Below, in pieces: positions 1 through 64,000 of a stretch of DNA of 64,000 nucleotides. Each line of letters begins with the position of its first letter. Position 1 is the first letter of the stretch. This DNA is from a virus. A model generated the notes under the pieces. The model was not told the DNA's origin and did not search any database. It saw nothing but the letters and a program-made list of their open reading frames with translations. Location of the stretch: the IMG/VR virus record IMGVR_UViG_3300044971_004534; one strand, given 5' to 3'. The translations under genes and the position numbers were made by a program.

Positions 1-164
1 GGTCGATAGCATATTTCATAAAGGGTAAAGAAGGATATGATTTGATGTTTGTCGGAGATAGGCCGCTTGACTCCCGTGTAGATTGGAATCATTTCAGAGA
101 ACTTGTGGTTCTTGGTCAAAGGCTTGCAGATGAAAAGTGGCAGAATGAAGGAAACTACGAATGA
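1..164 (+). CDS. hypothetical protein, 5'-truncated at window edge (paralog of 4881..5186)
   Basis: Frame 3 open from window start to TGA 162-164; ...GKEGYDLMFVGDRPLDSRVDWNHFRELVVLGQRLADEKW aligns with C-terminus of 4881..5186 product; ATGA overlap with next start. Confidence 0.6.
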   Translation, partial: SIAYFIKGKEGYDLMFVGDRPLDSRVDWNHFRELVVLGQRLADEKWQNEGNYE

Positions 165-778
165 TTGAACCAACAGAAGGTGAAATTGTTGATGTTCTGA
201 ACAACTACCTCAACAGCGGTAACCGAGATACATTTCATCAGATTTTGATTGGTCGTGCCATTGCTGAGATCAAGCATCTCCGCATGCGTGTTGCCGATCT
301 CAAAAATGGATTTGAAGGTTCATGCACTGCATGTGAGCCTGTTGCTGAGATGAATAGAAAGTTGATGGAGGAGCGGGATGAAGCAAGGTGGGAAGTCTGT
401 GGTTTCCATCACCTGACTGGATTCCTTGCAGGAGATTACGCAATCTCCCGTGGTTGGAATTATTTCAATGATGAAAGAAAGTGGCCAAAGTTTCCACAAT
501 CGGTAACTGATTTCAAGCTGTTCCTTGAAGGTCAAGATAAGATTTTTCTTGAAAGTAATGATCGACTCCGCAAGGAACGGGACGAGGCGAGGCGGCTCCT
601 GAAGGCTGTCGTAGACATGATGCGCGACAACATGGCTCCCGATGCCACGCACCCGAAGCATGTGTGCGACTTCATTTACTGCCCCGAAATCGCTACATGC
701 ATGGTGTGCGAGAACTGGACTGACGCACTAGTGATGTGCTACCCCGATGATTTTCAGGACGAGGAGGAAACCAAATGA
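161..778 (+). CDS. ERDEAR/GW-motif family protein (two motif copies)
   Basis: ORF track; MEERDEARWEVC...AISRGWNYF and LRKERDEARRLL; ATGA junctions at both ends. Confidence 0.7.
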   Translation: MIEPTEGEIVDVLNNYLNSGNRDTFHQILIGRAIAEIKHLRMRVADLKNGFEGSCTACEPVAEMNRKLMEERDEARWEVCGFHHLTGFLAGDYAISRGWNYFNDERKWPKFPQSVTDFKLFLEGQDKIFLESNDRLRKERDEARRLLKAVVDMMRDNMAPDATHPKHVCDFIYCPEIATCMVCENWTDALVMCYPDDFQDEEETK

Positions 779-996
779 TTGAATACAAATGGAAAGAACT
801 AAAAGACAAGCGGCTACTGCTGACTGACAGGATCACAAGAATCAAACGCAGCGAATGGACGCTGCTTGAAATCTCTCCAAACAGCAAGGTGGGAAAGTTC
901 CGCAACGAACTTGCCGACACCTGTTTTTGGACTGACCTTGATGATCTCGTCGTGATGGATGTGCTTCACGACATGTACAAGGAGGAAACCAAGTGA
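775..996 (+). CDS. hypothetical protein
   Basis: ORF track; ATG in GGAGGAAACCAAATGA junction, stop overlaps next GTG. Confidence 0.6.
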   Translation: MIEYKWKELKDKRLLLTDRITRIKRSEWTLLEISPNSKVGKFRNELADTCFWTDLDDLVVMDVLHDMYKEETK

Positions 997-1229
997 ACGA
1001 ACACGATGCCATCGCAAGGATCAAGAGACTGTCTCACAGCATCAACTGTGCCGATGAGATCGCAGAAGTGATTGAGCGGCTAATCAAGGAGCGTGATGAG
1101 TTACGCTGCGAGGTTTGTGATTGGGTGGGCAACCACTTCAAGGAGCCACCGCAGGATGTAGCAAAGAGAAACGGCTGGGACTGCTTTGATACGGGTGTTT
1201 GGGATTGCTACAAGGAGAAAAGCAAGTGA
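993..1229 (+). CDS. ERDEAR/GWDCF family protein
   Basis: GTG start in GGAGGAAACCAAGTGA junction; IKERDELRCEVC...AKRNGWDCF. Confidence 0.7.
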   Translation: MNEHDAIARIKRLSHSINCADEIAEVIERLIKERDELRCEVCDWVGNHFKEPPQDVAKRNGWDCFDTGVWDCYKEKSK

Positions 1230-1597
1230 CCCCACACAATCTCAACATCTTGCTTGGACTTTCCACAGTCGGATTCGTCGTGGTGTCCCTGCTCTACATG
1301 ATTCACTTGCATGACACCAAGTGGAAACTCTTGAGCAAGGACAACAAGATTCGTCACCTTGAATCCGAGTTGCGCCACTACAGCAGTCTCTACTTTTCGG
1401 GATGCGCTTGCAAGAAGAGCCACGCACACACCGAGGAAGCGGAGAGCAAGCCCAATGAGAAGCACAGCAGCGGATGGTTCTCGTCCCTATTGAAAATGGG
1501 TATCTTGGCGGCGATTGCCTACCTTGCCTATTTCCTGTACAAGAAGTACAAGCAACGCTCAAAACCCGTTCCCGTCACAACAGAAGTAATCAACTGA
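1226..1597 (+). CDS. membrane protein
   Basis: GTG overlapping previous TGA (same frame as ORF-track 1199..1597); hydrophobic helices LLGLSTVGFVVVSLLYMI and GILAAIAYLAYFLY. Confidence 0.6.
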   Translation: MTPHNLNILLGLSTVGFVVVSLLYMIHLHDTKWKLLSKDNKIRHLESELRHYSSLYFSGCACKKSHAHTEEAESKPNEKHSSGWFSSLLKMGILAAIAYLAYFLYKKYKQRSKPVPVTTEVIN

Positions 1598-1617
1598 AAC
1601 ACAGAAAGGAGAAAGCC

Positions 1618-1719
1618 ATGAATAACTTTTGGAAGTACATCAAAGCCGCAGCCATCGTTGCTGGAGTGTCAATGGTGGCATACTACGGCTACAAAAAGAT
1701 CCGCAAGATGTTTGCTTGA
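1618..1719 (+). CDS. small membrane protein (33 aa)
   Basis: ATG after AAAGGAGAAAGCC; MNNFWKYIKAAAIVAGVSMVAYYGYKKIRKMFA; same frame as ORF-track 1474..1719. Confidence 0.45.
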   Translation: MNNFWKYIKAAAIVAGVSMVAYYGYKKIRKMFA

Positions 1720-1744
1720 CAGCACACCATTTACCTGCTATACT
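1716..1744 (+). promoter_or_regulatory. sigma70-type promoter TTGACA-N17-TATACT
   Basis: TTGACA 1716-1721, 17-nt spacer, TATACT 1739-1744, then AAGGAG and ATG 1766; near-identical twin at 2925. Confidence 0.65.
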
Positions 1745-1765
1745 CTAACAACAAGGAGACTGACA

Positions 1766-2047
1766 ATGACTAAGACTGCAACAAAGAACAAGACCAACAA
1801 GACCGTTACCACAAGTGCATCTGACCTCTACGACATCGCAAAGACGATGGAGGGTCTGTTCGCAAAGATTACTAAACTCAACAATAATGTCTCGTCACGC
1901 TCCATCAGCGGTCGTGATATTGAGAAGGCATGTGATGACATCTCAGAGGAGATGGGTGAGGCATTCGACACCCTGAAGACCATCCTCATTCAGAATGAAG
2001 TTGTCAGCGGACCTTCCTACCCCCTCACTCTGCCCAAGAAGATTTGA
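1766..2047 (+). CDS. hypothetical protein (MxKTATK N-terminus family)
   Basis: ATG 7 nt after AAGGAG, downstream of promoter; MTKTATKNKTNK...; in frame with ORF-track 1658..2047. Confidence 0.7.
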   Translation: MTKTATKNKTNKTVTTSASDLYDIAKTMEGLFAKITKLNNNVSSRSISGRDIEKACDDISEEMGEAFDTLKTILIQNEVVSGPSYPLTLPKKI

Positions 2048-2064
2048 TAACAAGGAGAACAACA

Positions 2065-2238
2065 ATGACTAACACCTGCGCCATGACACTCGCACAGAAG
2101 TCCGACCGCATCCTCGCGCAGACGCGAGGCTTGAGCGGAGCGACACCGAACGCCACGCAACTCATCGAAGAACTGCGGTGGGCGTTGGAGGAAAACATGA
2201 AGGAAGTGCAGCGGCTACGGAAGGAGGAAAGCAAGTGA
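2065..2238 (+). CDS. hypothetical protein
   Basis: ATG in CAAGGAGAACAACAATGACTAA junction (repeated at 3451); in frame with ORF-track 2044..2238. Confidence 0.6.
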   Translation: MTNTCAMTLAQKSDRILAQTRGLSGATPNATQLIEELRWALEENMKEVQRLRKEESK

Positions 2239-2357
2239 GCGACGATTTCGGAATCGGAGTGATTGTCGGCATCGTCCTGACGATGCTGTGTTGCCTCGCA
2301 GGGATCGGGATAAGCGTGCTGTTTCCAAGACGCCCGAAGAAGGAGGACGGCAAGTGA
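2235..2357 (+). CDS. small membrane protein (40 aa)
   Basis: GTGA overlaps at both ends, SD GGAAGGAGGAAAG upstream; VSDDFGIGVIVGIVLTMLCCLAGIGISVLFPRRPKKEDGK; too short for ORF track. Confidence 0.4.
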   Translation: MSDDFGIGVIVGIVLTMLCCLAGIGISVLFPRRPKKEDGK

Positions 2358-2599
2358 AGGACACAGACATCATTGCGGCGATTGCGCCCGATGCGGTATC
2401 GCTGATGGACAAGGCAATTGCGGAGATCAAGCGTCTGCGGCAGGAGAACGCAACCCTCACCGCCGAGCGAGATGAGGCACGACAGGAAGTGTGTTTTCTG
2501 TTGTCTCGTAATGTCACACAGGGATGTGACGGAGACACCCCAGAGTTTCATGCCACCGCCCGTGGGTGGTGCTACCTACTTGAGGAGGACGACGAATGA
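2354..2599 (+). CDS. ERDEAR family protein
   Basis: GTG after GAAGGAGGACGG, overlaps previous TGA; LTAERDEARQEVC...ATARGWCY; frame of ORF-track 2288..2599. Confidence 0.65.
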   Translation: MKDTDIIAAIAPDAVSLMDKAIAEIKRLRQENATLTAERDEARQEVCFLLSRNVTQGCDGDTPEFHATARGWCYLLEEDDE

Positions 2600-2928
2600 G
2601 CAACACCCAAACACCTCGCACCGACGCAGCAGAAACAAACTGGTGGAGTGAGGACGGTCTGCGGTCGGCGTTCATTGTTCGTGCAAATTTTGCCCGTGAA
2701 CTGGAGCGGGAGAACGCAATCCTCACCGCCGAGCGCGACGAGGCGAGGAGATATTCTTGCGATCTAGAAGCACGGATCATCGTGCTTGAGGAGGATCGTC
2801 GTGATACATCAAATAAATTTGGTACGAATCCCTGTTCAGAGATTATTCTGCCAGACTATCCTCTTGCAAGAGAGCCTAAAGAGATCGCAAAGCAAAAGGG
2901 CTGGGACTGCTTCAAAGATAACGCTTGA
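2596..2928 (+). CDS. ERDEAR/GWDCF family protein
   Basis: ORF track; ATGA overlap; LTAERDEARRYSC...AKQKGWDCFKDN. Confidence 0.7.
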   Translation: MSNTQTPRTDAAETNWWSEDGLRSAFIVRANFARELERENAILTAERDEARRYSCDLEARIIVLEEDRRDTSNKFGTNPCSEIILPDYPLAREPKEIAKQKGWDCFKDNA

Positions 2929-2953
2929 CAACACCCATAGACTGTACTATACT
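2925..2953 (+). promoter_or_regulatory. sigma70-type promoter TTGACA-N17-TATACT (twin of 1716)
   Basis: TTGACA 2925-2930 (overlaps stop of 2596..2928), 17-nt spacer, TATACT 2948-2953, AAGGAG, ATG 2975. Confidence 0.65.
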
Positions 2954-2974
2954 ATAACAACAAGGAGATTGACA

Positions 2975-3472
2975 ATGCCTAAGACTGCAACCAAGACCAA
3001 GAACATCACCGTTCATTCCGATGAGATCATTACCGCCTCATCTACCCGCCCCTCTCGCACCATCACCAACACCAACAACGATAGGAAGAACATGAGCATT
3101 GACAAGACCATCACCGTCACGGGCATCAAGTTTTGGAACTGGACGATCACGGCAAAGGTGATTGCAACCTTTGCGTACAATCCCAACACCAACACCTTCT
3201 CTCACACGCAGAACAGCATCGGAACCAACGATGGCGACATCTTTGGTCAGGGCAACGATTCGTCCGTTCCCAACATCTCGTTCAGCAACCATGTCAGCGT
3301 TGACGCTGTTCGTTGGGCAAAGATGAATGCCGATGCAGGAATGAACATCGGGCAGCAAGATGATTGGATTGATGCCATCTACACTTCTGCCGAGTTGAAC
3401 GCTGCTGTGACGGCAGAGTTGGAGTTGCTGAATACCGCTTCCACGATTGTCAAGGAGAACAACAATGACTAA
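2975..3472 (+). CDS. hypothetical protein (MxKTATK N-terminus family)
   Basis: ATG after AAGGAG downstream of promoter; MPKTATKTKNITV...; frame of ORF-track 2786..3472. Confidence 0.7.
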   Translation: MPKTATKTKNITVHSDEIITASSTRPSRTITNTNNDRKNMSIDKTITVTGIKFWNWTITAKVIATFAYNPNTNTFSHTQNSIGTNDGDIFGQGNDSSVPNISFSNHVSVDAVRWAKMNADAGMNIGQQDDWIDAIYTSAELNAAVTAELELLNTASTIVKENNND

Positions 3473-3830
3473 TCACAACAAGATCGCAGCAGATGAGTTT
3501 TGCAACAAGACGCACACTTCACCGATTGAGGCTTATGTCGCCAACAGAATCTATGAGTTGGAGACGCAGGTGAATCGGCTGAAGCAAGAGCGGGATGAAG
3601 CCCGTGCAGCCATTGAAATGCCTGCACAGAAGGCAAGCAAGTTCCGCAACCTGACTCAACAGGCCAACGATGTGCTTGACCTTGCCCGTGGCTATGACCC
3701 CAACTCCCTTGTAGGCAAGTTGGCTTCCCTTTTGGAGCAGACCACTTTCTACAAGGATCTCTACTACAACACGCTGACTCCTGCACAGCGTGAGAATCCG
3801 AATCTCGGTAGCATGGAGGACAGCAAGTGA
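3465..3830 (+). CDS. ERDEAR-motif protein
   Basis: ATG in CAAGGAGAACAACAATGACTAA junction; LKQERDEARAAIE; frame of ORF-track 3447..3830. Confidence 0.65.
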   Translation: MTNHNKIAADEFCNKTHTSPIEAYVANRIYELETQVNRLKQERDEARAAIEMPAQKASKFRNLTQQANDVLDLARGYDPNSLVGKLASLLEQTTFYKDLYYNTLTPAQRENPNLGSMEDSK

Positions 3831-4132
3831 GCAAGACCAAGAAGAAGACCAAGACCACCCGCATCACCAAGACGGAGCGTCTGTGTATTGCAGCAGAGAA
3901 GACCCGTCCAACGGGCATAACCGTTGCTGTGGGAAGACAGTACGAGGTGGAGATCGTCCCGATGTACGACCCCTTTACGCACAAGCGCATGACAGGGGTT
4001 CGTGCGGACCAGTGGGGCGACCCCGATGACACCGCCGCCCCCACCGTCTACATGGAAAGCCCGCATCAGTTGCGAATTCTTGCACAGGCTTTGAATCGGG
4101 CAGCAGATTGGATGGAGGAGGAGATCAAGTGA
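3827..4132 (+). CDS. hypothetical protein (Lys/Thr-rich N-terminus)
   Basis: ORF track; GTG in GGAGGACAGCAAGTGA junction. Confidence 0.6.
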   Translation: MSKTKKKTKTTRITKTERLCIAAEKTRPTGITVAVGRQYEVEIVPMYDPFTHKRMTGVRADQWGDPDDTAAPTVYMESPHQLRILAQALNRAADWMEEEIK

Positions 4133-4353
4133 GCGACATCACAGACATCGTTTCTCGCCTGCGTAGGACTGACGAGAACAGAGGAGTTGCAATCTGTTCA
4201 GAGGCAGCCGACACCATCGAACAACTCCGCAAAGAGCGTGACGAGGCGAGGCGGCTCTACTGCGTGATGCGCGATGGCGATGACGGTGCGAGTTGCGCGG
4301 ATTGGGCAAAGCGCAAGGGATGGGATTGCTTCAAGGAGAACACCAATGACTAA
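4129..4353 (+). CDS. ERDEAR/GWDCF family protein
   Basis: GTG in GGAGGAGGAGATCAAGTGA junction; LRKERDEARRLYC...AKRKGWDCFKEN; frame of ORF-track 4108..4353. Confidence 0.7.
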   Translation: MSDITDIVSRLRRTDENRGVAICSEAADTIEQLRKERDEARRLYCVMRDGDDGASCADWAKRKGWDCFKENTND

Positions 4354-4582
4354 AAATAAAACCATCAAGACTGATACCGAGACAATCACTAAGATTTCTG
4401 ACTTTGTTTGGGAACTCTCTACTGAGATGGATGCCATTAAGGATCAGATGGAGGTTTTGCAACTTCGTATGCTTTCTGTTCGCAAGATGCTACAGATAAT
4501 GGAAGACCCCAAGAACGGAACCGCACAAGACCATGCCACCCGACGCGGCTGGGACTGCTTCAAGGAAAACAACAATGATTGA
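4346..4582 (+). CDS. GWDCF-motif protein
   Basis: ATG after CAAGGAGAACACC; ...ATRRGWDCFKEN; frame of ORF-track 4274..4582. Confidence 0.65.
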   Translation: MTKNKTIKTDTETITKISDFVWELSTEMDAIKDQMEVLQLRMLSVRKMLQIMEDPKNGTAQDHATRRGWDCFKENNND

Positions 4583-4865
4583 CGACGACAAGAACGAAAC
4601 CATTACCTCTCTCCTACACACGATTGCTCTGATACGGGAAGCCGCAGGGGTCGGTGAGAAGCCCATGCTTTCGGAACTGCCCGATGTCATTCGGAAGTTG
4701 CGGAAGGAGCGTGACGAGGCGAGGCGTGAGTTGTGCAGGAATGAGGCAATCATCCGTTTGCAACGGCATCGTGTCCATAGAGACAGCGAAGATGTCGTGG
4801 GTCTGGCAAAGGAGATAGCGGTTGAGCGCGGATGGGACTGCTTCAAGGAGAACGCGGATGTTTGA
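4575..4865 (+). CDS. ERDEAR/GWDCF family protein
   Basis: ATG after CAAGGAAAACAAC; LRKERDEARRELC...AVERGWDCFKEN; frame of ORF-track 4533..4865. Confidence 0.7.
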   Translation: MIDDDKNETITSLLHTIALIREAAGVGEKPMLSELPDVIRKLRKERDEARRELCRNEAIIRLQRHRVHRDSEDVVGLAKEIAVERGWDCFKENADV

Positions 4866-4880
4866 AAGAGGAAACTACGA

Positions 4881-5186
4881 ATGAGCAATCTTTCAAAGCC
4901 TGTTAACACACGTTATTACAAGCCTCTAGAAAATCCAACTAGATACCCCCTTGAATTATGTTCGGATCACCACATCTGTCTTTGGTCAGAGGACGGAAAA
5001 TTTAAGTGGACGATAGCGTATTTCGTAAAGCATAAAGAAGGTTACGATTTGACGTTCATTGGAGATAGACCTCTTGACTCCCGCGTAAACTGGGATCATT
5101 TCAGAGAACTTGTAGTTATTGGTCAACAATTTGCAGATAAAGAGTGGGAAAACGAACACAAGGAAACTAAGAATGAACAATTATAA
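4881..5186 (+). CDS. hypothetical protein (paralog of truncated ORF 1..164)
   Basis: ORF track; start in AGGAAACTACGAATGA junction identical to 149-164. Confidence 0.65.
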   Translation: MSNLSKPVNTRYYKPLENPTRYPLELCSDHHICLWSEDGKFKWTIAYFVKHKEGYDLTFIGDRPLDSRVNWDHFRELVVIGQQFADKEWENEHKETKNEQL

Positions 5187-5367
5187 TAATTCAACGAGCA
5201 AGCAATTCAACTATGTTTTCATTTCAATTACTGTTTTGTTTTTGATGATGTTGGTCAATTGTGTTATTCTTTTTGGCATCATCAATATGTGTGATGGAAT
5301 GAATATGAGAATCAGTGAAATTGAGACACTAAACGGATTTGCAATTGATAAGGATCTTACGCAATGA
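5173..5367 (+). CDS. small membrane protein
   Basis: ATG in AGGAAACTAAGAATGA junction; FNYVFISITVLFLMMLVNCVILFGII helix; frame of ORF-track 5119..5367. Confidence 0.5.
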   Translation: MNNYNNSTSKQFNYVFISITVLFLMMLVNCVILFGIINMCDGMNMRISEIETLNGFAIDKDLTQ

Positions 5368-5543
5368 GTGACGATCAACCAAAGACCATTAAGGAAATGG
5401 TTACGGATGCACTGACAAGCGTTGTCACGGAGATGTGGCGGGAAGAAAACCCGTACCTAGATCCGCAGGATTATGCTTATGACTTTCAGCGATTCTGTGA
5501 GAGGAAGTTGTTTTGTGCCATGGGACTAAGAGGGAAGCAGTGA
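5364..5543 (+). CDS. hypothetical protein (59 aa)
   Basis: ATGA overlap at 5364, TGATG overlap at 5543; MSDDQPKTIKEMVTDALTSVV...; fills a gap left by the 60-aa ORF-track cutoff. Confidence 0.4.
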   Translation: MSDDQPKTIKEMVTDALTSVVTEMWREENPYLDPQDYAYDFQRFCERKLFCAMGLRGKQ

Positions 5544-6130
5544 TGGCATACAAACAGGCATGGCTCATTGGCTGCACCCATTTCGGTCACGATGCCATGT
5601 ATACGTTCAGGAGAAAAAACGGCGAGAAGGTTCGTCCATACCAAAACGCAGCGGAAGGCGATGAGGTGATGGTTGAGAACTGGAATCGTGTGGTAAAACC
5701 CGGTGACAAGGTGTACGTCCTTGGAGATGTCGCTTTCCGTCCTGAGCATCTTGCCGTGATGAATAGCCTGAACGGATCAAAGGTTCTCATCAAGGGAAAC
5801 CACGATGACTTGCAGATGTCTGTCTACGCGAAGTACTTCAGGGACATCCGTGCCACACATCAGTTGGAGAACGAAATACTTTCCCATATCCCGCTGCATC
5901 CGCAGTCTCTTTACAGGCACAAGACTGGCGGCTACTGGCTGAACATCCATGCACATCTTCATGCTGAAGCGGTGATGGAGGGAGATGAAGGATGCCCTGA
6001 TGACCTGATGCGACCGCACATGTCTGAAGATCCCAGGTATTTCTCCGTGTGTGTCGAGCGCATCGGCTACACTCCCATATCCATTGACGAGATCAGGAGC
6101 AGGCTTGACAGGACTGCGAAGGAATCATAA
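5543..6130 (+). CDS. calcineurin-like metallophosphoesterase
   Basis: CTHFGH, VLGDVAF, KGNHD, IPLHP, HAHLH motifs in MPP order; start moved to ATG 5543 within ORF-track 5513..6130. Confidence 0.8.
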   Translation: MAYKQAWLIGCTHFGHDAMYTFRRKNGEKVRPYQNAAEGDEVMVENWNRVVKPGDKVYVLGDVAFRPEHLAVMNSLNGSKVLIKGNHDDLQMSVYAKYFRDIRATHQLENEILSHIPLHPQSLYRHKTGGYWLNIHAHLHAEAVMEGDEGCPDDLMRPHMSEDPRYFSVCVERIGYTPISIDEIRSRLDRTAKES

Positions 6131-6131
6131 A

Positions 6132-6419
6132 ATGAACAGGCTGCAACGGATAGAAAAAGGCATCATCGACAGGATGGTTCCAGATGAGCAGTACGACTAC
6201 AATCAGATCATGTTCGCTGCTTCTGAGTACGTGTATGCTGGAGTCAATTCTGTTGAGGTGGATGAAGTTCTTCTTATCCTCATCAAGAGAGGAGTGATCA
6301 TGCCAGTGTCAAAGAAGGGCGGCAAATCTTCTCTTCGGCAAATACTCCATGACGAGTGCATGTTCGTTCTCAATCCGTTCGGAGAACTCCTTGAAAAGGC
6401 AAAAAGCTACAATGCGTGA
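6132..6419 (+). CDS. small wHTH-like protein (paralog set A)
   Basis: ATG 6132 in frame of ORF-track 6051..6419; C-terminus NPFGELLEKAKSYN shared with 6412 and 7048 products. Confidence 0.6.
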   Translation: MNRLQRIEKGIIDRMVPDEQYDYNQIMFAASEYVYAGVNSVEVDEVLLILIKRGVIMPVSKKGGKSSLRQILHDECMFVLNPFGELLEKAKSYNA

Positions 6420-6684
6420 AGGCAGCAAGAAACTCTGCGTTGTTGAAGAGGACATCTTGTCCAGCATCGTGTCTGCACGAAAGATTGAGTATCACGCCCT
6501 GTACAGGCGTGTGAAGAAAAAACACGGCAATTTCAACCTGAACGACTTCAGCGTTTATCTGTCGAATCTTTTGCGTGAGAACTACATCACGGAAGACAGG
6601 TTCAGGGACGCAATGGGAAGAGTGTCTTTTGTGGAAATTTCACCCACGCCGTTCTACGAATTGCTGAAAGCCGCCAAAAATTGA
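6412..6684 (+). CDS. small wHTH-like protein (paralog set A)
   Basis: ATG 6412 in frame of ORF-track 6349..6684; C-terminus TPFYELLKAAKN. Confidence 0.6.
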   Translation: MREGSKKLCVVEEDILSSIVSARKIEYHALYRRVKKKHGNFNLNDFSVYLSNLLRENYITEDRFRDAMGRVSFVEISPTPFYELLKAAKN

Positions 6685-6726
6685 AGTTTTCGTGGCGATA
6701 CGGCATATGTTCGGTTACTGGTTAGT

Positions 6727-6894
6727 ATGAGCCCTGAATTCGCCATGGTGTTGTCTTTTGTTGCCATTCCTGCCTTCATTGCGTTCCTTGGATACGCCAT
6801 GTACAACGAGGTCTGGCCTTTTGAGCCCAAAGTAAATTACCCCAAAAAGAATTTTGGAGCAAAGAACTATGTCTACCCCCAAAGAAAAGTCTGA
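6727..6894 (+). CDS. small membrane protein (55 aa)
   Basis: Hand-translated: MSPEFAMVLSFVAIPAFIAFLGYAMYNEV...; co-oriented with neighbours, preferred over antisense ORF 6715..7026. Confidence 0.35.
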   Translation: MSPEFAMVLSFVAIPAFIAFLGYAMYNEVWPFEPKVNYPKKNFGAKNYVYPQRKV

Positions 6895-7021
6895 ATACAT
6901 CACCGTTTCCGTTCCTGTCTCTGCGATCAAGTCTGTTGTCATTACTGCATTCACCGCTTGGGGCATCTGGATTCTGTACCTGATGGTGCAGATGATGGCA
7001 AGCATGCCCGTGAAAAAGTAA
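6869..7021 (+). CDS. small membrane protein (50 aa)
   Basis: Hand-translated: MSTPKEKSEYITVSVPVSAIKSVVITAFTAWGIWILYLMVQMMASMPVKK. Confidence 0.35.
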   Translation: MSTPKEKSEYITVSVPVSAIKSVVITAFTAWGIWILYLMVQMMASMPVKK

Positions 7022-7047
7022 TGCATCGTTCAGGAGGTGCGTGAGTA

Positions 7048-7344
7048 TTGAAGCGCTCCGTGAATCCATCCATAAAAGCGCTGGAAGAAAAGATACTTTT
7101 CTTCATCATGCACCATGACAGAACAAGGCCTGTTTCTTTTTTCGATATCTACACACACGCAGAAATTGAGTTCGGCGTTAACGCACTGGACCGCACCAAG
7201 AGGCACATGTTCTCTAACAGGGTGCATAATGCCGTGAACAGGCTTCAGCGCAAGGGTCGCATCTATACGGTGGGCGGAACTTTCACTCTTTTCATGGCGA
7301 ATCCTTTCAGCGAGATCATCGACATCGCCAAGAGCAAGAATTAA
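7048..7344 (+). CDS. small wHTH-like protein (paralog set A)
   Basis: ORF track (TTG start after AGGAGG); C-terminus NPFSEIIDIAKSKN. Confidence 0.6.
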   Translation: MKRSVNPSIKALEEKILFFIMHHDRTRPVSFFDIYTHAEIEFGVNALDRTKRHMFSNRVHNAVNRLQRKGRIYTVGGTFTLFMANPFSEIIDIAKSKN

Positions 7345-7349
7345 CTTAC

Positions 7350-7769
7350 ATGTTTATTCTTCCAGGGACAAAGCTTCGTGTGACCGTCTACCGAAACCTG
7401 CAAAAGCAGTGTTGGTCTGTAAAAGATAGGTACACGGGAAGAGTCATTGCCCATCTGCCTTCTCTTTGTCTTGAAGGTGAAGGGGGCTGCGTTTTCAAGG
7501 TGTCACAGTCAGGGCGCGAGCGCGTTCTTCGTGAGCGGGTAAAGAATGTCCATGCGGGAGTGTGGAGTGAGTGGACGGCAACCGATCACCCTTGGCAGTA
7601 CACGCCACTGAAAAAGGCAGTCAAAGTGTCTTACAATCCGTACAGAGCGCCCCACTTCGTCACTGTCCACAACAAGCCTGTCTTGAGTGCAAAAAGAGTG
7701 GAATTTCGTCCAGACGGGACAGCGTGGGCAGAAGATGTAATCTATGGGAAAGTAGCGTACATTCCTTGA
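7350..7769 (+). CDS. hypothetical protein
   Basis: ORF track, ATG start. Confidence 0.65.
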   Translation: MFILPGTKLRVTVYRNLQKQCWSVKDRYTGRVIAHLPSLCLEGEGGCVFKVSQSGRERVLRERVKNVHAGVWSEWTATDHPWQYTPLKKAVKVSYNPYRAPHFVTVHNKPVLSAKRVEFRPDGTAWAEDVIYGKVAYIP

Positions 7770-7794
7770 CGCGGGGACGCAGGGGGTGTACAAT
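7766..7794 (+). promoter_or_regulatory. sigma70-type promoter TTGACG-N17-TACAAT, probably leaderless
   Basis: TTGACG 7766-7771, 17-nt spacer, TACAAT 7789-7794; ATG 7801 lies 7 nt after the -10 with no SD. Confidence 0.5.
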
Positions 7795-7800
7795 CGTGTC

Positions 7801-7995
7801 ATGGCTACCAAATCCGCTATTCTTATCCCAAAAGAAGATTACAAAAAGTTACGTTCAATCCTGAAGGGCAGGAATCCAGAGGCTATTAGAAACTCTCGCA
7901 AGCGGACTGCGAGACTGTGCAAGTCCATTGCTGCACACCGATCTTCCATTCGTGCCAGTGTGCGCTCCCTCAAGTCTGCAAGAGACAGTCGTTGA
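7801..7995 (+). CDS. small basic protein (64 aa)
   Basis: ATG 7801 in frame of ORF-track 7786..7995; MATKSAILIPKEDYKKLRSILKGRNPEAIRNSRKR... Confidence 0.5.
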   Translation: MATKSAILIPKEDYKKLRSILKGRNPEAIRNSRKRTARLCKSIAAHRSSIRASVRSLKSARDSR

Positions 7996-7997
7996 GC

Positions 7998-8462
7998 ATG
8001 GAGCCGTTTGACTACGGGGTTGATTTCTCTTCCGTTGATTTCAGGAAGAATCCCCATCTGTACAAAGTGGGCAGGGGAGAACAGGGCGTTCTCCTTGTGG
8101 AGCCGTACAAGAGCGAGATTCTTCCCCATTGGCGTTTCAGGAATCCTGCCATTGCACGTGAGTCTGCCCAAAAGATTTACAGAATGTTCCTGTCGTACAT
8201 CTCGCAGGGAGATTTCGTTGGTGCTGACATGGCGAGAAAGTACCTGATGATGGGTTGGACTCGCGCAAGAAGGTACGCAAACTACTCCGGTGGTAAAAAG
8301 TACGGAAGTGACGGAAAGCTCAACGAGCGTCTTCCCGATCACGACACATCGGAAAAGGCTCAATCCGCCGCCGTATTCAAGGAGTACTACGAGATGGCAA
8401 AATCAAACAAAGAATATGGGCAGATGCTCATTTTTTGGGGGAAGACAAATGCTGTCTCCTGA
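7998..8462 (+). CDS. DUF4385-like protein
   Basis: DFRKNPHLYKVGRGEQGVLLVEPYKSEILPHWRF...TRARRYANYSGGKKY matches my memory of DUF4385; ATG 7998 in frame of ORF-track 7917..8462. Confidence 0.6.
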   Translation: MEPFDYGVDFSSVDFRKNPHLYKVGRGEQGVLLVEPYKSEILPHWRFRNPAIARESAQKIYRMFLSYISQGDFVGADMARKYLMMGWTRARRYANYSGGKKYGSDGKLNERLPDHDTSEKAQSAAVFKEYYEMAKSNKEYGQMLIFWGKTNAVS

Positions 8463-8754
8463 AGAAAAGGAAAAGCGTCTCCGAGCAATCCGGGAAGTCT
8501 ACGAGAGGGCGCGTGATGATTGGGAGCGTGAAGGCGGCTTTGAAGGAAGGCGTGGCTGGACTCACAGAGCACGCAGTTGCTATGAACACGCAAAGGCGCG
8601 TTATGAATGGGCTCTCAAGGGGTATTTTCATTGGGAGCCAGGTTACGGCTTGATGACAGAAGAACAGCGTCAAGAGAACGAAACCCGTCAAGAGAAGTGG
8701 ATGCAGAATTTTTTTGCAGAAGTAGACGAGTGGAAGAAGACGCGGGGCTTCTAA
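8449..8754 (+). CDS. hypothetical protein
   Basis: ATG 8449 in frame of ORF-track 8290..8754; 14-nt overlap with previous gene. Confidence 0.55.
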   Translation: MLSPEEKEKRLRAIREVYERARDDWEREGGFEGRRGWTHRARSCYEHAKARYEWALKGYFHWEPGYGLMTEEQRQENETRQEKWMQNFFAEVDEWKKTRGF

Positions 8755-8975
8755 AACTCCAATTCGCTCCTCCATAAGCAAAATCCACTTCATAAGAAAA
8801 TTCGGGGCAAGGAAAGTACACATCAACACTACTTATAGTATTTTTTCATTTACAATCCACTACCTATTGGTATTGCGTCTAAAATGCTACTTCTTTCCTT
8901 CCTTTTTTACACCCCAGTCTTTAAGCTTAAAAAGCTGCAAAATTATTCTTAAAACTTAAAAACCTTTCTCCTTGT

Positions 8976-9281
8976 ATGTCGTGTATGATGGAATACGTGG
9001 ACACAGACCGCCTGACTCCCCTACAGGTGGAGGCGATGAAGAGCGAGATGCTGTCTCTTGTGCATGATATCAGTCACGGAGGGTGGGTAAGCGTACAGTT
9101 GTTGTGGAGTGCGTGTGACACTTCCCTTTCCCCCAAGCAGCAGCAGTATTTCTACAAGGTGATGTACGAGTTGTTTGACGAGGGAAAGATCGAAAGCAGG
9201 AAGTCCACCAATCCCAAGGAGTGGGACATCAGGATCTGCCCCTTGTACTCCCTCCTCCTCTCTTCAAAAACACGTTCTTAA
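8976..9281 (+). CDS. hypothetical protein (possible wHTH)
   Basis: ORF track; stop lies in repeated TTCTTAAGAAAATTCGGG element. Confidence 0.55.
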   Translation: MSCMMEYVDTDRLTPLQVEAMKSEMLSLVHDISHGGWVSVQLLWSACDTSLSPKQQQYFYKVMYELFDEGKIESRKSTNPKEWDIRICPLYSLLLSSKTRS

Positions 9282-9300
9282 GAAAATTCGGGCAAACAAG

Positions 9301-9603
9301 ATGACCACCAATACTACCACGCAGAAACTACTAGAAGACCTGAAAAGCCCTGAACGGAATGTCCGCATGGATGCAGCAAGGAATCCCAATGCCACTCCCG
9401 AAGTACTTCTTATTGCGATGAAAGACGAGTATCAGTATGTCCGCCAAGTAGCAGCAGCCAATTCCAATGCCACTCCCCAAGTGCTTCTTATTGCCCTGAA
9501 AGACGAGGATTATTTTGTCCGCAGAGCAGCAAAATGGGCAATAGAAGAAAATCCCTTCTTAGCACTCCAAATCGCTGCTCTCCAAGGAAAAGCCTCTTCT
9601 TAA
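9301..9603 (+). CDS. HEAT / leucine-rich-repeat-variant (LRV) repeat protein
   Basis: Repeats VRMDAARNPNATPEVLLIAMKDE / VRQVAAANSNATPQVLLIALKDE / VRRAAKWAI; ATG 9301 in frame of ORF-track 9175..9603. Confidence 0.7.
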   Translation: MTTNTTTQKLLEDLKSPERNVRMDAARNPNATPEVLLIAMKDEYQYVRQVAAANSNATPQVLLIALKDEDYFVRRAAKWAIEENPFLALQIAALQGKASS

Positions 9604-9697
9604 GAAAATTCGGGGGAAAGGTATATCACTTCAAAAAAACAGAATATGACCAAAATTTCACCCCTCTTTCCCTCCCTTCCCATCCCGATAAAGCCGT

Positions 9698-10327
9698 ATG
9701 GCAGAAAAGGAAGAAGTACAAGACAGCTTGTTCTCCCATGTAACCCTTTGGGAAGAACTGAGAGCGTGTAGCAAATGCTCCTCCATGCACCCTCTTTCCC
9801 ACTACAAGTGCATAGATAAAAGGGATAAGAAAGGATACTACCTACGAGGGAAGTGCCGTTTGTGCAAAAAGATTGAGTTTGACCAAAAATACGAACGCAA
9901 GTTGGCAGCAAACTTGTTCCCAGACAAAAGGGAATGCATCGTATGCAAGAAGGAAAAGCACCGCAACCAGTTCAATGTTCACAAGAAAGCAAAGAGCGGA
10001 CTGTACGGTGTATGCAAATCATGTTATGTAAAAAAGAATTACTTTTTCCGCCACTCCCAATCCAATCCCACTCAAGAAGATTTTGAGCGCTATTGCAAAG
10101 CCACTTGCTGCGAATGCTGTGGAGAGCCATTCCAAAAACAGGGGAAAAGAAAAAAGTGTCAAGACCATGACCACGACACAAATGCACTCAGAGGCATCAT
10201 TTGCCAGCAATGCAACTGGGGTGAAGGCTTACTGAAGCATGGTTCAAAATGCATTTCTGAACATTCCCGTTCGTGTGTCTTGAAGTACATGGAGAAGTGG
10301 GGAATCACCCCCAAAGATCCCGCATGA
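9698..10327 (+). CDS. recombination endonuclease VII / HNH-type nuclease
   Basis: CQDHDHDTNALRGIICQQCNWGEG matches the Endo VII DHDH-x-TG-x2-RG-x-LC-x2-CN signature; several CxxC pairs upstream. Confidence 0.75.
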   Translation: MAEKEEVQDSLFSHVTLWEELRACSKCSSMHPLSHYKCIDKRDKKGYYLRGKCRLCKKIEFDQKYERKLAANLFPDKRECIVCKKEKHRNQFNVHKKAKSGLYGVCKSCYVKKNYFFRHSQSNPTQEDFERYCKATCCECCGEPFQKQGKRKKCQDHDHDTNALRGIICQQCNWGEGLLKHGSKCISEHSRSCVLKYMEKWGITPKDPA

Positions 10328-10450
10328 ATCCCATGTCCGATCAAGATGTGCCGCCCGAGTATTGGGTGTACTGGTGCGGTCTTCCAATCCTCGTAAGGGC
10401 GTGACAGCGTTTGGCTCAACGCAACTGCAGCAATAACCCTCATTCCGATC

Positions 10451-10590
10451 TCTGTAGCAAAAGGGGTTTATTAGAAATATACCCCCCTCATTTTCACTTC
10501 TGTAGCAAAAGGGGTTTATTAGAAATATACCCCCCTCATTTGGATCTCCGTAGCAAGGTTTATTAGAAATATACCCCCCTCATTTGGATC
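10451..10590 (+). repeat. 3 tandem copies of a 48-bp unit
   Basis: TCTGTAGCAAAAGGGGTTTATTAGAAATATACCCCCCTCATT at 10451-10492 and 10499-10540; third copy 10547-10584 lacks 4 nt; each unit has a GGGGT...ACCCC hairpin. Confidence 0.85.
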
Positions 10591-10733
10591 TCTACTTGCC
10601 GCCCATCTGCGCCATGGAATTTTCTTATATTAGATAATTCGCTGCCCCACTTCCCTCCACACTGCCCCACATTGCAACACACTTCATCACACTTCTTACA
10701 AAATTCACGGCCCACTGGGGGAGGTTTTCCCTC

Positions 10734-11432
10734 ATGTCCGATGAATATAAAATCATGAACTGGTATTCAATTATGAAATTAGCTGATGCTCTTACGGGCG
10801 ATGATGACGAGGCGTTGTGGCGGGAGATAGGGGAAGCTGGCCCTCGCCCGCTGGGTGGGTATGGCCGTGAAGACCTGAGCGGGGAATACTCCAGACGCCA
10901 ACAATTCACCCACCGTTATGGTTGGGCTGTTCCTTCACGTGGAGCACTGAAGAAGATGAAGGAATGGATTGGCGGTGGCAAGGTGATAGAGGTGGGAGGG
11001 GGTAGGGGTCTATGGAGTCGCTTGCTTCGTGGTATGGGGGTAACGGTTGAGGTGTCTGATGCGTATGGGGCAAAGGAGAATTTCTTCCTGAAGGACAGGT
11101 TCAAGGAGAAGGACGAGGGTTCTGACCACACGTGGACGGAGGTTCAGCAGATGAGTGGTGAGGACCATGCTGCTACGGGTGGACCGAACGACGTGTTGAT
11201 GATGATCTGGCCGTACATGGAAGACGAGGGTGCAAAGGGAGACTGGCAGGGTGAGGCACTGAGGCGCTTTGGGGGCAGGAAGTTCATCTACGTTGGGGAG
11301 AGTGAAGGTGGGGCCACTGGATCACCTGGTTTGTGGGCTGAGCTGAACAAGGGATGGCGTGTTGTGGGCGAGGTTGAAATTCCTCGTTGGTGGGGAATGC
11401 ACGACTGGGTGGTTTTTTACGAGAGGAATTGA
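10734..11432 (+). CDS. putative SAM-dependent methyltransferase-like protein
   Basis: ORF track; Rossmann motif-I-like KVIEVGGGRGLW followed by VEVSD; SD GGGGGAGG upstream. Confidence 0.5.
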   Translation: MSDEYKIMNWYSIMKLADALTGDDDEALWREIGEAGPRPLGGYGREDLSGEYSRRQQFTHRYGWAVPSRGALKKMKEWIGGGKVIEVGGGRGLWSRLLRGMGVTVEVSDAYGAKENFFLKDRFKEKDEGSDHTWTEVQQMSGEDHAATGGPNDVLMMIWPYMEDEGAKGDWQGEALRRFGGRKFIYVGESEGGATGSPGLWAELNKGWRVVGEVEIPRWWGMHDWVVFYERN

Positions 11433-11471
11433 TTTTTTTGGTCGTCTAGGTACGATAGATGGATATAGAAG

Positions 11472-11498
11472 TGAGTTCCCTTGGGGAACTCATCTTTG
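11472..11498 (+). terminator. rho-independent terminator
   Basis: GAGTTCCC-ttg-GGGAACTC stem followed by ATCTTT. Confidence 0.55.
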
Positions 11499-11526
11499 GT
11501 GCGGTGTGTGCTAGGATTAAAAAACT

Positions 11527-11601
11527 GGCCCTGTCGTCTAGCCTGGTCTAGGACACCTCCCTTTCACGGAGGTAACAGGGGTTCGAATCCCCTCAGGGTC
11601 A
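11527..11601 (+). tRNA. tRNA-Glu(UUC)
   Basis: Cloverleaf by eye; acceptor GGCCCTG/CAGGGTC, anticodon loop CTTTCAC, T-arm GGGGTTCGAATCCCC. Confidence 0.9.
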
Positions 11602-11620
11602 CTTTCTTAGGATTTTAAAC

Positions 11621-12325
11621 ATGATTAGGCGTCACATGGACGTGAGCAGAGTAACTCACGCAAGCTGGCAGTACGTGGCGTTCCATGAGAGCGCTGATGT
11701 ACGTGACAAGTGGGGGCTGCGCTCTAGTGAATACGGCATGCAGGCTGTGCGTCGTATGCGGTACATCTGGGGCTGGCATTTTCATTTCAAGTCTATGGGT
11801 GACATTGACTTGTTTGATCGGCTGGGAGCTCGCAAGCACCGTGAGTGGATGGAAAAGGGGGTTACGTTGACCCCTCGTGAGGAGTCTTTGCTGTGCCGTT
11901 GGGGTGATGAGGTCTTTGGGAGTTGGTGTGACGAGGAGGTTTGGGGGTGTGGGGCCATGCGGAAGCGGGTGAAGGCAAAGGGTCGTTGTCCTACTCCTGC
12001 GATGGTGTGGGTAACGACTGTTGTGGGGAGTAAATGGTGGACGGACAGAATGGGGGTGTCTGATTTTACTTTGCGCCCCAAAATGGTCCATGTTCCACCT
12101 GGTGCGAAGCGGTTCGTGAGGGTGAAGGACGATGAGTGCGATAAGTTTGTTCCCCCTTGGGGTATGAACGCGGTGGGGTTTGCGTTGGAATTATTGCGGG
12201 AAAAAAAAGACTCTCCCATTCCCGTCAAGCGCTTTGAGGCGTTTGCTCGCAGATTCTGGGGGGCAGAGCTGAGAGGTGGGGGAATTGAGAGAGTCCGTGA
12301 GCTGGGAGGGAAGGGTCTCTTGTAA
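11621..12325 (+). CDS. hypothetical protein (Trp/Arg-rich)
   Basis: ORF track; several antisense ORFs overlap, so strand choice rests on context only. Confidence 0.45.
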   Translation: MIRRHMDVSRVTHASWQYVAFHESADVRDKWGLRSSEYGMQAVRRMRYIWGWHFHFKSMGDIDLFDRLGARKHREWMEKGVTLTPREESLLCRWGDEVFGSWCDEEVWGCGAMRKRVKAKGRCPTPAMVWVTTVVGSKWWTDRMGVSDFTLRPKMVHVPPGAKRFVRVKDDECDKFVPPWGMNAVGFALELLREKKDSPIPVKRFEAFARRFWGAELRGGGIERVRELGGKGLL

Positions 12326-12398
12326 TTCCCTAGCGAGAAGGGAAAGCGCTCGAAAGCGGTGTCCAAGAGACCCTTATCACTCTCAGGGGGGTTTTTAT

Positions 12399-13430
12399 TT
12401 ATCGGCACGGATGGAGAAATTTAAGGAAGTCTTCAGATACTTTTTTCCATGTGTGACCGCTTGCGTGCCTGATTGCTCCTTGAGGGGAGCAGTGGATAAT
12501 GGCTAGCACTGTGGCGAGTTTCAGTGCTGGGAGTGAGCCATCAAAGGCGAGGTATCCGTTCTTCCCGTTCTGGACCCAGTCTTTTGGTCCTGTGACGGGG
12601 TATCCCACAACGGGGAGGCCGCATGCATTTGCTTCCAGCATGACGAGTCCAAAGGTGTCGTTTTTTGATGGGAACACGAAGATGTCGGCATTGCGCAGAG
12701 CTCTCCCCACACCTTCTGGTGGGAGTGGGCCACTGAAATGAACTTTGGGGTATTTCTTTTTAAGTGTATTAAGGTACGAGCCACCGCCTACAAAAGTGCA
12801 GTGGAACCCACTGTTGGAGAGTTCGCAGAAGTCGTCTAAGCCTTTCTCTGGGTGGGCTCTGGACACGCATATAAGGCGCTTGGAGTGAATCTTGAGGGCA
12901 TTACGCTTCCACGCAGGCGGGAAGAAGTAGGACTCGTCTACGCCCCTTCCCCAGACGGCAATGCGGTGGGCTGGTGCGAGTAGGTACGACTCGTTGACGA
13001 GCTCGCCCTTTGTGGAGCGTGTGGGTACGAGAATTTTCTTAGAAAGTTTGTGGAACCACTTGAGGTAGCACTGGGTCAAGGACTGGGGGATGCCGTACCA
13101 GTCGTTTAAGATATCGGGAAATTTAGTGTGGTATCCTGTTGTGAAATGGAGGCGGGAGCTCGAGCATGCTCTCCTAGCACTGAAGCCCAGAGGTCCTTCA
13201 GTGAAAATGTGTATATGATCAGGGTTAAAGTCTTTGATTTTTTTCTTTAGGAAGGGGAAGACGAGTTTGACGCCACCGGTGAATGGCAATTGTATTCCCC
13301 AGAAGAGACCTGGATGAAGAAGCAGCACTTCGTGACCCAGCTGGGTAAGTGCTGAAGCTGTATTTTTAACTGTGGTGTAGACGCCATTGATCTGGGGCTC
13401 CCAGGCGTCTGTGACAAGGATAATCCGCAT
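12399..13430 (-). CDS. GT4-family glycosyltransferase (Agt/SQD2-like)
   Basis: MRIILVTDAWEPQINGVYTTV N-terminus and EANACGLPVVGYPVTGPKDWVQNGKNGYL (EX7E region) are typical of GT4. Confidence 0.85.
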   Translation of the reverse strand: MRIILVTDAWEPQINGVYTTVKNTASALTQLGHEVLLLHPGLFWGIQLPFTGGVKLVFPFLKKKIKDFNPDHIHIFTEGPLGFSARRACSSSRLHFTTGYHTKFPDILNDWYGIPQSLTQCYLKWFHKLSKKILVPTRSTKGELVNESYLLAPAHRIAVWGRGVDESYFFPPAWKRNALKIHSKRLICVSRAHPEKGLDDFCELSNSGFHCTFVGGGSYLNTLKKKYPKVHFSGPLPPEGVGRALRNADIFVFPSKNDTFGLVMLEANACGLPVVGYPVTGPKDWVQNGKNGYLAFDGSLPALKLATVLAIIHCSPQGAIRHASGHTWKKVSEDFLKFLHPCR

Positions 13431-13449
13431 GGGTAAGACCCCTTTCTAA

Positions 13450-13477
13450 AATGAATTTCTATGTATAGAAATTCATT
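13450..13477. promoter_or_regulatory. 28-bp palindrome (operator-like), copy 1
   Basis: AATGAATTTCTAT-gt-ATAGAAATTCATT, perfect 13-nt arms, 19 nt upstream of the GT4 start on the minus strand. Confidence 0.6.
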
Positions 13478-13516
13478 CAAAAACGAGGTGTCTCCTTCTT
13501 ATTTCTGCCCCGATTT

Positions 13517-14269
13517 TTATAATTCTGTCCAGAAGACTAGTTTTATTTCGCCTTCTTCTGTTTCAACGAGGGCACTGAACGACTCAACCCAGTCGCCACA
13601 GTTGTAGTAGGAAATCCCGTTGAGGTCGCGCACTTCAGGCTTATGGATGTGTCCGCACACGACACCGTCGTATCCACGACGCTTTGTATATTCAGAGATG
13701 TGATGCTCAAAATGAAAAACGAAGTTTGTTGCCTGCTTAAAGTTCTGCTTAATGAACTTGGAGAACGACCAGTTCTTCTTGCCGAAAAGACGTAAAGCTT
13801 TTCCTACCAGTCGGTTAGATACAACAAGGAAGTCGTATGCCGTTGATCCCAGAGCACTGATCAGAGGGTTGAGGCGGACAGCAGAGTCAAAAACATCGCC
13901 ATGAAGAACAAGGATCTTCTTACCACCGAGGGTTGTGTGGGAAGCTTCGTTCTTGAACTTGATGTCTCCAAGGGTGATTTTTGTCGGTAGCCATAGACGG
14001 ATGAATTCATCGTGGTTTCCTGGAAGATAGGTAACGTGGGCACCCTGCTTTACCTTCTTCAGTATTTTACGGACAGTAGTGGAATTGGCATTAGGCCAGT
14101 GCCATCGTGATTTGAGGCGCCATCCGTCAATGATATCACCTACAAGATACAGGGAGTCGCAGGTGAATGAATCAAGAAAGTCGTTGACCTTATGAGGGTT
14201 GGCGCAGTCAGCTCCGAGGTGCAGGTCAGAGATCCAGACTGCTCTAAAGTGGTTTTTTGATTTTTTCAT
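13517..14269 (-). CDS. LpxH/YbbF/PlcP-like metallophosphoesterase
   Basis: ISDLHLG, VGDIIDGW, PGNHDEF, VLHGDVFD, CGHIHKPE in LpxH-family order; start moved to MKKSKNHFRAVW within ORF-track 13517..14395. Confidence 0.8.
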   Translation of the reverse strand: MKKSKNHFRAVWISDLHLGADCANPHKVNDFLDSFTCDSLYLVGDIIDGWRLKSRWHWPNANSTTVRKILKKVKQGAHVTYLPGNHDEFIRLWLPTKITLGDIKFKNEASHTTLGGKKILVLHGDVFDSAVRLNPLISALGSTAYDFLVVSNRLVGKALRLFGKKNWSFSKFIKQNFKQATNFVFHFEHHISEYTKRRGYDGVVCGHIHKPEVRDLNGISYYNCGDWVESFSALVETEEGEIKLVFWTEL

Positions 14270-14885
14270 TTGAAATAAGCTCTTGAGTGCGAAGGCCAGA
14301 TCGTCGAGCACTGTTCCATAGAAGATCAGCCCAGAGAGCGCCTGCCTGTATATCGGATGGGAAGTGGAGTCCGCCATCGACTCTGCTCTGGCCAACTAAA
14401 TCGGCCATCTTCATAAACGTACTTTCCTTGTGGGGGAAATTTTCAGCAAGGGCATGAGCCATGATTCGGGCGCATGCCATGTGTCCAGAGGGGTACGAGG
14501 GTGAATGGTCTGTATCTGATGTTGCTGGCTCAAAGTCCATCTGCAGGCGCTTTGCTACTTCTTTCGGCCTGGGACGATTGTGATAGATTTTTTCTTTTAG
14601 AACAAGGGTTTCTGTATCTGATGCGATGAGCTCGAGCAGCGGGCGAAATACTGGGCCTGAACCCTGAGGTAATAATCTTAAAAAGTCATCTACGAATGAA
14701 GTATCGAAGACTTGGACCAAGAGCACCCTTTCTGGGTCGTCTTGAGCATCTCGCATCTGCTGAACAACTTGAAGGAGTTCCGTAGCACTGTCTGGCGGAG
14801 ACGGAAGATGAGGTGGATTTTCCTTCAGTATGACTGTGGGTCTGTGGAGCGCGACGTGATGTTCTGGGGAGAGTGGGCGTGGCAT
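14244..14885 (-). CDS. PAP2-family (type 2 phosphatidic acid/acid) phosphatase
   Basis: Kx6RP (HNRPRPKE), PSGH (SYPSGHMA) and SRx5Hx3D (SRVDGGLHFPSDIQAG) motifs; start taken at MPRPLSPEH, alternative ATG 14921 lies inside the palindrome. Confidence 0.8.
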   Translation of the reverse strand: MPRPLSPEHHVALHRPTVILKENPPHLPSPPDSATELLQVVQQMRDAQDDPERVLLVQVFDTSFVDDFLRLLPQGSGPVFRPLLELIASDTETLVLKEKIYHNRPRPKEVAKRLQMDFEPATSDTDHSPSYPSGHMACARIMAHALAENFPHKESTFMKMADLVGQSRVDGGLHFPSDIQAGALWADLLWNSARRSGLRTQELISNEKIKKPL

Positions 14886-14890
14886 AGTAA

Positions 14891-14918
14891 AATGAATTTC
14901 TATACGTAGAAATTCATT
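14891..14918. promoter_or_regulatory. 28-bp palindrome (operator-like), copy 2
   Basis: AATGAATTTCTA-tacg-TAGAAATTCATT, 12-nt arms identical to copy 1, immediately upstream of the PAP2 gene. Confidence 0.6.
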
Positions 14919-14966
14919 CAAAAAGGGGCCATCTCCTCCCCAAAAAATTGTATTTGAGCGGTTTTT

Positions 14967-15368
14967 TCAACGACCCTGAGGTAAGGTCGTGTGACCGGTC
15001 AAGCGCTGGTACGCGTCAACGTAGGCAATGTTTTCGGTACCCACTGCGATGCGCAGCTTCTCGTACCACATGTCAGTTTCTGCTTTTGTCATCTTCCCTT
15101 CGTGGGAGTAGATAGACAGATCCCGAACAATCCCCTGACGAGCAAGCATGGCTTCTTCTGCGTTGTATCGAAGCTTGTCCGAGTTCATGGAGCACCGAAT
15201 GGACTCCACCAGATCGTCATGGTATTTAAACCACGTGACCATGATCCGCTCTTCACGTGATTGACGCGTCGCACCTGCGTTGGTGGCACTGTTTGGGGTG
15301 GTTTGGCATCCAGAAGAAAAAAGCGACAACGCAACAACTAAGCTCGTAAGGCCAATGCTTTTTTTCAT
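14967..15368 (-). CDS. putative lipoprotein
   Basis: ORF track; MKKSIGLTSLVVALSLFSSGC signal peptide with Cys lipobox-like end. Confidence 0.65.
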   Translation of the reverse strand: MKKSIGLTSLVVALSLFSSGCQTTPNSATNAGATRQSREERIMVTWFKYHDDLVESIRCSMNSDKLRYNAEEAMLARQGIVRDLSIYSHEGKMTKAETDMWYEKLRIAVGTENIAYVDAYQRLTGHTTLPQGR

Positions 15369-15650
15369 TTAGGATGCCCCAATCAGTTCTTGAGTGACGA
15401 CCTCGAGCTCACGAGACCGCACTGAAACGGTTGCGTGAAGATTGAGGTACAGATCGCTTGCGGTGCGGAAGTCATCATCTGACACGTGTCCCTCATGAAC
15501 GAGTGTCGCCATGCGGTCCATCGCAATGGCTCCAGCCCTGAGGATTCCCTCAAGTTCGATAGATGATGTCAGTTCGTCCACCGTATAGATGGCGTAACTG
15601 AAGAATCCAAGAAGTTTGTCGCCGTCAATAGCTTCGTCTTCTGAAAGCAC
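15369..15650 (-). CDS. hypothetical protein
   Basis: ORF track; GTG start 8 nt after AAGGAG; abuts the lipoprotein gene. Confidence 0.5.
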   Translation of the reverse strand: MLSEDEAIDGDKLLGFFSYAIYTVDELTSSIELEGILRAGAIAMDRMATLVHEGHVSDDDFRTASDLYLNLHATVSVRSRELEVVTQELIGAS

Positions 15651-15748
15651 GAGTCTGGTCTCCTTTTTTAATTCAGGGGACCAAACATCGCACTGCGGAC
15701 CCCACTTCGCGCACCGCTTGAAGGCGAGCGATACCTCTTAGTAACCAC

Positions 15749-16468
15749 TCATTCTTCAGACTGACCAACCAAATCCAGCTTTTCGACATTCGGTAGCACT
15801 GCGTCTGGCAAAGGGTGGAAGGGGCCTTTTTTCATCCAAACCTTGGTATACGTCTTCAGGTTCTCCCTCCACGCACCGCGCACCGAGTCGCATCTCCATA
15901 GGGGCATGGACCAACGAAGGCGCACTGCGTTCGTCATAAAGCGGCCTGTCATACCATTCAAATTAAAAAATGGGGAAAACGAGGCGATCCAGAACTGGCT
16001 GTGCCACGCCCAGAGAGCAATCTCCTTTTGGAGGGGGAGTGGAGAGAAGCCCCTTTCCAGATAGTCCAAGGCTTTGGCGTCATGGGCGGCAAACTGGCAT
16101 GCCCATTCCTCTACTAACTTCTCCCCTGGTGTGTGCTCGAAGTAGGTTTTTTTATCTACGATGTGGATAACGGGGTGATCTGGTGGCAGCCCCTCATCTG
16201 TAAGGCCCAGCTCTTCAGCTGCGCCCTTTCGAAGCATCTCGTTTACTTTTTGAGTTGTCTCCCATATCGAGACGGCTCCCTCAGCAGTTACGAAGTTCCA
16301 GATCTCATTGCAGCAGTTTGTCATGGCAAGGGCAAGTTGCCGAGGCGCAGGTGATGTCCTGACTCTGAGGAGCTCGTTCTCGCTCACCAGATAGTTGTCG
16401 ATCTCCGCTGAATTTGCTAAGAAAGATGTCCAATCGGCCATCTCCGGGATATGTATGTGACGGGGCAT
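15749..16468 (-). CDS. hypothetical protein
   Basis: ORF track, ATG start; first gene of the minus-strand block. Confidence 0.55.
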   Translation of the reverse strand: MPRHIHIPEMADWTSFLANSAEIDNYLVSENELLRVRTSPAPRQLALAMTNCCNEIWNFVTAEGAVSIWETTQKVNEMLRKGAAEELGLTDEGLPPDHPVIHIVDKKTYFEHTPGEKLVEEWACQFAAHDAKALDYLERGFSPLPLQKEIALWAWHSQFWIASFSPFFNLNGMTGRFMTNAVRLRWSMPLWRCDSVRGAWRENLKTYTKVWMKKGPFHPLPDAVLPNVEKLDLVGQSEE

Positions 16469-16507
16469 GTCTCTTTATCGGATTGCCATGTCATGGTTGG
16501 AAGTTCC

Positions 16508-16541
16508 CTCTTTTTCCCCCTCCCGAGGGGAGATTGGCGAA
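16508..16541 (+). promoter_or_regulatory. conserved intergenic cassette (candidate phage promoter) copy 1
   Basis: core CTCTTTTTCCCCC 16508-16520; TTG +14..16; A at +21; 57-nt leader to ATG 16598. Confidence 0.55.
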
Positions 16542-16597
16542 AAGCGGCAACGGTCGCTTCCACTACCCAAACTTTGATGTAATCTATCGGCAGTCCC

Positions 16598-17572
16598 ATG
16601 AGCGCAGACTTCAGCCTTCAAGACATCCCCTTTGAGTCACTACCCACGGAGACAGTTCGCAGTCTGTGCGAGATCGCCGTCCGTCACATGGGAAGCAATG
16701 TCCGTTACTACGACCACGGGCTGATTGCTCAGGTTGCCAAGATGGACTATCGCGTTCCTGCGACCATGCGTATCGCTCAGGGGTATGGGTATGGTTCTAC
16801 GAGCGCCGTATGGGGAGCCTTGAGCGAAAACAAGGAAGCGGTTATGACGCTTCTGAACGCTGTGCTTAGTGACCGCAAGGGTGGTTCACAGCGTCATACC
16901 ATGCTTGGCAAGAGCGATATCGCTCCGTCTGTCATCACGAACCCGGACATCTTGTCCTTTGTCTTGAGCGAATCGGACTTTGGCGGTGGTCGCAATGGAA
17001 GCGGCTGCATGGAAAGTCAGGTTTTCGTTCAGGTTACGGACAATCAATGGAACGGGCTTTTTGAGGATCATCCTGCGCTTGTCGCCAAGGCTTTTGCCTC
17101 TCGCCCGTTCCTTCTCAATCGTTTCGTCCGTAATCGTTCTATGCCGAAGGATCGCATCCTGCAAGTTGCAAAGACTGCGCTTGGCTTTACTCATGCGTTC
17201 GACATGGATGCTCCCACCACCCTGAGCCGTGAGGGGCTTTCGGATAGTTCTGTCCGCCCTGACATGGAGGAGATTTACGACGATCTTTTCATGCACATTT
17301 GCACGATCTGCCGCAAGGACAGGGAGAATATGCAGCGCATCAAGGGTGATCTTGACAACCACAGCGTTGGTGGCAAAAAGACCCGCCGCCGTGATGCTGG
17401 CTGGATGACTTCCTACCTGAACGGCAAGTGGGAAGGTGGTCACAAGGATTTCGTGATTCGTACCTGTCGCCTTATTCCGCCTTTTTTCAACCTGATGCAC
17501 AGCAGCGCAAAGGTTTCGGGTGAGATGCGAACCTTGAGGCGGATGTACCAACTAAGTGGAGATGCAAACTGA
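16598..17572 (+). CDS. hypothetical protein
   Basis: ORF track, ATG start. Confidence 0.6.
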   Translation: MSADFSLQDIPFESLPTETVRSLCEIAVRHMGSNVRYYDHGLIAQVAKMDYRVPATMRIAQGYGYGSTSAVWGALSENKEAVMTLLNAVLSDRKGGSQRHTMLGKSDIAPSVITNPDILSFVLSESDFGGGRNGSGCMESQVFVQVTDNQWNGLFEDHPALVAKAFASRPFLLNRFVRNRSMPKDRILQVAKTALGFTHAFDMDAPTTLSREGLSDSSVRPDMEEIYDDLFMHICTICRKDRENMQRIKGDLDNHSVGGKKTRRRDAGWMTSYLNGKWEGGHKDFVIRTCRLIPPFFNLMHSSAKVSGEMRTLRRMYQLSGDAN

Positions 17573-17611
17573 AAAAAGTTTGTAATCTATCAAAAAGCGG
17601 CAAGAATATGC

Positions 17612-17639
17612 TTGCACGATAGCATACACAGGCTATAAT
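17612..17639 (+). promoter_or_regulatory. sigma70-type promoter TTGCAC-N16-TATAAT
   Basis: TTGCAC 17612-17617, TATAAT 17634-17639, 17 nt before ATG 17657. Confidence 0.45.
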
Positions 17640-17656
17640 CACAGGTTGCACTTTTT

Positions 17657-18601
17657 ATGCCACGAACATCAATCCCAGTCGAAGGAATGCTTGGAAGCCT
17701 GAGTCTCAACCGTGAAGTTGAGTTCATGGTCCAAATGCTTGGTTGGAGTGAATCTCAGATTGTAAGCGCAGTCTTGAGCGCACACCCTGAACTGAAGTCA
17801 GATCAACAGTCCCTTATCAACCATATTCGCGTATGCCGTTCACGGTATCGCACAGATCAGAAAGAGAATGCAGAAGTGAGCGCACTTATTGGCGGTGGAA
17901 CGGTCACCTCACTTGACAAGATTGCAGACAAGAAACTTGTCCGCTTTGCTTGTGGTATCGACCACATTGATATGCTGTGGGGTTTTTCAGAAGATGGGAA
18001 GATCAAGGGATTTCCTCGCGGGCAAATCAGCCTGATTGCGGGAAGCCCCGGCGTGGGCAAGACTCGCGCCATGATCGCTGTCTGCGGCAAGATCAGCGCA
18101 CCGGACTATCGACCTGCACTCAAGGCACTTTATTGGCAAAATGAGTTTGCACTTGAGCAGTTCAAGACTGTATCAAAGTCTCAAATCAAGTCAGGCGCAC
18201 GGTTTAGGTGCGGAGACATCCGCTCTTTGAAGGAGCAGTTGAAGGTCGTTGACAAGGAGAAGCCCGATCTTGTCGTGGTTGACTCTATTCAGATGCTTGA
18301 AGAAGCAAAGAACAAGACAGGCATGGAACGCTGCATCGCGGCTTACAAGGCTGCTGCCGTGGAACACAACATCCATGTCGTTCTTGTCGGTCAGTTGAAC
18401 AAGCGCGAACAAGTCGCAGGAAGTCGTGTGTTGGAACATCTTGTGGACTCTGTATTTACGGCAGTTCGTGACCGTGATACGGGAGGATTCGCCATCCGTT
18501 GTACGAAAAACAGATGGGGAATGTCAGGTATCCAAGGTTGCTTCAAGCACACAGCAACGGGCATTGAGCCTGTCGGAGACATCACCCAATCGGAGGATTG
18601 A
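17657..18601 (+). CDS. RadA/Sms-like RecA-superfamily ATPase (no Zn-finger or Lon domain)
   Basis: Walker A GSPGVGKT, Walker B DLVVVDSIQ, RadA-type KNRWG (KNRFG) motif. Confidence 0.75.
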   Translation: MPRTSIPVEGMLGSLSLNREVEFMVQMLGWSESQIVSAVLSAHPELKSDQQSLINHIRVCRSRYRTDQKENAEVSALIGGGTVTSLDKIADKKLVRFACGIDHIDMLWGFSEDGKIKGFPRGQISLIAGSPGVGKTRAMIAVCGKISAPDYRPALKALYWQNEFALEQFKTVSKSQIKSGARFRCGDIRSLKEQLKVVDKEKPDLVVVDSIQMLEEAKNKTGMERCIAAYKAAAVEHNIHVVLVGQLNKREQVAGSRVLEHLVDSVFTAVRDRDTGGFAIRCTKNRWGMSGIQGCFKHTATGIEPVGDITQSED

Positions 18602-18603
18602 AC

Positions 18604-18882
18604 ATGAATAACGAAACAAGTTTGGTAAACAACAAGCCCACATTCAAGCCGCTTCCCATGTACAAGGTGATTGTTCACAACGATGATGTGAACACCTACA
18701 ATCACGTTATTGGGACTTTCATGGAAATCATCAAAATGGACAAGCAGACCGCCCTCCTCAAGACTGTTGAAGTCGATAAGGAAGGGATGTCCGTGGTGTC
18801 CGTGACGCACAAGGAACACGCTGAACTGTTACAGGATCAGTTGAAGTCCAAGGCTCTCACGGTCACTATTGAGCCGGATTGA
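18604..18882 (+). CDS. clpS: ClpS, ATP-dependent Clp protease adaptor
   Basis: PMYKVIVHNDDVNTYNHVIGTFMEI...AELLQDQL is the ClpS core; ATG 18604 6 nt after GGAGGA (ORF track lists TTG 18598). Confidence 0.85.
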   Translation: MNNETSLVNNKPTFKPLPMYKVIVHNDDVNTYNHVIGTFMEIIKMDKQTALLKTVEVDKEGMSVVSVTHKEHAELLQDQLKSKALTVTIEPD

Positions 18883-18894
18883 TTACAAAAGACT

Positions 18895-18966
18895 GCGGTT
18901 GTCGTATAATGGCTATTACGCGGGTTTTCCAAACCCGTCATGGGAGTTCGATCCTCCCCTACCGCA
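18895..18966 (+). tRNA. tRNA-Gly(UCC)
   Basis: Acceptor GCGGTTG/CTACCGC (one mismatch), anticodon stem CGGGT/ACCCG, loop TTTCCAA, T-arm GGGAGTTCGATCCTCCC. Confidence 0.8.
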
Positions 18967-18970
18967 TTCC

Positions 18971-19004
18971 CTCTTTTTCCCCCTCCGGTGGGGGATTTGA
19001 GGGC
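18971..19004 (+). promoter_or_regulatory. conserved intergenic cassette copy 2
   Basis: core CTCTTTTTCCCCC 18971-18983 directly after tRNA-Gly; TTG +14..16; leader with GGAG to ATG 19063. Confidence 0.55.
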
Positions 19005-19062
19005 GTTGGGACTCCAGCGGGGAGAACCATACAATCGTTTCTAAAGTTTGGAGCAATAACAA

Positions 19063-20085
19063 ATGAATCTCGTTGAGAAGATCAAGCGCAACCGCAAGAC
19101 GGGTGTTCCCACCTTCATCTTTGGTGCGCCCGGTGTTGGCAAGTCGCAGATGGTTCATCAGGCAGCGGACGGGGACACCGTGATTGATGTCCGTCTGTCC
19201 ATGCTTGATCCGGTTGACCTGCGTGGTCTGCCGACCGTCAAGCAGAACGGCGATGGTGAGTCCGTGGTTGAGTGGGCGCGTCCTGAGTTCATCCCGGCTG
19301 AAGGCAAGGGCATCATCTTCTTTGATGAGTTGAACACCGCCCCCGCTGCCGTGCAGAACGCTGCGCTTCAGATCATCCTTGATCGCAAGTGTGGTCCGCA
19401 TAAGTTGGGCGATGGTTGGTACATCGTGGCTGCGGGAAACAAGGCTTCCCACAAGGCTCATGTCAACCCGCTCTCCGCACCGCTCCGCAACCGCTTTGCC
19501 GTGGTTGAGTACGAGCCGTCCGTTGAGGCTTGGTCTGCGTGGGCGATGGGTGCGGGAGTTCACGACCATGTGATCGGCTTCCTCAACTTCCGCCCCGGTC
19601 TGCTCACGACCGATCCGAAGGACGAGTACGCCAACTTTGCCTCCCCCCGTTCGTGGGATCGCGTGTCGAAGTTCCTTCAGGCGGGTCTTGACGAGCAGGA
19701 GGACATGGAGCCTCTTGTCGGCAAGGGTGCTGCTGCGGAGTTCACGGCGTATCGGACGGAGATTCGGGATATGCCCGACATTGACGCTCTGATTGCGAAG
19801 AAGGCTGAGTTCAAGGAGAACCCCAAGAAGATCAGCATTTCCTACGCTGTGGCGATGGCTCTCGCTTCCCGCCTGTCCCGTGGTGACAAGAAGTTCGTGA
19901 CCACGAACGCGGATCGGTGCTGTGAGATCGTGTCTGCCCTGTCCCCGGAGATCGCGTGTCTGTTCTTTGTCCGTACTCTCACCTCCGATCCTCATGTCAA
20001 GACCGCTGTGTGTGAGAGCAAGTCTGCTCACAAGTGGGTGCTGACCCATGAGAAGTTGCTGACGAAGTACGGGATCAAGAAGTAA
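19063..20085 (+). CDS. MoxR/CbbQ-like AAA+ ATPase (AAA_5)
   Basis: Walker A GAPGVGKS, Walker B IIFFDELN, TAPAAVQNAALQIILDRK sensor region. Confidence 0.9.
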   Translation: MNLVEKIKRNRKTGVPTFIFGAPGVGKSQMVHQAADGDTVIDVRLSMLDPVDLRGLPTVKQNGDGESVVEWARPEFIPAEGKGIIFFDELNTAPAAVQNAALQIILDRKCGPHKLGDGWYIVAAGNKASHKAHVNPLSAPLRNRFAVVEYEPSVEAWSAWAMGAGVHDHVIGFLNFRPGLLTTDPKDEYANFASPRSWDRVSKFLQAGLDEQEDMEPLVGKGAAAEFTAYRTEIRDMPDIDALIAKKAEFKENPKKISISYAVAMALASRLSRGDKKFVTTNADRCCEIVSALSPEIACLFFVRTLTSDPHVKTAVCESKSAHKWVLTHEKLLTKYGIKK

Positions 20086-20132
20086 TCCCCCCGCAGGAGT
20101 GGGGGGAGGGCGGCAACGCTCTCCCCCTCTCC

Positions 20133-20166
20133 CTCTTTTTCCCCCTTCCCCGAAGGACTTGGGACA
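20133..20166 (+). promoter_or_regulatory. conserved intergenic cassette copy 3 (leaderless class)
   Basis: core 20133-20145; TTG +14..16; ATG 20166 at +21. Confidence 0.55.
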
Positions 20167-21416
20167 TGGCAAAGAAGAAGAACAACTCCACCGCAACCGC
20201 CGCTCCTGCTGCCGACAACGCTCAGGATGTCGGACTCACGCCTTCTGAACTCAACGAACTCCGTGAGCGCATGAAGGGCATCGTGTTCCGTATGTACCGC
20301 TTCTTTCCCTTTTGGGGACTGCTTGCGGAGAACTGCAAGGTGTCGATCAAGTCCGACAAGGATGTTCCGACCGCCTGTGTTGACCGATACGGCAACATCA
20401 GTTTCGGAGCAAAGTTCTTCAAGGACTTGACCGAAGATCAGGCGTTGTTCGTCCTCGCGCATGAGATCGGTCACGCTGCGTTCAGTCACATTGATCGCCG
20501 TCAGAGCCGTGATCCGCTGCTTTGGAATGTTGCGATTGACTACGCCATCAACCTCCTCCTGTCGGACAACTTCAACGATTCCAAGTATCTGCCGAAGGGT
20601 GTCCTGCTTGACAAGAAGTACGCGGGGATGTCCGCTGAGGAGATTTACGAAGATGTCATCCGCAACGCCAAGACCGTGAAGGTCTACACGCTTTCGGGCG
20701 ATGTTGACTACAGCGACAAGGGCGAGGATGGCGATGGCGATGGCGATGGCATCGTGATCCGTGATCGCCGTGCCGAAAAGAAGGGCAACGAGCAGGGTTG
20801 GGATCAGGCAATCGCCTTGAGCCATGCCCGTGCAAAGATGCAGGGCGATATGCCTGAGTCTCTTGATCGTGCCGTGTCGGAGAAGTTGGGCAGCAAGATT
20901 GATTGGCGCGAAGCACTCAAGCAGTACCTCCGCTTTGGCGTGACTCGCATCCTGCGGGATCACTACACCTTCATGCCCCCGAACCGCCGCTTTGTCCATC
21001 AGGGTCTTTACTTGCCGTCCATGTACGGCAACGATGCCCCGAAGATCGGCTTTGCCGTGGACACCTCCGGTTCGATTGGTGAGTCAGAGATGGCTCAGGC
21101 AATCGCTGAGATTGATGAGATTCGCCGTCAGTTCAACTGCCCTCTTTACCTTGTGGAGTGTGATGCGGAAGTCCATGACGGGCGTTGGATCAGTCCCGAT
21201 CAGTCCTGCCCAACGGCGTTCAAGGGCGGCGGCGGAACCGATTTCCGTCCCGTGTTTGACCACCTCAAGGAGCAGAAAGTCCCCGTGGACATTATGGTGT
21301 ACCTCACCGATGGCTACGGCGAGTTTGGAGATCAGCCCGAAGTCGATGTCCTTTGGGTCACGACCACGAATGTCAAGCCGCCTTATGGCGACCACATTCA
21401 AGTGGGTGTGGGCTAA
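20166..21416 (+). CDS. VWA-domain protein with N-terminal zincin-like domain (MoxR partner, DUF2201-like)
   Basis: HEIGHAAFSH (HExxH) and MIDAS DTSGSIG; immediately downstream of the MoxR ATPase. Confidence 0.85.
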   Translation: MAKKKNNSTATAAPAADNAQDVGLTPSELNELRERMKGIVFRMYRFFPFWGLLAENCKVSIKSDKDVPTACVDRYGNISFGAKFFKDLTEDQALFVLAHEIGHAAFSHIDRRQSRDPLLWNVAIDYAINLLLSDNFNDSKYLPKGVLLDKKYAGMSAEEIYEDVIRNAKTVKVYTLSGDVDYSDKGEDGDGDGDGIVIRDRRAEKKGNEQGWDQAIALSHARAKMQGDMPESLDRAVSEKLGSKIDWREALKQYLRFGVTRILRDHYTFMPPNRRFVHQGLYLPSMYGNDAPKIGFAVDTSGSIGESEMAQAIAEIDEIRRQFNCPLYLVECDAEVHDGRWISPDQSCPTAFKGGGGTDFRPVFDHLKEQKVPVDIMVYLTDGYGEFGDQPEVDVLWVTTTNVKPPYGDHIQVGVG

Positions 21417-21446
21417 TATGGGGGACAGGGGCGAAAGCCCCTCTCC

Positions 21447-21480
21447 CTCTTTTTCCCCCTCCGTGGGGGAAGTTGGAGAG
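21447..21480 (+). promoter_or_regulatory. conserved intergenic cassette copy 4
   Basis: core 21447-21459 after hairpin 21427-21442; TTG +14..16; leader with AAGGAG to ATG 21563. Confidence 0.55.
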
Positions 21481-21562
21481 TCAGCCGGATGTTCCGGTTG
21501 ACAGTAGCACTTGAGAGCCACAAACCAAGTCGCATGACTTGTTTAGGTGGCAAGGAGAAAAG

Positions 21563-22213
21563 ATGGCTAACACCATCAGCAACGCATCGGTCGTCGTCAG
21601 CAACGCTCAGGCTCACGCCCTGATCCGTACCTCCCTCGCTAAGAGCGGTTCGTGCAAGACGATGAAGGGTAACTCCACGGCTGACACCATGTTGGTGGAC
21701 AAGTCGCGTGGTGAGAAGTACGCCATTGACGCGACCGTTCGCATGACGGGAACGATCAGCGTGGAGCAGAACGGCACGATCAAGAAGCGTCTTGATCGGT
21801 TCAAGTTGTTCACTCAGGCTGTCATCAATCTGACTCGTCAGGGTGCGCCCATCAACAAGGCTCTCATCATCGGTGAGATGGATCGCCTGTGGACGCTTCA
21901 CAAGGACAACCGTGACCTCAAGCAGATCGACAGCGAGACTTTCGATTCTGTCCTTGGGGAACTCTTTGGACGGGATTTCTGCGACCGGATGTACGCTCCG
22001 GTTGACGAGTCCGCTCCGAAGGCGGGTGACTTCAGCGTGAGCGACCTCAGCATCGACATCCTCAACTCCATCGTTGGGGCTGTCGGGTCGGAGAATCCCG
22101 CTGTGTGGAACATCACTCCCACTCCGGTTGCAGCCGTCACTCATGCTGCGGGTGGACCGCAGAATGATGCGGATGCTAAGAACAGCAAGCCTGTTCGCAG
22201 GAAGCGGAAGTGA
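21563..22213 (+). CDS. hypothetical protein
   Basis: ATG 21563 after CAAGGAGAAAAG, frame of ORF-track 21539..22213. Confidence 0.6.
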   Translation: MANTISNASVVVSNAQAHALIRTSLAKSGSCKTMKGNSTADTMLVDKSRGEKYAIDATVRMTGTISVEQNGTIKKRLDRFKLFTQAVINLTRQGAPINKALIIGEMDRLWTLHKDNRDLKQIDSETFDSVLGELFGRDFCDRMYAPVDESAPKAGDFSVSDLSIDILNSIVGAVGSENPAVWNITPTPVAAVTHAAGGPQNDADAKNSKPVRRKRK

Positions 22214-22263
22214 CCAATAATCGGGCGGGGAGTGGGGGTAAAACCCCCTCCCCGTTCGATACG

Positions 22264-22297
22264 CTCGTTTTCCCCCTTCCCTCTTTAGGTTGGGGTA
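22264..22297 (+). promoter_or_regulatory. conserved intergenic cassette copy 5
   Basis: core CTCGTTTTCCCCC 22264-22276; TTG +14..16; A at +21. Confidence 0.5.
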
Positions 22298-22340
22298 TAA
22301 GAAAAATCAAGAATCTTCTTACATTTGTTACTAACATCAC

Positions 22341-22368
22341 TTGACACAAATAAGAAGCGTTCTATGAT
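22341..22368 (+). promoter_or_regulatory. sigma70-type promoter TTGACA-N16-TATGAT
   Basis: TTGACA 22341-22346, TATGAT 22363-22368, upstream of 22450. Confidence 0.45.
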
Positions 22369-22449
22369 TTGCTCATATTGATCCATCGCTGCCGAGGGTC
22401 AATCTGATTCATCCAATCGGCAGTTCTTACTAACAGGAGTTTCTTCAAA

Positions 22450-23121
22450 ATGAAGAACAGCAACACGGGCATGGTTCTTGCCCCGAACCCGGCTGACATC
22501 ATCAGCCGTCAGTTGAAGTTGGACCGCAACACTTTCCTTCAGGCTGTCAACCTCTACAACTCGCTGACGCAGTTGGATCAGTCAGCGACGGTTGCCGCCC
22601 CGAACGAAGGTGGCGAGGAGGACACGGGCAAGCGTGGTCCCGGTCGCCCGAAGGGGTCGAAGAACCGGAAGCCCGGTCGCCCGAAGGCGAAGCGTGGTCC
22701 CGGTCGCCCGAAGAAGAAGCGTGGTCCGGGTCGCCCCAAGGCGAAGAAGGGTCCGGGTCGCCCCGCTGCCAAGCGTGGTCCCGGTCGCCCGAAGGGGTCG
22801 GTTGCCAAGCGCAAGACGGTGAAGGGTGGCGCAACCGCCTCTCGCCGTGGTCGCAAGGCGAAGAACCCGAACGGCATGACCATGCGCGATGCGGTCACTA
22901 ACGCTCTCCGCAACGCCAATGGTCCGGTGAAGGCTCCTGCCATCGCTGAAACCCTCAAGGGTCAGGGCTTTACGAGCAAGTCGCTCAACACTCAGGTGGC
23001 TCAGGAGTTGAGCCGCATGGTGACTGATGGACTTGCCAGCCGCCCTGAGCGTGGTTCGTATGCTTGGTCGGGCAGCAACGCCCCGGCAGAGCAGACGGCT
23101 GAAGTCGCTCAGACCGCCTGA
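22450..23121 (+). CDS. AT-hook repeat DNA-binding protein with C-terminal H1/winged-helix-like domain
   Basis: Seven GRP cores: KRGPGRPKG, KPGRPKA, KRGPGRPKK, KRGPGRPKA, KKGPGRPAA, KRGPGRPKG...; nucleotide repeat GGTCCCGGTCGCCCGAAG. Confidence 0.8.
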   Translation: MKNSNTGMVLAPNPADIISRQLKLDRNTFLQAVNLYNSLTQLDQSATVAAPNEGGEEDTGKRGPGRPKGSKNRKPGRPKAKRGPGRPKKKRGPGRPKAKKGPGRPAAKRGPGRPKGSVAKRKTVKGGATASRRGRKAKNPNGMTMRDAVTNALRNANGPVKAPAIAETLKGQGFTSKSLNTQVAQELSRMVTDGLASRPERGSYAWSGSNAPAEQTAEVAQTA

Positions 23122-23140
23122 GTCTGATTGAAAAAGTTCC

Positions 23141-23184
23141 AACGGCGGGTCGCCCTAAAAAAGCGACTCGCCGTTGTGCTTTTG
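23141..23184 (+). terminator. rho-independent terminator
   Basis: AACGGCGGGTCGC / GCGACTCGCCGTT 13-bp stem (one mismatch) then TGCTTTTG. Confidence 0.7.
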
Positions 23185-23221
23185 TATCACTTGCGAGAAA
23201 TCTTGGATAGTACCCAATGAG

Positions 23222-23470
23222 ATGCCCGAACCTCGTATCAATCAGGCTACGCAAACCATTGGGAACGGAATCGCTTGGGACTCCATCAAGGGTCTTATCA
23301 CGCATTTTATTTCTAGTGACGGCAAGACCGTGTGTGGCAAAGATGTGAGTGGCGGCGCCTCTTACGGATGGTATCCAAGCAAGAAGGATGAAAAAACCAG
23401 GATTTGTCCTGACTGCGCTAAACGCAAAACTGTTCCCGTAGCTCAACTGGATAGAGCAGCCGCCTTCTAA
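23222..23470 (+). CDS. hypothetical Zn-ribbon-like protein (uncertain)
   Basis: ATG 23222 in frame of ORF-track 23174..23470; C...CPDC; last 39 nt overlap tRNA-Arg, which lowers confidence. Confidence 0.35.
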   Translation: MPEPRINQATQTIGNGIAWDSIKGLITHFISSDGKTVCGKDVSGGASYGWYPSKKDEKTRICPDCAKRKTVPVAQLDRAAAF

Positions 23471-23505
23471 GCGGCAGGTTACTGGTTCGAGCCCAGTCGG
23501 GAACG
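23432..23505 (+). tRNA. tRNA-Arg(UCU)
   Basis: Acceptor GTTCCCG/CGGGAAC, anticodon stem GCCGC/GCGGC, loop CTTCTAA, T-arm CTGGTTCGAGCCCAG. Confidence 0.9.
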
Positions 23506-23538
23506 CTTAGTCTCATAATAAAAGTGGACAGAATGGAC

Positions 23539-23567
23539 TTGACACTCCATTGAACCAACGCTATACT
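23539..23567 (+). promoter_or_regulatory. sigma70-type promoter TTGACA-N17-TATACT
   Basis: TTGACA 23539-23544, TATACT 23562-23567; AAAGGAG before ATG 23619. Confidence 0.6.
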
Positions 23568-23618
23568 ATGTATGTCTGAGTTTTATTCTTCATTTACCTT
23601 TTACAAAAGGAGTTCAAC

Positions 23619-23909
23619 ATGAGTCACATTTCTGTTCGCAGTTCGTCTATTCGTCTGACTGAAGAAAATGCAACACCTCGTCAGAGGCTTCATGGATGGG
23701 TGTTCCCTCCAAGTCCTGTCACGCAGGGAGTTCTTGTGGGCATGAACGATGCTCTTGCTGAGGAGATCATCGGCATGATCCGTGACTGCTGCTCTGATGA
23801 CAATGGCAACATGATTCTTGATGGATCAAATGCCGATCTGCTGACTTTTGCTAGCCGTCTTGAGCAGAACATTGCTCAGAAGGCGATGCGGAAAACAGAT
23901 CGTGAGTAA
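23619..23909 (+). CDS. hypothetical protein
   Basis: ORF track; SD AAAGGAG 7 nt upstream. Confidence 0.6.
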   Translation: MSHISVRSSSIRLTEENATPRQRLHGWVFPPSPVTQGVLVGMNDALAEEIIGMIRDCCSDDNGNMILDGSNADLLTFASRLEQNIAQKAMRKTDRE

Positions 23910-23947
23910 AGGACTTTTCCCAGTTCCATAGAAATATGGGCTGTGAA

Positions 23948-24302
23948 GGGGCTGAACTGGTTTCGATTGCTGAAGGACTATTCGATACTGCACGACGAGG
24001 CTGATGGGCAACTCGTAAAAAGCCGATCAAACAACAACCGCCAACGAATCGTTGATGGCTGTCGCTGCTTGATGCAGCAAAGTTCTTAGAAGTTGGACAC
24101 TTGCTTCTAAGAACTGTCTGAAGTGTCGATCAGCGTACTGCGAAGTTCCAACGCATAAGGCGCTGAAGTTAATATTATATGATTTGGAACTTTCAAAGGA
24201 CTCATGGTACGAGGACTCCTTTGATCGACGGACTCGTACCTAGCGTGGAGAAGGTGCGATAGGACTTTTGCCAACACAGGGGTTCGACTCCCCTCGGCTC
24301 CA
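23948..24302 (+). ncRNA. ssrA: tmRNA (SsrA), tag ADQTTTANESLMAVAA
   Basis: 5' GGGGCTGAACTGGTTTCGA; 3' T-arm GGGGTTCGACTCCCC plus acceptor CGGCTCC-A pairing with the 5' end incl. G3:U; tag ORF GCC 24022 to TGA 24072 after an A-rich tract; no encoded CCA. Confidence 0.8.
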
Positions 24303-24311
24303 TTCAGCAAG

Positions 24312-24345
24312 CCCTCGTTCAGAGAAATCTGGGCGAGGGATTTTC
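24312..24345 (+). terminator. rho-independent terminator after tmRNA
   Basis: CCCTCG ... CGAGGG stem followed by ATTTT. Confidence 0.5.
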
Positions 24346-24368
24346 TACTAAATACAGAAAGGGATTCA

Positions 24369-24611
24369 ATGGAAATGGTTTACGGGATCGGTATCGCTAT
24401 TTGCTCTGTGGCTTCCGCTTACTTTGGCTGGAAGTTCGGTTACGCTCAGGGAAACAAAGACGGACACAAAACCGGGTACGATCATGGGGTGACTGCTGCC
24501 ATTCACGCTAACAAAAACGCTATTTTCCGTCAGAGTAAGCCAAGGCTTATGTATGGCGCAAAAAAGATCGTGAATGAAAAAAGCAAGCAAGAAGAAGTCT
24601 GGATTGGTTGA
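24369..24611 (+). CDS. small membrane protein
   Basis: ORF track; N-terminal helix VYGIGIAICSVASAYFGW. Confidence 0.55.
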   Translation: MEMVYGIGIAICSVASAYFGWKFGYAQGNKDGHKTGYDHGVTAAIHANKNAIFRQSKPRLMYGAKKIVNEKSKQEEVWIG

Positions 24612-24651
24612 GATTCCGTATCACTTCTCTATCTGTTGGATATTACTAGGT

Positions 24652-24725
24652 GGGAGATTAGCTCAGCGGTCAAGAGCAGGCGACTCATAATCGCTTGGTC
24701 GTGGGTTCGAACCCCACATCTCCCA
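24652..24725 (+). tRNA. tRNA-Met(CAU) elongator or tRNA-Ile2(CAU, lysidine type)
   Basis: Acceptor GGGAGAT/ATCTCCC, anticodon loop CTCATAA, T-arm GTGGGTTCGAACCCCAC; lacks initiator GGG/CCC anticodon stem. Confidence 0.85.
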
Positions 24726-24799
24726 TTATGCCTAGACGGATAAAGCTTTTACCGTGGCGTATGCCTAGTCACTTTTACGAATATCAAGGAGAAGAAAAA

Positions 24800-25132
24800 A
24801 TGAACGAAAGAAACAAGACCTCTGTGATCCTTTTCAGCATCGGTGCAGGAATGCTGTTTGGTTCTGCTGCCACCATGAGTGCGCCGCAGTATTCCATGTA
24901 TTTTCTGTTTGGTTCGCAGTTCTTCATCATTGCTGGTGCAATCGCCAGTTCCGCTCACTTCACTCGTCGTTTTGATGAGATGAATGTTGAAACTGACAAC
25001 AATCGGCGTGATATGTACAATCACGTTAGTTCCGTTGAAGACAGCATCCAGAGAGATGTTGATGGAGTGCGCCGTGAACTGGCTCAGGTTGAGAGTCGCA
25101 TCTGCACGAACAAACAGAAAGACGCTCGCTGA
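24800..25132 (+). CDS. membrane protein
   Basis: ATG 24800 after CAAGGAGAAG; two helices (VILFSIGAGMLFGSAA, FLFGSQFFIIAGAIA); ORF-track 24695 start would overlap the tRNA. Confidence 0.6.
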   Translation: MNERNKTSVILFSIGAGMLFGSAATMSAPQYSMYFLFGSQFFIIAGAIASSAHFTRRFDEMNVETDNNRRDMYNHVSSVEDSIQRDVDGVRRELAQVESRICTNKQKDAR

Positions 25133-25449
25133 TGTCGCGCCGCCCAAGTAACTCCAAAGGTGGTCTTGACCGCCTTGCGGTTTTGAACGGAGATAGTGCA
25201 GGACAGTATGTTCGCGTTTGCGAAGATGCCGTCAGCACCGTTGAGTTCAAGCCAGGTGTCTACGCTCGCTCAGTCAACGACAACGGATGGGCTTGCCCCC
25301 GTGGTCTTGAGGAAGTGAAGACGCAGGGACTCATCAAGAGCGCTGCGTGGGCGATTCGGGCAATCAAGAGGCGCGCTGAGTCTGGCGATGCTGAAGCGCA
25401 GATCATCATTCAGAACTTGAACGAGATTATCGGACAAGCTTCTGCGTAA
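25132..25449 (+). CDS. hypothetical protein
   Basis: ORF track; TGATG overlap with previous gene. Confidence 0.6.
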   Translation: MSRRPSNSKGGLDRLAVLNGDSAGQYVRVCEDAVSTVEFKPGVYARSVNDNGWACPRGLEEVKTQGLIKSAAWAIRAIKRRAESGDAEAQIIIQNLNEIIGQASA

Positions 25450-25472
25450 GAGCCAAGGAGAGAGGGATGGGG

Positions 25473-25509
25473 TAGCCCCGATTGTCGGAGATCGGGGCTA
25501 TCTTTTTTT
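25473..25509 (+). terminator. rho-independent terminator
   Basis: TAGCCCCGAT / ATCGGGGCTA 10-bp stem followed by TCTTTTTTT. Confidence 0.8.
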
Positions 25510-25573
25510 AATCTACGATGGTCAACTTTCTTGGGAAAAATGGAGAGATTTCGTACCAAGAAGAATGTAGACT

Positions 25574-25582
25574 TGTATACTA
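25574..25582 (+). promoter_or_regulatory. possible extended -10 (TGTATACTA), leaderless
   Basis: -10-like element ends 6-7 nt before ATG 25589; weak -35. Confidence 0.3.
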
Positions 25583-25588
25583 ATAGAC

Positions 25589-25855
25589 ATGGAGCGCAAT
25601 CCTCTATACAGTAAGAGTCGAAAGACAAGCCGTATCATCAATCAGGTTGATAATACGCCGTCTTTGCCTCAGCCAATCCTCAGTCCGATGGTGCGAGTTG
25701 GACTGTACAACTTGGTAACTGGAAGGAATGCGAGTCCTGTTGCGGGTAGCGGTGCTTCATTGAACCAGTATTATGATTCTTTGGACGCTCAGGGTATTGC
25801 GTATCCTGAGTTCGGACCCAATCTTGTGAAACTCAATAAGCCCCCGGAAGGGTGA
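25589..25855 (+). CDS. hypothetical protein
   Basis: ORF track; followed by a strong hairpin. Confidence 0.45.
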   Translation: MERNPLYSKSRKTSRIINQVDNTPSLPQPILSPMVRVGLYNLVTGRNASPVAGSGASLNQYYDSLDAQGIAYPEFGPNLVKLNKPPEG

Positions 25856-25889
25856 GGGGTTGAGGGTTCGCCCTCCCCCTCACCTTTTT
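25851..25889 (+). terminator. rho-independent terminator fused to cassette copy 6
   Basis: GGTGAGGGG / CCCCTCACC 9-bp stem followed by TTTTT. Confidence 0.7.
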
Positions 25890-25923
25890 CTCTTTTTCCC
25901 CCACGATGGGGAAGGTTGTGGCA
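25890..25923 (+). promoter_or_regulatory. conserved intergenic cassette copy 6
   Basis: core 25890-25902; TTG +14..16; A 25923 at +21; 13-nt leader with AAGGA to ATG 25936. Confidence 0.55.
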
Positions 25924-25935
25924 GCAAGGACGATC

Positions 25936-26853
25936 ATGCCCATCCGACACCTCGGTTATGCCTGTCAGAATATGACCCTCGGGGAGACTAAGCCAGTCTC
26001 CAAGCGTGTCTTTACGGACAGAACGCTTCGGATGGACGGGTTTAGTCTGCGGCGAGTAAATGAACTTGCCCTGTCGAACTCCCGTGATCTGCTCAAGATC
26101 ATGTGGTGGAATGTTGAAAATAAAATCAACTTCTTCCGCATTGGTTCAGGGATGTTTCCGTTCATGGATCATCCCGAACTGAAGTACGGTCTTGATGACC
26201 TCGCTACTGCGTTCACGATCAAGGGCGTGTTTCAGAATGTCGGCAACCTTGCCCGTGAGCATGGTATCCGGCTGTCAATGCACCCCGGTCCATACACCTG
26301 TCTTGCATCCCCTGATGAGGCAGTTGTCGCTAAGTCCTTGCTGTGCGTGGAGATGCACTCAATGGTTGGCGATCTTCTTGGAATGGATGACTTCCCAATC
26401 AACATCCACATTGGTGGTGTGTATGACGGCAAGGAAGGGTGTGCAGAGCGGTTTGTCCACAACTTCTCCCGACTTTCTCCACGCGCTCAATCAAGGCTGA
26501 CGCTTGAAAACGATGACAAGGAGGGAATGTGGACGATTCGTGACCTTCTTCCGGTGCATGAAAAGACAGGTATTCCACTTGTTCTTGACATTCATCACCA
26601 CTCGCTCAACACAGGTGGAGATGAACTGACAGCCGTAGCAGACATCGCTCTTTCCACTTGGAACGGAAAAACTCCAAAAGTTCATTATAGTGAACCTAAA
26701 GAGGGTTGCCGTCCCCAAGCACATTCCGACTACATCGTGAATGAGATTCCCGAACTTTGTCCAGTCAGACAATACGATGTGATGATTGAGGCAAAGGCAA
26801 AGGAACTCGCTCTCCTCAAATACAGAAACCTCTTTTTCCCCCTCTCTCGGTGA
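25936..26853 (+). CDS. uvdE: UV damage endonuclease UvdE
   Basis: RHLGYACQN..., FFRIGSGMFPF, RLSMHPGPY, HIGGVY, RLTLENDD, LVLDIHHH, VMIEAKAKE are the UvdE TIM-barrel signature; start set by cassette geometry and SD. Confidence 0.9.
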   Translation: MPIRHLGYACQNMTLGETKPVSKRVFTDRTLRMDGFSLRRVNELALSNSRDLLKIMWWNVENKINFFRIGSGMFPFMDHPELKYGLDDLATAFTIKGVFQNVGNLAREHGIRLSMHPGPYTCLASPDEAVVAKSLLCVEMHSMVGDLLGMDDFPINIHIGGVYDGKEGCAERFVHNFSRLSPRAQSRLTLENDDKEGMWTIRDLLPVHEKTGIPLVLDIHHHSLNTGGDELTAVADIALSTWNGKTPKVHYSEPKEGCRPQAHSDYIVNEIPELCPVRQYDVMIEAKAKELALLKYRNLFFPLSR

Positions 26854-26863
26854 ACTTACGATA
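26830..26863 (+). promoter_or_regulatory. conserved intergenic cassette copy 7 (leaderless class)
   Basis: core 26830-26842 inside the uvdE 3' end; TTA +14..16; ATG 26863 at +21. Confidence 0.55.
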
Positions 26864-27975
26864 TGCCCGCACGCATCTACGACAATCTCTCTGTTGATTC
26901 GGTCAGCGTCAGCAACTCTCACTCTGCTGCCCTTATTGGTGACAGCATCCTTGGGTGGGGTAGCCGCGCCAAGAGCAAGTTGGACTTCCCGGTTGGCAAG
27001 TTCGTGAGCGCAGCCTGTGGCTTCTCTCACTCTGCCGCCGTTGACTCCAACGGCAGTCTTTTCACCATTGGCAACGCGCTTGGTGGCAAGTTGAACAGCG
27101 GCAATCTGAACAGTCGTGGCAAGTTCAAGACCGTTCGCTGCTCTCGCAACTACACCGCTGCGACCATTGAGTACGGTGACGGAAAGCATCGGATTGCCGT
27201 GTTTGGCGATCAGAAGCCGTACAGCGTTCTCCCGTCCACGATTTACTCCAAGACGGCTAAGGATGAAGGTGTGTTCACCTTTGACTCCAACATCGGAGAC
27301 TTTGACATTGATGACAACGGGACTCTCGTTGTTGATGATCTCAAGGGTTCGATCTCCGTCATTCGTGGCAGCATTTGCAGCCTGAGCGGACTTCCCGGTA
27401 AAGTTACCAAGGTTCGTTGCGGCGACCCCAACACCACGACCATTGCAATCGCCCATGTGAATGACAGGGCATATCTGCTCACCCGCACCCACACGGGAAC
27501 TCAGCAGATTGCGGAGATTGCGGGTGATGTCACCGATGTGATCTGTGCAAACAAGTTCTATGGATATGTTGTTTCCAAGCGTGAACTCGTTGTCGTTGGA
27601 GAGCATTTCGGAAACATTCGCCTTCCCGATGGTTGGTCGATTGAGAGCGCCGATGGCGGCAATAATGGTTATGCAATCTGTGTGAGCGACAATGAAGGCA
27701 GTCGCCATCTTGTCCTTGTTGGAGACAACACCAAGAACAAGGAACTTGTGATCGAAGGTCACGATCATCGTGAATGCCCCCGCAAGGACGGCATGATCTA
27801 TGAGATTCGTGAGGACAAGACCGCCAAGGCGAAGCCGATTGTCGTTGCCGCTGTCAGCGCGATCACCGATGATTGCGATGATTCCGACTACGAGTGTGAG
27901 CCGTGCAAGTTCCGCTTTGTCGCAAAGTCCCCTGTTTGCCCGATGTGTAAGGGCGAGGTGGCGGTCAATGTTTGA
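26863..27975 (+). CDS. RCC1-like beta-propeller repeat protein with C-terminal Zn-ribbon
   Basis: HSAALIGDSILGWGS, SHSAAVDSNGSLFTIGN repeats; C-terminal CEPC...CPMC; repeat assignment is weak. Confidence 0.55.
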   Translation: MPARIYDNLSVDSVSVSNSHSAALIGDSILGWGSRAKSKLDFPVGKFVSAACGFSHSAAVDSNGSLFTIGNALGGKLNSGNLNSRGKFKTVRCSRNYTAATIEYGDGKHRIAVFGDQKPYSVLPSTIYSKTAKDEGVFTFDSNIGDFDIDDNGTLVVDDLKGSISVIRGSICSLSGLPGKVTKVRCGDPNTTTIAIAHVNDRAYLLTRTHTGTQQIAEIAGDVTDVICANKFYGYVVSKRELVVVGEHFGNIRLPDGWSIESADGGNNGYAICVSDNEGSRHLVLVGDNTKNKELVIEGHDHRECPRKDGMIYEIREDKTAKAKPIVVAAVSAITDDCDDSDYECEPCKFRFVAKSPVCPMCKGEVAVNV

Positions 27976-28096
27976 ACGCAAGTGGTATTCCAACATTGAA
28001 CCGATCATGGATTGGTGGATCAGCAATACTCCAAAGTGGATGCAGCCTCATTTTGTTTGGACTGCCTACTTTTTTGCCATCGACCGATTTCCTTGA
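27968..28096 (+). CDS. small hypothetical protein (42 aa)
   Basis: ATG 27968 overlaps previous stop; frame of ORF-track 27800..28096; Trp-rich. Confidence 0.3.
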   Translation: MFERKWYSNIEPIMDWWISNTPKWMQPHFVWTAYFFAIDRFP

Positions 28097-28113
28097 ACCG
28101 ATAAATCGTTGAA

Positions 28114-28197
28114 GGCTCTGTGGCGGAACTGGCAGACGCAGCGGACTCAAAATCCGCCGCCGTAAAAAGCGTGTGGGTTCGACCCCCACCGGAGCCA
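28114..28197 (+). tRNA. tRNA-Leu(CAA)
   Basis: Acceptor GGCTCTG/CGGAGCC, anticodon stem GCGGA/TCCGC, loop CTCAAAA, long variable arm, T-arm GTGGGTTCGACCCCCAC. Confidence 0.85.
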
Positions 28198-28200
28198 TTC

Positions 28201-28285
28201 GGGACTGTGGCGGAATCGGCATACGCAGCAGACTTAAAATCTGCCGACCTCAAAAGTCTTGTGGGTTCAAGTCCCACCAGTCCCA
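28201..28285 (+). tRNA. tRNA-Leu(UAA)
   Basis: Acceptor GGGACTG/CAGTCCC, anticodon stem GCAGA/TCTGC, loop CTTAAAA, long variable arm, T-arm GTGGGTTCAAGTCCCAC. Confidence 0.9.
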
Positions 28286-28319
28286 CTCTTTTTCCCCCTC
28301 TCCCGGTAGGATTGCGGCA
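28286..28319 (+). promoter_or_regulatory. conserved intergenic cassette copy 8 (leaderless class)
   Basis: core 28286-28298 abuts tRNA-Leu 3' end; TTG +14..16; ATG 28319 at +21. Confidence 0.55.
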
Positions 28320-29029
28320 TGACCAAGGTTTTGGACAACGCATCCGTAGTGAAGGCTTACCGATCACTCCTCAAGGAGTCAAAGGATTGGGGGCATCGTT
28401 TCTCAACTCCCGCCGTTCGTGGCGTACTGAATCGACTTTTTGGTCTTGATGCACTGAGGCTTGATTATTCCAACGAGGAATATGCACTTGCCTTGATTCG
28501 CAGCGATCCCAACTCAATCTCTTGCATTCCTGAGCAAGTTTGGGAAAAGATCAAGGATGACGCAGACAACATCCTCACGCTTCAGCGTGTGGGTGGAGCG
28601 ATGCCTCACAACACGGAGGGTATTCAGTTTTGCCTTGTTGTTGACGAAGGATGGGAGTTGCTTGGGTGGCAACCTCTTGCCTTGATTCTCGCTGCCGGGG
28701 CAATCAAGATGGACATTTACACCATCGGCTCAGGCATTGATGGTGATGATTCCATTGACATCACCTTCTTCAAGGATGTGAACAAGCCGATTGATCTTGA
28801 CTACGAGACTTGGACTTGGGACATCAATGATTGGCTCATCAACTCGTATGCGTACAGGAATGTGGCAATCACCATCCATGTTGACATTCTCAAGTTGAAT
28901 GTCACCTGCGAGGGAGAGATGGCAGTTCGCAGAAGTTTCGCGGAAAAAATGAGTATTTCCAACAAGAACAATCTTGTTCAGTCAGTTGATGACATCTTGG
29001 TGTCAGTTGGCAAAAAACTGACTACTTGA
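28319..29029 (+). CDS. hypothetical protein
   Basis: ORF track. Confidence 0.6.
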   Translation: MTKVLDNASVVKAYRSLLKESKDWGHRFSTPAVRGVLNRLFGLDALRLDYSNEEYALALIRSDPNSISCIPEQVWEKIKDDADNILTLQRVGGAMPHNTEGIQFCLVVDEGWELLGWQPLALILAAGAIKMDIYTIGSGIDGDDSIDITFFKDVNKPIDLDYETWTWDINDWLINSYAYRNVAITIHVDILKLNVTCEGEMAVRRSFAEKMSISNKNNLVQSVDDILVSVGKKLTT

Positions 29030-29034
29030 CCCTT

Positions 29035-29068
29035 CTCGTTTTCCCCCTCTAGCCGTGGGTTTGAGGTA
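29035..29068 (+). promoter_or_regulatory. conserved intergenic cassette copy 9 (leaderless class)
   Basis: core 29035-29047; TTG +14..16; ATG 29068 at +21. Confidence 0.55.
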
Positions 29069-30270
29069 TGAGCATCAAGGTCGATTCTTTCTTCAGCGGA
29101 CACAGCGCCGCCGCATTCACCCTGAGTGATGGCAGCATTCGCATGGTCGGAGAAGCGGGTCGTGAGGGAGCCTTTGGCTTCTACTCCAAGGGGTGTCACT
29201 CGTACACGAAGATTTCTCCCAACGGAGTGATTGTCGGCAGCATCAGCAACAAGTATTTCCACGCTCCTCCTCAGCACATCGGTCACATCGTGAAGTGCGT
29301 GACCATGTGGGGAATGACTTTCGCCATTGATAACACGGGCAGACTGTACGCTTGGGGTACATTCAAGAAGCGTCAATGGGACTCTATCCCATTTGACCGT
29401 ACTTTCAAGAACATCATGTGCGTTGGATGGGGGACCATTCTCTTTACTCAAACGGATGGAACGAGCGTTCCCATGTTCTTGCGTGAAGAAGGTCCGTCAA
29501 CGACCATGTTCTTCCAACACGCTAAGTCATTTCCTGCAATCAAGTCTGCTGCGATTGCGCGAGACAGCGGGTACATGATGGGTGAAGATGGCAGTCTCCT
29601 TTACTATTGGGACAAGAACGGTTCAGATAGCGACAAGAGTTGTGACTGGAAGTGCAAGACCGTAAGTGATTGCATTTGGGCTTCATTCAGCGATGGAAGC
29701 CTGATCTATAGGGACGGAAGGGGTGTGCATATTGCCATGAGGGGCAACAACAAGTGGAGTACCTCCATGAGTATCGCTGCCGTTGAGGACAAGGAAAGCC
29801 CTATTCATCGTGCAGTTGCATCAGCGGATCATTTCACTAACGACAATCAGGCATTCTTGCTTGACGATAACTCCATTCTGCGTTGCATCAACGGCAGATT
29901 CCGTGGAGACAAGTGCGAAGGCAGCATCACTCCTGTGTTTGAGGATGGAGTGAAGCAGTTTGACTGCAACTTTGTCCTTACGAACAAAGGTGTAATCATC
30001 CCGATTTCTGATGAGGCTTGGAGTCGTACTGACATGGTTCTGTCAGCCTTTGACGAATGGGCTGATGACGAGGACATCGTGTACGGAATGTGCAAGATTG
30101 CCCCTCGCAACTTCCTGTGTGCCTCTAATCGTCTACGCAAGGATGTTGACTTCTGCAAGAAGATTGCACAACTTGGACCCCATGCGTATCAGTACATTGA
30201 TGGCATGGTCAGAAGGAATCGTGAACTGCGTCCATACAAGCATATGTATGCGATGGCAGGAGATCGGTAG
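29068..30270 (+). CDS. RCC1-like beta-propeller repeat protein
   Basis: GHSAAAFTLSDGSIRMVGE, TFAIDNTGRLYAWGTF repeats; weak. Confidence 0.55.
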   Translation: MSIKVDSFFSGHSAAAFTLSDGSIRMVGEAGREGAFGFYSKGCHSYTKISPNGVIVGSISNKYFHAPPQHIGHIVKCVTMWGMTFAIDNTGRLYAWGTFKKRQWDSIPFDRTFKNIMCVGWGTILFTQTDGTSVPMFLREEGPSTTMFFQHAKSFPAIKSAAIARDSGYMMGEDGSLLYYWDKNGSDSDKSCDWKCKTVSDCIWASFSDGSLIYRDGRGVHIAMRGNNKWSTSMSIAAVEDKESPIHRAVASADHFTNDNQAFLLDDNSILRCINGRFRGDKCEGSITPVFEDGVKQFDCNFVLTNKGVIIPISDEAWSRTDMVLSAFDEWADDEDIVYGMCKIAPRNFLCASNRLRKDVDFCKKIAQLGPHAYQYIDGMVRRNRELRPYKHMYAMAGDR

Positions 30271-30273
30271 ACC

Positions 30274-30307
30274 CTCGTTTTCCCCCACCGCACCGGAACT
30301 TACGACA
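30274..30307 (+). promoter_or_regulatory. conserved intergenic cassette copy 10 (leaderless class)
   Basis: core 30274-30286; TTA +14..16; ATG 30307 at +21. Confidence 0.55.
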
Positions 30308-30726
30308 TGAGCCACCCTTACTACCACGCCAAGAGTTCCGCCAAGAAGTTTGGTGGTCAGCCGGAAGATTACATCGCTCTACATGAATGGTTCGATCAGA
30401 CGAAGGCTCATCTTCCCGATGCGCGTCACCGCTCTGTTCTCCATTCGTCTTTCGGCATCTACATGGCGCAGCAAGTCTTTGGTGAGGTGATCGTTCGCAA
30501 GTCAGACGGCAAGCCTGTCCCCACCCGAATGCTTGGCGAACAGCACGTTCTTGAGGACATGGGTATGATTCCCACGCTTCAAGATTGGCTCAAGGAACTC
30601 CCCCTGCGTTCGTGGATGATCCGTGGCGCAAAGGCTTTGAGCAAGGAGCAAGACTCTGCTGAAGGCGGTATGTGTGAGCCGAATCAGCACGAAGTTATTG
30701 GACAGCCTGTGACTACAGAAAGTTGA
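30307..30726 (+). CDS. hypothetical protein
   Basis: ORF track; HAKSSAKKFGGQPEDYIALHEWFDQTK N-terminus recalls a widespread phage family I cannot name. Confidence 0.65.
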   Translation: MSHPYYHAKSSAKKFGGQPEDYIALHEWFDQTKAHLPDARHRSVLHSSFGIYMAQQVFGEVIVRKSDGKPVPTRMLGEQHVLEDMGMIPTLQDWLKELPLRSWMIRGAKALSKEQDSAEGGMCEPNQHEVIGQPVTTES

Positions 30727-30782
30727 CCTAAAAGTTGATATCCCGTATCAGATGAGTTTTGAAAGGGATATCAATAGGTAAC

Positions 30783-30855
30783 GAGACTGTAGCTCAGTTG
30801 GTAGAGCAATCGGCTTTTAACCGATTGGTCATGGGTTCAAGTCCCATCAGTCTCA
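30783..30855 (+). tRNA. tRNA-Lys(UUU)
   Basis: Acceptor GAGACTG/CAGTCTC, anticodon stem ATCGG/CCGAT, loop CTTTTAA, T-arm ATGGGTTCAAGTCCCAT. Confidence 0.9.
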
Positions 30856-30860
30856 TTCAA

Positions 30861-31106
30861 ATGAAAAAAGAACGATCCAACACCTTTGCTGTGGTGGATG
30901 GCGTTCTGTTCTTGGGCAAAAACGGTGATATTGTCGGGGTGGATAAATCGGGCAAGGAAACACAGCGGATTCCGCTAGACAACATTGCTGAATGTTGTAG
31001 ACTAGTATCCGCACATCCCGGCATATACAACATACTTCCGAAATCGCTTAGAAATAACAAAGAGATAAAGTCAACCTACCTGATAGCAAAGTTAGGTAAG
31101 GGCTGA
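30861..31106 (+). CDS. hypothetical protein
   Basis: ATG 30861 just after the tRNA; frame of ORF-track 30759..31106, whose N-terminus is tRNA sequence. Confidence 0.5.
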   Translation: MKKERSNTFAVVDGVLFLGKNGDIVGVDKSGKETQRIPLDNIAECCRLVSAHPGIYNILPKSLRNNKEIKSTYLIAKLGKG

Positions 31107-31140
31107 CTCGTTTTCCCCCTCCACGGCAGGACTTGAGACA
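31107..31140 (+). promoter_or_regulatory. conserved intergenic cassette copy 11 (leaderless class)
   Basis: core 31107-31119; TTG +14..16; ATG 31140 at +21. Confidence 0.55.
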
Positions 31141-31850
31141 TGGCAAAGAAGAAGGCTACCAAGACCGTCAAGACCGCATCCGAGTCCAAGTTTGATTGGC
31201 TTGCTCATTTCAACAAGCCGCAGACTCGCAAGACCATTGTTCGACTCATTAGCATTTGCTCTGATGAGGAAGTCAAGATTGACACGAACGCGAAGCCCGA
31301 GCAGTTCGCAGAGCAGATCATCTCGTACTCTCCGAACTCTTGGAAGTTCATGCCCAAGTCTCTTATTCCTGATACGGAGCGGCGCAAGGTTCTTGAGACT
31401 TTGAACAAGTTGGCTTCACCCGAAGGGGAAAAGTCTTGGTATCGCCGCGACAACGCGGCTATTCCTCCCGCGATCCTCGCTCTTATGTCGCGTGGCGTGA
31501 AGTCTCTTGACTTCCAATACAGCGGTGGTTGGGATGAAACTTCCTATGACGAAGGCGCTCCTACGGTCGATTTCTTCCCTGATGCCCTGTCGAAGGCTGA
31601 TGAAAAGCGACTCAACAGCAACAAGTGGGATACTTTGCAGAAGTTCTACGGTGAACTTTTTGATTGGCTGAAGAACGAAACGGGAGTCGAAGCACGGGAC
31701 ATTCTGTACGCTTTCCTTGATGACTCCGGCGCAGGAGATGGGAACACCTACTCGCAGATGATGAAGATTGACCTTGAGAAGTGGTCAGTTCACCTTCACG
31801 ACTACGAGCAGGATGAGTACGAAGATGACGAGGAGGAGAGCGAGGAGTGA
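31140..31850 (+). CDS. hypothetical protein with acidic C-terminal tail
   Basis: ORF track; ends YEQDEYEDDEEESEE. Confidence 0.65.
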   Translation: MAKKKATKTVKTASESKFDWLAHFNKPQTRKTIVRLISICSDEEVKIDTNAKPEQFAEQIISYSPNSWKFMPKSLIPDTERRKVLETLNKLASPEGEKSWYRRDNAAIPPAILALMSRGVKSLDFQYSGGWDETSYDEGAPTVDFFPDALSKADEKRLNSNKWDTLQKFYGELFDWLKNETGVEARDILYAFLDDSGAGDGNTYSQMMKIDLEKWSVHLHDYEQDEYEDDEEESEE

Positions 31851-31854
31851 TGTC

Positions 31855-31888
31855 CTCGTTTTCCCCCTACAAGCAAGAGGTTGCAGCA
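31855..31888 (+). promoter_or_regulatory. conserved intergenic cassette copy 12 (leaderless class)
   Basis: core 31855-31867; TTG +14..16; ATG 31888 at +21. Confidence 0.55.
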
Positions 31889-32217
31889 TGAAAGAGCCAG
31901 CGACAATCCAACATTCTCTTGATAAGGCAAAGGAAGCGTTCCTTGAGTGGCATCAGATCGCCACAGGAGAGTTTCCCGACATCAAGGATCGTGAGGAAAA
32001 GGCGGTTACCGCTGTCATGGCTCTATCTGATGTCATCAGTAGGGCTTCAATGAAGTCCTTTGGTGATCTCCTTACGGCTCCCGAACTGAAGGCTGTTCAT
32101 CAGTCGATGATGATGATTCGCACAAAGGAATCAGACGATGTATTCAAGAAGTCGCTCCACCATGCCGTGCAGCGTTTGCTTGAGAACTTCACGCAATCTT
32201 TGACAGACGAGAAATAA
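31888..32217 (+). CDS. hypothetical protein
   Basis: ATG 31888 in frame of ORF-track 31768..32217. Confidence 0.6.
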   Translation: MKEPATIQHSLDKAKEAFLEWHQIATGEFPDIKDREEKAVTAVMALSDVISRASMKSFGDLLTAPELKAVHQSMMMIRTKESDDVFKKSLHHAVQRLLENFTQSLTDEK

Positions 32218-32218
32218 A

Positions 32219-32506
32219 ATGCCACGATTTGAAAAGGTCGGATACATCGGTGTCGATAGCGGTCAAGTCATGCTCATCGACCCCTGCTACATCAAGAAGG
32301 ACTTTGAGAGTGAGTTTGGGGCAAAGCCTGACCTGAACTATGCGGGTGCTTGTGAAGTCACGCTTTCGCAGGATGGTTGCGGCAACTTTGGTGGCGATGG
32401 CATGGCTTTCGCAACGCGCACCGCTTTCGGAGATGGCACATATCCCGTCTATGTGAAGCGCGATTCACACGGCGCTATCATTGAAATGAAAATCAAGTTC
32501 GTATGA
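32219..32506 (+). CDS. hypothetical protein
   Basis: ORF track; GVDSGQVMLIDP...GDGTYPVY pattern. Confidence 0.6.
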   Translation: MPRFEKVGYIGVDSGQVMLIDPCYIKKDFESEFGAKPDLNYAGACEVTLSQDGCGNFGGDGMAFATRTAFGDGTYPVYVKRDSHGAIIEMKIKFV

Positions 32507-32805
32507 AAGCAGACATTGACAGGATCGCTGTCATCTCAACGGCGCACATCACGCCTGATGACAACGTTCTTTTCAAGAAAGTAACCACTTATCCGCTGAC
32601 CACCTTCCATTACGAAGGTGGGATTATCCTGCCACTTCTTGCTACCGAAGTGCTTACAGCAAGACAGCGGACTGAAGTGCTTGATTGGGGTTTCAGTCAG
32701 AGCGTAGTTGAGATCATTATGTGGGCGCATCACAACCGTTTTGCGGGTGTGCGTCTTGATCGTGATGGTCCGATTGTTTCTGAACTTGCCTCATACGATT
32801 GGTAA
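32503..32805 (+). CDS. hypothetical protein
   Basis: ORF track; ATGA overlap. Confidence 0.6.
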   Translation: MKADIDRIAVISTAHITPDDNVLFKKVTTYPLTTFHYEGGIILPLLATEVLTARQRTEVLDWGFSQSVVEIIMWAHHNRFAGVRLDRDGPIVSELASYDW

Positions 32806-32808
32806 AGC

Positions 32809-32842
32809 CTCGTTTTCCCCCACCGCACCGGGGTTTGAGCCA
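32809..32842 (+). promoter_or_regulatory. conserved intergenic cassette copy 13 (leaderless class)
   Basis: core 32809-32821; TTG +14..16; ATG 32842 at +21. Confidence 0.55.
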
Positions 32843-33090
32843 TGTCGCGGCGAAAGCAAGAAAAGGAAGCACAATGGCGTCTGAGATATGGCGATGCAGT
32901 TGATTCGGATGCAACCATTGAATGCTCAGAGTGCGGCGAGGTGTTACTTGGTGATGGACCGATCATCGAAGTGGTCTGCCTTACCTGTTGGATGAGGCAA
33001 GACCCGCTTGAAGAACTACTTGAGATTGCAGAGGATAAGGATGAGCAGCAGCGAAGAACTACTCAACAAGATGGCAACTGCCCATCTTGA
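32842..33090 (+). CDS. Zn-ribbon-like small protein
   Basis: ORF track; CSEC...CLTC. Confidence 0.55.
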   Translation: MSRRKQEKEAQWRLRYGDAVDSDATIECSECGEVLLGDGPIIEVVCLTCWMRQDPLEELLEIAEDKDEQQRRTTQQDGNCPS

Positions 33091-33337
33091 GCCTCACATC
33101 AAGTCCGAGGTTTACGACTTCCTCAAGCGTGAGGAGCGCGAACTTTGCATCGACATTGATGATGCTGTAGAGTCTGCTCGTCAGGCACTCATTCCCATTG
33201 TGCATGAGGCGAAGGTGTCTTTTGAGGACTGTCACCTGATGCGGCTGCTTATCAAACAGGCAGTTCAGGAAGTCGGCTACGATGCAAGTGAGCCGTTTTT
33301 TGAACGAGAAGAATCGGGGTACTACAACGATGAATAG
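33041..33337 (+). CDS. hypothetical protein
   Basis: ATG 33041 (alt. 33071) in frame of ORF-track 33008..33337; overlaps previous gene by 50 (or 20) nt. Confidence 0.5.
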   Translation: MSSSEELLNKMATAHLEPHIKSEVYDFLKREERELCIDIDDAVESARQALIPIVHEAKVSFEDCHLMRLLIKQAVQEVGYDASEPFFEREESGYYNDE

Positions 33338-33527
33338 CGAAATCAGGAACCGGTTGAAGGAACTGATCGAAGGCGAAAGCAACTCAGAGATCAAGGAACT
33401 GTCTGCCATGCTGTTCTTCTCCATGACTTGCATGGAGTATGTGGGGCAAGTCGATCCTGAACTGCACAAGCGAGCCACCGCATTCGCAGCAGAGACTCAC
33501 GGGCTTGAAGGAGTTGACTTCTCCTGA
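33330..33527 (+). CDS. hypothetical protein
   Basis: ATG 33330 in frame of ORF-track 33282..33527; 8-nt overlap. Confidence 0.5.
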   Translation: MNSEIRNRLKELIEGESNSEIKELSAMLFFSMTCMEYVGQVDPELHKRATAFAAETHGLEGVDFS

Positions 33528-33559
33528 CTTTTTCCCCCTTGCCGGGGGAGGTTGTGGCA
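33526..33559 (+). promoter_or_regulatory. conserved intergenic cassette copy 14 (leaderless class)
   Basis: core GACTTTTTCCCCC 33526-33538; TTG +14..16; ATG 33559 at +21. Confidence 0.55.
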
Positions 33560-34086
33560 TGGCACGGTACGGCTATCAAACGCCCGCGCAAAAGAAAATC
33601 CGCGCAAAGGCAAGTCGCATCCTCAGGAACAAGGTTCCTGATGGGTGGCGTTTGCGCTTGTCCTTCAAGCGTGCAGCAAACCCACGAATGTTCCGCAAGG
33701 GCTTGCCCATTGTCATAGACAAGTACGACAAGTACTGGGTGACTGCGACAAAGTACCTTGGACCAACAAAGTCGCACAAGGGGTATCCATACCTCAAGTT
33801 GTTCCTGTACCCAAACGGTGACCGTGTGTGGAGCCTGAGCAACTGGGCTGACCAAGGCACCGCATCTCATGTCAGCACTCAACTGGCACTGCTTGCTGCC
33901 ACCGAAATGGATCGTGTGTTTCAATGCCTTGAAGCACTCTACGCCATGTGCGACACCGACAATGGTGGAATGAACTTCCTGATTGGAGTAAGCAAGGTCA
34001 AGACTCTCTCTGACTGGGCAGACTCTTTTTCCCCCGCCAAGGAAGATGTTGCATCATGGACGACAACACCATCATCTCCGTCTTGA
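33559..34086 (+). CDS. hypothetical protein (paralog of 35995..36465)
   Basis: ATG 33559 in frame of ORF-track 33439..34086; IRAKASRILRNKVPDGWRLRL resembles AKRKVAKKLKGRLPKGWSYKI. Confidence 0.6.
   Translation: MARYGYQTPAQKKIRAKASRILRNKVPDGWRLRLSFKRAANPRMFRKGLPIVIDKYDKYWVTATKYLGPTKSHKGYPYLKLFLYPNGDRVWSLSNWADQGTASHVSTQLALLAATEMDRVFQCLEALYAMCDTDNGGMNFLIGVSKVKTLSDWADSFSPAKEDVASWTTTPSSPS
34023..34056 (+). promoter_or_regulatory. conserved intergenic cassette copy 15 (leaderless class, inside upstream CDS)
   Basis: core 34023-34035; TTG +14..16; ATG 34056 at +21. Confidence 0.55.
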
Positions 34087-34766
34087 ATCAGAACGGCAGC
34101 GACTTTGCCAAGTCTCTCGTTGCTTCTCACGGCAAGTGGGGGCGTTGGACTCCCAAGCAGAGAGCGTGTGCTGAGGAGATCGTTCGTGTCACTCAGGCAC
34201 CGAAGCAGGAGGTTGCTTCTGCGGCACTGAAGGGCATTGTTGATCTGTTTGCCCGTCCGATTTCTCGCGGTATGAAGCGACCGAAGTTGTCCTTCATCTT
34301 GGATACAAAGAAGTTGACCATCAGCATGGCTCCTGCCATGAAGGGCAGCAGTCCTCACCCCAACGCAGGGTGCTTCTACGTCAAGTACGAAGGCTTGTAT
34401 TGCGGCAAGATCACTCCAAGTGGACTCTTTCAGGGTCGCCACGGGTTCGTTCCTCAGAACGTCATGGACTTCATGGAAGTGTTTGCCAAGGACCCCCTGA
34501 CGGTTGGCTCTGAGTACGGCAGAAAGAGCGGCTGCTGCTGCTTCTGCGGGATGGGTCTGAGCGATGGCAGGTCGCTCATCAAGGGCTACGGACCCGTCTG
34601 CGCCAATCATTGGGAACTTCCTTGGGGCGATGAGAAGGAGGAGAACATGAAGCGGTCTGAGCAGTCAGACATCGCTCCCGATGTCCCGATTATTCAACTC
34701 AGACAGGCTGCTCATGGGATGTCTGAGGGCTGCCGTGAAGATGTCGTAGACATTCATCCTGATTGA
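34056..34766 (+). CDS. protein with DUF6011-like C-terminal Cys motif
   Basis: CCFCGMGLSDGRSLIKGYGPVC resembles the CxxCGRxLTDxxSxxxGxGPxC motif as I remember it. Confidence 0.55.
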   Translation: MDDNTIISVLNQNGSDFAKSLVASHGKWGRWTPKQRACAEEIVRVTQAPKQEVASAALKGIVDLFARPISRGMKRPKLSFILDTKKLTISMAPAMKGSSPHPNAGCFYVKYEGLYCGKITPSGLFQGRHGFVPQNVMDFMEVFAKDPLTVGSEYGRKSGCCCFCGMGLSDGRSLIKGYGPVCANHWELPWGDEKEENMKRSEQSDIAPDVPIIQLRQAAHGMSEGCREDVVDIHPD

Positions 34767-34825
34767 AAGAATCTGATATACTCTGTCTTGACAGTTTCGA
34801 GACAGGGGCTAAACTGCCTAGCCGC

Positions 34826-34859
34826 CTCGTTTTCCCCCTTCCCCGGTGGGGTTAGGGCA
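34826..34859 (+). promoter_or_regulatory. conserved intergenic cassette copy 16
   Basis: core 34826-34838; TTA +14..16; A 34859 at +21; 49-nt leader with AAAGGA to ATG 34908. Confidence 0.55.
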
Positions 34860-34907
34860 GACGGCTTGAATGGCAAGCCTGAACAAAAGTCATAACAAAG
34901 GACGAAT

Positions 34908-35927
34908 ATGGCACACAACATCGTGACTGACGGCGCTCTCCGCGACCGGATGCTGATTGAGGGCGACAAGGGTTGGCACGGGCTGGGCGAGGATCGCAAG
35001 TCGATCTCCGCGAAGGATGTCCGTGAGGCGTTCCCGTGGGATTGGCAGATGGACGATCTCCTGCTGCCCAACGGCAACAAGGTGGACGGCTTCAAGGCTG
35101 TGACGAGCGAGGGCAACGCCGTGGGCGTTGTCGGTGACTCCTACACCATGATCGGCATTGACGATGTGGTGTCTCTCGCGGAGGACATCATCCTTCAGCA
35201 CGGCACGGGTCGCATCGTGTCGGCAGGTACGCTTCACGGTCGGCAGGACTTCTTCCTTGACCTTGAGTTGGGCAAGGAGTTCCGCAACGGCGATGATGTG
35301 AACAAGCCGTACATCGGTCTGTCCAACAACGCGGTCGGGTCGCGTCACTTCATCGGTGGAGCGCATATGCACCGCATCGTCTGTGCGAACACGCTCAACC
35401 TGATGATCGGTGAGGCAAAGACTTCTCCGCGCTGCCTCAAGGTGCGCCACACGAAGTCCGCTTTCAACCGCCTGTCGGAAGCGAAGCGCATCCTTGGTAT
35501 CGCTTGTGCGGCGTTCGACAAGGCTGACGCAGAGATGCAGGCGATGATCGCCAAGTCTCTGACCGATGCAGAGGTCGAAGCGTACTACAACACGATCATG
35601 CCCGTGCAGGCAGTCCCCGGACTCTCTGCGGGCGAGAACGCGGAGCAGTACGAGGCGAAGGTCGAGAAGATCGAACGCGCTAACCGCAAGACGGAGCGTG
35701 TCCGCGATGTGTGGTGGGACACGCTGAACACGGAGCGTCAGATTCTCAAGTCTGCGTCGCCCAACCTGTGGCTCGCTATGAACAGCGTGACCAAGTGGGC
35801 GCAGCACGACCGCTCTGTGCGCGGCGAGTCCGATGATCCGATGATGCGCCTGTGGAGCAATCGGTTCAGCGATGGGTTCGACCGGACGAACGAGGCTCAC
35901 GATATCGCGGTGGCGATGCTCAAGTGA
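34908..35927 (+). CDS. DUF932 (phage/plasmid-like protein, TIGR03299-type)
   Basis: GWHGLG..., DSYTMIG, RIVCANTLN, LKVRHTKS motifs match my memory of DUF932. Confidence 0.8.
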   Translation: MAHNIVTDGALRDRMLIEGDKGWHGLGEDRKSISAKDVREAFPWDWQMDDLLLPNGNKVDGFKAVTSEGNAVGVVGDSYTMIGIDDVVSLAEDIILQHGTGRIVSAGTLHGRQDFFLDLELGKEFRNGDDVNKPYIGLSNNAVGSRHFIGGAHMHRIVCANTLNLMIGEAKTSPRCLKVRHTKSAFNRLSEAKRILGIACAAFDKADAEMQAMIAKSLTDAEVEAYYNTIMPVQAVPGLSAGENAEQYEAKVEKIERANRKTERVRDVWWDTLNTERQILKSASPNLWLAMNSVTKWAQHDRSVRGESDDPMMRLWSNRFSDGFDRTNEAHDIAVAMLK

Positions 35928-35934
35928 CCGGGAT

Positions 35935-35969
35935 GGGGAGGGGCGCAAGCCCCTCCCCTCTCTCGTTTT
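35935..35969 (+). terminator. rho-independent terminator fused to cassette copy 17
   Basis: GGGGAGGGGC-gcaa-GCCCCTCCCC stem, then TCTCTCGTTTT. Confidence 0.75.
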
Positions 35970-35995
35970 CCCCCTCAACCGGAGTGTTTGAGATA
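35962..35995 (+). promoter_or_regulatory. conserved intergenic cassette copy 17 (leaderless class)
   Basis: core 35962-35974; TTG +14..16; ATG 35995 at +21. Confidence 0.55.
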
Positions 35996-36465
35996 TGTCG
36001 CTAGTCAACTATCGAACGATGACCCCATACGAGTGGACCCCGGAGCAGGCGCGTAATGGGAAGTTTGAGACTGCCAAGCGCAAGGTCGCCAAGAAGTTGA
36101 AGGGCAGGCTTCCAAAGGGATGGTCTTACAAGATCATCGCTCCATACAACCACGGCAAGGTGCGGTGGGAGATCAAGATGGATTATGGTCCGCACCCGTG
36201 GATCACGATTCGTTGGCGTCCGTGCATGGCTGAAAAGGATTCCGTGCTTCACTATTGGATGGAAGTGAATGAGTCCAATCAAGGTTGTCCTGAGTTTGAC
36301 CCTTTGAGTGGTGCAAATGCGGTCATGCGTGATCTGCCGATCATCCTTGATGTGGTGCAGGACATCTTTGACGGACTGAATCCTGATCCGCTCATGCAAC
36401 TCCACGCGATGGCAAAGAAGGCAACTGCCTCGTTTTCCCCCTCATCCGTGCAGGTTGAGGCATGA
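35995..36465 (+). CDS. hypothetical protein (paralog of 33559..34086)
   Basis: ORF track. Confidence 0.6.
   Translation: MSLVNYRTMTPYEWTPEQARNGKFETAKRKVAKKLKGRLPKGWSYKIIAPYNHGKVRWEIKMDYGPHPWITIRWRPCMAEKDSVLHYWMEVNESNQGCPEFDPLSGANAVMRDLPIILDVVQDIFDGLNPDPLMQLHAMAKKATASFSPSSVQVEA
36429..36462 (+). promoter_or_regulatory. conserved intergenic cassette copy 18
   Basis: core 36429-36441; TTG +14..16; ATG 36462 at +21 opens only a doubtful 58-aa ORF. Confidence 0.45.
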
Positions 36466-36507
36466 GGAGCCTTTATTCCAAGTCGATAAAGACGAGCAGG
36501 CTGAAGT

Positions 36508-36541
36508 CTCTTTTTCCCCCTCCAACGGTACACCTGGTAAC
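36508..36541 (+). promoter_or_regulatory. conserved intergenic cassette copy 19
   Basis: core 36508-36520; CTG at +14..16 (variant); leader with GAAAGG to ATG 36589. Confidence 0.45.
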
Positions 36542-36588
36542 ACCAACGAGTCCGGTTTTTTCAACCACAACGCAGAAAGGCAAGAACA

Positions 36589-36981
36589 ATGGCGTACAAG
36601 TGCGTGGCTCATCTGGGCGGCAACGAGGGCGAAGGTAGTCACAGTTGGGAGTTCGACCTTCCCACCGTGGAGGAGTGTCTGGATCAGTTGTTCTACAACA
36701 TGAACCACGAGGAAACGACTCCTCTCAATGCTCGTTCCATGTCCGTTGGCGATTGCGCCAGCGTGTCAAACATGAGCAAGCATGTCTCTCTTACCCGTCA
36801 CTTCATCTGCCTTTCGGTGGGTTGGTGCGAGGTGACGGAGCATGTCCTGCACAAGTGGATGCGGCATGACTGGAACCGCAGGATGCTGCACCCGCTTGTT
36901 GGCGTGACCGATCCTCTACTGGCACTGCTTCATGTGCAGAAGATGGATGCGGGATTCATGCGGATGGGCGAGAAGGTTTAG
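36589..36981 (+). CDS. hypothetical protein
   Basis: ORF track; SD GAAAGG upstream. Confidence 0.6.
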   Translation: MAYKCVAHLGGNEGEGSHSWEFDLPTVEECLDQLFYNMNHEETTPLNARSMSVGDCASVSNMSKHVSLTRHFICLSVGWCEVTEHVLHKWMRHDWNRRMLHPLVGVTDPLLALLHVQKMDAGFMRMGEKV

Positions 36982-36989
36982 TCAGTCGC

Positions 36990-37023
36990 CTCGTTTTCCC
37001 CCTTAGATGGGGAGGTTGCAGCA
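36990..37023 (+). promoter_or_regulatory. conserved intergenic cassette copy 20 (leaderless class)
   Basis: core 36990-37002; TTG +14..16; ATG 37023 at +21. Confidence 0.55.
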
Positions 37024-37508
37024 TGGCTACACGAAGCATGATCGGAATGACCCTGACCAACGGCGAGATCAAGGCGATCTATTGCCATTGGGACGGGTAC
37101 ATCAGCAACAACGGCATGATTCTTTACAACTGCTACAACACGGTTGAGCAAGTTGAAGCCCTCATGTCTCTTGGCGACCTGTCAAGCCTCCGCGAAAAGT
37201 TGGGCGAGAAGCATGACATGACCGATCCTCTCAATAAGGTCGGAAGCGACAATGGATGGTGTACGGCTTTCGGGCGTGACCGTGGCGACGAGGGTTGTGA
37301 AGCGCGAATCCTCAAGGACAACCGGAAACTCAAGTCACTTGCCCAAAGTGTTTGGGCTGAATGGATTTACCTGTACGACTGCCACAACAAGGAGTGGCTT
37401 GTAAAGCCCACATCAGAAGGTCGTTACAGGAAGTTGTACGATGTTCTTCTTGAGGATGGGTTGATTGATCCCATTGATGAACTTCTAAATACGGCAAAGC
37501 AGGACTAA
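37023..37508 (+). CDS. hypothetical protein
   Basis: ORF track; SMIGMTLTNGEIKAIYCHWDGY N-terminus recalls a common phage family I cannot name. Confidence 0.65.
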   Translation: MATRSMIGMTLTNGEIKAIYCHWDGYISNNGMILYNCYNTVEQVEALMSLGDLSSLREKLGEKHDMTDPLNKVGSDNGWCTAFGRDRGDEGCEARILKDNRKLKSLAQSVWAEWIYLYDCHNKEWLVKPTSEGRYRKLYDVLLEDGLIDPIDELLNTAKQD

Positions 37509-37516
37509 GCAACTCC

Positions 37517-37550
37517 CTCGTTTTCCCCCTCCCCTGCCGGGTTTGGGGCA
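37517..37550 (+). promoter_or_regulatory. conserved intergenic cassette copy 21
   Basis: core 37517-37529; TTG +14..16; A 37550 at +21; leader with AAAGGA to ATG 37581. Confidence 0.55.
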
Positions 37551-37580
37551 GCACAGGTCATCAACACAAAGGAACTCACT

Positions 37581-37961
37581 ATGGGCGCATGGGGATACAA
37601 GGCATTCGACAACGATCACGCTCTTGATTGGGCTGGCATCGTGATCGACGACGCTTTTTGGGGCAAGGTCAAGAAGGGTCTTGAAGGCAATAATCACGAT
37701 GAGATTCGTGCTGCTGCCGGAATCACCATCGCGGTTCTCTCCGGTTGCCGTGGAGTTACTCCCTACGGCTTCAACATCCTGAAGATTGCATACGATGCGC
37801 TGAAGCGTGTCTTGAATGACAGCGAGTGGCTTGATTCGTGGGACAACCCCGAAGCGGTCAGAAAAGAAATCAAGCAGCAGATGAATGATCTAGCAAAGAT
37901 CAACCCTGCTACGACTCTTTCCGAAGTTCTTGCCGAATGTGACACGGAACTGTCACAGTAA
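37581..37961 (+). CDS. DUF4259-like protein
   Basis: MGAWGYKAFDNDHALDW N-terminus matches my memory of DUF4259. Confidence 0.65.
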   Translation: MGAWGYKAFDNDHALDWAGIVIDDAFWGKVKKGLEGNNHDEIRAAAGITIAVLSGCRGVTPYGFNILKIAYDALKRVLNDSEWLDSWDNPEAVRKEIKQQMNDLAKINPATTLSEVLAECDTELSQ

Positions 37962-37975
37962 ACGAAAGGAAACAC

Positions 37976-38332
37976 ATGAAGCCCAATGTCCCTGAGCGTC
38001 TTGCCATCGCTACCGTCCTGATCGGATGCGGGAGCCTCCGTGCTGCCCTCATCAAGATGAACGAGAAGGATCGCAAGTGGTGCAACTCTATCCGTACTCA
38101 CTTTGACAACATTCAGCAGTCCCTCACGGGTTCAGACATCTCCATGCGCGCTGCCGTCAATGCGTGGGACGAAGTGAAGCAGATTCTTGACGATGGTTTC
38201 AACGGAACCCCCTACAGCGCGGACGAGATTGACGATGTGATGTACCTGTTCGGTGCCGTGGACGAGACTTTCTACGCCATGCTTGACAAGGCTGGCGTTC
38301 CGTTTGAACCCGAAATCAATATGCAGGACTAA
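37976..38332 (+). CDS. hypothetical protein
   Basis: ORF track; SD GAAAGGAAACAC. Confidence 0.6.
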   Translation: MKPNVPERLAIATVLIGCGSLRAALIKMNEKDRKWCNSIRTHFDNIQQSLTGSDISMRAAVNAWDEVKQILDDGFNGTPYSADEIDDVMYLFGAVDETFYAMLDKAGVPFEPEINMQD

Positions 38333-38334
38333 CC

Positions 38335-38499
38335 ATGAACGACCCCTATTCCAACTTCCCGCTTCAGCAGAAGCAGATCACCTACTGCATGGCTTGCCCC
38401 GAAGGTAGGTATGTCGCCCATTCGTGGATCAGTCTTGGATGGGCAATCCTGCGGCACCGCATTTGGCACCTGTTCAAGCATGGCAGGTGGATGGACTGA
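38335..38499 (+). CDS. small hypothetical protein (54 aa)
   Basis: Hand-translated MNDPYSNFPLQQKQITYCMACPEGRYVAHSW...; fills the gap before cassette copy 22. Confidence 0.4.
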   Translation: MNDPYSNFPLQQKQITYCMACPEGRYVAHSWISLGWAILRHRIWHLFKHGRWMD

Positions 38500-38531
38500 C
38501 TTTTTCCCCCTGCCCGAAAGGACTTGAGGCA
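38498..38531 (+). promoter_or_regulatory. conserved intergenic cassette copy 22 (leaderless class)
   Basis: core GACTTTTTCCCCC 38498-38510; TTG +14..16; ATG 38531 at +21. Confidence 0.55.
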
Positions 38532-39118
38532 TGGCACACCGCACCCGAAGATTCGTCATTGATTGCGAAACTAACGCCATCAACTTTGATGCTTGGCACA
38601 AGGGTGACTTCAGTTCCCTGAAGTCCGTTCATTGTCTTGTCGCCATTGACGCAGACACGAACAAGGTGTATCGGTTCCGTGAGGAGCGAGTCCGTGACGG
38701 CATCATTTGGATCTTCAACCAAGCGAACGAAGTCATCGCTCATTACGCGAAGTTCGATGTGCAGGTGATTGAGTCCTACATTGGGGCAAAGTTCCCCAAA
38801 GAAGTTGTCATCACCTGTACGCAGAAGATGGCAAAGGAACTGTTCCCCAACGGGTACCGTGAGGATCGGGTTCCCGAAGGTCAGCGTGGTCGGCACAAGT
38901 TGGAGACTTGGGGATTCCGTTTGGGCATCCACAAGGGTTTGTTCAACAAGAAGACCAATCCGTTCTCGCAGTATTCCGATGAAATGATGGAGTATTGCGT
39001 CCGTGACTGCACCGTGACTCTTGCGCTGCACCGATTCTTGTCGCGCCGCAAGCGTTGGGGCAAGTTGGCTTCAATCTTTGACTACTTCTCTCCCATTGAG
39101 GAGCCGCAAGTGGCGTAA
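38531..39118 (+). CDS. DnaQ/DEDD-type 3'-5' exonuclease (Pol A exonuclease-domain-like)
   Basis: ExoI VIDCETN, ExoII HYAKFDVQVI, ExoIII EYCVRD in canonical order. Confidence 0.75.
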   Translation: MAHRTRRFVIDCETNAINFDAWHKGDFSSLKSVHCLVAIDADTNKVYRFREERVRDGIIWIFNQANEVIAHYAKFDVQVIESYIGAKFPKEVVITCTQKMAKELFPNGYREDRVPEGQRGRHKLETWGFRLGIHKGLFNKKTNPFSQYSDEMMEYCVRDCTVTLALHRFLSRRKRWGKLASIFDYFSPIEEPQVA

Positions 39119-39131
39119 AGAAGGCAACTGC

Positions 39132-39165
39132 CTCGTTTTCCCCCACCGCCCACCGCTTTGAGGCA
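39132..39165 (+). promoter_or_regulatory. conserved intergenic cassette copy 23
   Basis: core 39132-39144; TTG +14..16; A 39165 at +21; 13-nt leader GAAAGGAAACTC to ATG 39178. Confidence 0.55.
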
Positions 39166-39177
39166 GAAAGGAAACTC

Positions 39178-39723
39178 ATGCCAAACTGGTGTCTGAACAA
39201 GGTTCGTATCAAGGCAAAGCCCGCAACTCTCGCAGCGATCAAGGAAACGCTGAAGGGCAAGGAGTATGTTCGCCCCTTCAACTTTGAGAAGCGAGAGGAT
39301 GGCGAACTCACCTGTGTGGACAGCATCTTCTGCTTCCACAGCATCATTCCGCAGCCTGACGAGATTCTCGACCCGGAAGATCCGCGCCGCAAGGCAAAGA
39401 TGTCATCTGCGGAGATTCTTGAGCGTCTGTCCAAGAAGGAAGAGAAGGGTATGCCAGAGTGGTGGAACTGGCGTGTCAACAACTGGGGCACGAAGTGGTC
39501 GGTGAACGGAGAGGACATCGGATTTGAGGAGAAGAAGGGTTCAATGATCTACTCCTTTGATACCGCATGGGCACCTCCTGAACCCGTGATCCAAAAACTG
39601 TCGGAGATGTTCCCCGATGCGAACATCCTGCTCTCGTTTTACGAGCCGGGGTGTATCGGTCGCGGAAGCGTCACCTACAAGGATGGCGAAATCATCAAGA
39701 CAACCGGAGTGGGCGTTGACTGA
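39178..39723 (+). CDS. DUF1281 / Api92-like ferredoxin-fold protein
   Basis: MPNWCLNKVRI start and NNWGTKW motif match my memory of DUF1281. Confidence 0.6.
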   Translation: MPNWCLNKVRIKAKPATLAAIKETLKGKEYVRPFNFEKREDGELTCVDSIFCFHSIIPQPDEILDPEDPRRKAKMSSAEILERLSKKEEKGMPEWWNWRVNNWGTKWSVNGEDIGFEEKKGSMIYSFDTAWAPPEPVIQKLSEMFPDANILLSFYEPGCIGRGSVTYKDGEIIKTTGVGVD

Positions 39724-39761
39724 CGACGGAATGGGGTGGCGGGATGAAATACTCCCGCCGC

Positions 39762-39795
39762 CTCGTTTTCCCCCTGCCCGAAAGGACTTGGAGCA
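39762..39795 (+). promoter_or_regulatory. conserved intergenic cassette copy 24 (leaderless class)
   Basis: core 39762-39774 after hairpin 39738-39759; TTG +14..16; ATG 39795 at +21. Confidence 0.55.
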
Positions 39796-40229
39796 TGAGC
39801 AACTCAACCTACGAGCGCGAAACGGACATCATCCTCAACGGTATCTCCCTGAAGTCCGCACCGGGCTGGAAGATCGACCTGACCCTGAAGGTCAAGTACG
39901 AGTGGGTGCGTGGCGGCATCGGAGCCTACGAGTTCTGGGGAGCGCGTGGTGTGGACATCGGTGGCGGATGGGAGTGGGTGGAGTACGGCGTTGAAGGCAT
40001 CAAGGCTTCCAACGACAGCGGAACCGTACTGACCGCTACCAACAGCCAACAGTTCAACCCGGATTTCGTCAGCGGTGTTCTCTCTGACTACGGGATCAAC
40101 CTGTACGAATGGCTGAACGAGATCAACGACAGCGAGATCATCCAAGACATGATTATCGACAAGTGTCCTGATTGGACTGACCCCCGCTATGACGGGATGC
40201 CCGATGACAACTCACCTGATGGAGACTGA
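39795..40229 (+). CDS. hypothetical protein
   Basis: ATG 39795 in frame of ORF-track 39744..40229. Confidence 0.6.
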   Translation: MSNSTYERETDIILNGISLKSAPGWKIDLTLKVKYEWVRGGIGAYEFWGARGVDIGGGWEWVEYGVEGIKASNDSGTVLTATNSQQFNPDFVSGVLSDYGINLYEWLNEINDSEIIQDMIIDKCPDWTDPRYDGMPDDNSPDGD

Positions 40230-40230
40230 T

Positions 40231-40431
40231 ATGGAACCCAAGTACCCAAACATCACCGTGCAACTGGTTGGACAGGACGGCAACGCTTTCGCCATTCTTG
40301 GTCGCGTTCAGAGGGAAATGAAGCGTGGCGGCGTTCCTCGCAACGAGATCGACAACTTCATGTCAGAGGCAACGAAGGGCAACTACGATGAACTTCTTGT
40401 CACCGTTATGAAGTGGGTGGAAGTGGAGTAA
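40231..40431 (+). CDS. small hypothetical protein (66 aa)
   Basis: ATG 40231 after GGAG, abuts previous stop; frame of ORF-track 40189..40431. Confidence 0.6.
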   Translation: MEPKYPNITVQLVGQDGNAFAILGRVQREMKRGGVPRNEIDNFMSEATKGNYDELLVTVMKWVEVE

Positions 40432-40440
40432 GGCAACTGC

Positions 40441-40474
40441 CTCGTTTTCCCCCACCGAAGGAGGTGTTGCATCG
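40441..40474 (+). promoter_or_regulatory. conserved intergenic cassette copy 25 (leaderless class, GTG)
   Basis: core 40441-40453; TTG +14..16; GTG 40474 at +21. Confidence 0.5.
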
Positions 40475-40872
40475 TGGACGCAAAGCACCCGATCAGAAAC
40501 TTGGTATACGAACGCATGACAACTCTCGCATCGTGCACCGTAGGAACGATTGATGTCCTCAACGAGATGCTCCCATCTCTTGAGAATGACGAGATCGACC
40601 CAAACGCGATTGCGTTTCAGACGGATGAGTTCCGTGCGATGATGAAGGAGACCTACAGCGGTCAGCACATTGCTATGGTTCTGTATCCGAACGGACAGAC
40701 CATGCACCGCAGGTTCTACTGTTGGTATGTCAGCACCGAACACAACAAGAGCGGAAATGCGTGGATGATCCTCACCCACCGACATCCCGACTTGTTCACG
40801 AAGGGCAAGATCATGCGACCTGATGACTTCACAAAGAGCATGGCACTGCTTCAGACGATGGAAACCAAGTGA
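40474..40872 (+). CDS. hypothetical protein
   Basis: ORF track (GTG start). Confidence 0.55.
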   Translation: MDAKHPIRNLVYERMTTLASCTVGTIDVLNEMLPSLENDEIDPNAIAFQTDEFRAMMKETYSGQHIAMVLYPNGQTMHRRFYCWYVSTEHNKSGNAWMILTHRHPDLFTKGKIMRPDDFTKSMALLQTMETK

Positions 40873-40881
40873 GGCACCGCA

Positions 40882-41187
40882 ATGAAGATCAAGAAGGCAA
40901 TCGCTGAACTCAAGCGTTTGGAGAAGGAGTTTGGAGGAGATCAGCACATCTGCTGCTTCTATGTGTGTCCAAACTTTGTAATCGACTCTGCAAGTCATCA
41001 AGACAAGTCCATTACCGCAGAAATCGCGGGAAAGATTCTGAAGGAAGTGATGGCAGAGGAGGAGCGCGAAGGACATATGTTCCGCGTGTTCTCCGATCTT
41101 GTCGATGCCTACATCGCTGATTACGACCCTGACCCCCTTGACGATCTCGTAGACGCAGCAAAGTCCAAGAAGAAAGGCAAGAAATGA
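40882..41187 (+). CDS. hypothetical protein
   Basis: ORF track. Confidence 0.6.
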   Translation: MKIKKAIAELKRLEKEFGGDQHICCFYVCPNFVIDSASHQDKSITAEIAGKILKEVMAEEEREGHMFRVFSDLVDAYIADYDPDPLDDLVDAAKSKKKGKK

Positions 41188-41447
41188 CGCATCCTGCAAA
41201 CAAGCAAACCGCTGATTTCCTCCTCAAGCAGCAGCGGCGTGTGTTCACCATCGACCTAACTGCCCTTGATGTCGCTGACCATCTTGGTTGCAGCGAGGAG
41301 CGCGCAGAGCGTGTCATTGAAGATATGTCTCACAACTGCGATGCTCTGTTTGACTACATCTGGAACCTTGTTGACGAGTGTGCAACGGGGATTCCTGAAG
41401 ATCCAATCGCTGACCTGATGGATGCGGCGAAGAAGGACGAGAAGTAA
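41184..41447 (+). CDS. hypothetical protein
   Basis: ORF track; ATGA overlap; C-terminus DPIADLMDAAKK resembles DPLDDLVDAAKSKK of the previous product. Confidence 0.6.
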   Translation: MTHPANKQTADFLLKQQRRVFTIDLTALDVADHLGCSEERAERVIEDMSHNCDALFDYIWNLVDECATGIPEDPIADLMDAAKKDEK

Positions 41448-41455
41448 GCAGCCGC

Positions 41456-41489
41456 CTCGTTTTCCCCCTTCCCCGGTGGGGTTGCGGTG
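41456..41489 (+). promoter_or_regulatory. conserved intergenic cassette copy 26
   Basis: core 41456-41468; TTG +14..16; leader with GAAAGGA to ATG 41532. Confidence 0.55.
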
Positions 41490-41531
41490 TTGCCCGCCGT
41501 GGGCAGCAGACGCAACAAGAAAGGACGAACG

Positions 41532-41960
41532 ATGACGATGACGAAGATCAGCCTCGATGTGAAGTCGAAGGGTGCTGCGGAGATCGTGAAGGAACTCCTC
41601 AACCTCCCCGAAGGCTTCACCTCCGGTCGCGTGGAAGTGGCGTTCAACTTCACCGCCGACAAGGGTGCGGACGAGACTTACACCGCCGTGCAGGAACTCT
41701 GCCCGTGGACGCTCGTGGCGGTTCTCATGTCCAAGATCAACGGGGTTACGCAGGATGCCGTGATCGACTGCATCCCCACGATCATGGAGATGAACGACAA
41801 GCAGCGCAAGGTGCTGCGCGAGTCGCTGAAGGAGTCCACCACGAAGCGGCTTGAGGAGATGGGCGCATTCGTGCAGAAGGTGCGCTCCGGCAAGACGCGC
41901 ATCGAAGTGGCGGGCGATGCCACCGTGACGGGGGATAACCTCCCGGTCGCAACCGCCTAA
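41532..41960 (+). CDS. hypothetical protein
   Basis: ATG 41532 in frame of ORF-track 41487..41960. Confidence 0.6.
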   Translation: MTMTKISLDVKSKGAAEIVKELLNLPEGFTSGRVEVAFNFTADKGADETYTAVQELCPWTLVAVLMSKINGVTQDAVIDCIPTIMEMNDKQRKVLRESLKESTTKRLEEMGAFVQKVRSGKTRIEVAGDATVTGDNLPVATA

Positions 41961-42001
41961 CAGACCCCCGGAACGGAGGGGAGGCAAGTAGTGCGCCTCC
42001 C

Positions 42002-42035
42002 CTCTTTTTCCCCCTCAACCGGAGTATTTGCGGCA
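42002..42035 (+). promoter_or_regulatory. conserved intergenic cassette copy 27 (leaderless class)
   Basis: core 42002-42014 overlapping hairpin 41976-42004; TTG +14..16; ATG 42035 at +21. Confidence 0.55.
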
Positions 42036-42148
42036 TGGACACAATCATCCTCATGCTCATCGGATCGAACCTTGCCTTGATTGGCTACCTGTGCCACAAG
42101 GACATGAAGGGCAAGCGCAGCAAGTCGCGCAGGAAGGCAACGGCGTGA
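42035..42148 (+). CDS. small membrane protein (37 aa)
   Basis: Hand-translated MDTIILMLIGSNLALIGYLCHKDMKGKRSKSRRKATA; start fixed by cassette geometry; GTGA overlap with next gene. Confidence 0.4.
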   Translation: MDTIILMLIGSNLALIGYLCHKDMKGKRSKSRRKATA

Positions 42149-42456
42149 AGTCGAACCCTTACATTCAGATGCTTGAACCTCTCATCGGTGGAACGATCAC
42201 GAAGATCATCTACGATGAAAGCGACCCGCATGGTGATCCGTTCTGCGGCTTCATCGTGACGCGACCCGAAGCCGTGTATCAGGTGATTGCCTTGCGTGAT
42301 CCCGAAGGCAACGGAGCCGGGTTCGTGGAAGTGACGAAGGTAAGAACTTGGCTGAAGGACACTTGCGACAAGTGTGGCGGACTGATCAACGGGATTGACA
42401 AGTTCCCCGCAGTTGGTACAATGGGCGTACCGATCTGCACAGATTGCGACAACTAA
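42145..42456 (+). CDS. hypothetical protein
   Basis: GTG 42145 after AGGAAGG, frame of ORF-track 42028..42456. Confidence 0.5.
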   Translation: MKSNPYIQMLEPLIGGTITKIIYDESDPHGDPFCGFIVTRPEAVYQVIALRDPEGNGAGFVEVTKVRTWLKDTCDKCGGLINGIDKFPAVGTMGVPICTDCDN

Positions 42457-42502
42457 TCCTTTCTGCGAAGGGAGTGCGTTCCGAAGTGAATGCGCTCCCT
42501 TC

Positions 42503-42536
42503 CTCTTTTTCCCCCTGTTCCCCGCCTCTTGGGTTG
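42503..42536 (+). promoter_or_regulatory. conserved intergenic cassette copy 28
   Basis: core 42503-42515 after hairpin 42467-42502; TTG +14..16; leader with AAAGGAG to ATG 42554. Confidence 0.55.
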
Positions 42537-42553
42537 TCGAAAGGAGACAACGA

Positions 42554-42805
42554 ATGGGTTACAAGCAGATTGGTCGCCTCATCGTTTCGCAAGATGAGAG
42601 CGAGTGGATTGACATCAAGCGTCCGTGTGTCGTGACGGGTGAACCGTACAGCGTCAGCGTTCGCCGCACCGATTGGGATGCGTGGAAGGGCGGCAAGTTG
42701 GCGCAACTTGCGTTCCCTTACCTCTCCCGCGAGGATCGTGAGTTCATCATCAGCGGAACCAGCCCGCAAGGTTGGGAGGAGTTGTTTGGAGGTAACGATG
42801 AGTGA
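42554..42805 (+). CDS. hypothetical protein
   Basis: ATG 42554 in frame of ORF-track 42395..42805. Confidence 0.6.
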   Translation: MGYKQIGRLIVSQDESEWIDIKRPCVVTGEPYSVSVRRTDWDAWKGGKLAQLAFPYLSREDREFIISGTSPQGWEELFGGNDE

Positions 42806-42938
42806 TCCATCGCTAGACCCCTCTGACGAGGACAACTACGACGGCGGCGAGTTCTTCTACGAGGAGCCGTCTGACGAGCCAATGTGGGAGCCAAACGAGT
42901 TCTACACCGATCCCATGTACGGGTCGGAAACTTTCTAA
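42798..42938 (+). CDS. small acidic protein (46 aa)
   Basis: ATG 42798, 8-nt overlap; MSDPSLDPSDEDNYDGGEFFYEEPSDEP...; frame of ORF-track 42639..42938. Confidence 0.4.
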   Translation: MSDPSLDPSDEDNYDGGEFFYEEPSDEPMWEPNEFYTDPMYGSETF

Positions 42939-42986
42939 TCTTCTTGCGTCCTGCGGGGCGGGGTACTTCCTTTCCCCCGCCCCGCT

Positions 42987-43020
42987 ATCTTTTTCCCCCT
43001 TTGCCGACAAACTTCTAGCA
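42987..43020 (+). promoter_or_regulatory. conserved intergenic cassette copy 29 (leaderless class)
   Basis: core ATCTTTTTCCCCC 42987-42999 after hairpin 42953-42985; TTC at +14..16 (variant); ATG 43020 at +21. Confidence 0.5.
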
Positions 43021-43244
43021 TGGACAAGAGAACTTCCCCCATCAACGGTCTGTACCTCCACGATGTCTACACCGATGCTGCCCGCATCAAGTCGTGCTTC
43101 CCGTGGGCTGATGTGAAGCCCGGAATGGAGATGGAGTGCTGGTCTACTCCGTTCAACTTCCCGTCGCCCACCGATTTCAACATCCTCATGCTGCGAGACA
43201 TGAACGGCGAACTGATCGCCACGAAGCGCGAGGAGGGTTACTAA
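43020..43244 (+). CDS. hypothetical protein
   Basis: ORF track. Confidence 0.55.
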   Translation: MDKRTSPINGLYLHDVYTDAARIKSCFPWADVKPGMEMECWSTPFNFPSPTDFNILMLRDMNGELIATKREEGY

Positions 43245-43247
43245 ACC

Positions 43248-43281
43248 CTCTTTTTCCCCCACCGTGGTAGACTTTTGGGCA
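43248..43281 (+). promoter_or_regulatory. conserved intergenic cassette copy 30
   Basis: core 43248-43260 after hairpin 43233-43250; TTG +15..17; A 43281 at +21; GAAAGGA leader to ATG 43299. Confidence 0.5.
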
Positions 43282-43298
43282 GAAAGGAACTTCCCCCA

Positions 43299-43487
43299 AT
43301 GGCTGAACTGCGAGTCACGATCAACCTGAACAACGACGCCTTCCATGTGGACGAGTTCAACGAGGTGTCCCGCGTCTTTGAGAGTCTTGCGCGCAAGGTG
43401 GCGCGAGGCGACATGAGGAACCACGCCATCATGGACTCCAACGGCAACACGGTCGGTTCGTTCACCGTGATTGACGAGGATGCGTGA
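43299..43487 (+). CDS. hypothetical protein
   Basis: ATG 43299 in frame of ORF-track 43275..43487. Confidence 0.55.
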   Translation: MAELRVTINLNNDAFHVDEFNEVSRVFESLARKVARGDMRNHAIMDSNGNTVGSFTVIDEDA

Positions 43488-43708
43488 TGGAGTATCCCAA
43501 CAAGTGCATCAAGTGCGGAGAGGTTCACCAAGACCCCAACGCAGGACGATGGACGGAATGCAGGGAGTGCGAGGCTCGTAGCCCAAGAGTCATCACCCCT
43601 TCCTACTTCCATTTCGTGACGGGAATGACAGACGAACAACTGGAGGCAACCTATGAAGCCCAACGACAACTCGTCCTCAACCACAAGCGGAACAAAGTGC
43701 GGATGTGA
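43487..43708 (+). CDS. Zn-ribbon small protein
   Basis: ATG 43487 (TGATG overlap; ORF track lists GTG 43484); CIKC...CREC. Confidence 0.55.
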   Translation: MEYPNKCIKCGEVHQDPNAGRWTECRECEARSPRVITPSYFHFVTGMTDEQLEATYEAQRQLVLNHKRNKVRM

Positions 43709-43826
43709 CGGGTGTGACGGGTCATTCGATCCCGATGCCCTCACGGAGTGCAGGTACGACTATCCCGATGAATCGTGGGAGTGGTTCAAGTTCTGCCCCG
43801 ATTGCCTCAAGGCTGACGCATTCTAG
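43653..43826 (+). CDS. Zn-ribbon small protein (57 aa), overlaps previous gene by 56 nt
   Basis: Hand-translated MKPNDNSSSTTSGTKCGCDGCDGSFDPDALTECRYDYPDESWEWFKFCPDCLKADAF; GGAGG 6 nt before the ATG. Confidence 0.4.
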   Translation: MKPNDNSSSTTSGTKCGCDGCDGSFDPDALTECRYDYPDESWEWFKFCPDCLKADAF

Positions 43827-43834
43827 GCAGCCGC

Positions 43835-43868
43835 CTCGTTTTCCCCCTGCCTCGCACCGCTTGGGGCA
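43835..43868 (+). promoter_or_regulatory. conserved intergenic cassette copy 31
   Basis: core 43835-43847; TTG +14..16; A 43868 at +21; leader GAAAGGAAACTC to ATG 43881. Confidence 0.55.
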
Positions 43869-43880
43869 GAAAGGAAACTC

Positions 43881-44198
43881 ATGCAGCCCAAGTATGTGAA
43901 CCTCACCGACAAGCCCGCTGACTACTCCGACAACAACGGTCACGGTCAGCCCACCCACCTCCAGTCGCGTAGCACCGGAAGGTGGATCAAGACTCCCGAT
44001 GGCTACTGCCGTCGTGACGATGGCATCATCTCCCACAAGTACCTCAAGAACGAGGAAGGCGAGTGGGAGTGGTTCCCCGTCCCGTCTACGGAGGAACTCA
44101 ACTTCATGGCGTTCGACTCCGTGTGCCAAACGCCGTGGGGCGACGATGTGGAACCCGATCACCCCAAGTCGTGGCTCCGCATCTTGGGAATGATCTGA
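43881..44198 (+). CDS. hypothetical protein
   Basis: ORF track. Confidence 0.6.
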   Translation: MQPKYVNLTDKPADYSDNNGHGQPTHLQSRSTGRWIKTPDGYCRRDDGIISHKYLKNEEGEWEWFPVPSTEELNFMAFDSVCQTPWGDDVEPDHPKSWLRILGMI

Positions 44199-44250
44199 AC
44201 CCCCGGAAGGGATGGGGGAGTTGATGGCAACATCCTCCCCTGTCCTTCCT

Positions 44251-44284
44251 CTCGTTTTCCCCCAGTCGGGTAGTTTTTCGGGCA
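44251..44284 (+). promoter_or_regulatory. conserved intergenic cassette copy 32
   Basis: core 44251-44263; TTC at +14..16 (variant); A 44284 at +21; GAAAGG leader to ATG 44302. Confidence 0.5.
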
Positions 44285-44301
44285 ACAAGAAAGGTACTTC
44301 A

Positions 44302-44523
44302 ATGAACGACACCCTCCTCAGCATCTTCATGGCTTGCGACACGATCAAGGCGACCATCCTTGAGAACGCTCAACTCAAGGAGGAGAATGCTCAACTCCGT
44401 GAGCGCATCAAGGCGGCTGACGCTGCGCGTGATGAGGGATTCCGTTCTGCGGAGCGGTATCACGAGGAGATGGTGAAGTCCCTGCTCAGCGGGGAACTCA
44501 TCGTCAACAGGGGAGGAAACTAG
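44302..44523 (+). CDS. hypothetical coiled-coil protein
   Basis: ATG 44302 in frame of ORF-track 44212..44523. Confidence 0.55.
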   Translation: MNDTLLSIFMACDTIKATILENAQLKEENAQLRERIKAADAARDEGFRSAERYHEEMVKSLLSGELIVNRGGN

Positions 44524-44531
44524 GCAACCGC

Positions 44532-44565
44532 CTCGTTTTCCCCCTTCCCCGCTCCCGTTAGGACA
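44532..44565 (+). promoter_or_regulatory. conserved intergenic cassette copy 33
   Basis: core 44532-44544; TTA +14..16; A 44565 at +21; leader hairpin GCCCC-aaa-GGGGC plus GAAAGGA to ATG 44596. Confidence 0.55.
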
Positions 44566-44595
44566 CAGCCCCAAAGGGGCAGAAAGGATCGCAAG

Positions 44596-44958
44596 ATGAA
44601 GAAGATGCTCGTTATCAAGATGAACGGTCAGGTGGAGGAGCGCGAGAACACGGGTCTGGAGTCCCTCCAGTCGGGTGTCGGTGGCTGGATCGAAGGCATC
44701 GACTTGGGCAACGGCGCGATGATGTACTGCAACGAGGAGGGCAAGTGCAACGGTCTGCCCGCTAACCTCGTCGCTACGCGCCTCTACGAGAACGCATTCG
44801 GCAAGGGCATCGACATCGTCGTGGGCGATGTGGTCATCGTCGGCTACATCTCCCCCTCCGGTGAGAACGACGGCGAGGACTACGACTACCCCGCGTGGGT
44901 GTCGGACGCAGCACGCAAGGAAGCGGAAGCGTTCGCACCGCGCTGCACGGTGTCGTGA
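44596..44958 (+). CDS. DUF3846-like protein
   Basis: LQSGVGGWIEGIDL...YCNEEGKCNGLPAN matches my memory of DUF3846. Confidence 0.65.
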   Translation: MKKMLVIKMNGQVEERENTGLESLQSGVGGWIEGIDLGNGAMMYCNEEGKCNGLPANLVATRLYENAFGKGIDIVVGDVVIVGYISPSGENDGEDYDYPAWVSDAARKEAEAFAPRCTVS

Positions 44959-44995
44959 ACAAGAGAAGGGGAGGGAGTCGAAAGGCTCCCTCCCT

Positions 44996-45029
44996 CTCTT
45001 TTTCCCCTCGCACCGCACTGCTTGGGGCA
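44996..45029 (+). promoter_or_regulatory. conserved intergenic cassette copy 34
   Basis: core CTCTTTTTCCCCT 44996-45008 after hairpin 44968-44995; TTG +14..16; A 45029 at +21; GAAAGGA leader to ATG 45047. Confidence 0.55.
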
Positions 45030-45046
45030 GAAAGGAAAGCAACAGA

Positions 45047-45217
45047 ATGGGTAAGGGAATGATTCGAATCGCCGTAGTGATCTGTGTGGCGTTCACCGTG
45101 TCTGCCGCCATCATGTGGGCATTCATCAACTGGCTAGACGCCAATCCCGTAGTGGTGGCTGGGTTCCTTGGAATGGGCTACGCAAGCAACCATTTCTTCA
45201 ACCCACCGCGCCGCTAG
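45047..45217 (+). CDS. small membrane protein (56 aa)
   Basis: ATG 45047 in frame of ORF-track 44828..45217; IRIAVVICVAFTVSAAIMWAF helix. Confidence 0.45.
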   Translation: MGKGMIRIAVVICVAFTVSAAIMWAFINWLDANPVVVAGFLGMGYASNHFFNPPRR

Positions 45218-45277
45218 CACCGAAGCACCGCACCGCGCACCGCTTTTCGCGGGGAAGGGAATCTAGGGGAACAAATC

Positions 45278-45311
45278 CTCTTTTTCCCCTCCCCGCCAAG
45301 CCGTTGGAACA
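45278..45311 (+). promoter_or_regulatory. conserved intergenic cassette copy 35
   Basis: core CTCTTTTTCCCCT 45278-45290; TTG +14..16; A 45311 at +21; GAAAGGA leader to ATG 45325. Confidence 0.55.
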
Positions 45312-45324
45312 GAAAGGAACCCCC

Positions 45325-45552
45325 ATGAACGAAGAATGGTGGAAGAACACCAAGCCAGACCCGGTCAGGAGTGGCTACAGCGTGGTCGATACGGTCACGC
45401 TGGAGGAACGCGAACTCTCCGTACATGACGCAAACCACCGCTTGCAGCAGGAATGCAACTCCCTGCGGGCGAAACTGCGAAACATGGAGGAGCAGATCAA
45501 GAAGTTGCAGATCGAACGCGACCTGCTCATGCAGATCGTTCTCAAGAAGTAA
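45325..45552 (+). CDS. hypothetical coiled-coil protein
   Basis: ATG 45325 in frame of ORF-track 45115..45552. Confidence 0.55.
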   Translation: MNEEWWKNTKPDPVRSGYSVVDTVTLEERELSVHDANHRLQQECNSLRAKLRNMEEQIKKLQIERDLLMQIVLKK

Positions 45553-45580
45553 GCCACATACGGCTCACTTCCACCTGTGG

Positions 45581-45614
45581 CTCGTTTTCCCCCTCTCCCT
45601 CCCCTCTTGGGGAG
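45581..45614 (+). promoter_or_regulatory. conserved intergenic cassette copy 36
   Basis: core 45581-45593 after hairpin 45553-45581; TTG +14..16; GAAAGGA leader to ATG 45633. Confidence 0.55.
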
Positions 45615-45632
45615 CAGAAAGGAAGAAACGCC

Positions 45633-45791
45633 ATGAAGTCAGTCGTAGACATCGCTCGCAAGATCGCGTGGGAGACTCGCAGGGACGAGATCGCTGCGGG
45701 TCGTCGCGTCCGCTCCAAGACTTGGGGCAAGAAGTCGCGTGATCCCCGCAAGGCACGACGCGAAAGCAGGCGCGAACTCTCGCGTATGTAG
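45633..45791 (+). CDS. small basic protein (52 aa)
   Basis: ATG 45633 in frame of ORF-track 45453..45791. Confidence 0.45.
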   Translation: MKSVVDIARKIAWETRRDEIAAGRRVRSKTWGKKSRDPRKARRESRRELSRM

Positions 45792-45810
45792 AGCGCGCCC
45801 AAGCAGCCGC

Positions 45811-45844
45811 CTCGTTTTCCCCCTGCCCCGCTCCCGTTGGGTCA
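45811..45844 (+). promoter_or_regulatory. conserved intergenic cassette copy 37
   Basis: core 45811-45823; TTG +14..16; A 45844 at +21; leader hairpin plus GAAAGGA to ATG 45875. Confidence 0.55.
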
Positions 45845-45874
45845 GCCCCAAAGGGGCAGAAAGGACGCTGCAAC

Positions 45875-46078
45875 ATGAAGAAGCAGCACGACGCGGGTTT
45901 CGGGTGCATGGGGGACACGGTGGAGGTGGAGGCGCGTGTGACCGGCAAGGGCGGGCGGTCGTGGACGAGCCTCGACCGCAAGGTGGAGGCGGAGGGGCAG
46001 AGCCTCGCCTACATGGGTCGCCTGTGGTTCTGCGGCAAGGTCTGGGAATGCCCGACCCCTGAAACCGCCCTCGCCTGA
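45875..46078 (+). CDS. hypothetical protein
   Basis: ORF track. Confidence 0.55.
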   Translation: MKKQHDAGFGCMGDTVEVEARVTGKGGRSWTSLDRKVEAEGQSLAYMGRLWFCGKVWECPTPETALA

Positions 46079-46149
46079 AGCGGCGGAACCGTCCCCGAAG
46101 GGGAGCCGAAAGCGGCTCCCCTTCCTCATTTGGTGAACTAGGCAGCCGT

Positions 46150-46183
46150 ATCGTTTTCCCCCTGCCTCGCTCCCGTTGTGGTG
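46150..46183 (+). promoter_or_regulatory. conserved intergenic cassette copy 38
   Basis: core ATCGTTTTCCCCC 46150-46162; TTG +14..16; leader hairpin GCCCC-aac-GGGGC plus GAAAGGA to ATG 46216. Confidence 0.55.
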
Positions 46184-46215
46184 TAGCCCCAACGGGGCAG
46201 AAAGGATACGCAAGA

Positions 46216-46698
46216 ATGGACAAGCAGCAGAAGATGTCGGCTCTCGCGCAGATCATCGGGAGCAACCCGCAGAAGGCGGAGTTCGCGGCGAGCCTCCTGG
46301 GTGCGCTGGCGAAGGGCAACCCGACCCCCAAGCAGGCGGAGTGGATCGACCGCCTCATCAACGAGGAAGCGAACCCCGTCCCGTCGCTCACGCTCGCCCC
46401 GCTCGTGGAGGCGTTCCGCGCAGCGGCGCAGGCGGTCAAGTTCCCGAAGGTCGTCGTGGAGGCTGACGGCGTGGAGTGGACGCTCTCGTACACTCGCCCC
46501 GACTCCGACAAGGCGAAGCCCGAGAACAAGGACACGGTGGGCATCGCATCGGGCAAGTGGGGCGACCCCGCCGCGAAGTGGGCAGGGCGCATCCTCGCGG
46601 ATGGCACGGTGAAGTGGGGCAAGGACGCGACCCCCGCTCTCGCGGACGCCATCGCCGCCATCCCGACCGCTCCGCTCCCCCTCAAGACGCGGAAGTGA
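46216..46698 (+). CDS. hypothetical protein
   Basis: ORF track. Confidence 0.6.
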   Translation: MDKQQKMSALAQIIGSNPQKAEFAASLLGALAKGNPTPKQAEWIDRLINEEANPVPSLTLAPLVEAFRAAAQAVKFPKVVVEADGVEWTLSYTRPDSDKAKPENKDTVGIASGKWGDPAAKWAGRILADGTVKWGKDATPALADAIAAIPTAPLPLKTRK

Positions 46699-46733
46699 AC
46701 AGCGGAGGGGCGGGAGTCGAAAGGCTCCCGCCC

Positions 46734-46767
46734 CTCGTTTTCCCCCTGCACCGCACCCGTTGTGGTG
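46734..46767 (+). promoter_or_regulatory. conserved intergenic cassette copy 39
   Basis: core 46734-46746 after hairpin 46707-46734; TTG +14..16; same leader as copy 38 to ATG 46798. Confidence 0.55.
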
Positions 46768-46797
46768 TAGCCCCAACGGGGCAGAAAGGATCGAACG

Positions 46798-47061
46798 ATG
46801 CCCAAGTGGATCGTCGGAACGCAGTACATGGAGAACTACGGCGACAGCGAGAAGCCGTACTGGAAGGCGAAGGGCGGCAGCGACTACGCCGTGGAAGCCG
46901 CAACCGCCGCCGATGCGGAGCGCGTGGTGCAGGAGAAGAAGTGCCACAAGACCGACTACTCCGAGGAGTACATCATCGGCACCACGATCCCCTACGAGCA
47001 GTTCGTGCAGGAGTGCCGCGACCACCCGTGGATGATCGAAGGGGTCGAAACAGTCGCCTAA
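46798..47061 (+). CDS. hypothetical protein
   Basis: ORF track; last gene of the GC-rich block. Confidence 0.6.
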   Translation: MPKWIVGTQYMENYGDSEKPYWKAKGGSDYAVEAATAADAERVVQEKKCHKTDYSEEYIIGTTIPYEQFVQECRDHPWMIEGVETVA

Positions 47062-47066
47062 TCAAC

Positions 47067-47133
47067 GGGAGCCACACGGCTCCCCATCCTTTCCGCCCTG
47101 TCCCCCTAAAGGAGGACGGGGCGTGTTTCTTTG
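47067..47133 (+). terminator. two tandem hairpins, second with U-tract
   Basis: GGGAGCC-acac-GGCTCCC (47067-47084), then CGCCCTGTCC...GGACGGGGCG (47094-47123) followed by TGTTTCTTT. Confidence 0.65.
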
Positions 47134-47144
47134 CATAGGCAGAA

Positions 47145-47258
47145 AGCCGGTATGGAAGAAAGCAGCGAACAGAGACAGCCGGTATCGAAAGAGTTTGCAG
47201 AATCGGACAGCCGGTATGGAAGCATCCAAACCAACGGTCTGAATCCATCCAAACCAAC
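47145..47258 (+). repeat. short direct repeats in a non-coding junction
   Basis: AGCCGGTATGGAAG 47145 and 47209, AGCCGGTATCGAAA 47177 (about 32-nt period); CATCCAAACCAAC at 47223 and 47246. Confidence 0.8.
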
Positions 47259-47341
47259 TGGGCAGCATGGCAGGTAGCCAAAGGGTCGTACACTATACCC
47301 CCCACCCGGGGGTGCTTATATAGGGGTGATTTGGCTGGAGG

Positions 47342-47377
47342 GGGATACCTTAGCCCCTCTTCTCTTTTTTGTAATAA
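47342..47377 (+). promoter_or_regulatory. GGGATACCTTAG motif plus TGTAATAA (-10-like), copy 1
   Basis: motif 47342-47353; TAATAA 47372-47377, 18 nt after CCTTAG. Confidence 0.35.
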
Positions 47378-47434
47378 ATCCTGGTTTAAAAAATAGGGGC
47401 ATAAAAATATAAGATTTATGATTTTGAAAAAAGG

Positions 47435-47469
47435 GGGATACCTTAGCGGGAGTGTATGAATGGTAATAT
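47435..47469 (+). promoter_or_regulatory. GGGATACCTTAG motif plus TGGTAATAT (extended -10), copy 2
   Basis: motif 47435-47446; TAATAT 47464-47469, 17 nt after CCTTAG; ATG 47494 downstream. Confidence 0.4.
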
Positions 47470-47493
47470 TTTATTTTTACGGGGGGTGTGTAA

Positions 47494-47856
47494 ATGCAGG
47501 AACAGACTGATGTTATACACAAGCAGCTTGTGGGTTACGGGATAGAGATAGGGCTTCTTATTTCAGGTTTCTTTGGGGCTTTGCTCCTTGTTTCGAAGAA
47601 CGCATCGCAGCGCATGGGGGCAACGGTTGCGTCGCTTCTTGCGGGAACTGCGTGTGCAAACTACCTGACGCCTGTGGTCCTGAACTTTCTTCCTGAATCC
47701 ATCAGGGCTCAAGGAAAGTACGCTGCTGCCTTCATGATGGGATTCATGGGGTTAAAGGGCTTGGAGCTGATGATAGACAAATTTGTTAAAAAGGAAGAGG
47801 AGGGCGGGAAGAAGAATCGTTCCCGTTCATCCACTAAGAGAAAGGGCAAGTCATGA
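47494..47856 (+). CDS. membrane protein, holin-like (3 predicted helices, basic tail)
   Basis: ORF track; helices GIEIGLLISGFFGALLLV, ATVASLLAGTACANYL, AAFMMGFMGLKGL; tail KKNRSRSSTKRKGKS; the function is a guess. Confidence 0.5.
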   Translation: MQEQTDVIHKQLVGYGIEIGLLISGFFGALLLVSKNASQRMGATVASLLAGTACANYLTPVVLNFLPESIRAQGKYAAAFMMGFMGLKGLELMIDKFVKKEEEGGKKNRSRSSTKRKGKS

Positions 47857-48179
47857 ACGTGATTTCTGTGATAAACGCTGTTGTCAACGGGGTAATGGCG
47901 CTTGGTTTTAGTGCATTTCTGGTGTTCCTGTTTGGAAGAGAGAATTCCCTTATTCATAAATTGGGTAATATGAATGTTATTTTCGTGAAGATCATCCTGA
48001 GCATGTGTGCTTCTGGGGCTCTTTACAATGCGTGCATACTCCACGAGCCAGCGCCTTCGGAGCTGTTGCTTAATGCGGGTGTTGCCGCGCTGTTTTGCTG
48101 GGCTTCCGTATTCCATTACATGCGATTCGTGAAGCCAATTAAGAAAAAAGCGGCAAAGAAAAAAAGACGCACAAAGTGA
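47853..48179 (+). CDS. membrane protein (3 predicted helices, basic tail)
   Basis: ORF track; ATGA overlap; tail KKKAAKKKRRTK. Confidence 0.5.
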   Translation: MNVISVINAVVNGVMALGFSAFLVFLFGRENSLIHKLGNMNVIFVKIILSMCASGALYNACILHEPAPSELLLNAGVAALFCWASVFHYMRFVKPIKKKAAKKKRRTK

Positions 48180-48228
48180 TTACTTAAACAAGGAATGCTA
48201 GCGCAGACAGTTCACTTTTTTGTAAAAA

Positions 48229-48262
48229 GGGATACCTTAGTGAATTGGGGCAATAGTAAGAT
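48229..48262 (+). promoter_or_regulatory. GGGATACCTTAG motif plus TAAGAT, copy 3
   Basis: motif 48229-48240; TAAGAT 48257-48262, 16 nt after CCTTAG; ATG 48281 downstream. Confidence 0.35.
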
Positions 48263-48280
48263 TTGGAGGAAGTATTACGC

Positions 48281-49102
48281 ATGCATACGATTATCAATAC
48301 GCTAAGGGGTCGCTTCGTGCACGGGAAGGACGAGAGCGAGTACTACGAATCAATCATAAAAAACGTCCATACGGGAATGGATCACACGTTCTGCTTTTCC
48401 GTATGCAACACTGAATTGCCAGAGATTCCTCCGGGAACAATTGTATTTTCTACATCTGACGAACACCACAGGCAGCCCATACCGAACCACTTGCAGGAAA
48501 ACGTTGGGATACTTTTGAAGACTTTTTTCCCCAAGGAAGGGGTGACTGACCATCGTGTGCTGCCGTTTCCTCTGGGTTATTTCACGGATTTTGGGGGCCA
48601 TGCGCTTACTCCTATTGCGGAGAGAGGTCTTGACTACTCGTTCTACGGTGCTCACAACGACAATGGTCGTGACAAGCTGCACGGATGGCTAAGGAAGCGA
48701 AAGGGGGACGGATGCAAGAAGGAGTGGGGTTTTTACGAAGGTTGGGGCAAGGGAAAGGGGATGTGGGACTACGGTTCGCTGCTGACGAAGACAAAGATCG
48801 CTCTTTGTCCTCCTGGATACGTGAGTCCTGAATGCGCAAGGCTTCCAGAAGCTGCTCGCTGCGGTTGCGTCCTTCTAGTCCCGAATGACTTGCCCACGCA
48901 TCTATGGTATTTCCAGGGGTTTCCTGGGATAAAGATTGAAGACTGGTCGAACCTGAAGATTGTTGACGAACTGCTTGCAGATCCTAAAAGGATGCAGGAC
49001 ATCAGCGACGAAACAGTGAAATGGTACAACAGGTGCATTGATCCAAAAGCCGTGGGTGCATGGCTTACGGAAAGGATCAAGGAAAGAATCCAAAAGGCAT
49101 AA
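48281..49102 (+). CDS. exostosin (GT47)-like glycosyltransferase
   Basis: ALCPPGYVSPECARLPEAARCGCVLLV resembles the exostosin C-terminal motif; ATG 48281 10 nt after GGAGGA (ORF track lists TTG 48263). Confidence 0.5.
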   Translation: MHTIINTLRGRFVHGKDESEYYESIIKNVHTGMDHTFCFSVCNTELPEIPPGTIVFSTSDEHHRQPIPNHLQENVGILLKTFFPKEGVTDHRVLPFPLGYFTDFGGHALTPIAERGLDYSFYGAHNDNGRDKLHGWLRKRKGDGCKKEWGFYEGWGKGKGMWDYGSLLTKTKIALCPPGYVSPECARLPEAARCGCVLLVPNDLPTHLWYFQGFPGIKIEDWSNLKIVDELLADPKRMQDISDETVKWYNRCIDPKAVGAWLTERIKERIQKA

Positions 49103-49105
49103 ACT

Positions 49106-49591
49106 ATGCAGTACAAATTATCTAAAAGCGAATGGCTCAAAATAGGCGAACAAGCTGGATGGCTGAGGATCAGCGGGGAACAGGCAGTCCTGACGAAGCA
49201 GGGGAAATCAAATGTTGCTGGTGCGGTCTTTCAGGTGATGCGTAAACCCGAGATAGCAAAGAGGATCATTGAACTTTCTAAAATCTGGAATTCCAATTCA
49301 AGCGAGTTTAGCAAGAAGCTTCAAGATCTGGAGCAAGAGATCGTTGTTGACTATCATAATTTTTTGGACACAGGAGCATCAGAAGATTTGTTCATTGACC
49401 GAATCGAGTTACGGAGTATCATTGAAAAAATCATCTATAAAATGCTTGAAGTTGGCGACTTGGGAGTTCGGGAAGCAGGCGAACAAGCTGGATGGCTGAA
49501 GGAAGCCAAGTGCTGGAAGGGCTACAAAGCCGTTGGCATGAAGAAGAAAAAGGGCAAGACCGTTCCCAATTGCGTCCGCAAGGAGAGCTGA
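49106..49591 (+). CDS. QYKLSK-domain protein (module 1, gene A)
   Basis: MQYKLSKSEWLKIGEQAGWLRI N-terminus; C-terminus GEQAGWLKEAKCWKGYKAVGMKKKKGKTVPNCV; internal 22-nt exact repeat 49145/49478. Confidence 0.65.
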   Translation: MQYKLSKSEWLKIGEQAGWLRISGEQAVLTKQGKSNVAGAVFQVMRKPEIAKRIIELSKIWNSNSSEFSKKLQDLEQEIVVDYHNFLDTGASEDLFIDRIELRSIIEKIIYKMLEVGDLGVREAGEQAGWLKEAKCWKGYKAVGMKKKKGKTVPNCVRKES

Positions 49592-50437
49592 ATGGGTTGG
49601 CTCAAGGCGGCGCAGACAAGTGCATGGGGCCAGAACACGAGCAGGGGTGCAAGGGAAATCTACACCGCATTGCGTGAACGTGCCAATCCCCACAGGAGCA
49701 GCGCTGAGCTGAATAAAAAATGGGGGGAGGAAATAGTGAAGATACCGGGTTACGTGTCCCGTTGGTCCGGTGGCAGCTGGGCATACGTGGACTACGACCC
49801 CCAGAAGCGAAAGAACACCGACAGGATGAATCCACTTGCCCACAAGGGAATGGAGTGGAAGCTGTACTTTACCGTCAATCCAAAGGACGGGGGCGCGGAG
49901 AGCATGGGAAACACCCTTGAGGCGTTGAAAGACCTTCCGAGACAGCTGGAGGCAAACCTTGGTCCTCATGGCGTCGCCCTTCTCTACAAGATCCCTGGAA
50001 CCTGGAGTGGATTTTTGCGGGAGAACGACACAGTCGTGATGTATCACCCGTTCGAGCCTCGCAGCAGGTGGACGGACTTCATCTCTTCCGTTGTTCGTGG
50101 CTGGATGGGCAAATGGGGACTGGAGGAAGGGAAGCGTTCGTACAACGAGGGCTTTGACTGGCACGAGCAGACGGAGTACAGGGACGGAACGCAGGTGGAG
50201 CACAAGGAGATGACGGACAGGCTGGGATGGCTGAAGCCAGAGGGATTCATTGCCATGGGGCTGGAAAGGGGTGGTGGATCATTTGGCACTACATTGGCCC
50301 GCTTCATGGAACTTGTTGGCAAGAACCCTGATGACCCGCGCTGGAAGGGCTTGGTGAAGGGGGGAGAGATCAGTATGAAGGAAGCAGCAGACTGGCTTAT
50401 TGGGCACGGCAAAGAGGTAGCACAGGAACTGATGTGA
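49592..50437 (+). CDS. GW-K N-terminus protein (module 1, gene B)
   Basis: MGWLKAAQ start; AAGGAG SD; noticeably more GC-rich than its neighbours. Confidence 0.65.
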   Translation: MGWLKAAQTSAWGQNTSRGAREIYTALRERANPHRSSAELNKKWGEEIVKIPGYVSRWSGGSWAYVDYDPQKRKNTDRMNPLAHKGMEWKLYFTVNPKDGGAESMGNTLEALKDLPRQLEANLGPHGVALLYKIPGTWSGFLRENDTVVMYHPFEPRSRWTDFISSVVRGWMGKWGLEEGKRSYNEGFDWHEQTEYRDGTQVEHKEMTDRLGWLKPEGFIAMGLERGGGSFGTTLARFMELVGKNPDDPRWKGLVKGGEISMKEAADWLIGHGKEVAQELM

Positions 50438-50460
50438 CGAACACCTGTTTTGTTTTTTGT

Positions 50461-50492
50461 ATCCCCCGAAAAATTATGGAGGGGGATTTTTA
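50461..50492 (+). terminator. rho-independent terminator
   Basis: ATCCCCC ... GGGGGAT stem followed by TTTTTATT. Confidence 0.6.
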
Positions 50493-50662
50493 TTATATTG
50501 TTCTGGTTGAAAAAACATCGACCTGTTGAGATGCCCCTAAAAAAATTTTTGGCGCGTTAATACTGGGTTACTGATGGAGGGGGCGGAAATTTTTATAATC
50601 ATCATAAGACCAAAAGGGAAAGACTATTAATCAAAGCAATATAATAAATAGGGAGACTCAAT

Positions 50663-51181
50663 ATGCAATACAAACTATCTAAAGAACAGTGGTTGGAGAT
50701 CGGGCAAAAGGCTGGTTGGTTCAAAATTGCACAGCAAGAAGAGAAAGGACGTGCATTCTTCGTCACTGCTTCAGAAGAAGAAATAAAAAAATATATAGAC
50801 AGCATAGAAGAGTCGTCTGCGCAGGATCTTGCCGACAACCTTGCGGGCGAAAGAGACATGATGAGGGAGAGTGCAAATGGGGCTCGTAGGGCTGCGATGT
50901 CAGCTGATGCAGGCGGAGACGCTGATGACTACAGATTCCAGCTCAAGTTAGAAAAGCAAAAAATTGAAGTTGCAGACAAGTTTGCAAAAGCACTGGCAAT
51001 GCTTACGGTAAGATTTCCGAATGTAAAAACTCCAGAACCAGCCAAGCTCATGGACATGGCAGATTCAATGGAGACACTTTCTCAAAAAGAACATGAGCAA
51101 TCCCGAAGCCAAAGCACCTTACAGGGAGATGCAGAAAAAAGACTGAGACTACCTGGCCTGGGAGCAAACACCCCAAGATAA
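50663..51181 (+). CDS. QYKLSK-domain protein (module 2, gene A)
   Basis: MQYKLSKEQWLEIGQKAGWFKIAQQ; GGGAG SD. Confidence 0.65.
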   Translation: MQYKLSKEQWLEIGQKAGWFKIAQQEEKGRAFFVTASEEEIKKYIDSIEESSAQDLADNLAGERDMMRESANGARRAAMSADAGGDADDYRFQLKLEKQKIEVADKFAKALAMLTVRFPNVKTPEPAKLMDMADSMETLSQKEHEQSRSQSTLQGDAEKRLRLPGLGANTPR

Positions 51182-51199
51182 AAATTATAAGGAAAACAC

Positions 51200-51514
51200 A
51201 TGAACTGGTACAAAAGCGCAAGAAAAAGATACGGATCATTCCATTATGACTTTGACGGAATAGAGCTTATTAATCCCATTTGCTTTTGCTCTGGAACTGC
51301 AAATGTGGAATTTTCAATAGAAAGAGATCCAGGTGACAGATATGAGCCTCCGACCACAGATGTTGATCTCAATGTGACAGTTGAGTCACTTTACTGCACA
51401 GACGCAGAGGGTGAAGAAATTCCAGTCACGAATGAAATGGTTAGGGAGGTTGAGGCCATACTCAGAGATGAAGAACATTTGCGAGAAAAAGCCTTTGACC
51501 ACGAATTTGATTAA
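51200..51514 (+). CDS. NWYK N-terminus protein (module 2, gene B)
   Basis: MNWYKSARKRYG start; ORF track. Confidence 0.6.
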   Translation: MNWYKSARKRYGSFHYDFDGIELINPICFCSGTANVEFSIERDPGDRYEPPTTDVDLNVTVESLYCTDAEGEEIPVTNEMVREVEAILRDEEHLREKAFDHEFD

Positions 51515-51601
51515 TTTGAAATAATTTTTAAAAATTACAGAACATTTTAAATTCATAATCGTACAAATGATGACATCATTTATCACAGGAGATTATGTCC
51601 A

Positions 51602-53059
51602 ATGAAAATACTACTCGCAATTTTAGTAAGTGCTCTTATCGTAAACGGTTCTGAATTTAAGAAAAATACAACAAACAAGAACGTCGTAACCGCCACGGAA
51701 ACCCAGGTGAATACGGCGTTTGTCGGTTTTAATGACGGCGTTTCTCTGGAGGACAAACAGAGGACTATTGCATCTCTTGGGAACATGATTGAGTCTGCAC
51801 ATTATTATGAAAATATCCCCAATTTGGCACTTGTCGTTGTTTCGAGTAACTTTATAACTAACATAGCAGACGTGTCAAGTGCACTTGAAGGAAATGAGAC
51901 TGTTTCATTCTTTGAAATGGACAGAAGATTTACCGCAACATACAGCGAAGTGATTCCAAACGATGCCGGATTCTCACAATGCTGGGGTCACAGAAATACC
52001 GGAGCTTCTGGTGGACTGGTAAACTTTGATATGAATACAACAAATGCATGGTCTATTACTCAAGGACAGCCAACGGTAAAAATACTTGTCTTTGAGACAG
52101 GAATACAGCAAGATCATCCAGATATAAATCAACTGCCAGGAAGAGACTTCACAACAGGTGCAGTGAACGGAGTAAGCGGCGGTGGACCAAGCAACTCTTG
52201 TGACAATCACGGGACTGCCGTTGCAGGATGCATTACAGGCATTATCAACAATTCAATAGGAACCGTGGGAACTGCACCAAATTGCAAAGTCATTTCCGCA
52301 AAAGTTGGCACAGCAATCACTCCATGCAATGGGTCGTGGCAGGGGCAAACATCATGGACTGTAAATGCTATTAACTGGGCAATCGGCAATGGAGTAAGGG
52401 TAACAAACAACAGCAATGATTACGGCACAGCTTCTACGGCAATGTCAAATGCATATTCTGCCGCAAAAAATGCTGGAATAGTTAATTTTGCAAGTTCTGG
52501 AAATTCTGGAAACACTTCTATTGGTTTCCCAGCAAGTGCTTCTGCGGTGAACGCAGTTGGTGCAAGCAGCAGAAACGGACAGAAAGCTTCTTTTTCGTCA
52601 TACGGCACAAAGCTCGCTTTTGTTGCTGCTGGCCAATCGGTTTACACCACAGACAGGACGGGATCAAATGGATACTCTTCAGGTGACTATTCACTTATTG
52701 ACGGAACTTCTTTTTCTTCCCCATATGCCGCTGGTGTCGCAGCACTTATCATTTCAGTGAACCCATCACTTTCTGCAGCACAGGTTGAGTCCATTATGCA
52801 AACAACATGCAAGGACATGGGAGCAGTAGGATTTGACACTCTTACTGGATGGGGAATGCTGAATGCAGAAGCTGCCGTGCTTCTTGCTCGCCCTGTTCCA
52901 TGCCCAGCAGATTTAAATGGAGACAGGTCTGTCAATGGAAGCGATCTTGGTCAATTGTTGTCTTCATGGGGTTCATCTGGATCTGACCTTACTGGAGATT
53001 CAGTCGTCAATGGCGAAGATTTAGGCGTTCTTCTTTCTGCATGGGGGCCTTGTCCGTAA
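51602..53059 (+). CDS. secreted subtilisin-like (S8) serine protease with C-terminal dockerin-like repeats
   Basis: Signal peptide MKILLAILVSALIVNG; catalytic D (VFETGIQQDHPD), H (NHGTAVAG), S (GTSFSSPYAAG); tail DLNGDRSVNGSDLGQLLSSWG / DLTGDSVVNGEDLGVLLSAWG. Confidence 0.9.
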   Translation: MKILLAILVSALIVNGSEFKKNTTNKNVVTATETQVNTAFVGFNDGVSLEDKQRTIASLGNMIESAHYYENIPNLALVVVSSNFITNIADVSSALEGNETVSFFEMDRRFTATYSEVIPNDAGFSQCWGHRNTGASGGLVNFDMNTTNAWSITQGQPTVKILVFETGIQQDHPDINQLPGRDFTTGAVNGVSGGGPSNSCDNHGTAVAGCITGIINNSIGTVGTAPNCKVISAKVGTAITPCNGSWQGQTSWTVNAINWAIGNGVRVTNNSNDYGTASTAMSNAYSAAKNAGIVNFASSGNSGNTSIGFPASASAVNAVGASSRNGQKASFSSYGTKLAFVAAGQSVYTTDRTGSNGYSSGDYSLIDGTSFSSPYAAGVAALIISVNPSLSAAQVESIMQTTCKDMGAVGFDTLTGWGMLNAEAAVLLARPVPCPADLNGDRSVNGSDLGQLLSSWGSSGSDLTGDSVVNGEDLGVLLSAWGPCP

Positions 53060-53068
53060 GGTTGCTGT

Positions 53069-53587
53069 ATGAAAGAACATCCGTATACTCCATTTGATGA
53101 TTTTTTTGCAGAGTTTAGATGGTATCAGAAAAGAGGGATAGCTCCTGATATATCAAAAAGTCAGCTTAAAAAAATATGGAATGAATCTCCTGTAGTATTG
53201 CTTGAACCAAAGAATTTTGATTCATTCAGAAACTTCTCTCCATATCGTGAAAAGCTGAATGGCACAATGGAGAACAGAATAAGAAAACTGCTTGAGATAT
53301 CTGCAACGGAAGATAGAGATGAAGTGTTTGACACCAAGTGGGAATTGAAAAGAAAAAAGAATCCACAAAAATACATTATCAATTTAGCTCAACTTGTGTG
53401 GAACAAAGATGGATACGATCCAGTAAATGTAGTGGACATAAATGGTAAAAGACAATTTATCACAGGTGGCAGAACTCGTGCAGCAATCGGAAAAGCACTG
53501 GGAGTTCCCGTGCTGACTCGCATTGTTTGCCTGGAACATAAGGGAAAATGGTCTAAGCGAGCTCGTGAGCTTATGAATGGAAAATGA
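53069..53587 (+). CDS. hypothetical protein, possible ParB/Srx-like nuclease fold
   Basis: VVDINGKRQFITGGRTRAAIGKALGVPVL resembles the ParB N-terminal GxRRxxAA..LG box; weak. Confidence 0.45.
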   Translation: MKEHPYTPFDDFFAEFRWYQKRGIAPDISKSQLKKIWNESPVVLLEPKNFDSFRNFSPYREKLNGTMENRIRKLLEISATEDRDEVFDTKWELKRKKNPQKYIINLAQLVWNKDGYDPVNVVDINGKRQFITGGRTRAAIGKALGVPVLTRIVCLEHKGKWSKRARELMNGK

Positions 53588-53640
53588 CGCGTTGCAGGTA
53601 ATCATCTGTTAGCGTTGAATATATTTCAATGGAGAATTAT

Positions 53641-54096
53641 ATGCAATATAAATTATCAAAGTCAGAGTGGGAATCTATAGGCGTCAATGCTGGGTGGATG
53701 AAAATTGCTGGACCTGGCGGAAGATTTCAGGCTTCCATGAGTGCAGCAGAGCAAAAGTTGTGGGCAAGCCTAAATCAGCAACAAAAAAATAATTATGCAA
53801 CATTGGATGCTGCCAATAGAGCAAGGGTTGCAGCACTGCCATTGCAGCAAGCACAACAATACCTGAACAGCATAATGCCACCAGCTGGAGGTAAAGTCCC
53901 AACAGCTTCATTTGATAATGAAATAAAGACGGCTCTTAAATTAAATGACAAAACTGATGAAAAAACACCAGAGCAGTATAAGGAAGAGTTTATAGAAAGA
54001 ATGAAGTCCATCGGGATGACAGATGAAGAAATCGAGCGTGCACTAAAATCTGGATATTTAGAAAGAATCATGAAAGGCAGAAAGAATAAAGAATGA
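53641..54096 (+). CDS. QYKLSK-domain protein (module 3, gene A)
   Basis: MQYKLSKSEWESIGVNAGWMKIAG; ATG 53641 6 nt after GGAG (ORF track lists 53629). Confidence 0.65.
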   Translation: MQYKLSKSEWESIGVNAGWMKIAGPGGRFQASMSAAEQKLWASLNQQQKNNYATLDAANRARVAALPLQQAQQYLNSIMPPAGGKVPTASFDNEIKTALKLNDKTDEKTPEQYKEEFIERMKSIGMTDEEIERALKSGYLERIMKGRKNKE

Positions 54097-54860
54097 ACTG
54101 GTATAAGCTGGCTCAAAATAGGTCTTTTTCTTGGGCCAATGTAGAGGGTATTTTATACACACCAGAGGCCATGAGAGACTTGAAAGATTTTAAGAAGTCT
54201 CAGGAAGGAAGAAGTGCTAAGGAAATTAGCATGCTTATTAAAGACGTTATTGATAGAAGACAAATTAATTTACGGAATGTAGAATCCAGGTCTGCTGCAA
54301 ATCCTTACATTCCAAACGGACCAAAAGAAAAAATAAAGATTCACGTATTTGAGCCAAGAGGTGTTGGACTCGCTGAAGGTCCCGGAAAGGCTTACAGAAT
54401 AGGAGCACAACTATGTTCTTTAGGAGGAGAAACTTCAGAATCATCAGACAAATACATTCGAGAGCAAGAATTTGAAAGAACTGGACGTAAATTTTTAATT
54501 ATCAAGAGAGTATTTGAAAATCATGATGAAGATTATTTGCCATGGATTAGTCTATATAATTCTTCTCACGTAGATGATTGTCCAAAATACACATTTCAAA
54601 TTCAAAGAAAAGAAAACCAAGAAAAAATAGTAGATCTCAATCCTCAAAACCCTTTTGACTGGTTAGTAAATTCTGTAAAGATGATACGCGATAGAAATAT
54701 TGAAGGCATCAGCATTCATAAAAGAATGCTTGAAGGAAAATCAGAAGAAGAAATTTTTAGTATTTTAGAATTTATGACAAAAAATCAGGCTAGATTCCCA
54801 TCTAATATATTAAAAGATATAGGCAGGTGGATCGAGGAATACGTGGACAGAACAGGGTAA
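54093..54860 (+). CDS. NWYK N-terminus protein (module 3, gene B)
   Basis: MNWYKLAQNRSF start; ATGA overlap. Confidence 0.6.
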   Translation: MNWYKLAQNRSFSWANVEGILYTPEAMRDLKDFKKSQEGRSAKEISMLIKDVIDRRQINLRNVESRSAANPYIPNGPKEKIKIHVFEPRGVGLAEGPGKAYRIGAQLCSLGGETSESSDKYIREQEFERTGRKFLIIKRVFENHDEDYLPWISLYNSSHVDDCPKYTFQIQRKENQEKIVDLNPQNPFDWLVNSVKMIRDRNIEGISIHKRMLEGKSEEEIFSILEFMTKNQARFPSNILKDIGRWIEEYVDRTG

Positions 54861-54880
54861 TACATCTTTGGAAAACACAC

Positions 54881-55336
54881 ATGAACTATTCTGAATTTTA
54901 TGGAACTGGAGATGACGCAAAAAGGCTTAAGCTTATTCTTATGTCTTACGATGAAGAGTATGCACGTCAAATGAAAACATATCCAGAGCAAAAAAATGCT
55001 TTAACAACTCAGTTTAAGTCATATTCAAATCTAGTTATTAATCAACTTAATAGCTACACAGAATCAGGAGAAAGCGCTCCAAGTGGAGTCAGAATGCTTG
55101 GAATTGTTTTCAAAAAGAATTTAAATGTTGCCGCTAAGTACGAGCTTATTAATCCTGTAGAATTTTCTACATATACTGACGCAGCAAAATCTTTCTATGT
55201 CAGTCAAAACTTAGACGTAAGTGAATACTTTGATAATTCAGAAAATTCAACAGAACTGTTTAATAGAATTAATACTAGTCAGGATAATCCTACAGGTATA
55301 ACATACTTAGATTCATCAGGTTCATTAGTGAGGTAA
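54881..55336 (+). CDS. hypothetical protein
   Basis: ATG 54881 in frame of ORF-track 54827..55336. Confidence 0.55.
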   Translation: MNYSEFYGTGDDAKRLKLILMSYDEEYARQMKTYPEQKNALTTQFKSYSNLVINQLNSYTESGESAPSGVRMLGIVFKKNLNVAAKYELINPVEFSTYTDAAKSFYVSQNLDVSEYFDNSENSTELFNRINTSQDNPTGITYLDSSGSLVR

Positions 55337-55341
55337 TAAAG

Positions 55342-55620
55342 ATGTCTTTTAGAGAAAAAATCGGATTTGAAAAACAAGGCGACCAATGGGTTCGCACCCA
55401 GGCAGCGCTAAACGCTGCTGCTCCTAAAGCTATAAGTAGAATTGAAAAACTTATATATTCTGCTGATACTGCTGCAGGTATTGGAGACATGAACGGAGCT
55501 GCGTTTCATGCGAATTGGGCCAGAATTGTCATACAGAGTGCACTAGACAATGGTTTTATTACTCAAAATCAGCACTCAACATACATGTCTCAAATTAACG
55601 CTATTTCTCCGCCAGAATAA
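55342..55620 (+). CDS. hypothetical protein
   Basis: ORF track; SD GTGAGG. Confidence 0.55.
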   Translation: MSFREKIGFEKQGDQWVRTQAALNAAAPKAISRIEKLIYSADTAAGIGDMNGAAFHANWARIVIQSALDNGFITQNQHSTYMSQINAISPPE

Positions 55621-55639
55621 TAGAGATATTAGATACAAC

Positions 55640-55663
55640 AAAGGGGAGCTTTTGGCTCCCCTT
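55640..55663. terminator. bidirectional rho-independent terminator
   Basis: AAAGGGGAGC-tttt-GCTCCCCTTT between convergent genes. Confidence 0.8.
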
Positions 55664-55689
55664 TGTTGTATTATAAAATGTAAAAATAA

Positions 55690-56328
55690 TTATTTACGCT
55701 TACGTTGACTAAAGCTGCAAAGACCTGCAATACCAATAAGAGATACTGCTCCTGGTGCAGGAATTGCGTTTACTCCAAAGCCACAGTAGTCAATAAAGTT
55801 TCCCTGAGTAGATCCGCCTGTGGCGCTAACTGCCTGAAATGCGAATCTTGTCAGATTTCCTATACTAACTATAGATCCTGAATGAAATTGCCAAGCAGTT
55901 TCATCTGCAGTAAAGTTGCCCTGATACAGAACAGTGTCATCTCCGTTGCCATACAGCTGATCTGCGCCAAGATCAATTATTGAAAGCTGCATGACATCAA
56001 CTCCGTATCTGCCTCTGTGAGCAAAATGCCAATTAATTGTATTGAAATCTCCTAAGCCATTGACGTGCTGATACAAAGTAGAATCGTAGTTTGCATTGAG
56101 TTCAGCGAATGAACTTCCCTCATATGCAGGCACTCCAAGAAATCCATCTGACCAAATCTCCAAATTGTTGTCTGGTGCTGTGGTTGCCCAGTTCAAAGTT
56201 GGGTCAGAACCAGAAAAGAAACCATAACCCCAGGTCTGAAAATCTTCAAAACCACCGTTTACAAGATCTGCCATACAACTTGTAGAAATAACTAAAGTAG
56301 ACAAAAATGCACAAGCGTATTTAACCAT
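55690..56328 (-). CDS. secreted PEP-CTERM protein with DUF642-like domain
   Basis: Signal peptide, then DLVNGGFE; C-terminus IPAPGAVSLIGIAGLCSFSQRKRK (PEP-CTERM variant: PxPG, helix, basic cluster); SD AAGGAGGG. Confidence 0.75.
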   Translation of the reverse strand: MVKYACAFLSTLVISTSCMADLVNGGFEDFQTWGYGFFSGSDPTLNWATTAPDNNLEIWSDGFLGVPAYEGSSFAELNANYDSTLYQHVNGLGDFNTINWHFAHRGRYGVDVMQLSIIDLGADQLYGNGDDTVLYQGNFTADETAWQFHSGSIVSIGNLTRFAFQAVSATGGSTQGNFIDYCGFGVNAIPAPGAVSLIGIAGLCSFSQRKRK

Positions 56329-56369
56329 TTAATAAACCCTCCTTATTAAAATTGGTAATGGTGTAAAAA

Positions 56370-57164
56370 TTATATTCTTTTACGATTATGAAAAAATTGA
56401 CTAAAAGCAACTACAGTAAAAGCTCCAGGTGATGGAACGGACGGTGGCACATAGTATCCACCAGTGTCTATACCATAGTACTCTCCAAATCCATAGTTAG
56501 TTCCAAGAGCAAGTGTAGTGCTATAGACATCAAATGGCAGCAAACTAGGAGTAAAAAAGGCTGCGTATGGATCTGCAAATCCTGTTTGAGCTGCCAAAGA
56601 GGTAACCGGGGCTAAATTAATATCTGTCGCCAAAGCTGCCTGCACAATTTGCTTTGTCAATTTATTTTGCTCATTAGTAACAACAAGTGGAGCTTCAACT
56701 GGCTTATCTCCACCAATTTTATTTTCTTTGGGAAATCTAGCAAGTTCATCTGAGATCTGATAGCCACGAGTCTGTTCTTTGTTGTCAATTTTGAATGGTT
56801 TCTGCCAGTGCCCTTGATAAGGTTGGCCAAACAAAGCGGAATTTGACTGCTTATTACTATTATTGTCTTTTTGTTCTTGATTTTTTGGAGCGTCTGCTTT
56901 CCCAATATCAGAAGCTGCAGTTATGGCAGAATTCATGCCATTAATCGCTGACATAAGAGACTGTACTCCACGTTCACCAAGCAATGTGATTGCAGAAGTA
57001 CATACGATGGTCATAACGTAAACTTTTTTCTCTAAGCTTTTAACCTTAGATTTTGCTTCTTCACACATTCTGGCACATGAAGAGCATCCCCCAGAAATGC
57101 TCTCAACATGCGAGTGTGAAACTGGCGTAGGCGCAGGCTGCTGAATGTCTTTTTTAATCCCCAT
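56370..57164 (-). CDS. PEP-CTERM-like membrane/secreted protein
   Basis: C-terminus VPSPGAFTVVAFSQFFHNRKRI; internal helix VYVMTIVCTSAITLL. Confidence 0.55.
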   Translation of the reverse strand: MGIKKDIQQPAPTPVSHSHVESISGGCSSCARMCEEAKSKVKSLEKKVYVMTIVCTSAITLLGERGVQSLMSAINGMNSAITAASDIGKADAPKNQEQKDNNSNKQSNSALFGQPYQGHWQKPFKIDNKEQTRGYQISDELARFPKENKIGGDKPVEAPLVVTNEQNKLTKQIVQAALATDINLAPVTSLAAQTGFADPYAAFFTPSLLPFDVYSTTLALGTNYGFGEYYGIDTGGYYVPPSVPSPGAFTVVAFSQFFHNRKRI

Positions 57165-57304
57165 TTGTACCCCCCGATACTTTGAAGTTGCGAATATACT
57201 TAATTTAAAAATACGATATATTATTTCATTTTCCTTTTGTAATAAGCACTCATCTTATTTGATAATAGTCAGAAAGGTAATGGATTTATTTTTAGTAATA
57301 TTTT

Positions 57305-60004
57305 ATGTATTTAAAGTATTTTATGAATATAGAAAAAACTGCACAACTTAATTGGTTTCGAGGAATAAGGGATCGCATTCGTGGCAACAAGCCAGATGAA
57401 AGCGGTCAAGAATTGTCATTTAATGAACAAGAACTGCGTGGGCTTGAAGAAATAGAAAGAAGAAAGACTGAAGAAGAAAGAAAAAGAGTTGATAAGCTGG
57501 TCCAAGAATCAAAAGAAAGAGCTGAAAGCTTTGGTAGACCTGACAATATTCCCGGAAAATTTGAATTAAGTAGATCTAGTATTCAAAATATATTGTCTAT
57601 GGACAGAGATACTTTATGGCATAAGCTTTGTGCATCTTTTGAGAATTGTTCTCCTTATGTTTCTGAAACTACGGCACAAAGGGGAAGAATAATAAGATAT
57701 CTTGTAGACACTAGGCAAGGCGATTATCGAGGTGGCTGGGGAAGTGTGCTTAGGAGCATAGATTTTCTACTGCAAGGATTAGAATTAGATATACGTAATG
57801 CAGGCAATAATAGTAAAGCGGCAATATCTCATAATAATATGCAAGAAATTTTTACCAATAGAGATTGGCTCATGGCAAATAAAGATGGAATTCAACGAGC
57901 CTATGCACAAGCATCTCCAGACTCTATTAATAAAGAAGTTTTAAATAAATTTTTAACAAATAAACAATCGTATTATGCTCGACGTGATGCAGCTATAGAA
58001 GTATGGGCATCATTTTTAAAAAATAAATATCAATATTACTATGGAAATACATTAAGTGATCAGTATTTTTATAATATTCATCTGTATGCGGATAGGTTAT
58101 GGGAAGATTTTAAATTATATTTTCGATTGATGTCAGGTAATCTATTCCACAACATAGGCATTCAATTAGGTAAAAAATACTTACCAGAAGATATGCAATC
58201 AATTTCTGATGGTGTTCATGCAATAGATGTAAGTATGTTCGACATAGCAAAGCCAGCTAATTTAATGCAATCACGCAGTAATGCAAGGGGTGAAAATGAT
58301 ATCTTTTATAATTGGACCGTGAATAAATGGAAAGAATTTGTAGAAGATACACATTTAATGCTAAGCGTCTTTGGATTTAATTTAAAAGGTGTGTCAAATA
58401 TTAATAATATAAATGGAGAAAATTTATATTACAATATGATGCAAAAAATAATTATGATAGAAAATATTGTTAATAGAGATCCTTTTATAAGTCATATTTT
58501 TAATAACAGTAGATTAGATTTAGGAGATAGCTATTATATATATGCACAAATTAAAGACAAAATGAGTGCTGATCATAATCCAAATAGAGAAGAATATTTA
58601 GTTTCTATATTAAATCAAATTTATGTTAATCAGCATGGAGGGTACTCAAGAGCAATATCTGAAGCTTCAGATGAAAGTTTGAGATCGGCGGCAGATAGGG
58701 TGCCATTTGCAGTAGAACATATTTTATTGCATTTAGAATTTGGTGAAAATATGTATAATGTTATTAATAATTTTGACCAATATCAATCTGCTCTAAATTC
58801 ATACAGAGAAAAACAGCATTCAGCATTAAAAAAAGTAAGAAACGTTCTAGCCAATCCTGATTTAACACAGATGTCTCCCGAAGAGGCAAGACAGTATTTT
58901 GTAGAAAAACTTAATAGACTAGCGAATAGGGAGTTTGAAGGTAGCAATATCGAAAAGGCAAAGCAAGAGCAAATTCTTGATTCTCCATTTGAGCACACAT
59001 CAGTGATAAGACCGTCTACCTTTCCTGGTCAAGCAGCATTTAATAGCAACTCCTTGCCTGAATTGCAAGGAACTCCAATTTCTTTTAATATAGCAATTTA
59101 TCCAAAAAAGAAAGAAAATGACCCGGAAAACTTTGCACAAGTTCTTGCTCCAGGTGGGCACGCACAAGATGGACTAAACTTTCATCATCAGAATATTCCG
59201 TCATTAGAAAATAAGAAATATTATAGTCATATACTTGGCTGGATAGGTGGATGGGTTGACGTAGTAGGCTCGAACATGTATATAGCAGAAATTCAAAGCG
59301 ACGTTATGCAACATACGTCTTACATGAAAGATCCAGAAAAGTCAAAAACAAAATTGAACGAAGAACTTAAAAAGCAAATGCAAGAATTGCAAAAAGAAAA
59401 AGACAATCTTGCTAAACAATCTACAGAAGGTATAGAAAAATTCTATGATAAAAGAATTGAAGAGTTAGAAAAAAAGAGAGATAGCGCAAATAATGAGGCA
59501 ATGAAGCAGCAAATGGATACTGCAATAAAAAAATTAACAGAACAAAAAAACGCTAAAGAAGATCCGTGGGTTAAACTAAGAAAAAAAATAAAAGACATAG
59601 AAAATGTTATTGTTGAAATTAAAAATCAAATTCAAGAGCTTATTGATTATGAAAGAAACACTAACGATCAATGGAGAAAAAGGCCGCAGTTTGCTGATGT
59701 AAAGTCAAAAATAGAAAATAGATTTTCTGAATATGTCGATGTTTTTTATAATGAAGCAATTTACTATTGTGCTCAACTCAAAATTAAAGGTTTATGGATA
59801 GTGCATTCAGATCTTTTAGCTGCAGTCTGGCGACATTTTGCAACGGCTGATACCGTAGAAATGTATAAGAAAATATACGACAAACGAGCGATGGAGATGG
59901 GAGCAGAAAAGAAGGGCAACTGGTGGCACTTAGATCTTACCAAGAAAATGCCTAAGTATGCAAGCACAAATTGGTATCAAAGGACTAAAAATGGGATGGT
60001 ATAA
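57305..60004 (+). CDS. large hypothetical protein (899 aa), paralog 1
   Basis: ORF track (alt. start ATG 57323, MNIEKTAQLNWFRG); C-terminal ~350 aa colinear with the next gene incl. IAEIQSDVMQ and ENRF motifs; ends STNWYQRTKNGMV. Confidence 0.7.
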   Translation: MYLKYFMNIEKTAQLNWFRGIRDRIRGNKPDESGQELSFNEQELRGLEEIERRKTEEERKRVDKLVQESKERAESFGRPDNIPGKFELSRSSIQNILSMDRDTLWHKLCASFENCSPYVSETTAQRGRIIRYLVDTRQGDYRGGWGSVLRSIDFLLQGLELDIRNAGNNSKAAISHNNMQEIFTNRDWLMANKDGIQRAYAQASPDSINKEVLNKFLTNKQSYYARRDAAIEVWASFLKNKYQYYYGNTLSDQYFYNIHLYADRLWEDFKLYFRLMSGNLFHNIGIQLGKKYLPEDMQSISDGVHAIDVSMFDIAKPANLMQSRSNARGENDIFYNWTVNKWKEFVEDTHLMLSVFGFNLKGVSNINNINGENLYYNMMQKIIMIENIVNRDPFISHIFNNSRLDLGDSYYIYAQIKDKMSADHNPNREEYLVSILNQIYVNQHGGYSRAISEASDESLRSAADRVPFAVEHILLHLEFGENMYNVINNFDQYQSALNSYREKQHSALKKVRNVLANPDLTQMSPEEARQYFVEKLNRLANREFEGSNIEKAKQEQILDSPFEHTSVIRPSTFPGQAAFNSNSLPELQGTPISFNIAIYPKKKENDPENFAQVLAPGGHAQDGLNFHHQNIPSLENKKYYSHILGWIGGWVDVVGSNMYIAEIQSDVMQHTSYMKDPEKSKTKLNEELKKQMQELQKEKDNLAKQSTEGIEKFYDKRIEELEKKRDSANNEAMKQQMDTAIKKLTEQKNAKEDPWVKLRKKIKDIENVIVEIKNQIQELIDYERNTNDQWRKRPQFADVKSKIENRFSEYVDVFYNEAIYYCAQLKIKGLWIVHSDLLAAVWRHFATADTVEMYKKIYDKRAMEMGAEKKGNWWHLDLTKKMPKYASTNWYQRTKNGMV

Positions 60005-63000
60005 GTTTGCACAACTTCATGCAATGAAGTGCTCTCCAGTAAACTTGAAAAAGTTACTGCAATTTGCACACACTCCAGGACAGGCTTATTTGTTCGAGAT
60101 GGGCGAAGAACATTCTGCTATGCAAAAACACATAGAAAGACTTGGCGGAAAAAGATATAAAATTCAATTTTTACTCAACACGTTTGATGCAATGCTTACC
60201 GATCTAGATAACACAAAATTAGATTTTGAAGTAGATCAAGATAGGATTGCAAATCGCATAGATTCCGACTATGTAGAAGAATCATATGGTTATATTTTTG
60301 ATGAAGATGACACTAAGTTTTGGGAAAACATAGATGGCATAAATGATCAAGTTTTAGAATTTATTGAAGAATCTTGGGATGTTTCTGAAGATGACTTTGA
60401 GAGTCGCTTATTTCATTATCCAGTAAGTAGTCGTGAACCAAATAATTCAAAAGAACTCGTTAGTCTCAAAGACATTTCAGAAGAACTGTCTAGTTTTGCG
60501 TATTTTGGAGATATGATTTCTTGCATAGGCAATTTGAAACATGATAAATATGTAGCTCGTGATATCATGAGAGAAATAGCGGATATAGATATTGATTTAA
60601 GGTCAATGGGAGAATCAGCAACCGGCATTCATGTTCATACGTGGGCTAAAAATAAAGGCATTGATCTGACGCTTGCTGTGGTTCAAAAAGCAGCAGGTGG
60701 AGAACAAAATGTTGAGATCGCAAAATACGATCCAGATTCAGCAAAACAAATAGCACAAAAAGCTTACTCTAATGTTGCAAATTCTTGGGTTGACAGTATA
60801 GAAAAATTACCACATTCTAAAACAGATTTAGAAGAAGCAATTGAAGAAGCATTCAGAGATCAGGTAAAAGAATCATGGTGGGAGTCTAACAAACAACGCT
60901 TTATGGAAGATGCAGTTGATAATGAAATTGAAAGTACTGCGGATTCATTTAATTATGATGATAGAAGATGGGCTAAAAACACATTGCCCGCAGAATCAGT
61001 AGACCCAAACGTCAGACATCATGTAAGTAAAACTTTTACGGAAGCATTAAAGGAGCACAGCTGGCTAGATAGAGACGAAGATTCTGGTCATGTACAGGTT
61101 GAAGCTAGTAGCTATTTTGCAAACTTAGGAGTTAAAGATTGGAGTAAAATAGCGGATGATATACAGGAAATGGCGGATGACCACGCAATGACTGGTTACG
61201 AAGATTATGTAAAAGAAATAAGATCATATACATCTATGATTAATTGGATTGTAGCAAGTGATCCAGACTTGTCTGCAATCTTTTCTGATGAAGACGCAGA
61301 CCCGACAACACTTACGCAGACTGCTACGGATTTGGGGCAAATAGTTAAAACTTCATATGAGGTTATATCTCTTATGCCTCAGGACGATGCAAGACGCATG
61401 GAGCAAAGCATAACTGCAGAAAATCCAGAGATTGAAGACTGGATTAAAGCCTTAAGAGAAAGAGAAGAAGTAGAAAGACAGGCGAGAGAAACTCAAGCTG
61501 CCATGCTTGCGGAAGAAGAGGCAAGAAAAGCTATACAAAGATCAAATAGAGAAAGAATTGAAAAAGAAGTTTCTGAAGAGTCTAAAAAAATTAATGATCC
61601 AAATATCGGCTCAAGGTCTTTCACAGAAGAGCAAAAGCAGCAGGCAAAAACTCAAAACATTATTGGTAAACCATTTGAGCACATGTCAACATTGCGGGTT
61701 GATCAAAAATACCCTGGAGTGAGCGCCTTTGTGTTAAAGCCAGTACCTATGGAAAGTGAAGTTCCTTATAAGACTTTCCATATTGCTATATATCCAAAAA
61801 AGGAGCAAAGCGATCCGACAAGACTGCATGATGTCTTTGATAGAAGTGCGGGTTTAAATTTTCATGGATTTAGTTTTCCTGAACATGTGAATGAAAATTA
61901 TTACGATCTTATTGGATGGGTTGGCGGCACTATTGACCTTTATAATAAGATAATGTACGTCACAGAAATACAAAGTGATGTAATGCAAAATACCCCTCGC
62001 ATGAAAGATGTTTCCAAGAGCATTGTTGCTTTGAACGAGGGAAAAAATAGCTTATTAGCTGAAGCTGAAAAAATAAAAACATATATTACCACAAATGATA
62101 TCAATGCATATTATGACAAGAGAATACAAGATTTAAAATTAAAAATTCAATCCATGAGTGACAGTCCTGCTGCAATGCAAATGCAGCAAGCTGTTTTAAA
62201 ATTAGAAGAGTTAAAGAATAAGGGTGTAGACCCTTTTGAAAAAGAAAGACAAAAACTACACGATATTGACAATAAACTTAAAGAGATTAATAGGCAAATA
62301 AATGATATAGAAGAATTTGATAAGAAACCTTCTGCCAAACTAAATAAACCTCATCTTTCAGAATTAAGATCTCGAATAGAAAATAGATTTACTGATTGGG
62401 TAGATACCTTCTATAATGAAATATTTATGTATTGTTCTCGCTTAGGAATAAAACATTTATATATAGCAGCTTCTTCTTATTTGTATCTAACATGGAGACA
62501 GTATGCCAAGGCATCTACACTAGAATTGTATAAAAAGATATATGATACAAAGGCTGAGAAGTACGGAATGCGTAAAGTACATTATAAGGGTGTCACGTAT
62601 TGGCATTTAGATCTATCAGAAAACATGCCAAAGTTTGCGAGCAAAGAAAGGTTACAAATGTCTAAAAATAATTGGTATAGGCAAATTAAAACTGCAATGG
62701 ATTTTAGCAGTATTTACATTGATGATATAAAAAGAAAATTTTCTAATGGAGAGATTACGGAAGAGCAAATGCAAGCGCAGATACGTGAAAGATATATGGA
62801 ACACACACAAGATCCAACTACTCGTGACCCAAAACTGTTTATTATAGAAGCAAAAACTTTCTTTGATACGATTAAGCATATTGAAGGCAGAGAAAGGGGT
62901 GGAGAAGATTCTGAGTTTTCAAAAGCTCAATTTATGAGGGAAGCATTGGGTCAGTTTTTAGAATTTAATGGTAAGAAATATACAGACAGAGACGGCAAGC

Positions 63001-63086
63001 TAGAAGAGCCATTTAAATCAATACTTCAAAGATTGCTTATACAGAAATTTAATTACGACATGGATTTAGATGAAATGGTAGAGTGA
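59991..63086 (+). CDS. large hypothetical protein (1031 aa), paralog 2
   Basis: ATG 59991 (MGWYKFAQL) in frame of ORF-track 59958..63086; VTEIQSDVMQ, ENRF, NNWYRQIK motifs. Confidence 0.7.
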   Translation: MGWYKFAQLHAMKCSPVNLKKLLQFAHTPGQAYLFEMGEEHSAMQKHIERLGGKRYKIQFLLNTFDAMLTDLDNTKLDFEVDQDRIANRIDSDYVEESYGYIFDEDDTKFWENIDGINDQVLEFIEESWDVSEDDFESRLFHYPVSSREPNNSKELVSLKDISEELSSFAYFGDMISCIGNLKHDKYVARDIMREIADIDIDLRSMGESATGIHVHTWAKNKGIDLTLAVVQKAAGGEQNVEIAKYDPDSAKQIAQKAYSNVANSWVDSIEKLPHSKTDLEEAIEEAFRDQVKESWWESNKQRFMEDAVDNEIESTADSFNYDDRRWAKNTLPAESVDPNVRHHVSKTFTEALKEHSWLDRDEDSGHVQVEASSYFANLGVKDWSKIADDIQEMADDHAMTGYEDYVKEIRSYTSMINWIVASDPDLSAIFSDEDADPTTLTQTATDLGQIVKTSYEVISLMPQDDARRMEQSITAENPEIEDWIKALREREEVERQARETQAAMLAEEEARKAIQRSNRERIEKEVSEESKKINDPNIGSRSFTEEQKQQAKTQNIIGKPFEHMSTLRVDQKYPGVSAFVLKPVPMESEVPYKTFHIAIYPKKEQSDPTRLHDVFDRSAGLNFHGFSFPEHVNENYYDLIGWVGGTIDLYNKIMYVTEIQSDVMQNTPRMKDVSKSIVALNEGKNSLLAEAEKIKTYITTNDINAYYDKRIQDLKLKIQSMSDSPAAMQMQQAVLKLEELKNKGVDPFEKERQKLHDIDNKLKEINRQINDIEEFDKKPSAKLNKPHLSELRSRIENRFTDWVDTFYNEIFMYCSRLGIKHLYIAASSYLYLTWRQYAKASTLELYKKIYDTKAEKYGMRKVHYKGVTYWHLDLSENMPKFASKERLQMSKNNWYRQIKTAMDFSSIYIDDIKRKFSNGEITEEQMQAQIRERYMEHTQDPTTRDPKLFIIEAKTFFDTIKHIEGRERGGEDSEFSKAQFMREALGQFLEFNGKKYTDRDGKLEEPFKSILQRLLIQKFNYDMDLDEMVE

Positions 63087-63130
63087 TTTCTACGACAAAT
63101 AAGTAAAAGCTCTATCATAGGAGAACTTAC

Positions 63131-63274
63131 ATGGGAAAAAATGTTAGAAATAATTACAGCGACAATGGCATGACTAGAAGAAACTGGAAGGCAAAAATGA
63201 TGAAGAAAAAGCATGACCGAATAAGAAATCTTGAAGGCTGCAATGCAAGAAAGCAAGCCGAAAACCCTCAGTAA
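63131..63274 (+). CDS. small basic protein (47 aa)
   Basis: Hand-translated MGKNVRNNYSDNGMTRRNWKAKMMKKKHDRIRNLEGCNARKQAENPQ; AGGAG upstream; terminator overlaps the stop. Confidence 0.4.
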   Translation: MGKNVRNNYSDNGMTRRNWKAKMMKKKHDRIRNLEGCNARKQAENPQ

Positions 63275-63286
63275 TGAGGGTTTTTT
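63261..63286 (+). terminator. rho-independent terminator
   Basis: AAAACCCTCA-gtaa-TGAGGGTTTT followed by TT. Confidence 0.8.
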
Positions 63287-63309
63287 AATTAAAGCTTGTA
63301 ATATATTAC

Positions 63310-63762
63310 ATGTTTAAAGTAAATGATATTAAAATATCAAAATATGACTGGATCAATATCGGCATACATGCTGGTTGGATCAAGACATCTCATATGGGGC
63401 ACGCTCCAAATGTCTACGATATGACTGCGCATATGTTGCATTACAGAAGCTTGTACGAAGAACACATCAGTCCTGTTATAAAAAAATTGGCAGTTCATTT
63501 GCAAAAAGGTCTTTTTAATAAAGAAATGGCTTTGGCTTCTTTTGAAAGAATTGCTCATAAAGGAATAGAAATGTATATTAAGGAGCATGGTGAAATAGAC
63601 GTGACTCCAATGATTGTAAGATCTATAGCTGAAAACTTATTAGACAACTACATGGAAGAGATAACAGATGAGCTTTTGACTATAAGTGACGAAAATATTG
63701 TGTCGAAAAATAAGGATGAGAAGAAAAAAGCTCCCAATAAACGCAGAGACCGTAATCCATAG
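63310..63762 (+). CDS. QYKLSK-domain-related protein (divergent)
   Basis: MFKVNDIKISKYDWINIGIHAGWIKTSH N-terminus. Confidence 0.6.
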   Translation: MFKVNDIKISKYDWINIGIHAGWIKTSHMGHAPNVYDMTAHMLHYRSLYEEHISPVIKKLAVHLQKGLFNKEMALASFERIAHKGIEMYIKEHGEIDVTPMIVRSIAENLLDNYMEEITDELLTISDENIVSKNKDEKKKAPNKRRDRNP

Positions 63763-64000
63763 CAGATACGGTCAACCTAGATACATAACAAGAGTTTCTA
63801 AAAAAGAATACCTCATACGTGGGGTGTCTAGTTTTATTAGAATGGGATACTCTGATGACTTAAAAGCTGAGTATGAATTTGTGGACTTTGACGGCGGACC
63901 TTTCCTTCAGGTTGGCGACATACTGCTTATGAATGTGCAGTATCAAGAAAATAAAAAAATAGTATCGCTTAAGCCAAGTGATAGCCCTCAAGAAGGCGAT
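63716..64000 (+). CDS. hypothetical protein, 3'-truncated at window edge
   Basis: Frame open from ATG 63716 to the window end; MRRKKLPINAETVIHSRYGQPRYITRVSKKEYLIRGV...; 47-nt overlap with previous gene. Confidence 0.45.
   Translation, partial: MRRKKLPINAETVIHSRYGQPRYITRVSKKEYLIRGVSSFIRMGYSDDLKAEYEFVDFDGGPFLQVGDILLMNVQYQENKKIVSLKPSDSPQEGD

Follow-up and report, generated by a model that had tools for sequence, protein, structure and literature searches.

The stem-loop of promoter-early stem-loop (PeSL) cassettes in T4-type phages has been shown to attenuate transcription coming from upstream (Arbiol et al. 2010, PMC2839356). Each PeSL includes a sigma-70 consensus promoter and a stem with G/C tracts, and a genome has dozens of them, concentrated in hyperplastic regions (PMC2839356). 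The palindrome described here, from a window of 64,000 nucleotides of the IMG/VR virus record IMGVR_UViG_3300044971_004534 (the whole stretch of DNA that was analyzed), has the same order of parts, namely an upstream stop codon within AT-rich sequence, a stable stem-loop whose position varies, a Shine-Dalgarno sequence and a start codon (PMC2839356). Like PeSLs, it belongs to a compact intergenic unit that is repeated and whose copies flank a small set of accessory genes. It differs from them in that no sigma-70 consensus was found, the stem is AU-rich and invariant in sequence, and there are one or two copies in a single cassette.

Other described systems are comparable in part. Lambdoid nut sites and leader antitermination or attenuation RNAs also have a linear motif at a fixed place 5' of a sense hairpin in a promoter-proximal leader. 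However, the boxB loop of nut is read by the N protein, while in our element the loop is free, the stem is conserved and the AGGA motif does not resemble boxA; an N-like or Nus-dependent element was not identified. T7 RNase III sites, REP stem-loops and 5' stabilizers share with it an intercistronic position, a loop of no consequence and differential expression of neighboring genes, but the T7 sites have some 20 bp of duplex, usually interrupted by an internal loop, and REPs are present in many copies, whereas the stem studied here is a perfect 12-14 bp and occurs once or twice. N4 early promoters are similar in having a hairpin just before the inferred start and few copies, and there is no apparent use of sigma-70 here. 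They combine a stem of 5-7 bp with a loop of 3 nt whose central purine is essential, in contrast to 12-14 bp and a hypervariable loop of 2-4 nt in our case. On these comparisons, a private control signal of the hairpin type seems a better description of the element than a classic repressor site.

The genes concerned form a lipid cassette on the minus strand. The first gene behind copy 2 of the palindrome encodes a PAP2-family phosphatase (14244-14885; Pfam PF01569, E = 1.2e-11), and its end is overlapped by the gene of a PlcP/LpxH-like metallophosphoesterase (13517-14272; PF00149, PF12850) with cellular homologs at 44-50% identity that are annotated as LpxH-type. A GT4 glycosyltransferase (12399-13430; PF00534, PF13439, PF13692) follows behind copy 1. 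In bacteria, pairs of a PlcP-like phosphoesterase and a GT4 enzyme replace phospholipids with glycolipids under phosphorus stress. Such pairs are very common in phages and are encoded in at least 575 viral contigs. On the other side of copy 2, with its stop codon 48 nt before the palindrome, lies p133 (14967-15368, minus strand), a predicted lipoprotein whose translation has a signal peptide with a lipobox-like SSGC. We found no Pfam or PHROG family for p239, p93 or p133. The protein p93 is acidic and helical, with a Fic-antitoxin-like SxxxEG motif that is not conserved. No regulator encoded inside the island was found. No DNA-binding gene, helix-turn-helix types included, was detected in the island or in the neighboring genes scanned within these 64 kb of a ~400-kb genome. 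An AT-hook protein encoded at 22450-23121 may be a candidate regulator.

Copy 1 of the palindrome (13450-13477, minus strand) has 13-bp arms around a 2-nt center and lies 19 nt upstream of the GT4 ATG, and copy 2 (14891-14918, minus strand) has 12-bp arms around a 4-nt center. The first-pass annotation had reported both at these coordinates with the same distance to GT4, and had placed copy 2 directly upstream of PAP2, which in numbers means 5 nt from its ATG. These are the sole two copies in the window by three kinds of search. The 12-mer half-site has exactly four matches, each of them an arm of copy 1 or 2; when two mismatches are allowed there are 13 matches against 6.96 expected, which is chance level with the four palindrome arms counted in. 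The core pattern AATTTCT-N(1-12)-AGAAATT occurs twice (0.00 expected), and a covariance model run without filters scores both copies at 75 bits, with the next match at 12 bits. As RNA, the copy 2 hairpin has a predicted energy of -11.9 kcal/mol (z = -6.5); as DNA, the palindrome hairpin is at -8 to -9.6 kcal/mol.

The two copies share about 60 nt, which include an AGGA box at 15 nt, a T-run with G, the palindrome and TTA. The 5' flank of copy 2 (14919-14937, minus strand) begins with the AGGA box at 14934-14937 and continues with 15 nt ending in the T-run and G, and the 5' flank of copy 1 (13478-13496, minus strand) is built identically from its AGGA box at 13493-13496. The sequence GGAGA...TTTTTG, which had been noticed earlier before both palindromes, is thus real and narrows to an invariant AGGA exactly 15 nt before the palindrome. 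This box and its 15-nt distance are found in all 14 distinct instances in our alignments (A2, A3), and within the window the AGGA-N-ATTTCT geometry is present only at copies 1 and 2. The 3' flanks are different. At copy 2, TTACT (14886-14890, minus strand) is immediately followed by the PAP2 ATG with no Shine-Dalgarno sequence; the same TTACT is found in the L002 and L095 lineages and TTGCC in L124/L125. At copy 1, TT and the Shine-Dalgarno-like AGAAAGGGG precede the GT4 ATG (13431-13449, minus strand).

Across instances the module has the order AGGA, 15 nt to the T-run and G, an AU-rich stem of 12-14 bp, a free loop of 2-4 nt, two to three more T's, a purine, and then a Shine-Dalgarno sequence or a start codon. 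The ATG follows within 3 nt, or the Shine-Dalgarno sequence within 1-4 nt, after the T's and the purine in all copies. Conservation of the flanks is confined to one strand. The element lies 5-19 nt from the downstream start but 39-122 nt from the upstream stop codon, showing that it tracks the start codon behind it. In the window this gives a repeated unit of stem-loop and start, with the two copies flanking the PAP2 and phosphoesterase genes.

We detected the element at the same places in related uncultured phages, as 14 distinct instances from at least six lineages with one or two occurrences per genome stretch sampled, always in the lipid cassette. An 84-kb relative record has two copies, as does the window. 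Copy 2 is present in every lineage with the element and is the ancestral copy. Copy 1 is limited to a close clade (the lineages of the window, L002, L095, L124 and L219) and is missing from L126, L128 and L131, in which the phosphoesterase gene directly adjoins GT4. In IMG/VR and metagenome contigs, pattern scans in exact and gapped form returned only the lipid cassettes of related phages, and no copy was found outside the cassette in 241 million metagenome records. In the genome stretches sampled, the element is not common regardless of gene context, and both pattern and covariance-model scans agree with the first-pass annotation that it is private to the lipid genes. Three unrelated AT-rich contigs which matched the pattern scans carry arrays of a different palindrome, and a search of IMG/VR for a variant palindrome gave chance matches only. 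Upstream of distant GT4 homologs (77 loci) there was no palindrome, and distant phosphoesterase homologs (80 loci) had neither the core palindrome nor a covariance-model match. A distant candidate in L098 lies downstream of a PAP2 homolog, between convergent genes, with no open reading frame behind it; this position does not fit a leader role unless downstream genes were lost. A mobile or REP-like repeat is ruled out by copy number, since a spreading repeat would not be limited to one or two copies in a genome and be missing from the rest of the 241 million records.

Pairing between the arms is complete. In the 14-pair helix, all 189 of 189 cells of the 14 instances are standard pairs, compared to only 30-54% when the partner is slid by one to three columns, and RNAalifold returns this hairpin as the sole consensus structure. 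The arm sequence is identical in 11 instances and symmetrically changed in the other three: in L126, L128 and L130, the deepest lineages, two pairs are altered on both arms, from U:A to A:U and from G:C to U:A. The base of the stem can be closed by G:U in 13 of the 14 instances and by A:U in one. G:U pairs and changes of the transition type are nearly absent from the stem proper, and the compensations are transversions. The loop is free in sequence and length, with centers (in the longest-stem register) of CGT, CTT, ACA, TGT, GTT, AC, CGTA, CATA and CATG, and the invariant arm cores are separated by 6, 7 or 3 nt depending on copy and lineage. A single L095 contig has a 28-bp and a 29-bp version with arm cores 6 and 7 nt apart, and in L126 the cores are just 3 nt apart, i.e. 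3-4 nt closer. Such differences argue against a rigid dimer operator and for pairing within a strand. The predicted energy of the RNA hairpin stays near -10 to -12 kcal/mol across lineages.

Arms are also invariant among near-identical metagenome variants whose flanks and loops vary. Identity to L002 is 93-97% in windows over the palindromes versus 40-43% for the intergenic sequence immediately upstream of copy 2, and the element is retained at 50% PAP2 identity. At 41% identity of the neighboring protein the stem keeps 10 of 12 pairs, while structure-only hairpins of the same intergenic region have fully turned over between lineages. Judged by these comparisons, selection on the palindrome is strong, and the palindrome can be regarded as a solid regulatory element, whatever its mechanism may be. 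The earlier view of it as a real, selected cis-element which is tied to the PAP2 and GT4 starts and distinct from the main promoter class is borne out. The loop flips between ACA and TGT, and it can differ between otherwise identical flanks. In L092, another palindrome has formed immediately next to copy 2.

Our preferred reading, to which we give a probability of roughly 0.4, is that the palindrome may be a leader hairpin on the sense strand which works in the transcript, in a PeSL-like layout. The palindrome would be the core of a strand-specific control module of about 60 nt that is restricted to the lipid cassette. Its hairpin would form in the leader of the PAP2-phosphoesterase transcript and again before GT4, abutting the ribosome-binding region, and would most likely act as a gate recognized by a factor. 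Such a gate could attenuate or process RNA coming from upstream and set the stability and translation of the downstream message. The lipid genes would thereby be dosed independently of the other island genes and of the main promoter regulon. We infer transcription of the hairpin, action at the RNA level and reading by a sequence-specific factor; formation of a hairpin as such is indicated by the variable arm spacing together with perfect self-complementarity in 14 of 14 instances and conservation of the flanks on one strand. Maintained pairing, a free loop, constant strength and the strand-specific AGGA and T-run all count for an RNA hairpin, as do the tracking of the downstream start codon, the strong selection and the layout shared with PeSL cassettes. 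In L126 and L128 the upstream gene is followed by a canonical terminator (-28 and -23 kcal/mol, then U6-7) which is situated 42-63 nt before the palindrome, suggesting that the cassette is a separate unit with the hairpin in its leader.

Some features weigh against a leader hairpin. The scarcity of G:U and transition-type variation argues against a constraint on RNA only, which should tolerate such changes. Transversion compensations and a palindrome that is perfect on both strands are explained equally well or better by a constraint at the DNA level or by template switching from arm to arm. It is unusual for RNA-binding proteins to read an A-form stem with a free loop in a sequence-specific manner, and this counts against sequence-specific reading of the RNA. 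An AU-rich stem with only 4-5 U's is no textbook terminator, which also counts against the leader hairpin, as does the lack of an Rfam match: a search of Rfam 15 gave nothing at gathering score other than tRNAs and a tmRNA, and a microRNA match at chance level (E = 0.22).

One clade of huge freshwater phages has given its lipid cassette a conserved signal of its own, apart from the ~35 private promoters that drive neighboring genes, and duplication of the signal would have placed GT4 under the same control. The factor involved could be a new RNA-binding one, which would make its site of wider interest. Natural variants differ in their free loops, in compensated stem pairs and in whether a genome has one copy or two. 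With these variants and a length of ~60 nt, the module can be tested directly in reporters and offers a practical way into the gene control of huge phages that have not been cultivated.

A flexible operator in double-stranded DNA is possible, if doubtful. According to this explanation, a symmetric and probably phage-encoded regulator would bind both arms to repress or activate an overlapping promoter. AGGA would have a -35-like role in this promoter, and a -10-like role would fall to the AATTTCT core of the 5' arm, 19 nt farther along. Palindromic operators of dimeric phage or host repressors are likewise inverted repeats near gene starts that serve a particular set of genes at a small number of sites and change symmetrically in sequence. 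The invariance of both arms among close lineages goes beyond what pairing demands, the symmetric transversions are as expected for a shifted half-site preference of a homodimer, and the palindrome is perfect on both strands essentially without G:U. The strictly fixed AGGA-N19-ATTTCT spacing resembles that of -35 and -10 boxes, and L126 and L128 need a promoter between terminator and start, where AGGA and the palindrome are the only conserved sequences. Few sites at one cassette would suit a dedicated regulator. However, classical operators have a fixed half-site spacing and are usually imperfect, whereas here the spacing changes by 1 bp inside L095 and by 3-4 bp in L126, and 12-13 of 12-13 positions are complementary in all 14 instances, more than protein contacts usually enforce. 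Natural operators are rarely perfectly self-complementary. Classical operators also have a cognate protein, and we detected none in or beside the island among the genes scanned. Of the operator for a dimeric protein proposed in the first-pass annotation, the conserved inverted half-sites and the selected, cassette-private cis-element stand; a rigid dimeric operator is not supported (arm cores 6, 7 or 3 nt apart).

Scans for promoters and host sites also speak against an operator. A sigma-70-type -10/-35 pair was not found in or around the AT-rich palindrome, which in the first-pass annotation was suggested as a possible place of the -10 region. Compared by eye with their consensuses, sigma-70, sigma-54, Bacteroidetes-type and Bacillus sigma-H promoters, the SPO1 gp28-type promoter (AGGAGA-N17-18-TTTNTTT), and ARG box, Fur box, CodY box and IHF sites all failed on spacing or key bases. 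A host regulon was not found: an exact scan for the 20-base core in 185,579 species' genomes gave 25 scattered single matches. Many of these sit inside a longer inverted repeat with a T-run after it, similar to a terminator. No genome had a set of sites, with the qualification that a degenerate host consensus would escape an exact scan, and a host operator is not supported by this result.

It is unlikely that the palindrome is itself a promoter core, either as an extruded DNA hairpin similar to promoters of the N4 virion RNA polymerase or as a duplex, read by a phage-specific polymerase. With the purine just behind the T-run as start site, the PAP2 message would be near-leaderless and begin ACU-AUG, and the GT4 message would begin AGAAAGG. 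Every copy has T's and then a purine with an ATG or Shine-Dalgarno sequence close behind, mirroring the main promoter class of the phage, which ends at ATG directly or at AGAAAGGA. PAP2 has no Shine-Dalgarno sequence and is 5 nt from a stable hairpin, an awkward arrangement for translating read-through RNA. AT-rich 13-bp palindromes extrude readily at the DNA hairpin energies given above, and the terminators of L126 and L128 call for a promoter downstream. On the other hand, the loop is hypervariable here though important in N4 promoters, the stem is twice the N4 length, and the 3-4-bp shift in L126 would move 5'-arm elements relative to the start site. No polymerase is known for the palindrome, and there are only two sites in the genome stretches sampled. 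The most specific version, an extruded hairpin used by a phage polymerase, perhaps carried in the virion, which starts near-leaderless messages at the purine after the T-run, is quite improbable. If it were true, the lipid genes of a ~400-kb phage would be under a second, N4-like transcription system independent of the main private promoters, and a DNA-hairpin promoter would be of wider interest.

An absence of dedicated regulation is distinctly unlikely. The palindrome could be a weak terminator or 3'-end stabilizer of the upstream gene, or a selfish or neutral palindrome which is kept perfect by template switching between arms and was duplicated a single time. The 4-5 U's behind the hairpin agree with the former. 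Loop flips between ACA and TGT, loop changes between identical flanks and the new palindrome in L092 would be DNA-level palindrome dynamics, and the position of the L098 candidate between convergent genes also speaks for this explanation. But the position follows the downstream start and is not set by the end of the upstream gene, as placement of a terminator would be, and L126 and L128 already have a strong canonical terminator upstream. Rho-independent terminators have a G+C-rich stem and directly behind it a tract of about 6-8 U's. With one G:C pair in the stem and 4-5 U's, the hairpin differs in appearance from the terminators of the clade, and the consensus terminator scan makes no call on it. 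Turnover of the neighboring structure-only hairpins, when this stem kept 10 of 12 pairs, argues against neutrality.

Translation of the palindrome, by which ribosomes entering a short upstream frame ~10-14 nt after AGGA or an N-terminal extension of PAP2 would melt the hairpin and couple downstream expression (pyrBI-type or coupling), is very improbable: AGGAG is followed by TTG or ATG 10-14 nt on in most instances, a 10-codon frame in L126 ends on the PAP2 Shine-Dalgarno sequence, an 11-codon frame at copy 1 of L002 ends just past the hairpin and an in-frame start chosen by gene callers extends PAP2 in four close lineages (225 or 224 aa), but three different frames are used with no conserved peptide, L128, L130 and L098 have no start codon there, the frame at copy 1 of the window runs 77 codons over GT4 out of frame, and PAP2 of L126 has its own Shine-Dalgarno sequence and start. 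A conserved leader peptide is ruled out by these differences in frames and start codons, and a frameshift or bypass signal by the location of the module outside any reading frame. The TTG-started peptide MNEFL(R/Y)IEIHF, described as a spurious product of the repeat, does exist at both loci in the window; relatives whose palindrome is 29 bp read the 5' arm in a shifted frame, and the peptide is not conserved.

Both palindromes that the first-pass annotation placed upstream of the lipid genes are present in the window sequence, at 13450-13477 (copy 1) and 14891-14918 (copy 2) on the minus strand. Its statement that the window holds no other copy was borne out, as the 12-mer half-site has four perfect matches in 64 kb and every one is an arm of the pair. 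With looser matching, the number of half-sites in the 64-kb window is at chance level; the invariant core pattern was found twice in the window and never in 100 shuffles. An unfiltered window search with a covariance model returned only the two copies at 75 bits each, with the next-best match at 12 bits. The cassette consists of genes for a PAP2 phosphatase (14244-14885), a calcineurin-type metallophosphoesterase (13517-14272) and GT4 (12399-13430), all on the minus strand, preceded by three genes of unknown family. Read on the coding strand, the two copies have a common order of parts: an AGGA box, a 15-nt stretch with a T-run and a G at its end, the palindrome, and TT plus a purine. In copy 2 this purine is followed by CT-ATG of PAP2 with no Shine-Dalgarno sequence, and in copy 1 by a Shine-Dalgarno-like GAAAGGGG and then the GT4 ATG. 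Public gene calls (P0001-P0003) place the PAP2 start within the palindrome or ahead of it (14886-14921, minus strand), giving products of 225 or 224 aa; this start is probably wrong, since the added 11-12 residues do not keep their frame from one lineage to the next.

No DNA-level similarity of the region to phage records was found. Cassette proteins led to the same island in related uncultured phages. These comprise three IMG/VR contigs (L001-L006; PAP2 identity 80%), more lineages from metagenome assemblies (L094-L096, L124/L125, L218-L221) and two deep lineages, L126/L127, with identities of 50% for PAP2 and 41% for the upstream protein p133, and L128-L130, in which PAP2 has shrunk to a 16-codon remnant. 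A palindrome lies 5' of PAP2 or its remnant in all related lineages, and the second palindrome, 5' of GT4, is restricted to the close clade. In L128 (446-553) and L130, PAP2 is deleted to a remnant, yet the AGGA-palindrome module is retained 5' of the phosphoesterase and GT4 genes; these two genes abut, or almost do so, in L126, L128 and L131. Pattern scans of IMG/VR and 241 million metagenome records detected the element in this cassette only, it was absent near distant phage homologs of GT4 and of the phosphoesterase, and two copies, no more, occur in an 84-kb relative record with a completeness rating of 21%. We conclude that the operator reading of the first-pass annotation is partly supported: the element is a real control element private to the cassette, but it probably works as a hairpin.

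The evolution of the element was followed in an alignment of 14 distinct instances. Stem positions pair in 189 of 189 cells, against 30-54% when the partners are slid. Ten stem pairs are invariant. In the deep lineages, two others have changed at both of their positions, with A:U in place of U:A and U:A in place of G:C. At the base of the stem, 13 of the 14 instances have a G:U pair and the other has A:U. The centre is free, with nine different versions seen, including the reverse complements ACA and TGT at one site in sister lineages, and CTT versus ACA in contigs with otherwise identical flanks. Palindrome length is 28 or 29 bp in close lineages (contig L095 has both), and the invariant cores are 3 nt apart in L126 versus 6-7 elsewhere. 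The AGGA box, by contrast, shows no variation and stands 15 nt from the stem in each aligned instance. Identity between the window and L002 is 93-97% over the palindromes and 40-43% in the intergenic DNA just 5' of copy 2. As RNA, the hairpin has a steady energy of -10 to -12 kcal/mol; the DNA value is -8 to -9.6 kcal/mol. A variant very similar to the window's own lineage (L092:850-882) carries an additional insertion of about 20 nt which makes another palindrome, this one centred on G/C (T-run GGGG A CCCC A-run), adjoining copy 2; this points to template switching that generates palindromes in the PAP2-upstream spacer.

Of three readings that fit, we place first, with a probability of roughly 40%, a leader hairpin acting in the transcript. 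Selection on pairing, the free loop, the constant folding energy, the strand-specific flanks and a possible G:U closing pair argue for this reading, as does a layout in common with the promoter-early stem-loop (PeSL) cassettes of T4-type phages, whose stem-loops attenuate (PMC2839356). Such a hairpin may attenuate, undergo processing, stabilize the RNA or bind a factor beside the ribosome-binding site. Second, and rather unlikely, is a DNA-level site that overlaps a promoter and is bound by a symmetric protein able to tolerate different spacings; this would be consistent with the invariant arm sequence, the symmetric transversions, a stem interior almost devoid of G:U and the fixed, -35/-10-like distance from AGGA to the arm. 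Third and more doubtful still, the palindrome itself could be the promoter, with transcription starting at the purine following the T-run. In its favor are a parallel with the main promoter class, a repeat family seen in the window whose motif ends either at ATG or at AGAAAGGA, and the PAP2 gene, which lacks a Shine-Dalgarno sequence and begins 5 nt from the hairpin.

A rigid dimer operator fits poorly with the presence of two spacings in a single genome, a contraction by 3-4 bp in another and perfect complementarity at all positions. The host-genome search for the palindrome revealed no regulon: the 20-base core gave 25 scattered single matches among the genomes of 185,579 species, many within longer inverted repeats followed by T-runs and resembling terminator stems. 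A plain terminator is unlikely because the stem has one G:C pair and is followed by only 4-5 U's, because its position tracks the start codon that follows it and not the stop codon that precedes it, and because L126 and L128 already have a strong canonical terminator 42-63 nt 5' of the palindrome (-28 and -23 kcal/mol, then U6-7); a consensus terminator scan did not call the palindrome. Those terminators show that the lipid genes are a unit of their own, and between them and the start codon AGGA and the palindrome are the only conserved sequences. A spreading repeat is excluded by copy number, and a conserved leader peptide by the use of three different frames and the missing start codon in two lineages.

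No known RNA family in Rfam matches the element. A covariance-model search of 160 other phage loci gave a sole match (32.7 bits) in L098, a 1.7-kb contig that also has a PAP2 homolog at 46% identity. This candidate has an AGGA box, about 13 nt and then a 17-19-bp AU stem, of which the outer and inner parts are L128-like and the middle differs on both arms. If homologous, it would add further compensated changes and favor pairing over sequence. It lies 166 nt 3' of PAP2, and no reading frame follows it; this position fits a remnant with the downstream genes lost or a 3' role, and we treat the candidate as a lead only.

No nucleic-acid-binding domain was found in the island proteins; p133 is a predicted lipoprotein, and p93 is acidic and helical. 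Elsewhere in the window (22450-23121, plus strand), an AT-hook-like protein of 223 aa has six tandem KRGPGRPK repeats and no Pfam match, its C-terminal domain included. It may have a chromatin-like role in the phage or bind AT-rich DNA, but nothing ties it to the palindromes.

The PlcP/LpxH-like phosphoesterase is very common in phages (at least 575 viral contigs in IMG/VR, including L132-L211), and several of these contigs recur among those bearing GT4, which suggests a widespread phage lipid-remodelling pair. Unrelated AT-rich metagenome contigs (L090:2020-2230, also L091 and L093) contain arrays in which a 16-bp palindrome, TTTCTAATATTAGAAA, is repeated about ten times, with a TTTCTA/TAGAAA core in common with the cassette palindrome; these arrays resemble the iterons or operators of some other element.

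Within the first island gene, a 239-aa ORF, a motif of the main promoter class (CCTCGTTTTCCCC...) at 15950-15985 (minus strand) is followed by an in-frame ATG and may mark a start within the gene or a shortened isoform. A non-coding stretch 5' of the 93-aa gene (15684-15745, minus strand) has 90-97% identity to the L002 and L095 lineages, far more than the flanking intergenic DNA, and no match in Rfam. The window also encodes a tmRNA (23948-24305, plus strand; tag ANESLMAVAA) and seven tRNAs between 11527 and 30855 (Glu, Gly, Arg, Met, two Leu and Lys). G+C falls sharply from about 55% to 32-37% over the window's final 15 kb (47000-64000).

Follow-up and report, generated by a model that had tools for sequence, protein, structure and literature searches.

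The 64-kb window, the whole stretch of phage DNA analysed here, contains 39 matches to the expression C[GT]TTTTCCCC(C/T), all on the + strand and with core starts between 16510 and 46736; on the - strand of the same window C[GT]TTTTCCCC has one match, a chance one. The 39 copies score 27-48 bits against a weight matrix derived from them, and a scan of both strands of the 64 kb with this matrix found nothing beyond these copies above 8 bits. The genes located behind them are small accessory genes, mostly DUFs.

16507-46767, + strand: span of the putative promoter set, 39 copies, about one per 0.8 kb

The characteristic feature of the element is a rigid two-part layout of 35 bp, composed of CCTCKTTTTCCCCCT at -34 to -20, a 12-nt spacer fixed in length (N12) and free in sequence, TTGnGGC at -7 to -1, and a purine at +1. 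T occupies -7 in 38 of the 39 copies and -6 in all of them, position -1 is a pyrimidine in 34 and +1 a purine in 37, and the information content drops sharply past +1. Bases -20 to -15 are mostly pyrimidines, and G is found at -14 in 28 copies. The proximal block (-7 to -5) lies nearer to +1 than a bacterial -10 element would, and neither sigma-70-like sites in the promoter region nor TANNNT and -35/-10 elements were found to be enriched. In approximately ten copies the shared word extends further upstream and takes in the stop codon of the preceding gene. The first copy (16510) is placed at a divergent junction, with no + strand transcript upstream of it. Judged by its sequence, the element is best explained as a phage-specific promoter of an uncultured giant phage.

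In 18 copies the start codon stands exactly 20 nt past the last C of the core, as had been noted, and all 18 noted positions check out (17 ATG and one GTG, at 40474). The offset histogram shows 17 ATG at 20, none at 21-28, and then peaks at 33, 38, and 51, equivalent to leader lengths of 13, 18, and 31 nt; among the 39 copies the leader is thus either 0 nt (18 copies) or at least 13 nt, with none of 1-12 nt. The enrichment of the 20-nt spacing holds when the motif is scanned across the 64-kb window, with about 0.8 ATG expected by chance and P = 9e-19 for at least 17 of 39. All 18 starts open ORFs, of 37-416 aa, and in 15 of these the codon at +1 is the first in-frame start after the upstream stop.

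20132-20168, + strand: copy with ATG 20166 at +1; ORF to 21416, 416 aa, DUF2201 peptidase-like; strong hairpin at 20096-20132 just 5' of the copy; orthologues of the gene retain ATG at +1
26829-26865, + strand: copy with ATG 26863 at +1; ORF to 27975, 370 aa; orthologues in relatives L225 and L226 likewise without leader
28285-28321, + strand: copy with ATG 28319 at +1; ORF to 29029, 236 aa; immediately preceded by two tRNA-Leu genes
29034-29070, + strand: copy with ATG 29068 at +1; ORF to 30270, 400 aa, DUF4116
30273-30309, + strand: copy with ATG 30307 at +1; ORF to 30726, 139 aa, DUF6915
31106-31142, + strand: copy with ATG 31140 at +1; ORF to 31850, 236 aa
31854-31890, + strand: copy with ATG 31888 at +1; ORF to 32217, 109 aa
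32808-32844, + strand: copy with ATG 32842 at +1; ORF to 33090, 82 aa
33525-33561, + strand: copy with ATG 33559 at +1; ORF to 34086, 175 aa; GGGGGAGG in the spacer, 7 nt before ATG
34022-34058, + strand: copy with ATG 34056 at +1; ORF to 34766, 236 aa
35961-35997, + strand: copy with ATG 35995 at +1; ORF to 36465, 156 aa; terminator-like hairpin at 35935-35958 just 5' of the copy
36428-36464, + strand: copy with ATG 36462 at +1; ORF of 58 aa
36989-37025, + strand: copy with ATG 37023 at +1; ORF to 37508, 161 aa; GGGGAGG in the spacer; orthologue on L118 with a different spacer and ATG still at +1
38497-38533, + strand: copy with ATG 38531 at +1; ORF to 39118, 195 aa; AAAGGA in the spacer, 8 nt before ATG
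39761-39797, + strand: copy with ATG 39795 at +1; ORF to 40229, 144 aa
40440-40476, + strand: copy with GTG 40474 at +1; ORF to 40872, 132 aa; AAGGAGG in the spacer, 9 nt before GTG
42001-42037, + strand: copy with ATG 42035 at +1; ORF of 37 aa
42986-43022, + strand: copy with ATG 43020 at +1; ORF to 43244, 74 aa

Three of these assignments are doubtful: the gene at 36462, since its ORF is short and runs into the next promoter copy; that at 42035, because of the length of its ORF and because gene callers favour GTG 42091 in another frame; and that at 39795, which public callers start at ATG 39744, although that codon is located within a hairpin of -25 kcal/mol. Copies of this type can be regarded as solid in 15-16 of the 18 cases.

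The position that carries the start codon in these copies (+21 when counted from the core) is, as originally stated, mostly A in the 21 others, with A in 13 and G in six. Leaders of 13-14 nt consist of A, GAAAGGA or AAGGA, and a further 5-6 nt before ATG, and the examples given at 39165-39178, 43868-43881, and 25923-25936 are correct. The clustering proposed for the leadered class at 43-47 kb applies to ten copies (core starts 43250, 43837, 44253, 44534, 44998, 45280, 45583, 45813, 46152, and 46736), while the remaining 11 are scattered over 16.5-42.5 kb.

25889-25938, + strand: copy with the 13-nt leader AGCAAGGACGATC, then ATG 25936 of a UvdE-like gene, 305 aa
39131-39180, + strand: copy with the 13-nt leader AGAAAGGAAACTC, then ATG 39178; Shine-Dalgarno (SD) sequence from +2
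43834-43883, + strand: copy with the 13-nt leader AGAAAGGAAACTC, the same as at the 39178 gene, then ATG 43881
43247-46800, + strand: cluster of ten leadered copies with C-rich spacers and leaders of 13-33 nt, all with GAAAGGA

Longer leaders tend to begin with a stem-loop. A compact hairpin starting at +1 to +5 is present in nine of the 12 leaders of at least 31 nt, compared with 8.5% at random positions (P = 4e-8), and in six of nine when paralogues are counted once (P = 2.5e-5). In the L226 orthologue of copy 21449 this place is also taken by a hairpin, but the sequence differs.

21480-21502, + strand: hairpin at the predicted 5' end, -17 kcal/mol, from exactly +1 of copy 21449
41489-41507, + strand: hairpin at the predicted 5' end, -12.7 kcal/mol, from +1 of copy 41458
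44568-44580, + strand: hairpin GCCCCAAAGGGGC, from +4 of the predicted transcript; paralogues at 45845-45857, 46186-46198, and 46770-46782

Hairpins are also found on the other side of the element. In 12 of the 39 copies a GC hairpin lies upstream in such a way that the T-run of the core doubles as its U-tract, forming a terminator/promoter module; many genes would therefore be separate transcription units, in which transcription must start again behind the terminator-like hairpin.

42467-42502, + strand: GC-rich hairpin resembling a terminator, with the T-run of the promoter core as its T tail; an example of the module
44968-44995, + strand: terminator-like hairpin immediately adjacent to promoter copy 44998

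Related phages share this architecture. Compared with the window, L225, a relative at 86% identity, is 88% identical at -34 to -20, 46% at -19 to -8, and 76% at -7 to -1, without an indel in any of ten promoter pairs. In five leadered pairs with L225 the spacer is 43% identical and the non-coding leader from +1 to +45 96% identical, so that identity leaps at +1. The presence or absence of a leader is unchanged in all ten orthologous L225 promoters and in ten of L226. The promoter word itself differs between relatives at 73-86% marker-protein identity and wholly at 39-53%, with the geometry kept throughout: it is GCAGAAAATCCCCCCCGCATCGGAGATGCTAGAGT in L226, AGAATCCCCCC-N13-TTAGAGC in L235, CCGGCGCGCA-N19 in L227, GAATnCTCCCGG-N13 in L232, and AAAATAATAATT-N9-GGTTATAGAAC in L233. 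In many genes of the relatives with other words the ATG still stands directly behind the word. The DUF6915 N-terminus MSHP(F/Y)YHAKS (MSHPYYHAKS at 30307) is kept in five lineages, whose words all differ and directly adjoin the ATG, and the orthologues with a leader (L233 and L234) have an insertion of 12 nt, starting with A-GGGAG or AAGGAG, precisely at +1. L227, a distant relative, shows offsets that vary by one nucleotide in either direction, and a few of its leaders measure 3-9 nt.

Six lines of sequence-based evidence place the 5' end of the transcript at the +1 purine: the pyrimidine/purine step at -1/+1, the lack of leaders of 1-12 nt, the SD at +2 in minimal leaders, the hairpins from +1 to +5, the jump in identity at +1, and the ATG of the relatives mostly directly behind other words. 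Transcription would thus start at the purine immediately behind the proximal block. In 18 copies this purine would be the A of ATG or the G of GTG, and the mRNA would begin with its start codon and be translated leaderless; for these copies, about half of the set, we consider this the probable reading. In the other 21 the transcript would open with a leader of at least 13 nt, of one of two kinds: the shortest would place an SD (GAAAGGA) at +2, and the longer ones would carry a protective stem-loop at the extreme 5' end with the SD further on. A test for weak 5' structure in the predicted leaderless mRNAs gave mixed results. The original prediction of a start of transcription at +21, giving both leaderless and SD-led mRNAs, agrees with every sequence-based test that was run; its supporting claim that the 18 copies lack an SD at normal distance was wrong. 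GGAGG (at 33559, 37023, and 40474) or AAAGGA (at 38531 and 39795) occurs 7-9 nt before the start in five or six of them, and the spacers of the leaderless class form SD duplexes of -7.0 kcal/mol against -4.4 in their own shuffles, a value reached in none of 300 shuffles; overall their SD-likeness exceeds that of the spacers in the leadered class (P = 0.004).

This SD-likeness keeps alive an explanation that is nevertheless unlikely, namely that transcription is initiated 5' of the purine patch, for example at the G at -14 or just past the C-run, and that the genes concerned have a fixed leader of 14-20 nt with the AGGA/GGAGG patch as a weak SD; the ATG would then adjoin TTGnGGC only because this block is obligatory and SD spacing leaves no room. 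The frequent G at -14 could serve as such an alternative start, L227 and L232 likewise have GAGG or GGAG about 8 nt before ATG, and copies without the patch, those with C-rich spacers at 43-47 kb and the L234 orthologue, always have their own SD downstream. However, the spacer evolves nearly neutrally (43-46% identity) and the leader past +1 does not, the patch is equally present, without an ATG, in the leadered copies before 43 kb (P = 0.44 against the leaderless ones), and nothing SD-like is seen in the spacers at 43020 (duplex energy +0.1) and 30307 (-3.5) or at any leaderless gene of the AT-rich L233, whose leaderless spacers equal their shuffles (-1.9 kcal/mol) and whose leadered genes have GGAGG. 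Moreover, the pyrimidines at -20 to -15 are poor initiating nucleotides, the invariant TT would fall at RNA +8/+9, where no function for it is apparent, the hairpins would lose their place at the 5' end, and far stronger SDs are seen in the SD-led genes of the same phage (about -10 kcal/mol, with AAGGAGG in the 1-5 kb region). With the start at +1, the patch in many leaderless copies may instead serve the translation of read-through transcripts from upstream promoters. A far less probable reading takes the repeat for a processing signal, at which read-through transcripts are cleaved to give 5' ends at or near the ATG, or mainly for a recombination junction of mobile gene cassettes, as has been proposed for the PeSLs of T4. 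The fusion of 12 copies to strong hairpins, the extended upstream word, and the mosaic of small accessory genes would fit it, but a two-part layout with a free spacer of fixed length is typical of promoter recognition by a protein on DNA rather than of an RNase site, copy 16510 has no upstream transcript to cut, and the upstream terminator-like hairpins imply a fresh start of transcription; leaderless RNAs with a 5'-monophosphate would fit the rest of the picture but require an additional step.

As to the enzyme that would use the +1 start, the change of the promoter word between close relatives, with its geometry kept, makes a phage-encoded specificity factor most likely, either a sigma-like factor or an RNA polymerase of the phage itself. 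Neither a polymerase nor a sigma gene was found in the 64-kb window or in the fetched flanks, which would suit a host RNA polymerase with an alternative or unusual housekeeping sigma reading the same start with no phage factor. ECF-type promoters also have two blocks and a rigid spacer, much like the element described here, and if the genes are the earliest to be expressed only host or virion-borne enzymes would be at hand. The variation of the word among relatives is nevertheless the pattern to be expected of a co-evolving phage factor, and TANNNT and -35/-10 sites are not enriched, so a host enzyme appears rather unlikely.

In Deinococcus-Thermus and Actinobacteria leaderless genes are marked by a promoter element at a fixed distance from the ORF (PMC12340547, PMC3160421, PMC4633059). 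The phage set resembles these in the fixed short distance to the start, the absent or very short 5' UTR, a predicted feature in the phage, the large fraction of genes affected, and the starts mis-assigned by gene callers. It differs in having a 35-bp two-part phage-specific word in place of TANNNT, the housekeeping -10 recognized by sigma-A of the host, and in being confined to one block of one genome. Middle and late transcripts of the Thermus phages phiYS40 and P23-45 are reportedly largely leaderless, as Sevostyanova in 2007 and Berdygulova in 2011 are said to have described; there too many phage genes have a start of transcription (here predicted) on or next to the start codon, beside SD-led genes. 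Those phages, however, are cultured, with mapped starts, and use an extended -10 and the host polymerase for middle and late genes, whereas the genes behind the putative promoter set look accessory or early. The T4-type PeSL (promoter-early stem-loop) cassettes, reportedly described by Arbiol in 2010 between small accessory genes, are similar as stem-loop and promoter modules recurring between small variable ORFs, but their promoters are sigma-70 early ones with normal leaders.

The classic leaderless phage message is the lambda cI mRNA from PRM, which starts at the A of AUG; cI also has an SD-led transcript from PRE. The work of Shean and Gottesman (1992) is cited in PMC12340547. The PRM/PRE pair is a parallel to the two modes of translation suggested here, in which read-through transcripts would use an SD, although in lambda one gene is concerned, under a sigma-70 promoter of the host. 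The promoters of phage polymerases in T7-like phages (23 bp), phiKZ, and AR9 likewise occur as dozens of nearly identical copies on a single strand, and their consensus also varies between relatives. T7-like promoters form a single contiguous block from -17 to +6, and the early promoters of phiKZ and AR9 are AT-rich and give long 5' UTRs by mapping. In phiKZ no leaderless transcript was found (PMC8244752), and the mapped 5' UTRs of AR9 measure 26-491 nt (PMC5312081). The element of the window, in contrast, has two parts reaching to -34, and half of its copies are predicted to lack a UTR. This leaderless design, as predicted from the sequences, is retained in the related phages despite their differing promoter sequences.

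The motif C[GT]TTTTCCCC occurs 39 times in the window, exclusively on the + strand, between positions 16510 and 46736. A weight matrix built from these copies assigns them 27–48 bits, while the rest of the window does not exceed 8 bits. When aligned on this core, the copies comprise two conserved parts, an upstream block CCTCKTTTTCCCCCT at positions −34 to −20 and a proximal block TTGnGGC at −7 to −1, with 12 free nucleotides (the spacer) between them. The block-to-block length is constant in all 39 copies, T is found at −7 in 38 of them and at −6 in all. The position right after the proximal block, i.e., the 21st after the last C of the core, is designated +1; it is occupied by a purine in 37 of the 39 copies. 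About ten copies (36431, 39134, 40443, 41458, 43837, 44534, 45813, 46152, and others) share an extended upstream word, TA(A/G)GCARCYGCCT, holding the 4-bp palindrome GGCA..TGCC; in several cases the word also includes the stop codon of the gene before, which then lies only 40–50 nt from the next start. A hairpin of −22 kcal/mol or lower, ending 0–9 nt before the T-run of the core, accompanies 12 of the 39 copies, forming a stem-loop/promoter module between small accessory ORFs. An exact 14-mer scan of IMG/VR returned single chance matches only, and a motif scan of metagenome contigs yielded, among the matches listed, chance matches and one 1.1-kb fragment (L118).

All 18 start codons that the original prediction placed 20 nt past the core are present, 17 ATG and one GTG. 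In the histogram of offsets they form a peak at 20, no ATG is found at 21–28, and smaller peaks appear at 33, 38, and 51; the regularity is real and far beyond chance (P = 9e-19 for at least 17 of 39 ATGs at offset 20). Each of these 18 codons opens an ORF, and in 15 cases no other in-frame start lies between the codon and the preceding stop; AUG is the preferred 5′-terminal start codon of leaderless mRNAs, but the predominance of ATG is a weak discriminator here, since the other genes of the window also begin mostly with ATG. The fixed promoter-to-start spacing is also kept in orthologues and in related phages whose promoter sequence (word) is different. Two members of this set of 18, referred to as the leaderless class, are weak genes, 36462 (58 aa, overlapping the next copy) and 42035 (37 aa), and one is a weak start, 39795, instead of which the callers choose ATG 39744, located within a hairpin of −25 kcal/mol. 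Several of the promoter-abutting starts are mis-called or disputed among public gene callers (35995/36019, 37023/37038, 40474/40516, 39795/39744), as expected if start models based on the Shine–Dalgarno (SD) sequence fail on leaderless genes.

Several sequence signatures point to +1 as the 5′ end of the transcript. The −1/+1 positions are a pyrimidine followed by a purine, the usual initiating pair, and conservation ends at +1. When a downstream start was assigned for all 21 remaining copies (the leadered class), the leader lengths were 0 (18 copies), 13 (three copies), 14, 18 (four copies), 19, 31 (four copies), 33, 43, 48, 49, 57, 59, 83, and 153 nt. Leaders of 1 to 12 nt are thus absent among the 39 copies, a gap expected if a gene is either leaderless or in need of room for an SD; the minimal leaders have the form A-GAAAGGA-N5-ATG, with the SD beginning at +2. 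Stem-loops at the 5′ end stabilise mRNA. Twelve leaders measure 31 nt or more, and a compact hairpin begins at +1 to +5 in nine of them (background 8.5%, P = 4e-8) or, with paralogues counted once, in six of nine (P = 2.5e-5). For copy 21449 the orthologue in a related phage (contig L226) carries a hairpin at the corresponding position, though with another sequence. Ten promoter pairs compared with another relative, L225, whose marker protein is 86% identical, contain no indel, and their two conserved blocks (identity 88% upstream, 76% proximal) enclose a more divergent spacer (46%). For the five pairs with leaders, identity is 43% in the spacer versus 96% for the non-coding leader from +1 to +45. 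A neutral spacer of fixed length lying beside a strongly constrained leader argues that promoter DNA gives way to functional RNA at +1. Tests of 5′ structure in the putative leaderless mRNAs were mixed: the minimum free energy was weaker over 40 nt (P = 0.001) and 60 nt (P = 0.013) but did not differ over 25 nt, and accessibility of the first 6 nt was not increased. Leaderless mRNAs are defined by a primary 5′ end at the start codon (5′ UTR of 0 to about 5 nt). From the other sequence features, not from these structure tests, we infer that in the leaderless class the transcript begins at the start codon.

The original prediction also held that none of the 18 genes has an SD at normal distance, and this statement is wrong: GGAGG lies 7–9 nt before 33559, 37023, and 40474, and AAAGGA lies 8 nt upstream of 38531 and 39795. 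The spacers of the leaderless class pair with the anti-SD at a mean of −7.0 kcal/mol versus −4.4 in their own shuffles, a value reached by none of 300 shuffles, and they pair better than those of the leadered copies overall (P = 0.004). This purine-rich patch gives substance to another explanation, in which transcription starts near the conserved G at −14 and produces a 14-nt leader with a weak SD. The same patch, however, is present in the leadered copies located before 43 kb, where no ATG stands behind it (P = 0.44), and its sequence is not conserved. Some genes of the leaderless class have no SD-like sequence, namely 43020 (duplex energy +0.1), 30307, and all those of the relative L233, in which SD-likeness is at the level of shuffles, while the SDs of the SD-led genes of the same phage are far stronger (about −10 kcal/mol). 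Strong SDs are used by the phage elsewhere too, as seen in paralogous families of small genes at 760–5200 with a stereotyped strong ribosome site and a GTG start (AAGGAGGAAAnCAA-GTG). A start at −14 would, moreover, leave the invariant TT without a role and move the hairpins off the 5′ end of the leadered transcripts; we consider it unlikely. The patch might, as a conjecture, serve the translation of read-through transcripts, since a strong terminator-like hairpin precedes only 12 of the 39 copies. Leaderless expression of the 18 genes thus loses one of its original supports, the lack of SDs, and retains six concordant sequence signatures together with the comparative data; on this basis it is likely.

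The comparative data come from contigs of related phages reached through homologues of the DUF2201 protein, the percentages denoting identity to this marker protein of the window. L224 and L225 (86%) use the same word, and the presence or absence of a leader is kept in all ten orthologous promoters. L235 (79%) shows AGAATCCCCCC-N13-TTAGAGC-ATG. In L226 (75%) TTTTCCCC does not occur; GCAGAAAATCCCCCCCGCATCGGAGATGCTAGAGT is found ten times, with ATG directly after it in six cases, and the state of its promoters agrees with that of the window orthologues. L225 and L226 largely share the gene order of the window. L234 (73%) has GAATCC-N16-GCTAGGGC followed by a 12-nt leader, AAGGAGCAAACC. In L227 (53%) seven of 15 copies have the form CCGGCGCGCA-N19-ATG, the others being off by one or having leaders of 3–9 nt. 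L232 (50%) contains GAATnCTCCCGG-N13-ATG at eight genes of the public annotation, and the looser pattern CCCGG-N13-ATG was found 12 times. In L233 (39%, GC content 38%) AAAATAATAATT-N9-GGTTATAGAAC-ATG precedes about a dozen genes, and leadered copies with GGAGG also occur. The gene for the DUF6915 protein is particularly instructive: its N-terminus, MSHP(F/Y)YHAKS, is kept in five lineages, in each of which a different word ends at the ATG, and in L233 the insertion of a leader of 12 nt, AGGGAGACAACG, falls exactly at +1. Different words in the same ATG-abutting layout indicate that the architecture is older than any one word. Short Logan contigs, considered as possible transcripts showing 5′ ends, were rejected as assembly fragments broken at promoter repeats; they start and end inside these repeats (L234, 1–41 and 1281–1314; L235, 1–33 and 1279–1338) and supplied the L234 and L235 variants of the promoter given above.

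Variation of the word among close relatives at constant geometry argues that the specificity factor would be encoded by the phage. No polymerase or sigma factor gene was found in the 64-kb window or the fetched flanks of a genome of at least 280 kb, and a Pfam search of the ORFs at 1–10 kb revealed no transcription proteins. Two overlapping giant ORFs, 57305–60004 and 59958–63086 (899 and 1042 aa), are mutual paralogues (repeats at 59.1–59.4 and 61.8–62.0 kb); they were dropped as candidate polymerase subunits, having no Pfam, PHROG, or PDB match beyond coiled-coil noise. As to the factors known from cells, a TANNNT −10 hexamer ending about 6–7 nt before the start, as in leaderless promoters of the Deinococcus-Thermus type and in middle and late promoters of Thermus phages, is not found in the copies, with A at −11 in four of 39, T at −12 in 10 of 39, and only T at −7 fitting. 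Sigma-70-like sites are not enriched (14 versus 11.5 ± 3.0, and 5 versus 6.1 ± 2.3). A sigma-54 reading of TTGC was rejected, as the GG element 10–11 nt upstream is absent and the distance to +1 is wrong, and an archaeal TATA-like reading of the T-run centred at −27.5 was rejected because the phage has a full-length bacterial tmRNA. The latter, encoded in one piece, and eight tRNA genes belong to the following features of the window.

23948–24305: tmRNA gene (Rfam, 85.9 bits; tag ANESLMAVAA)
11527, 18894, 23432, 24651, 28114, 28201, and 30783: tRNA genes

The tRNA/tmRNA block (22.3–25.9 kb) is devoid of phage promoter copies and contains two 11/12 sigma-70-like sites, 22341–22368 and 23539–23567, so that it may be transcribed by the host polymerase.

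The proteins of the window match phage families, and no cultured relative is apparent, since a megablast search of GenBank phages with 24 kb gave matches to tRNAs only. The best tblastn hits of the DUF2201 protein reach 36% identity (Thermus phage phiFa, Bacillus phage G, N4-like phages) and are uninformative on lineage, and a search for the host among GTDB genomes with the UvdE protein gave only matches of 33–37% in unrelated taxa. The phage is large, probably a jumbo phage, because identical genes are present on public metagenome contigs of 83, 113, and 280 kb (the last is JBFDDZ010001906.1); samples containing it include JGI 3300042945, 3300059473, and 3300042478 and the runs behind GCA_043529205.1. 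It probably belongs to a clade of uncultured large phages with contigs of up to 280 kb in well over a hundred assemblies. The GC content is 50–60% in the promoter-rich block (16000–48000) and drops to 32–37% after about 54 kb (54000–64000). The GC-rich/AT-rich junction recurs on independent public contigs; it is therefore no assembly artefact, and the window is not chimeric. The genes of the promoter region are small and encode mostly DUF proteins (DUF932, DUF6915, DUF3846, DUF1281_C, DUF5983, DUF6011, DUF4116), and the block resembles a region of accessory or host-takeover genes. ClpS is encoded by the phage and its relatives, and AcrVA2-like proteins are encoded in the same promoter-rich block of relatives (window, 18604–18882; L232, 18163–18453 and 10991–12004; L227, 6312–7379); this fits a host-takeover or anti-defence role of the block. 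Three tandem repeats of about 48 nt (CCCTCATT..GTAGCAAAAGGGGTTTATTAGAAATATACCC) at 10437–10576, upstream of gene 10734, could be tandem promoters, an origin, or a binding array. Right behind the last promoter copy lie tandem 32-nt repeats (..GACAGCCGGTATGGAAG) at 47130–47257 and three copies of AGGGGGATACCTTAGC (47339, 47432, and 48226), which may together constitute a regulatory or boundary region.

The element differs from promoters of the T7-like and Bacteroidetes types. The T7-like promoter is one contiguous block of about 23 bp, from −17 to +6, extending across the transcription start, whereas here two blocks (−34 to −20 and −7 to −1) flank 12 nt that are only 46% identical between close relatives, and nothing is conserved past +1. 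Promoters of the Bacteroidetes type have TTTG at −33 and TAnnTTTG at −7; only TTG at −7 to −5 is similar, there is no TA four bases upstream, the upstream block is TTTTCCCCC and not TTTG, and clear SD sequences also occur in this phage. In combining a hairpin with a promoter between small accessory genes, the modules resemble the PeSL cassettes of T4. Among phages, lambda cI is the classic single leaderless case; in Thermus phages phiYS40 and P23-45 the host polymerase produces many middle and late transcripts that lack a leader. In Deinococcus-Thermus and Actinobacteria a promoter element at a fixed distance from the ORF is the recognised signature of leaderless genes (PMC12340547, PMC3160421, PMC4633059). 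That element, however, is the housekeeping TANNNT, which is absent from the phage promoter. For two jumbo phages with their own multisubunit polymerases, long mapped 5′ UTRs and no leaderless transcript (phiKZ, PMC8244752) and 5′ UTRs of 26–491 nt (AR9, PMC5312081) have been described. The literature search found neither this motif nor such a design described, and no jumbo phage reported to have leaderless early genes. Promoter-linked leaderless expression is known; what would be new is its integration into a promoter specific to one phage lineage.

In bacteria, leaderless translation is commonly treated as a trait of particular host phyla or of individual phage genes. The phage lineage described here appears to build it into its own promoter, one 35-bp element of which would set both the RNA start and the protein start for about half of some 40 transcription units. 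More broadly, we give even chances to a picture in which the rigid two-part promoters of a widespread clade form a family not described before. A polymerase or specificity factor that is encoded by the phage and evolves fast would read them and set the transcription start at the A of AUG. Leaderless mRNAs would then supply much of the accessory proteome, itself probably early or anti-defence, and the sole alternative would be minimal SD leaders of 13 nt. If confirmed, this would be a new promoter family with sharply predictable transcription starts, an aid to annotating uncultured phages, and a warning that predicting starts from SDs goes systematically wrong in regions of this kind. It would also offer a natural set of matched genes, leaderless or SD-led but sharing one promoter, for the study of both modes of initiation, and the co-variation with the promoter word across relatives would give a handle on the polymerase or sigma factor. 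If true, the coupling of promoter and start codon would be imposed by the phage, independently of its host.
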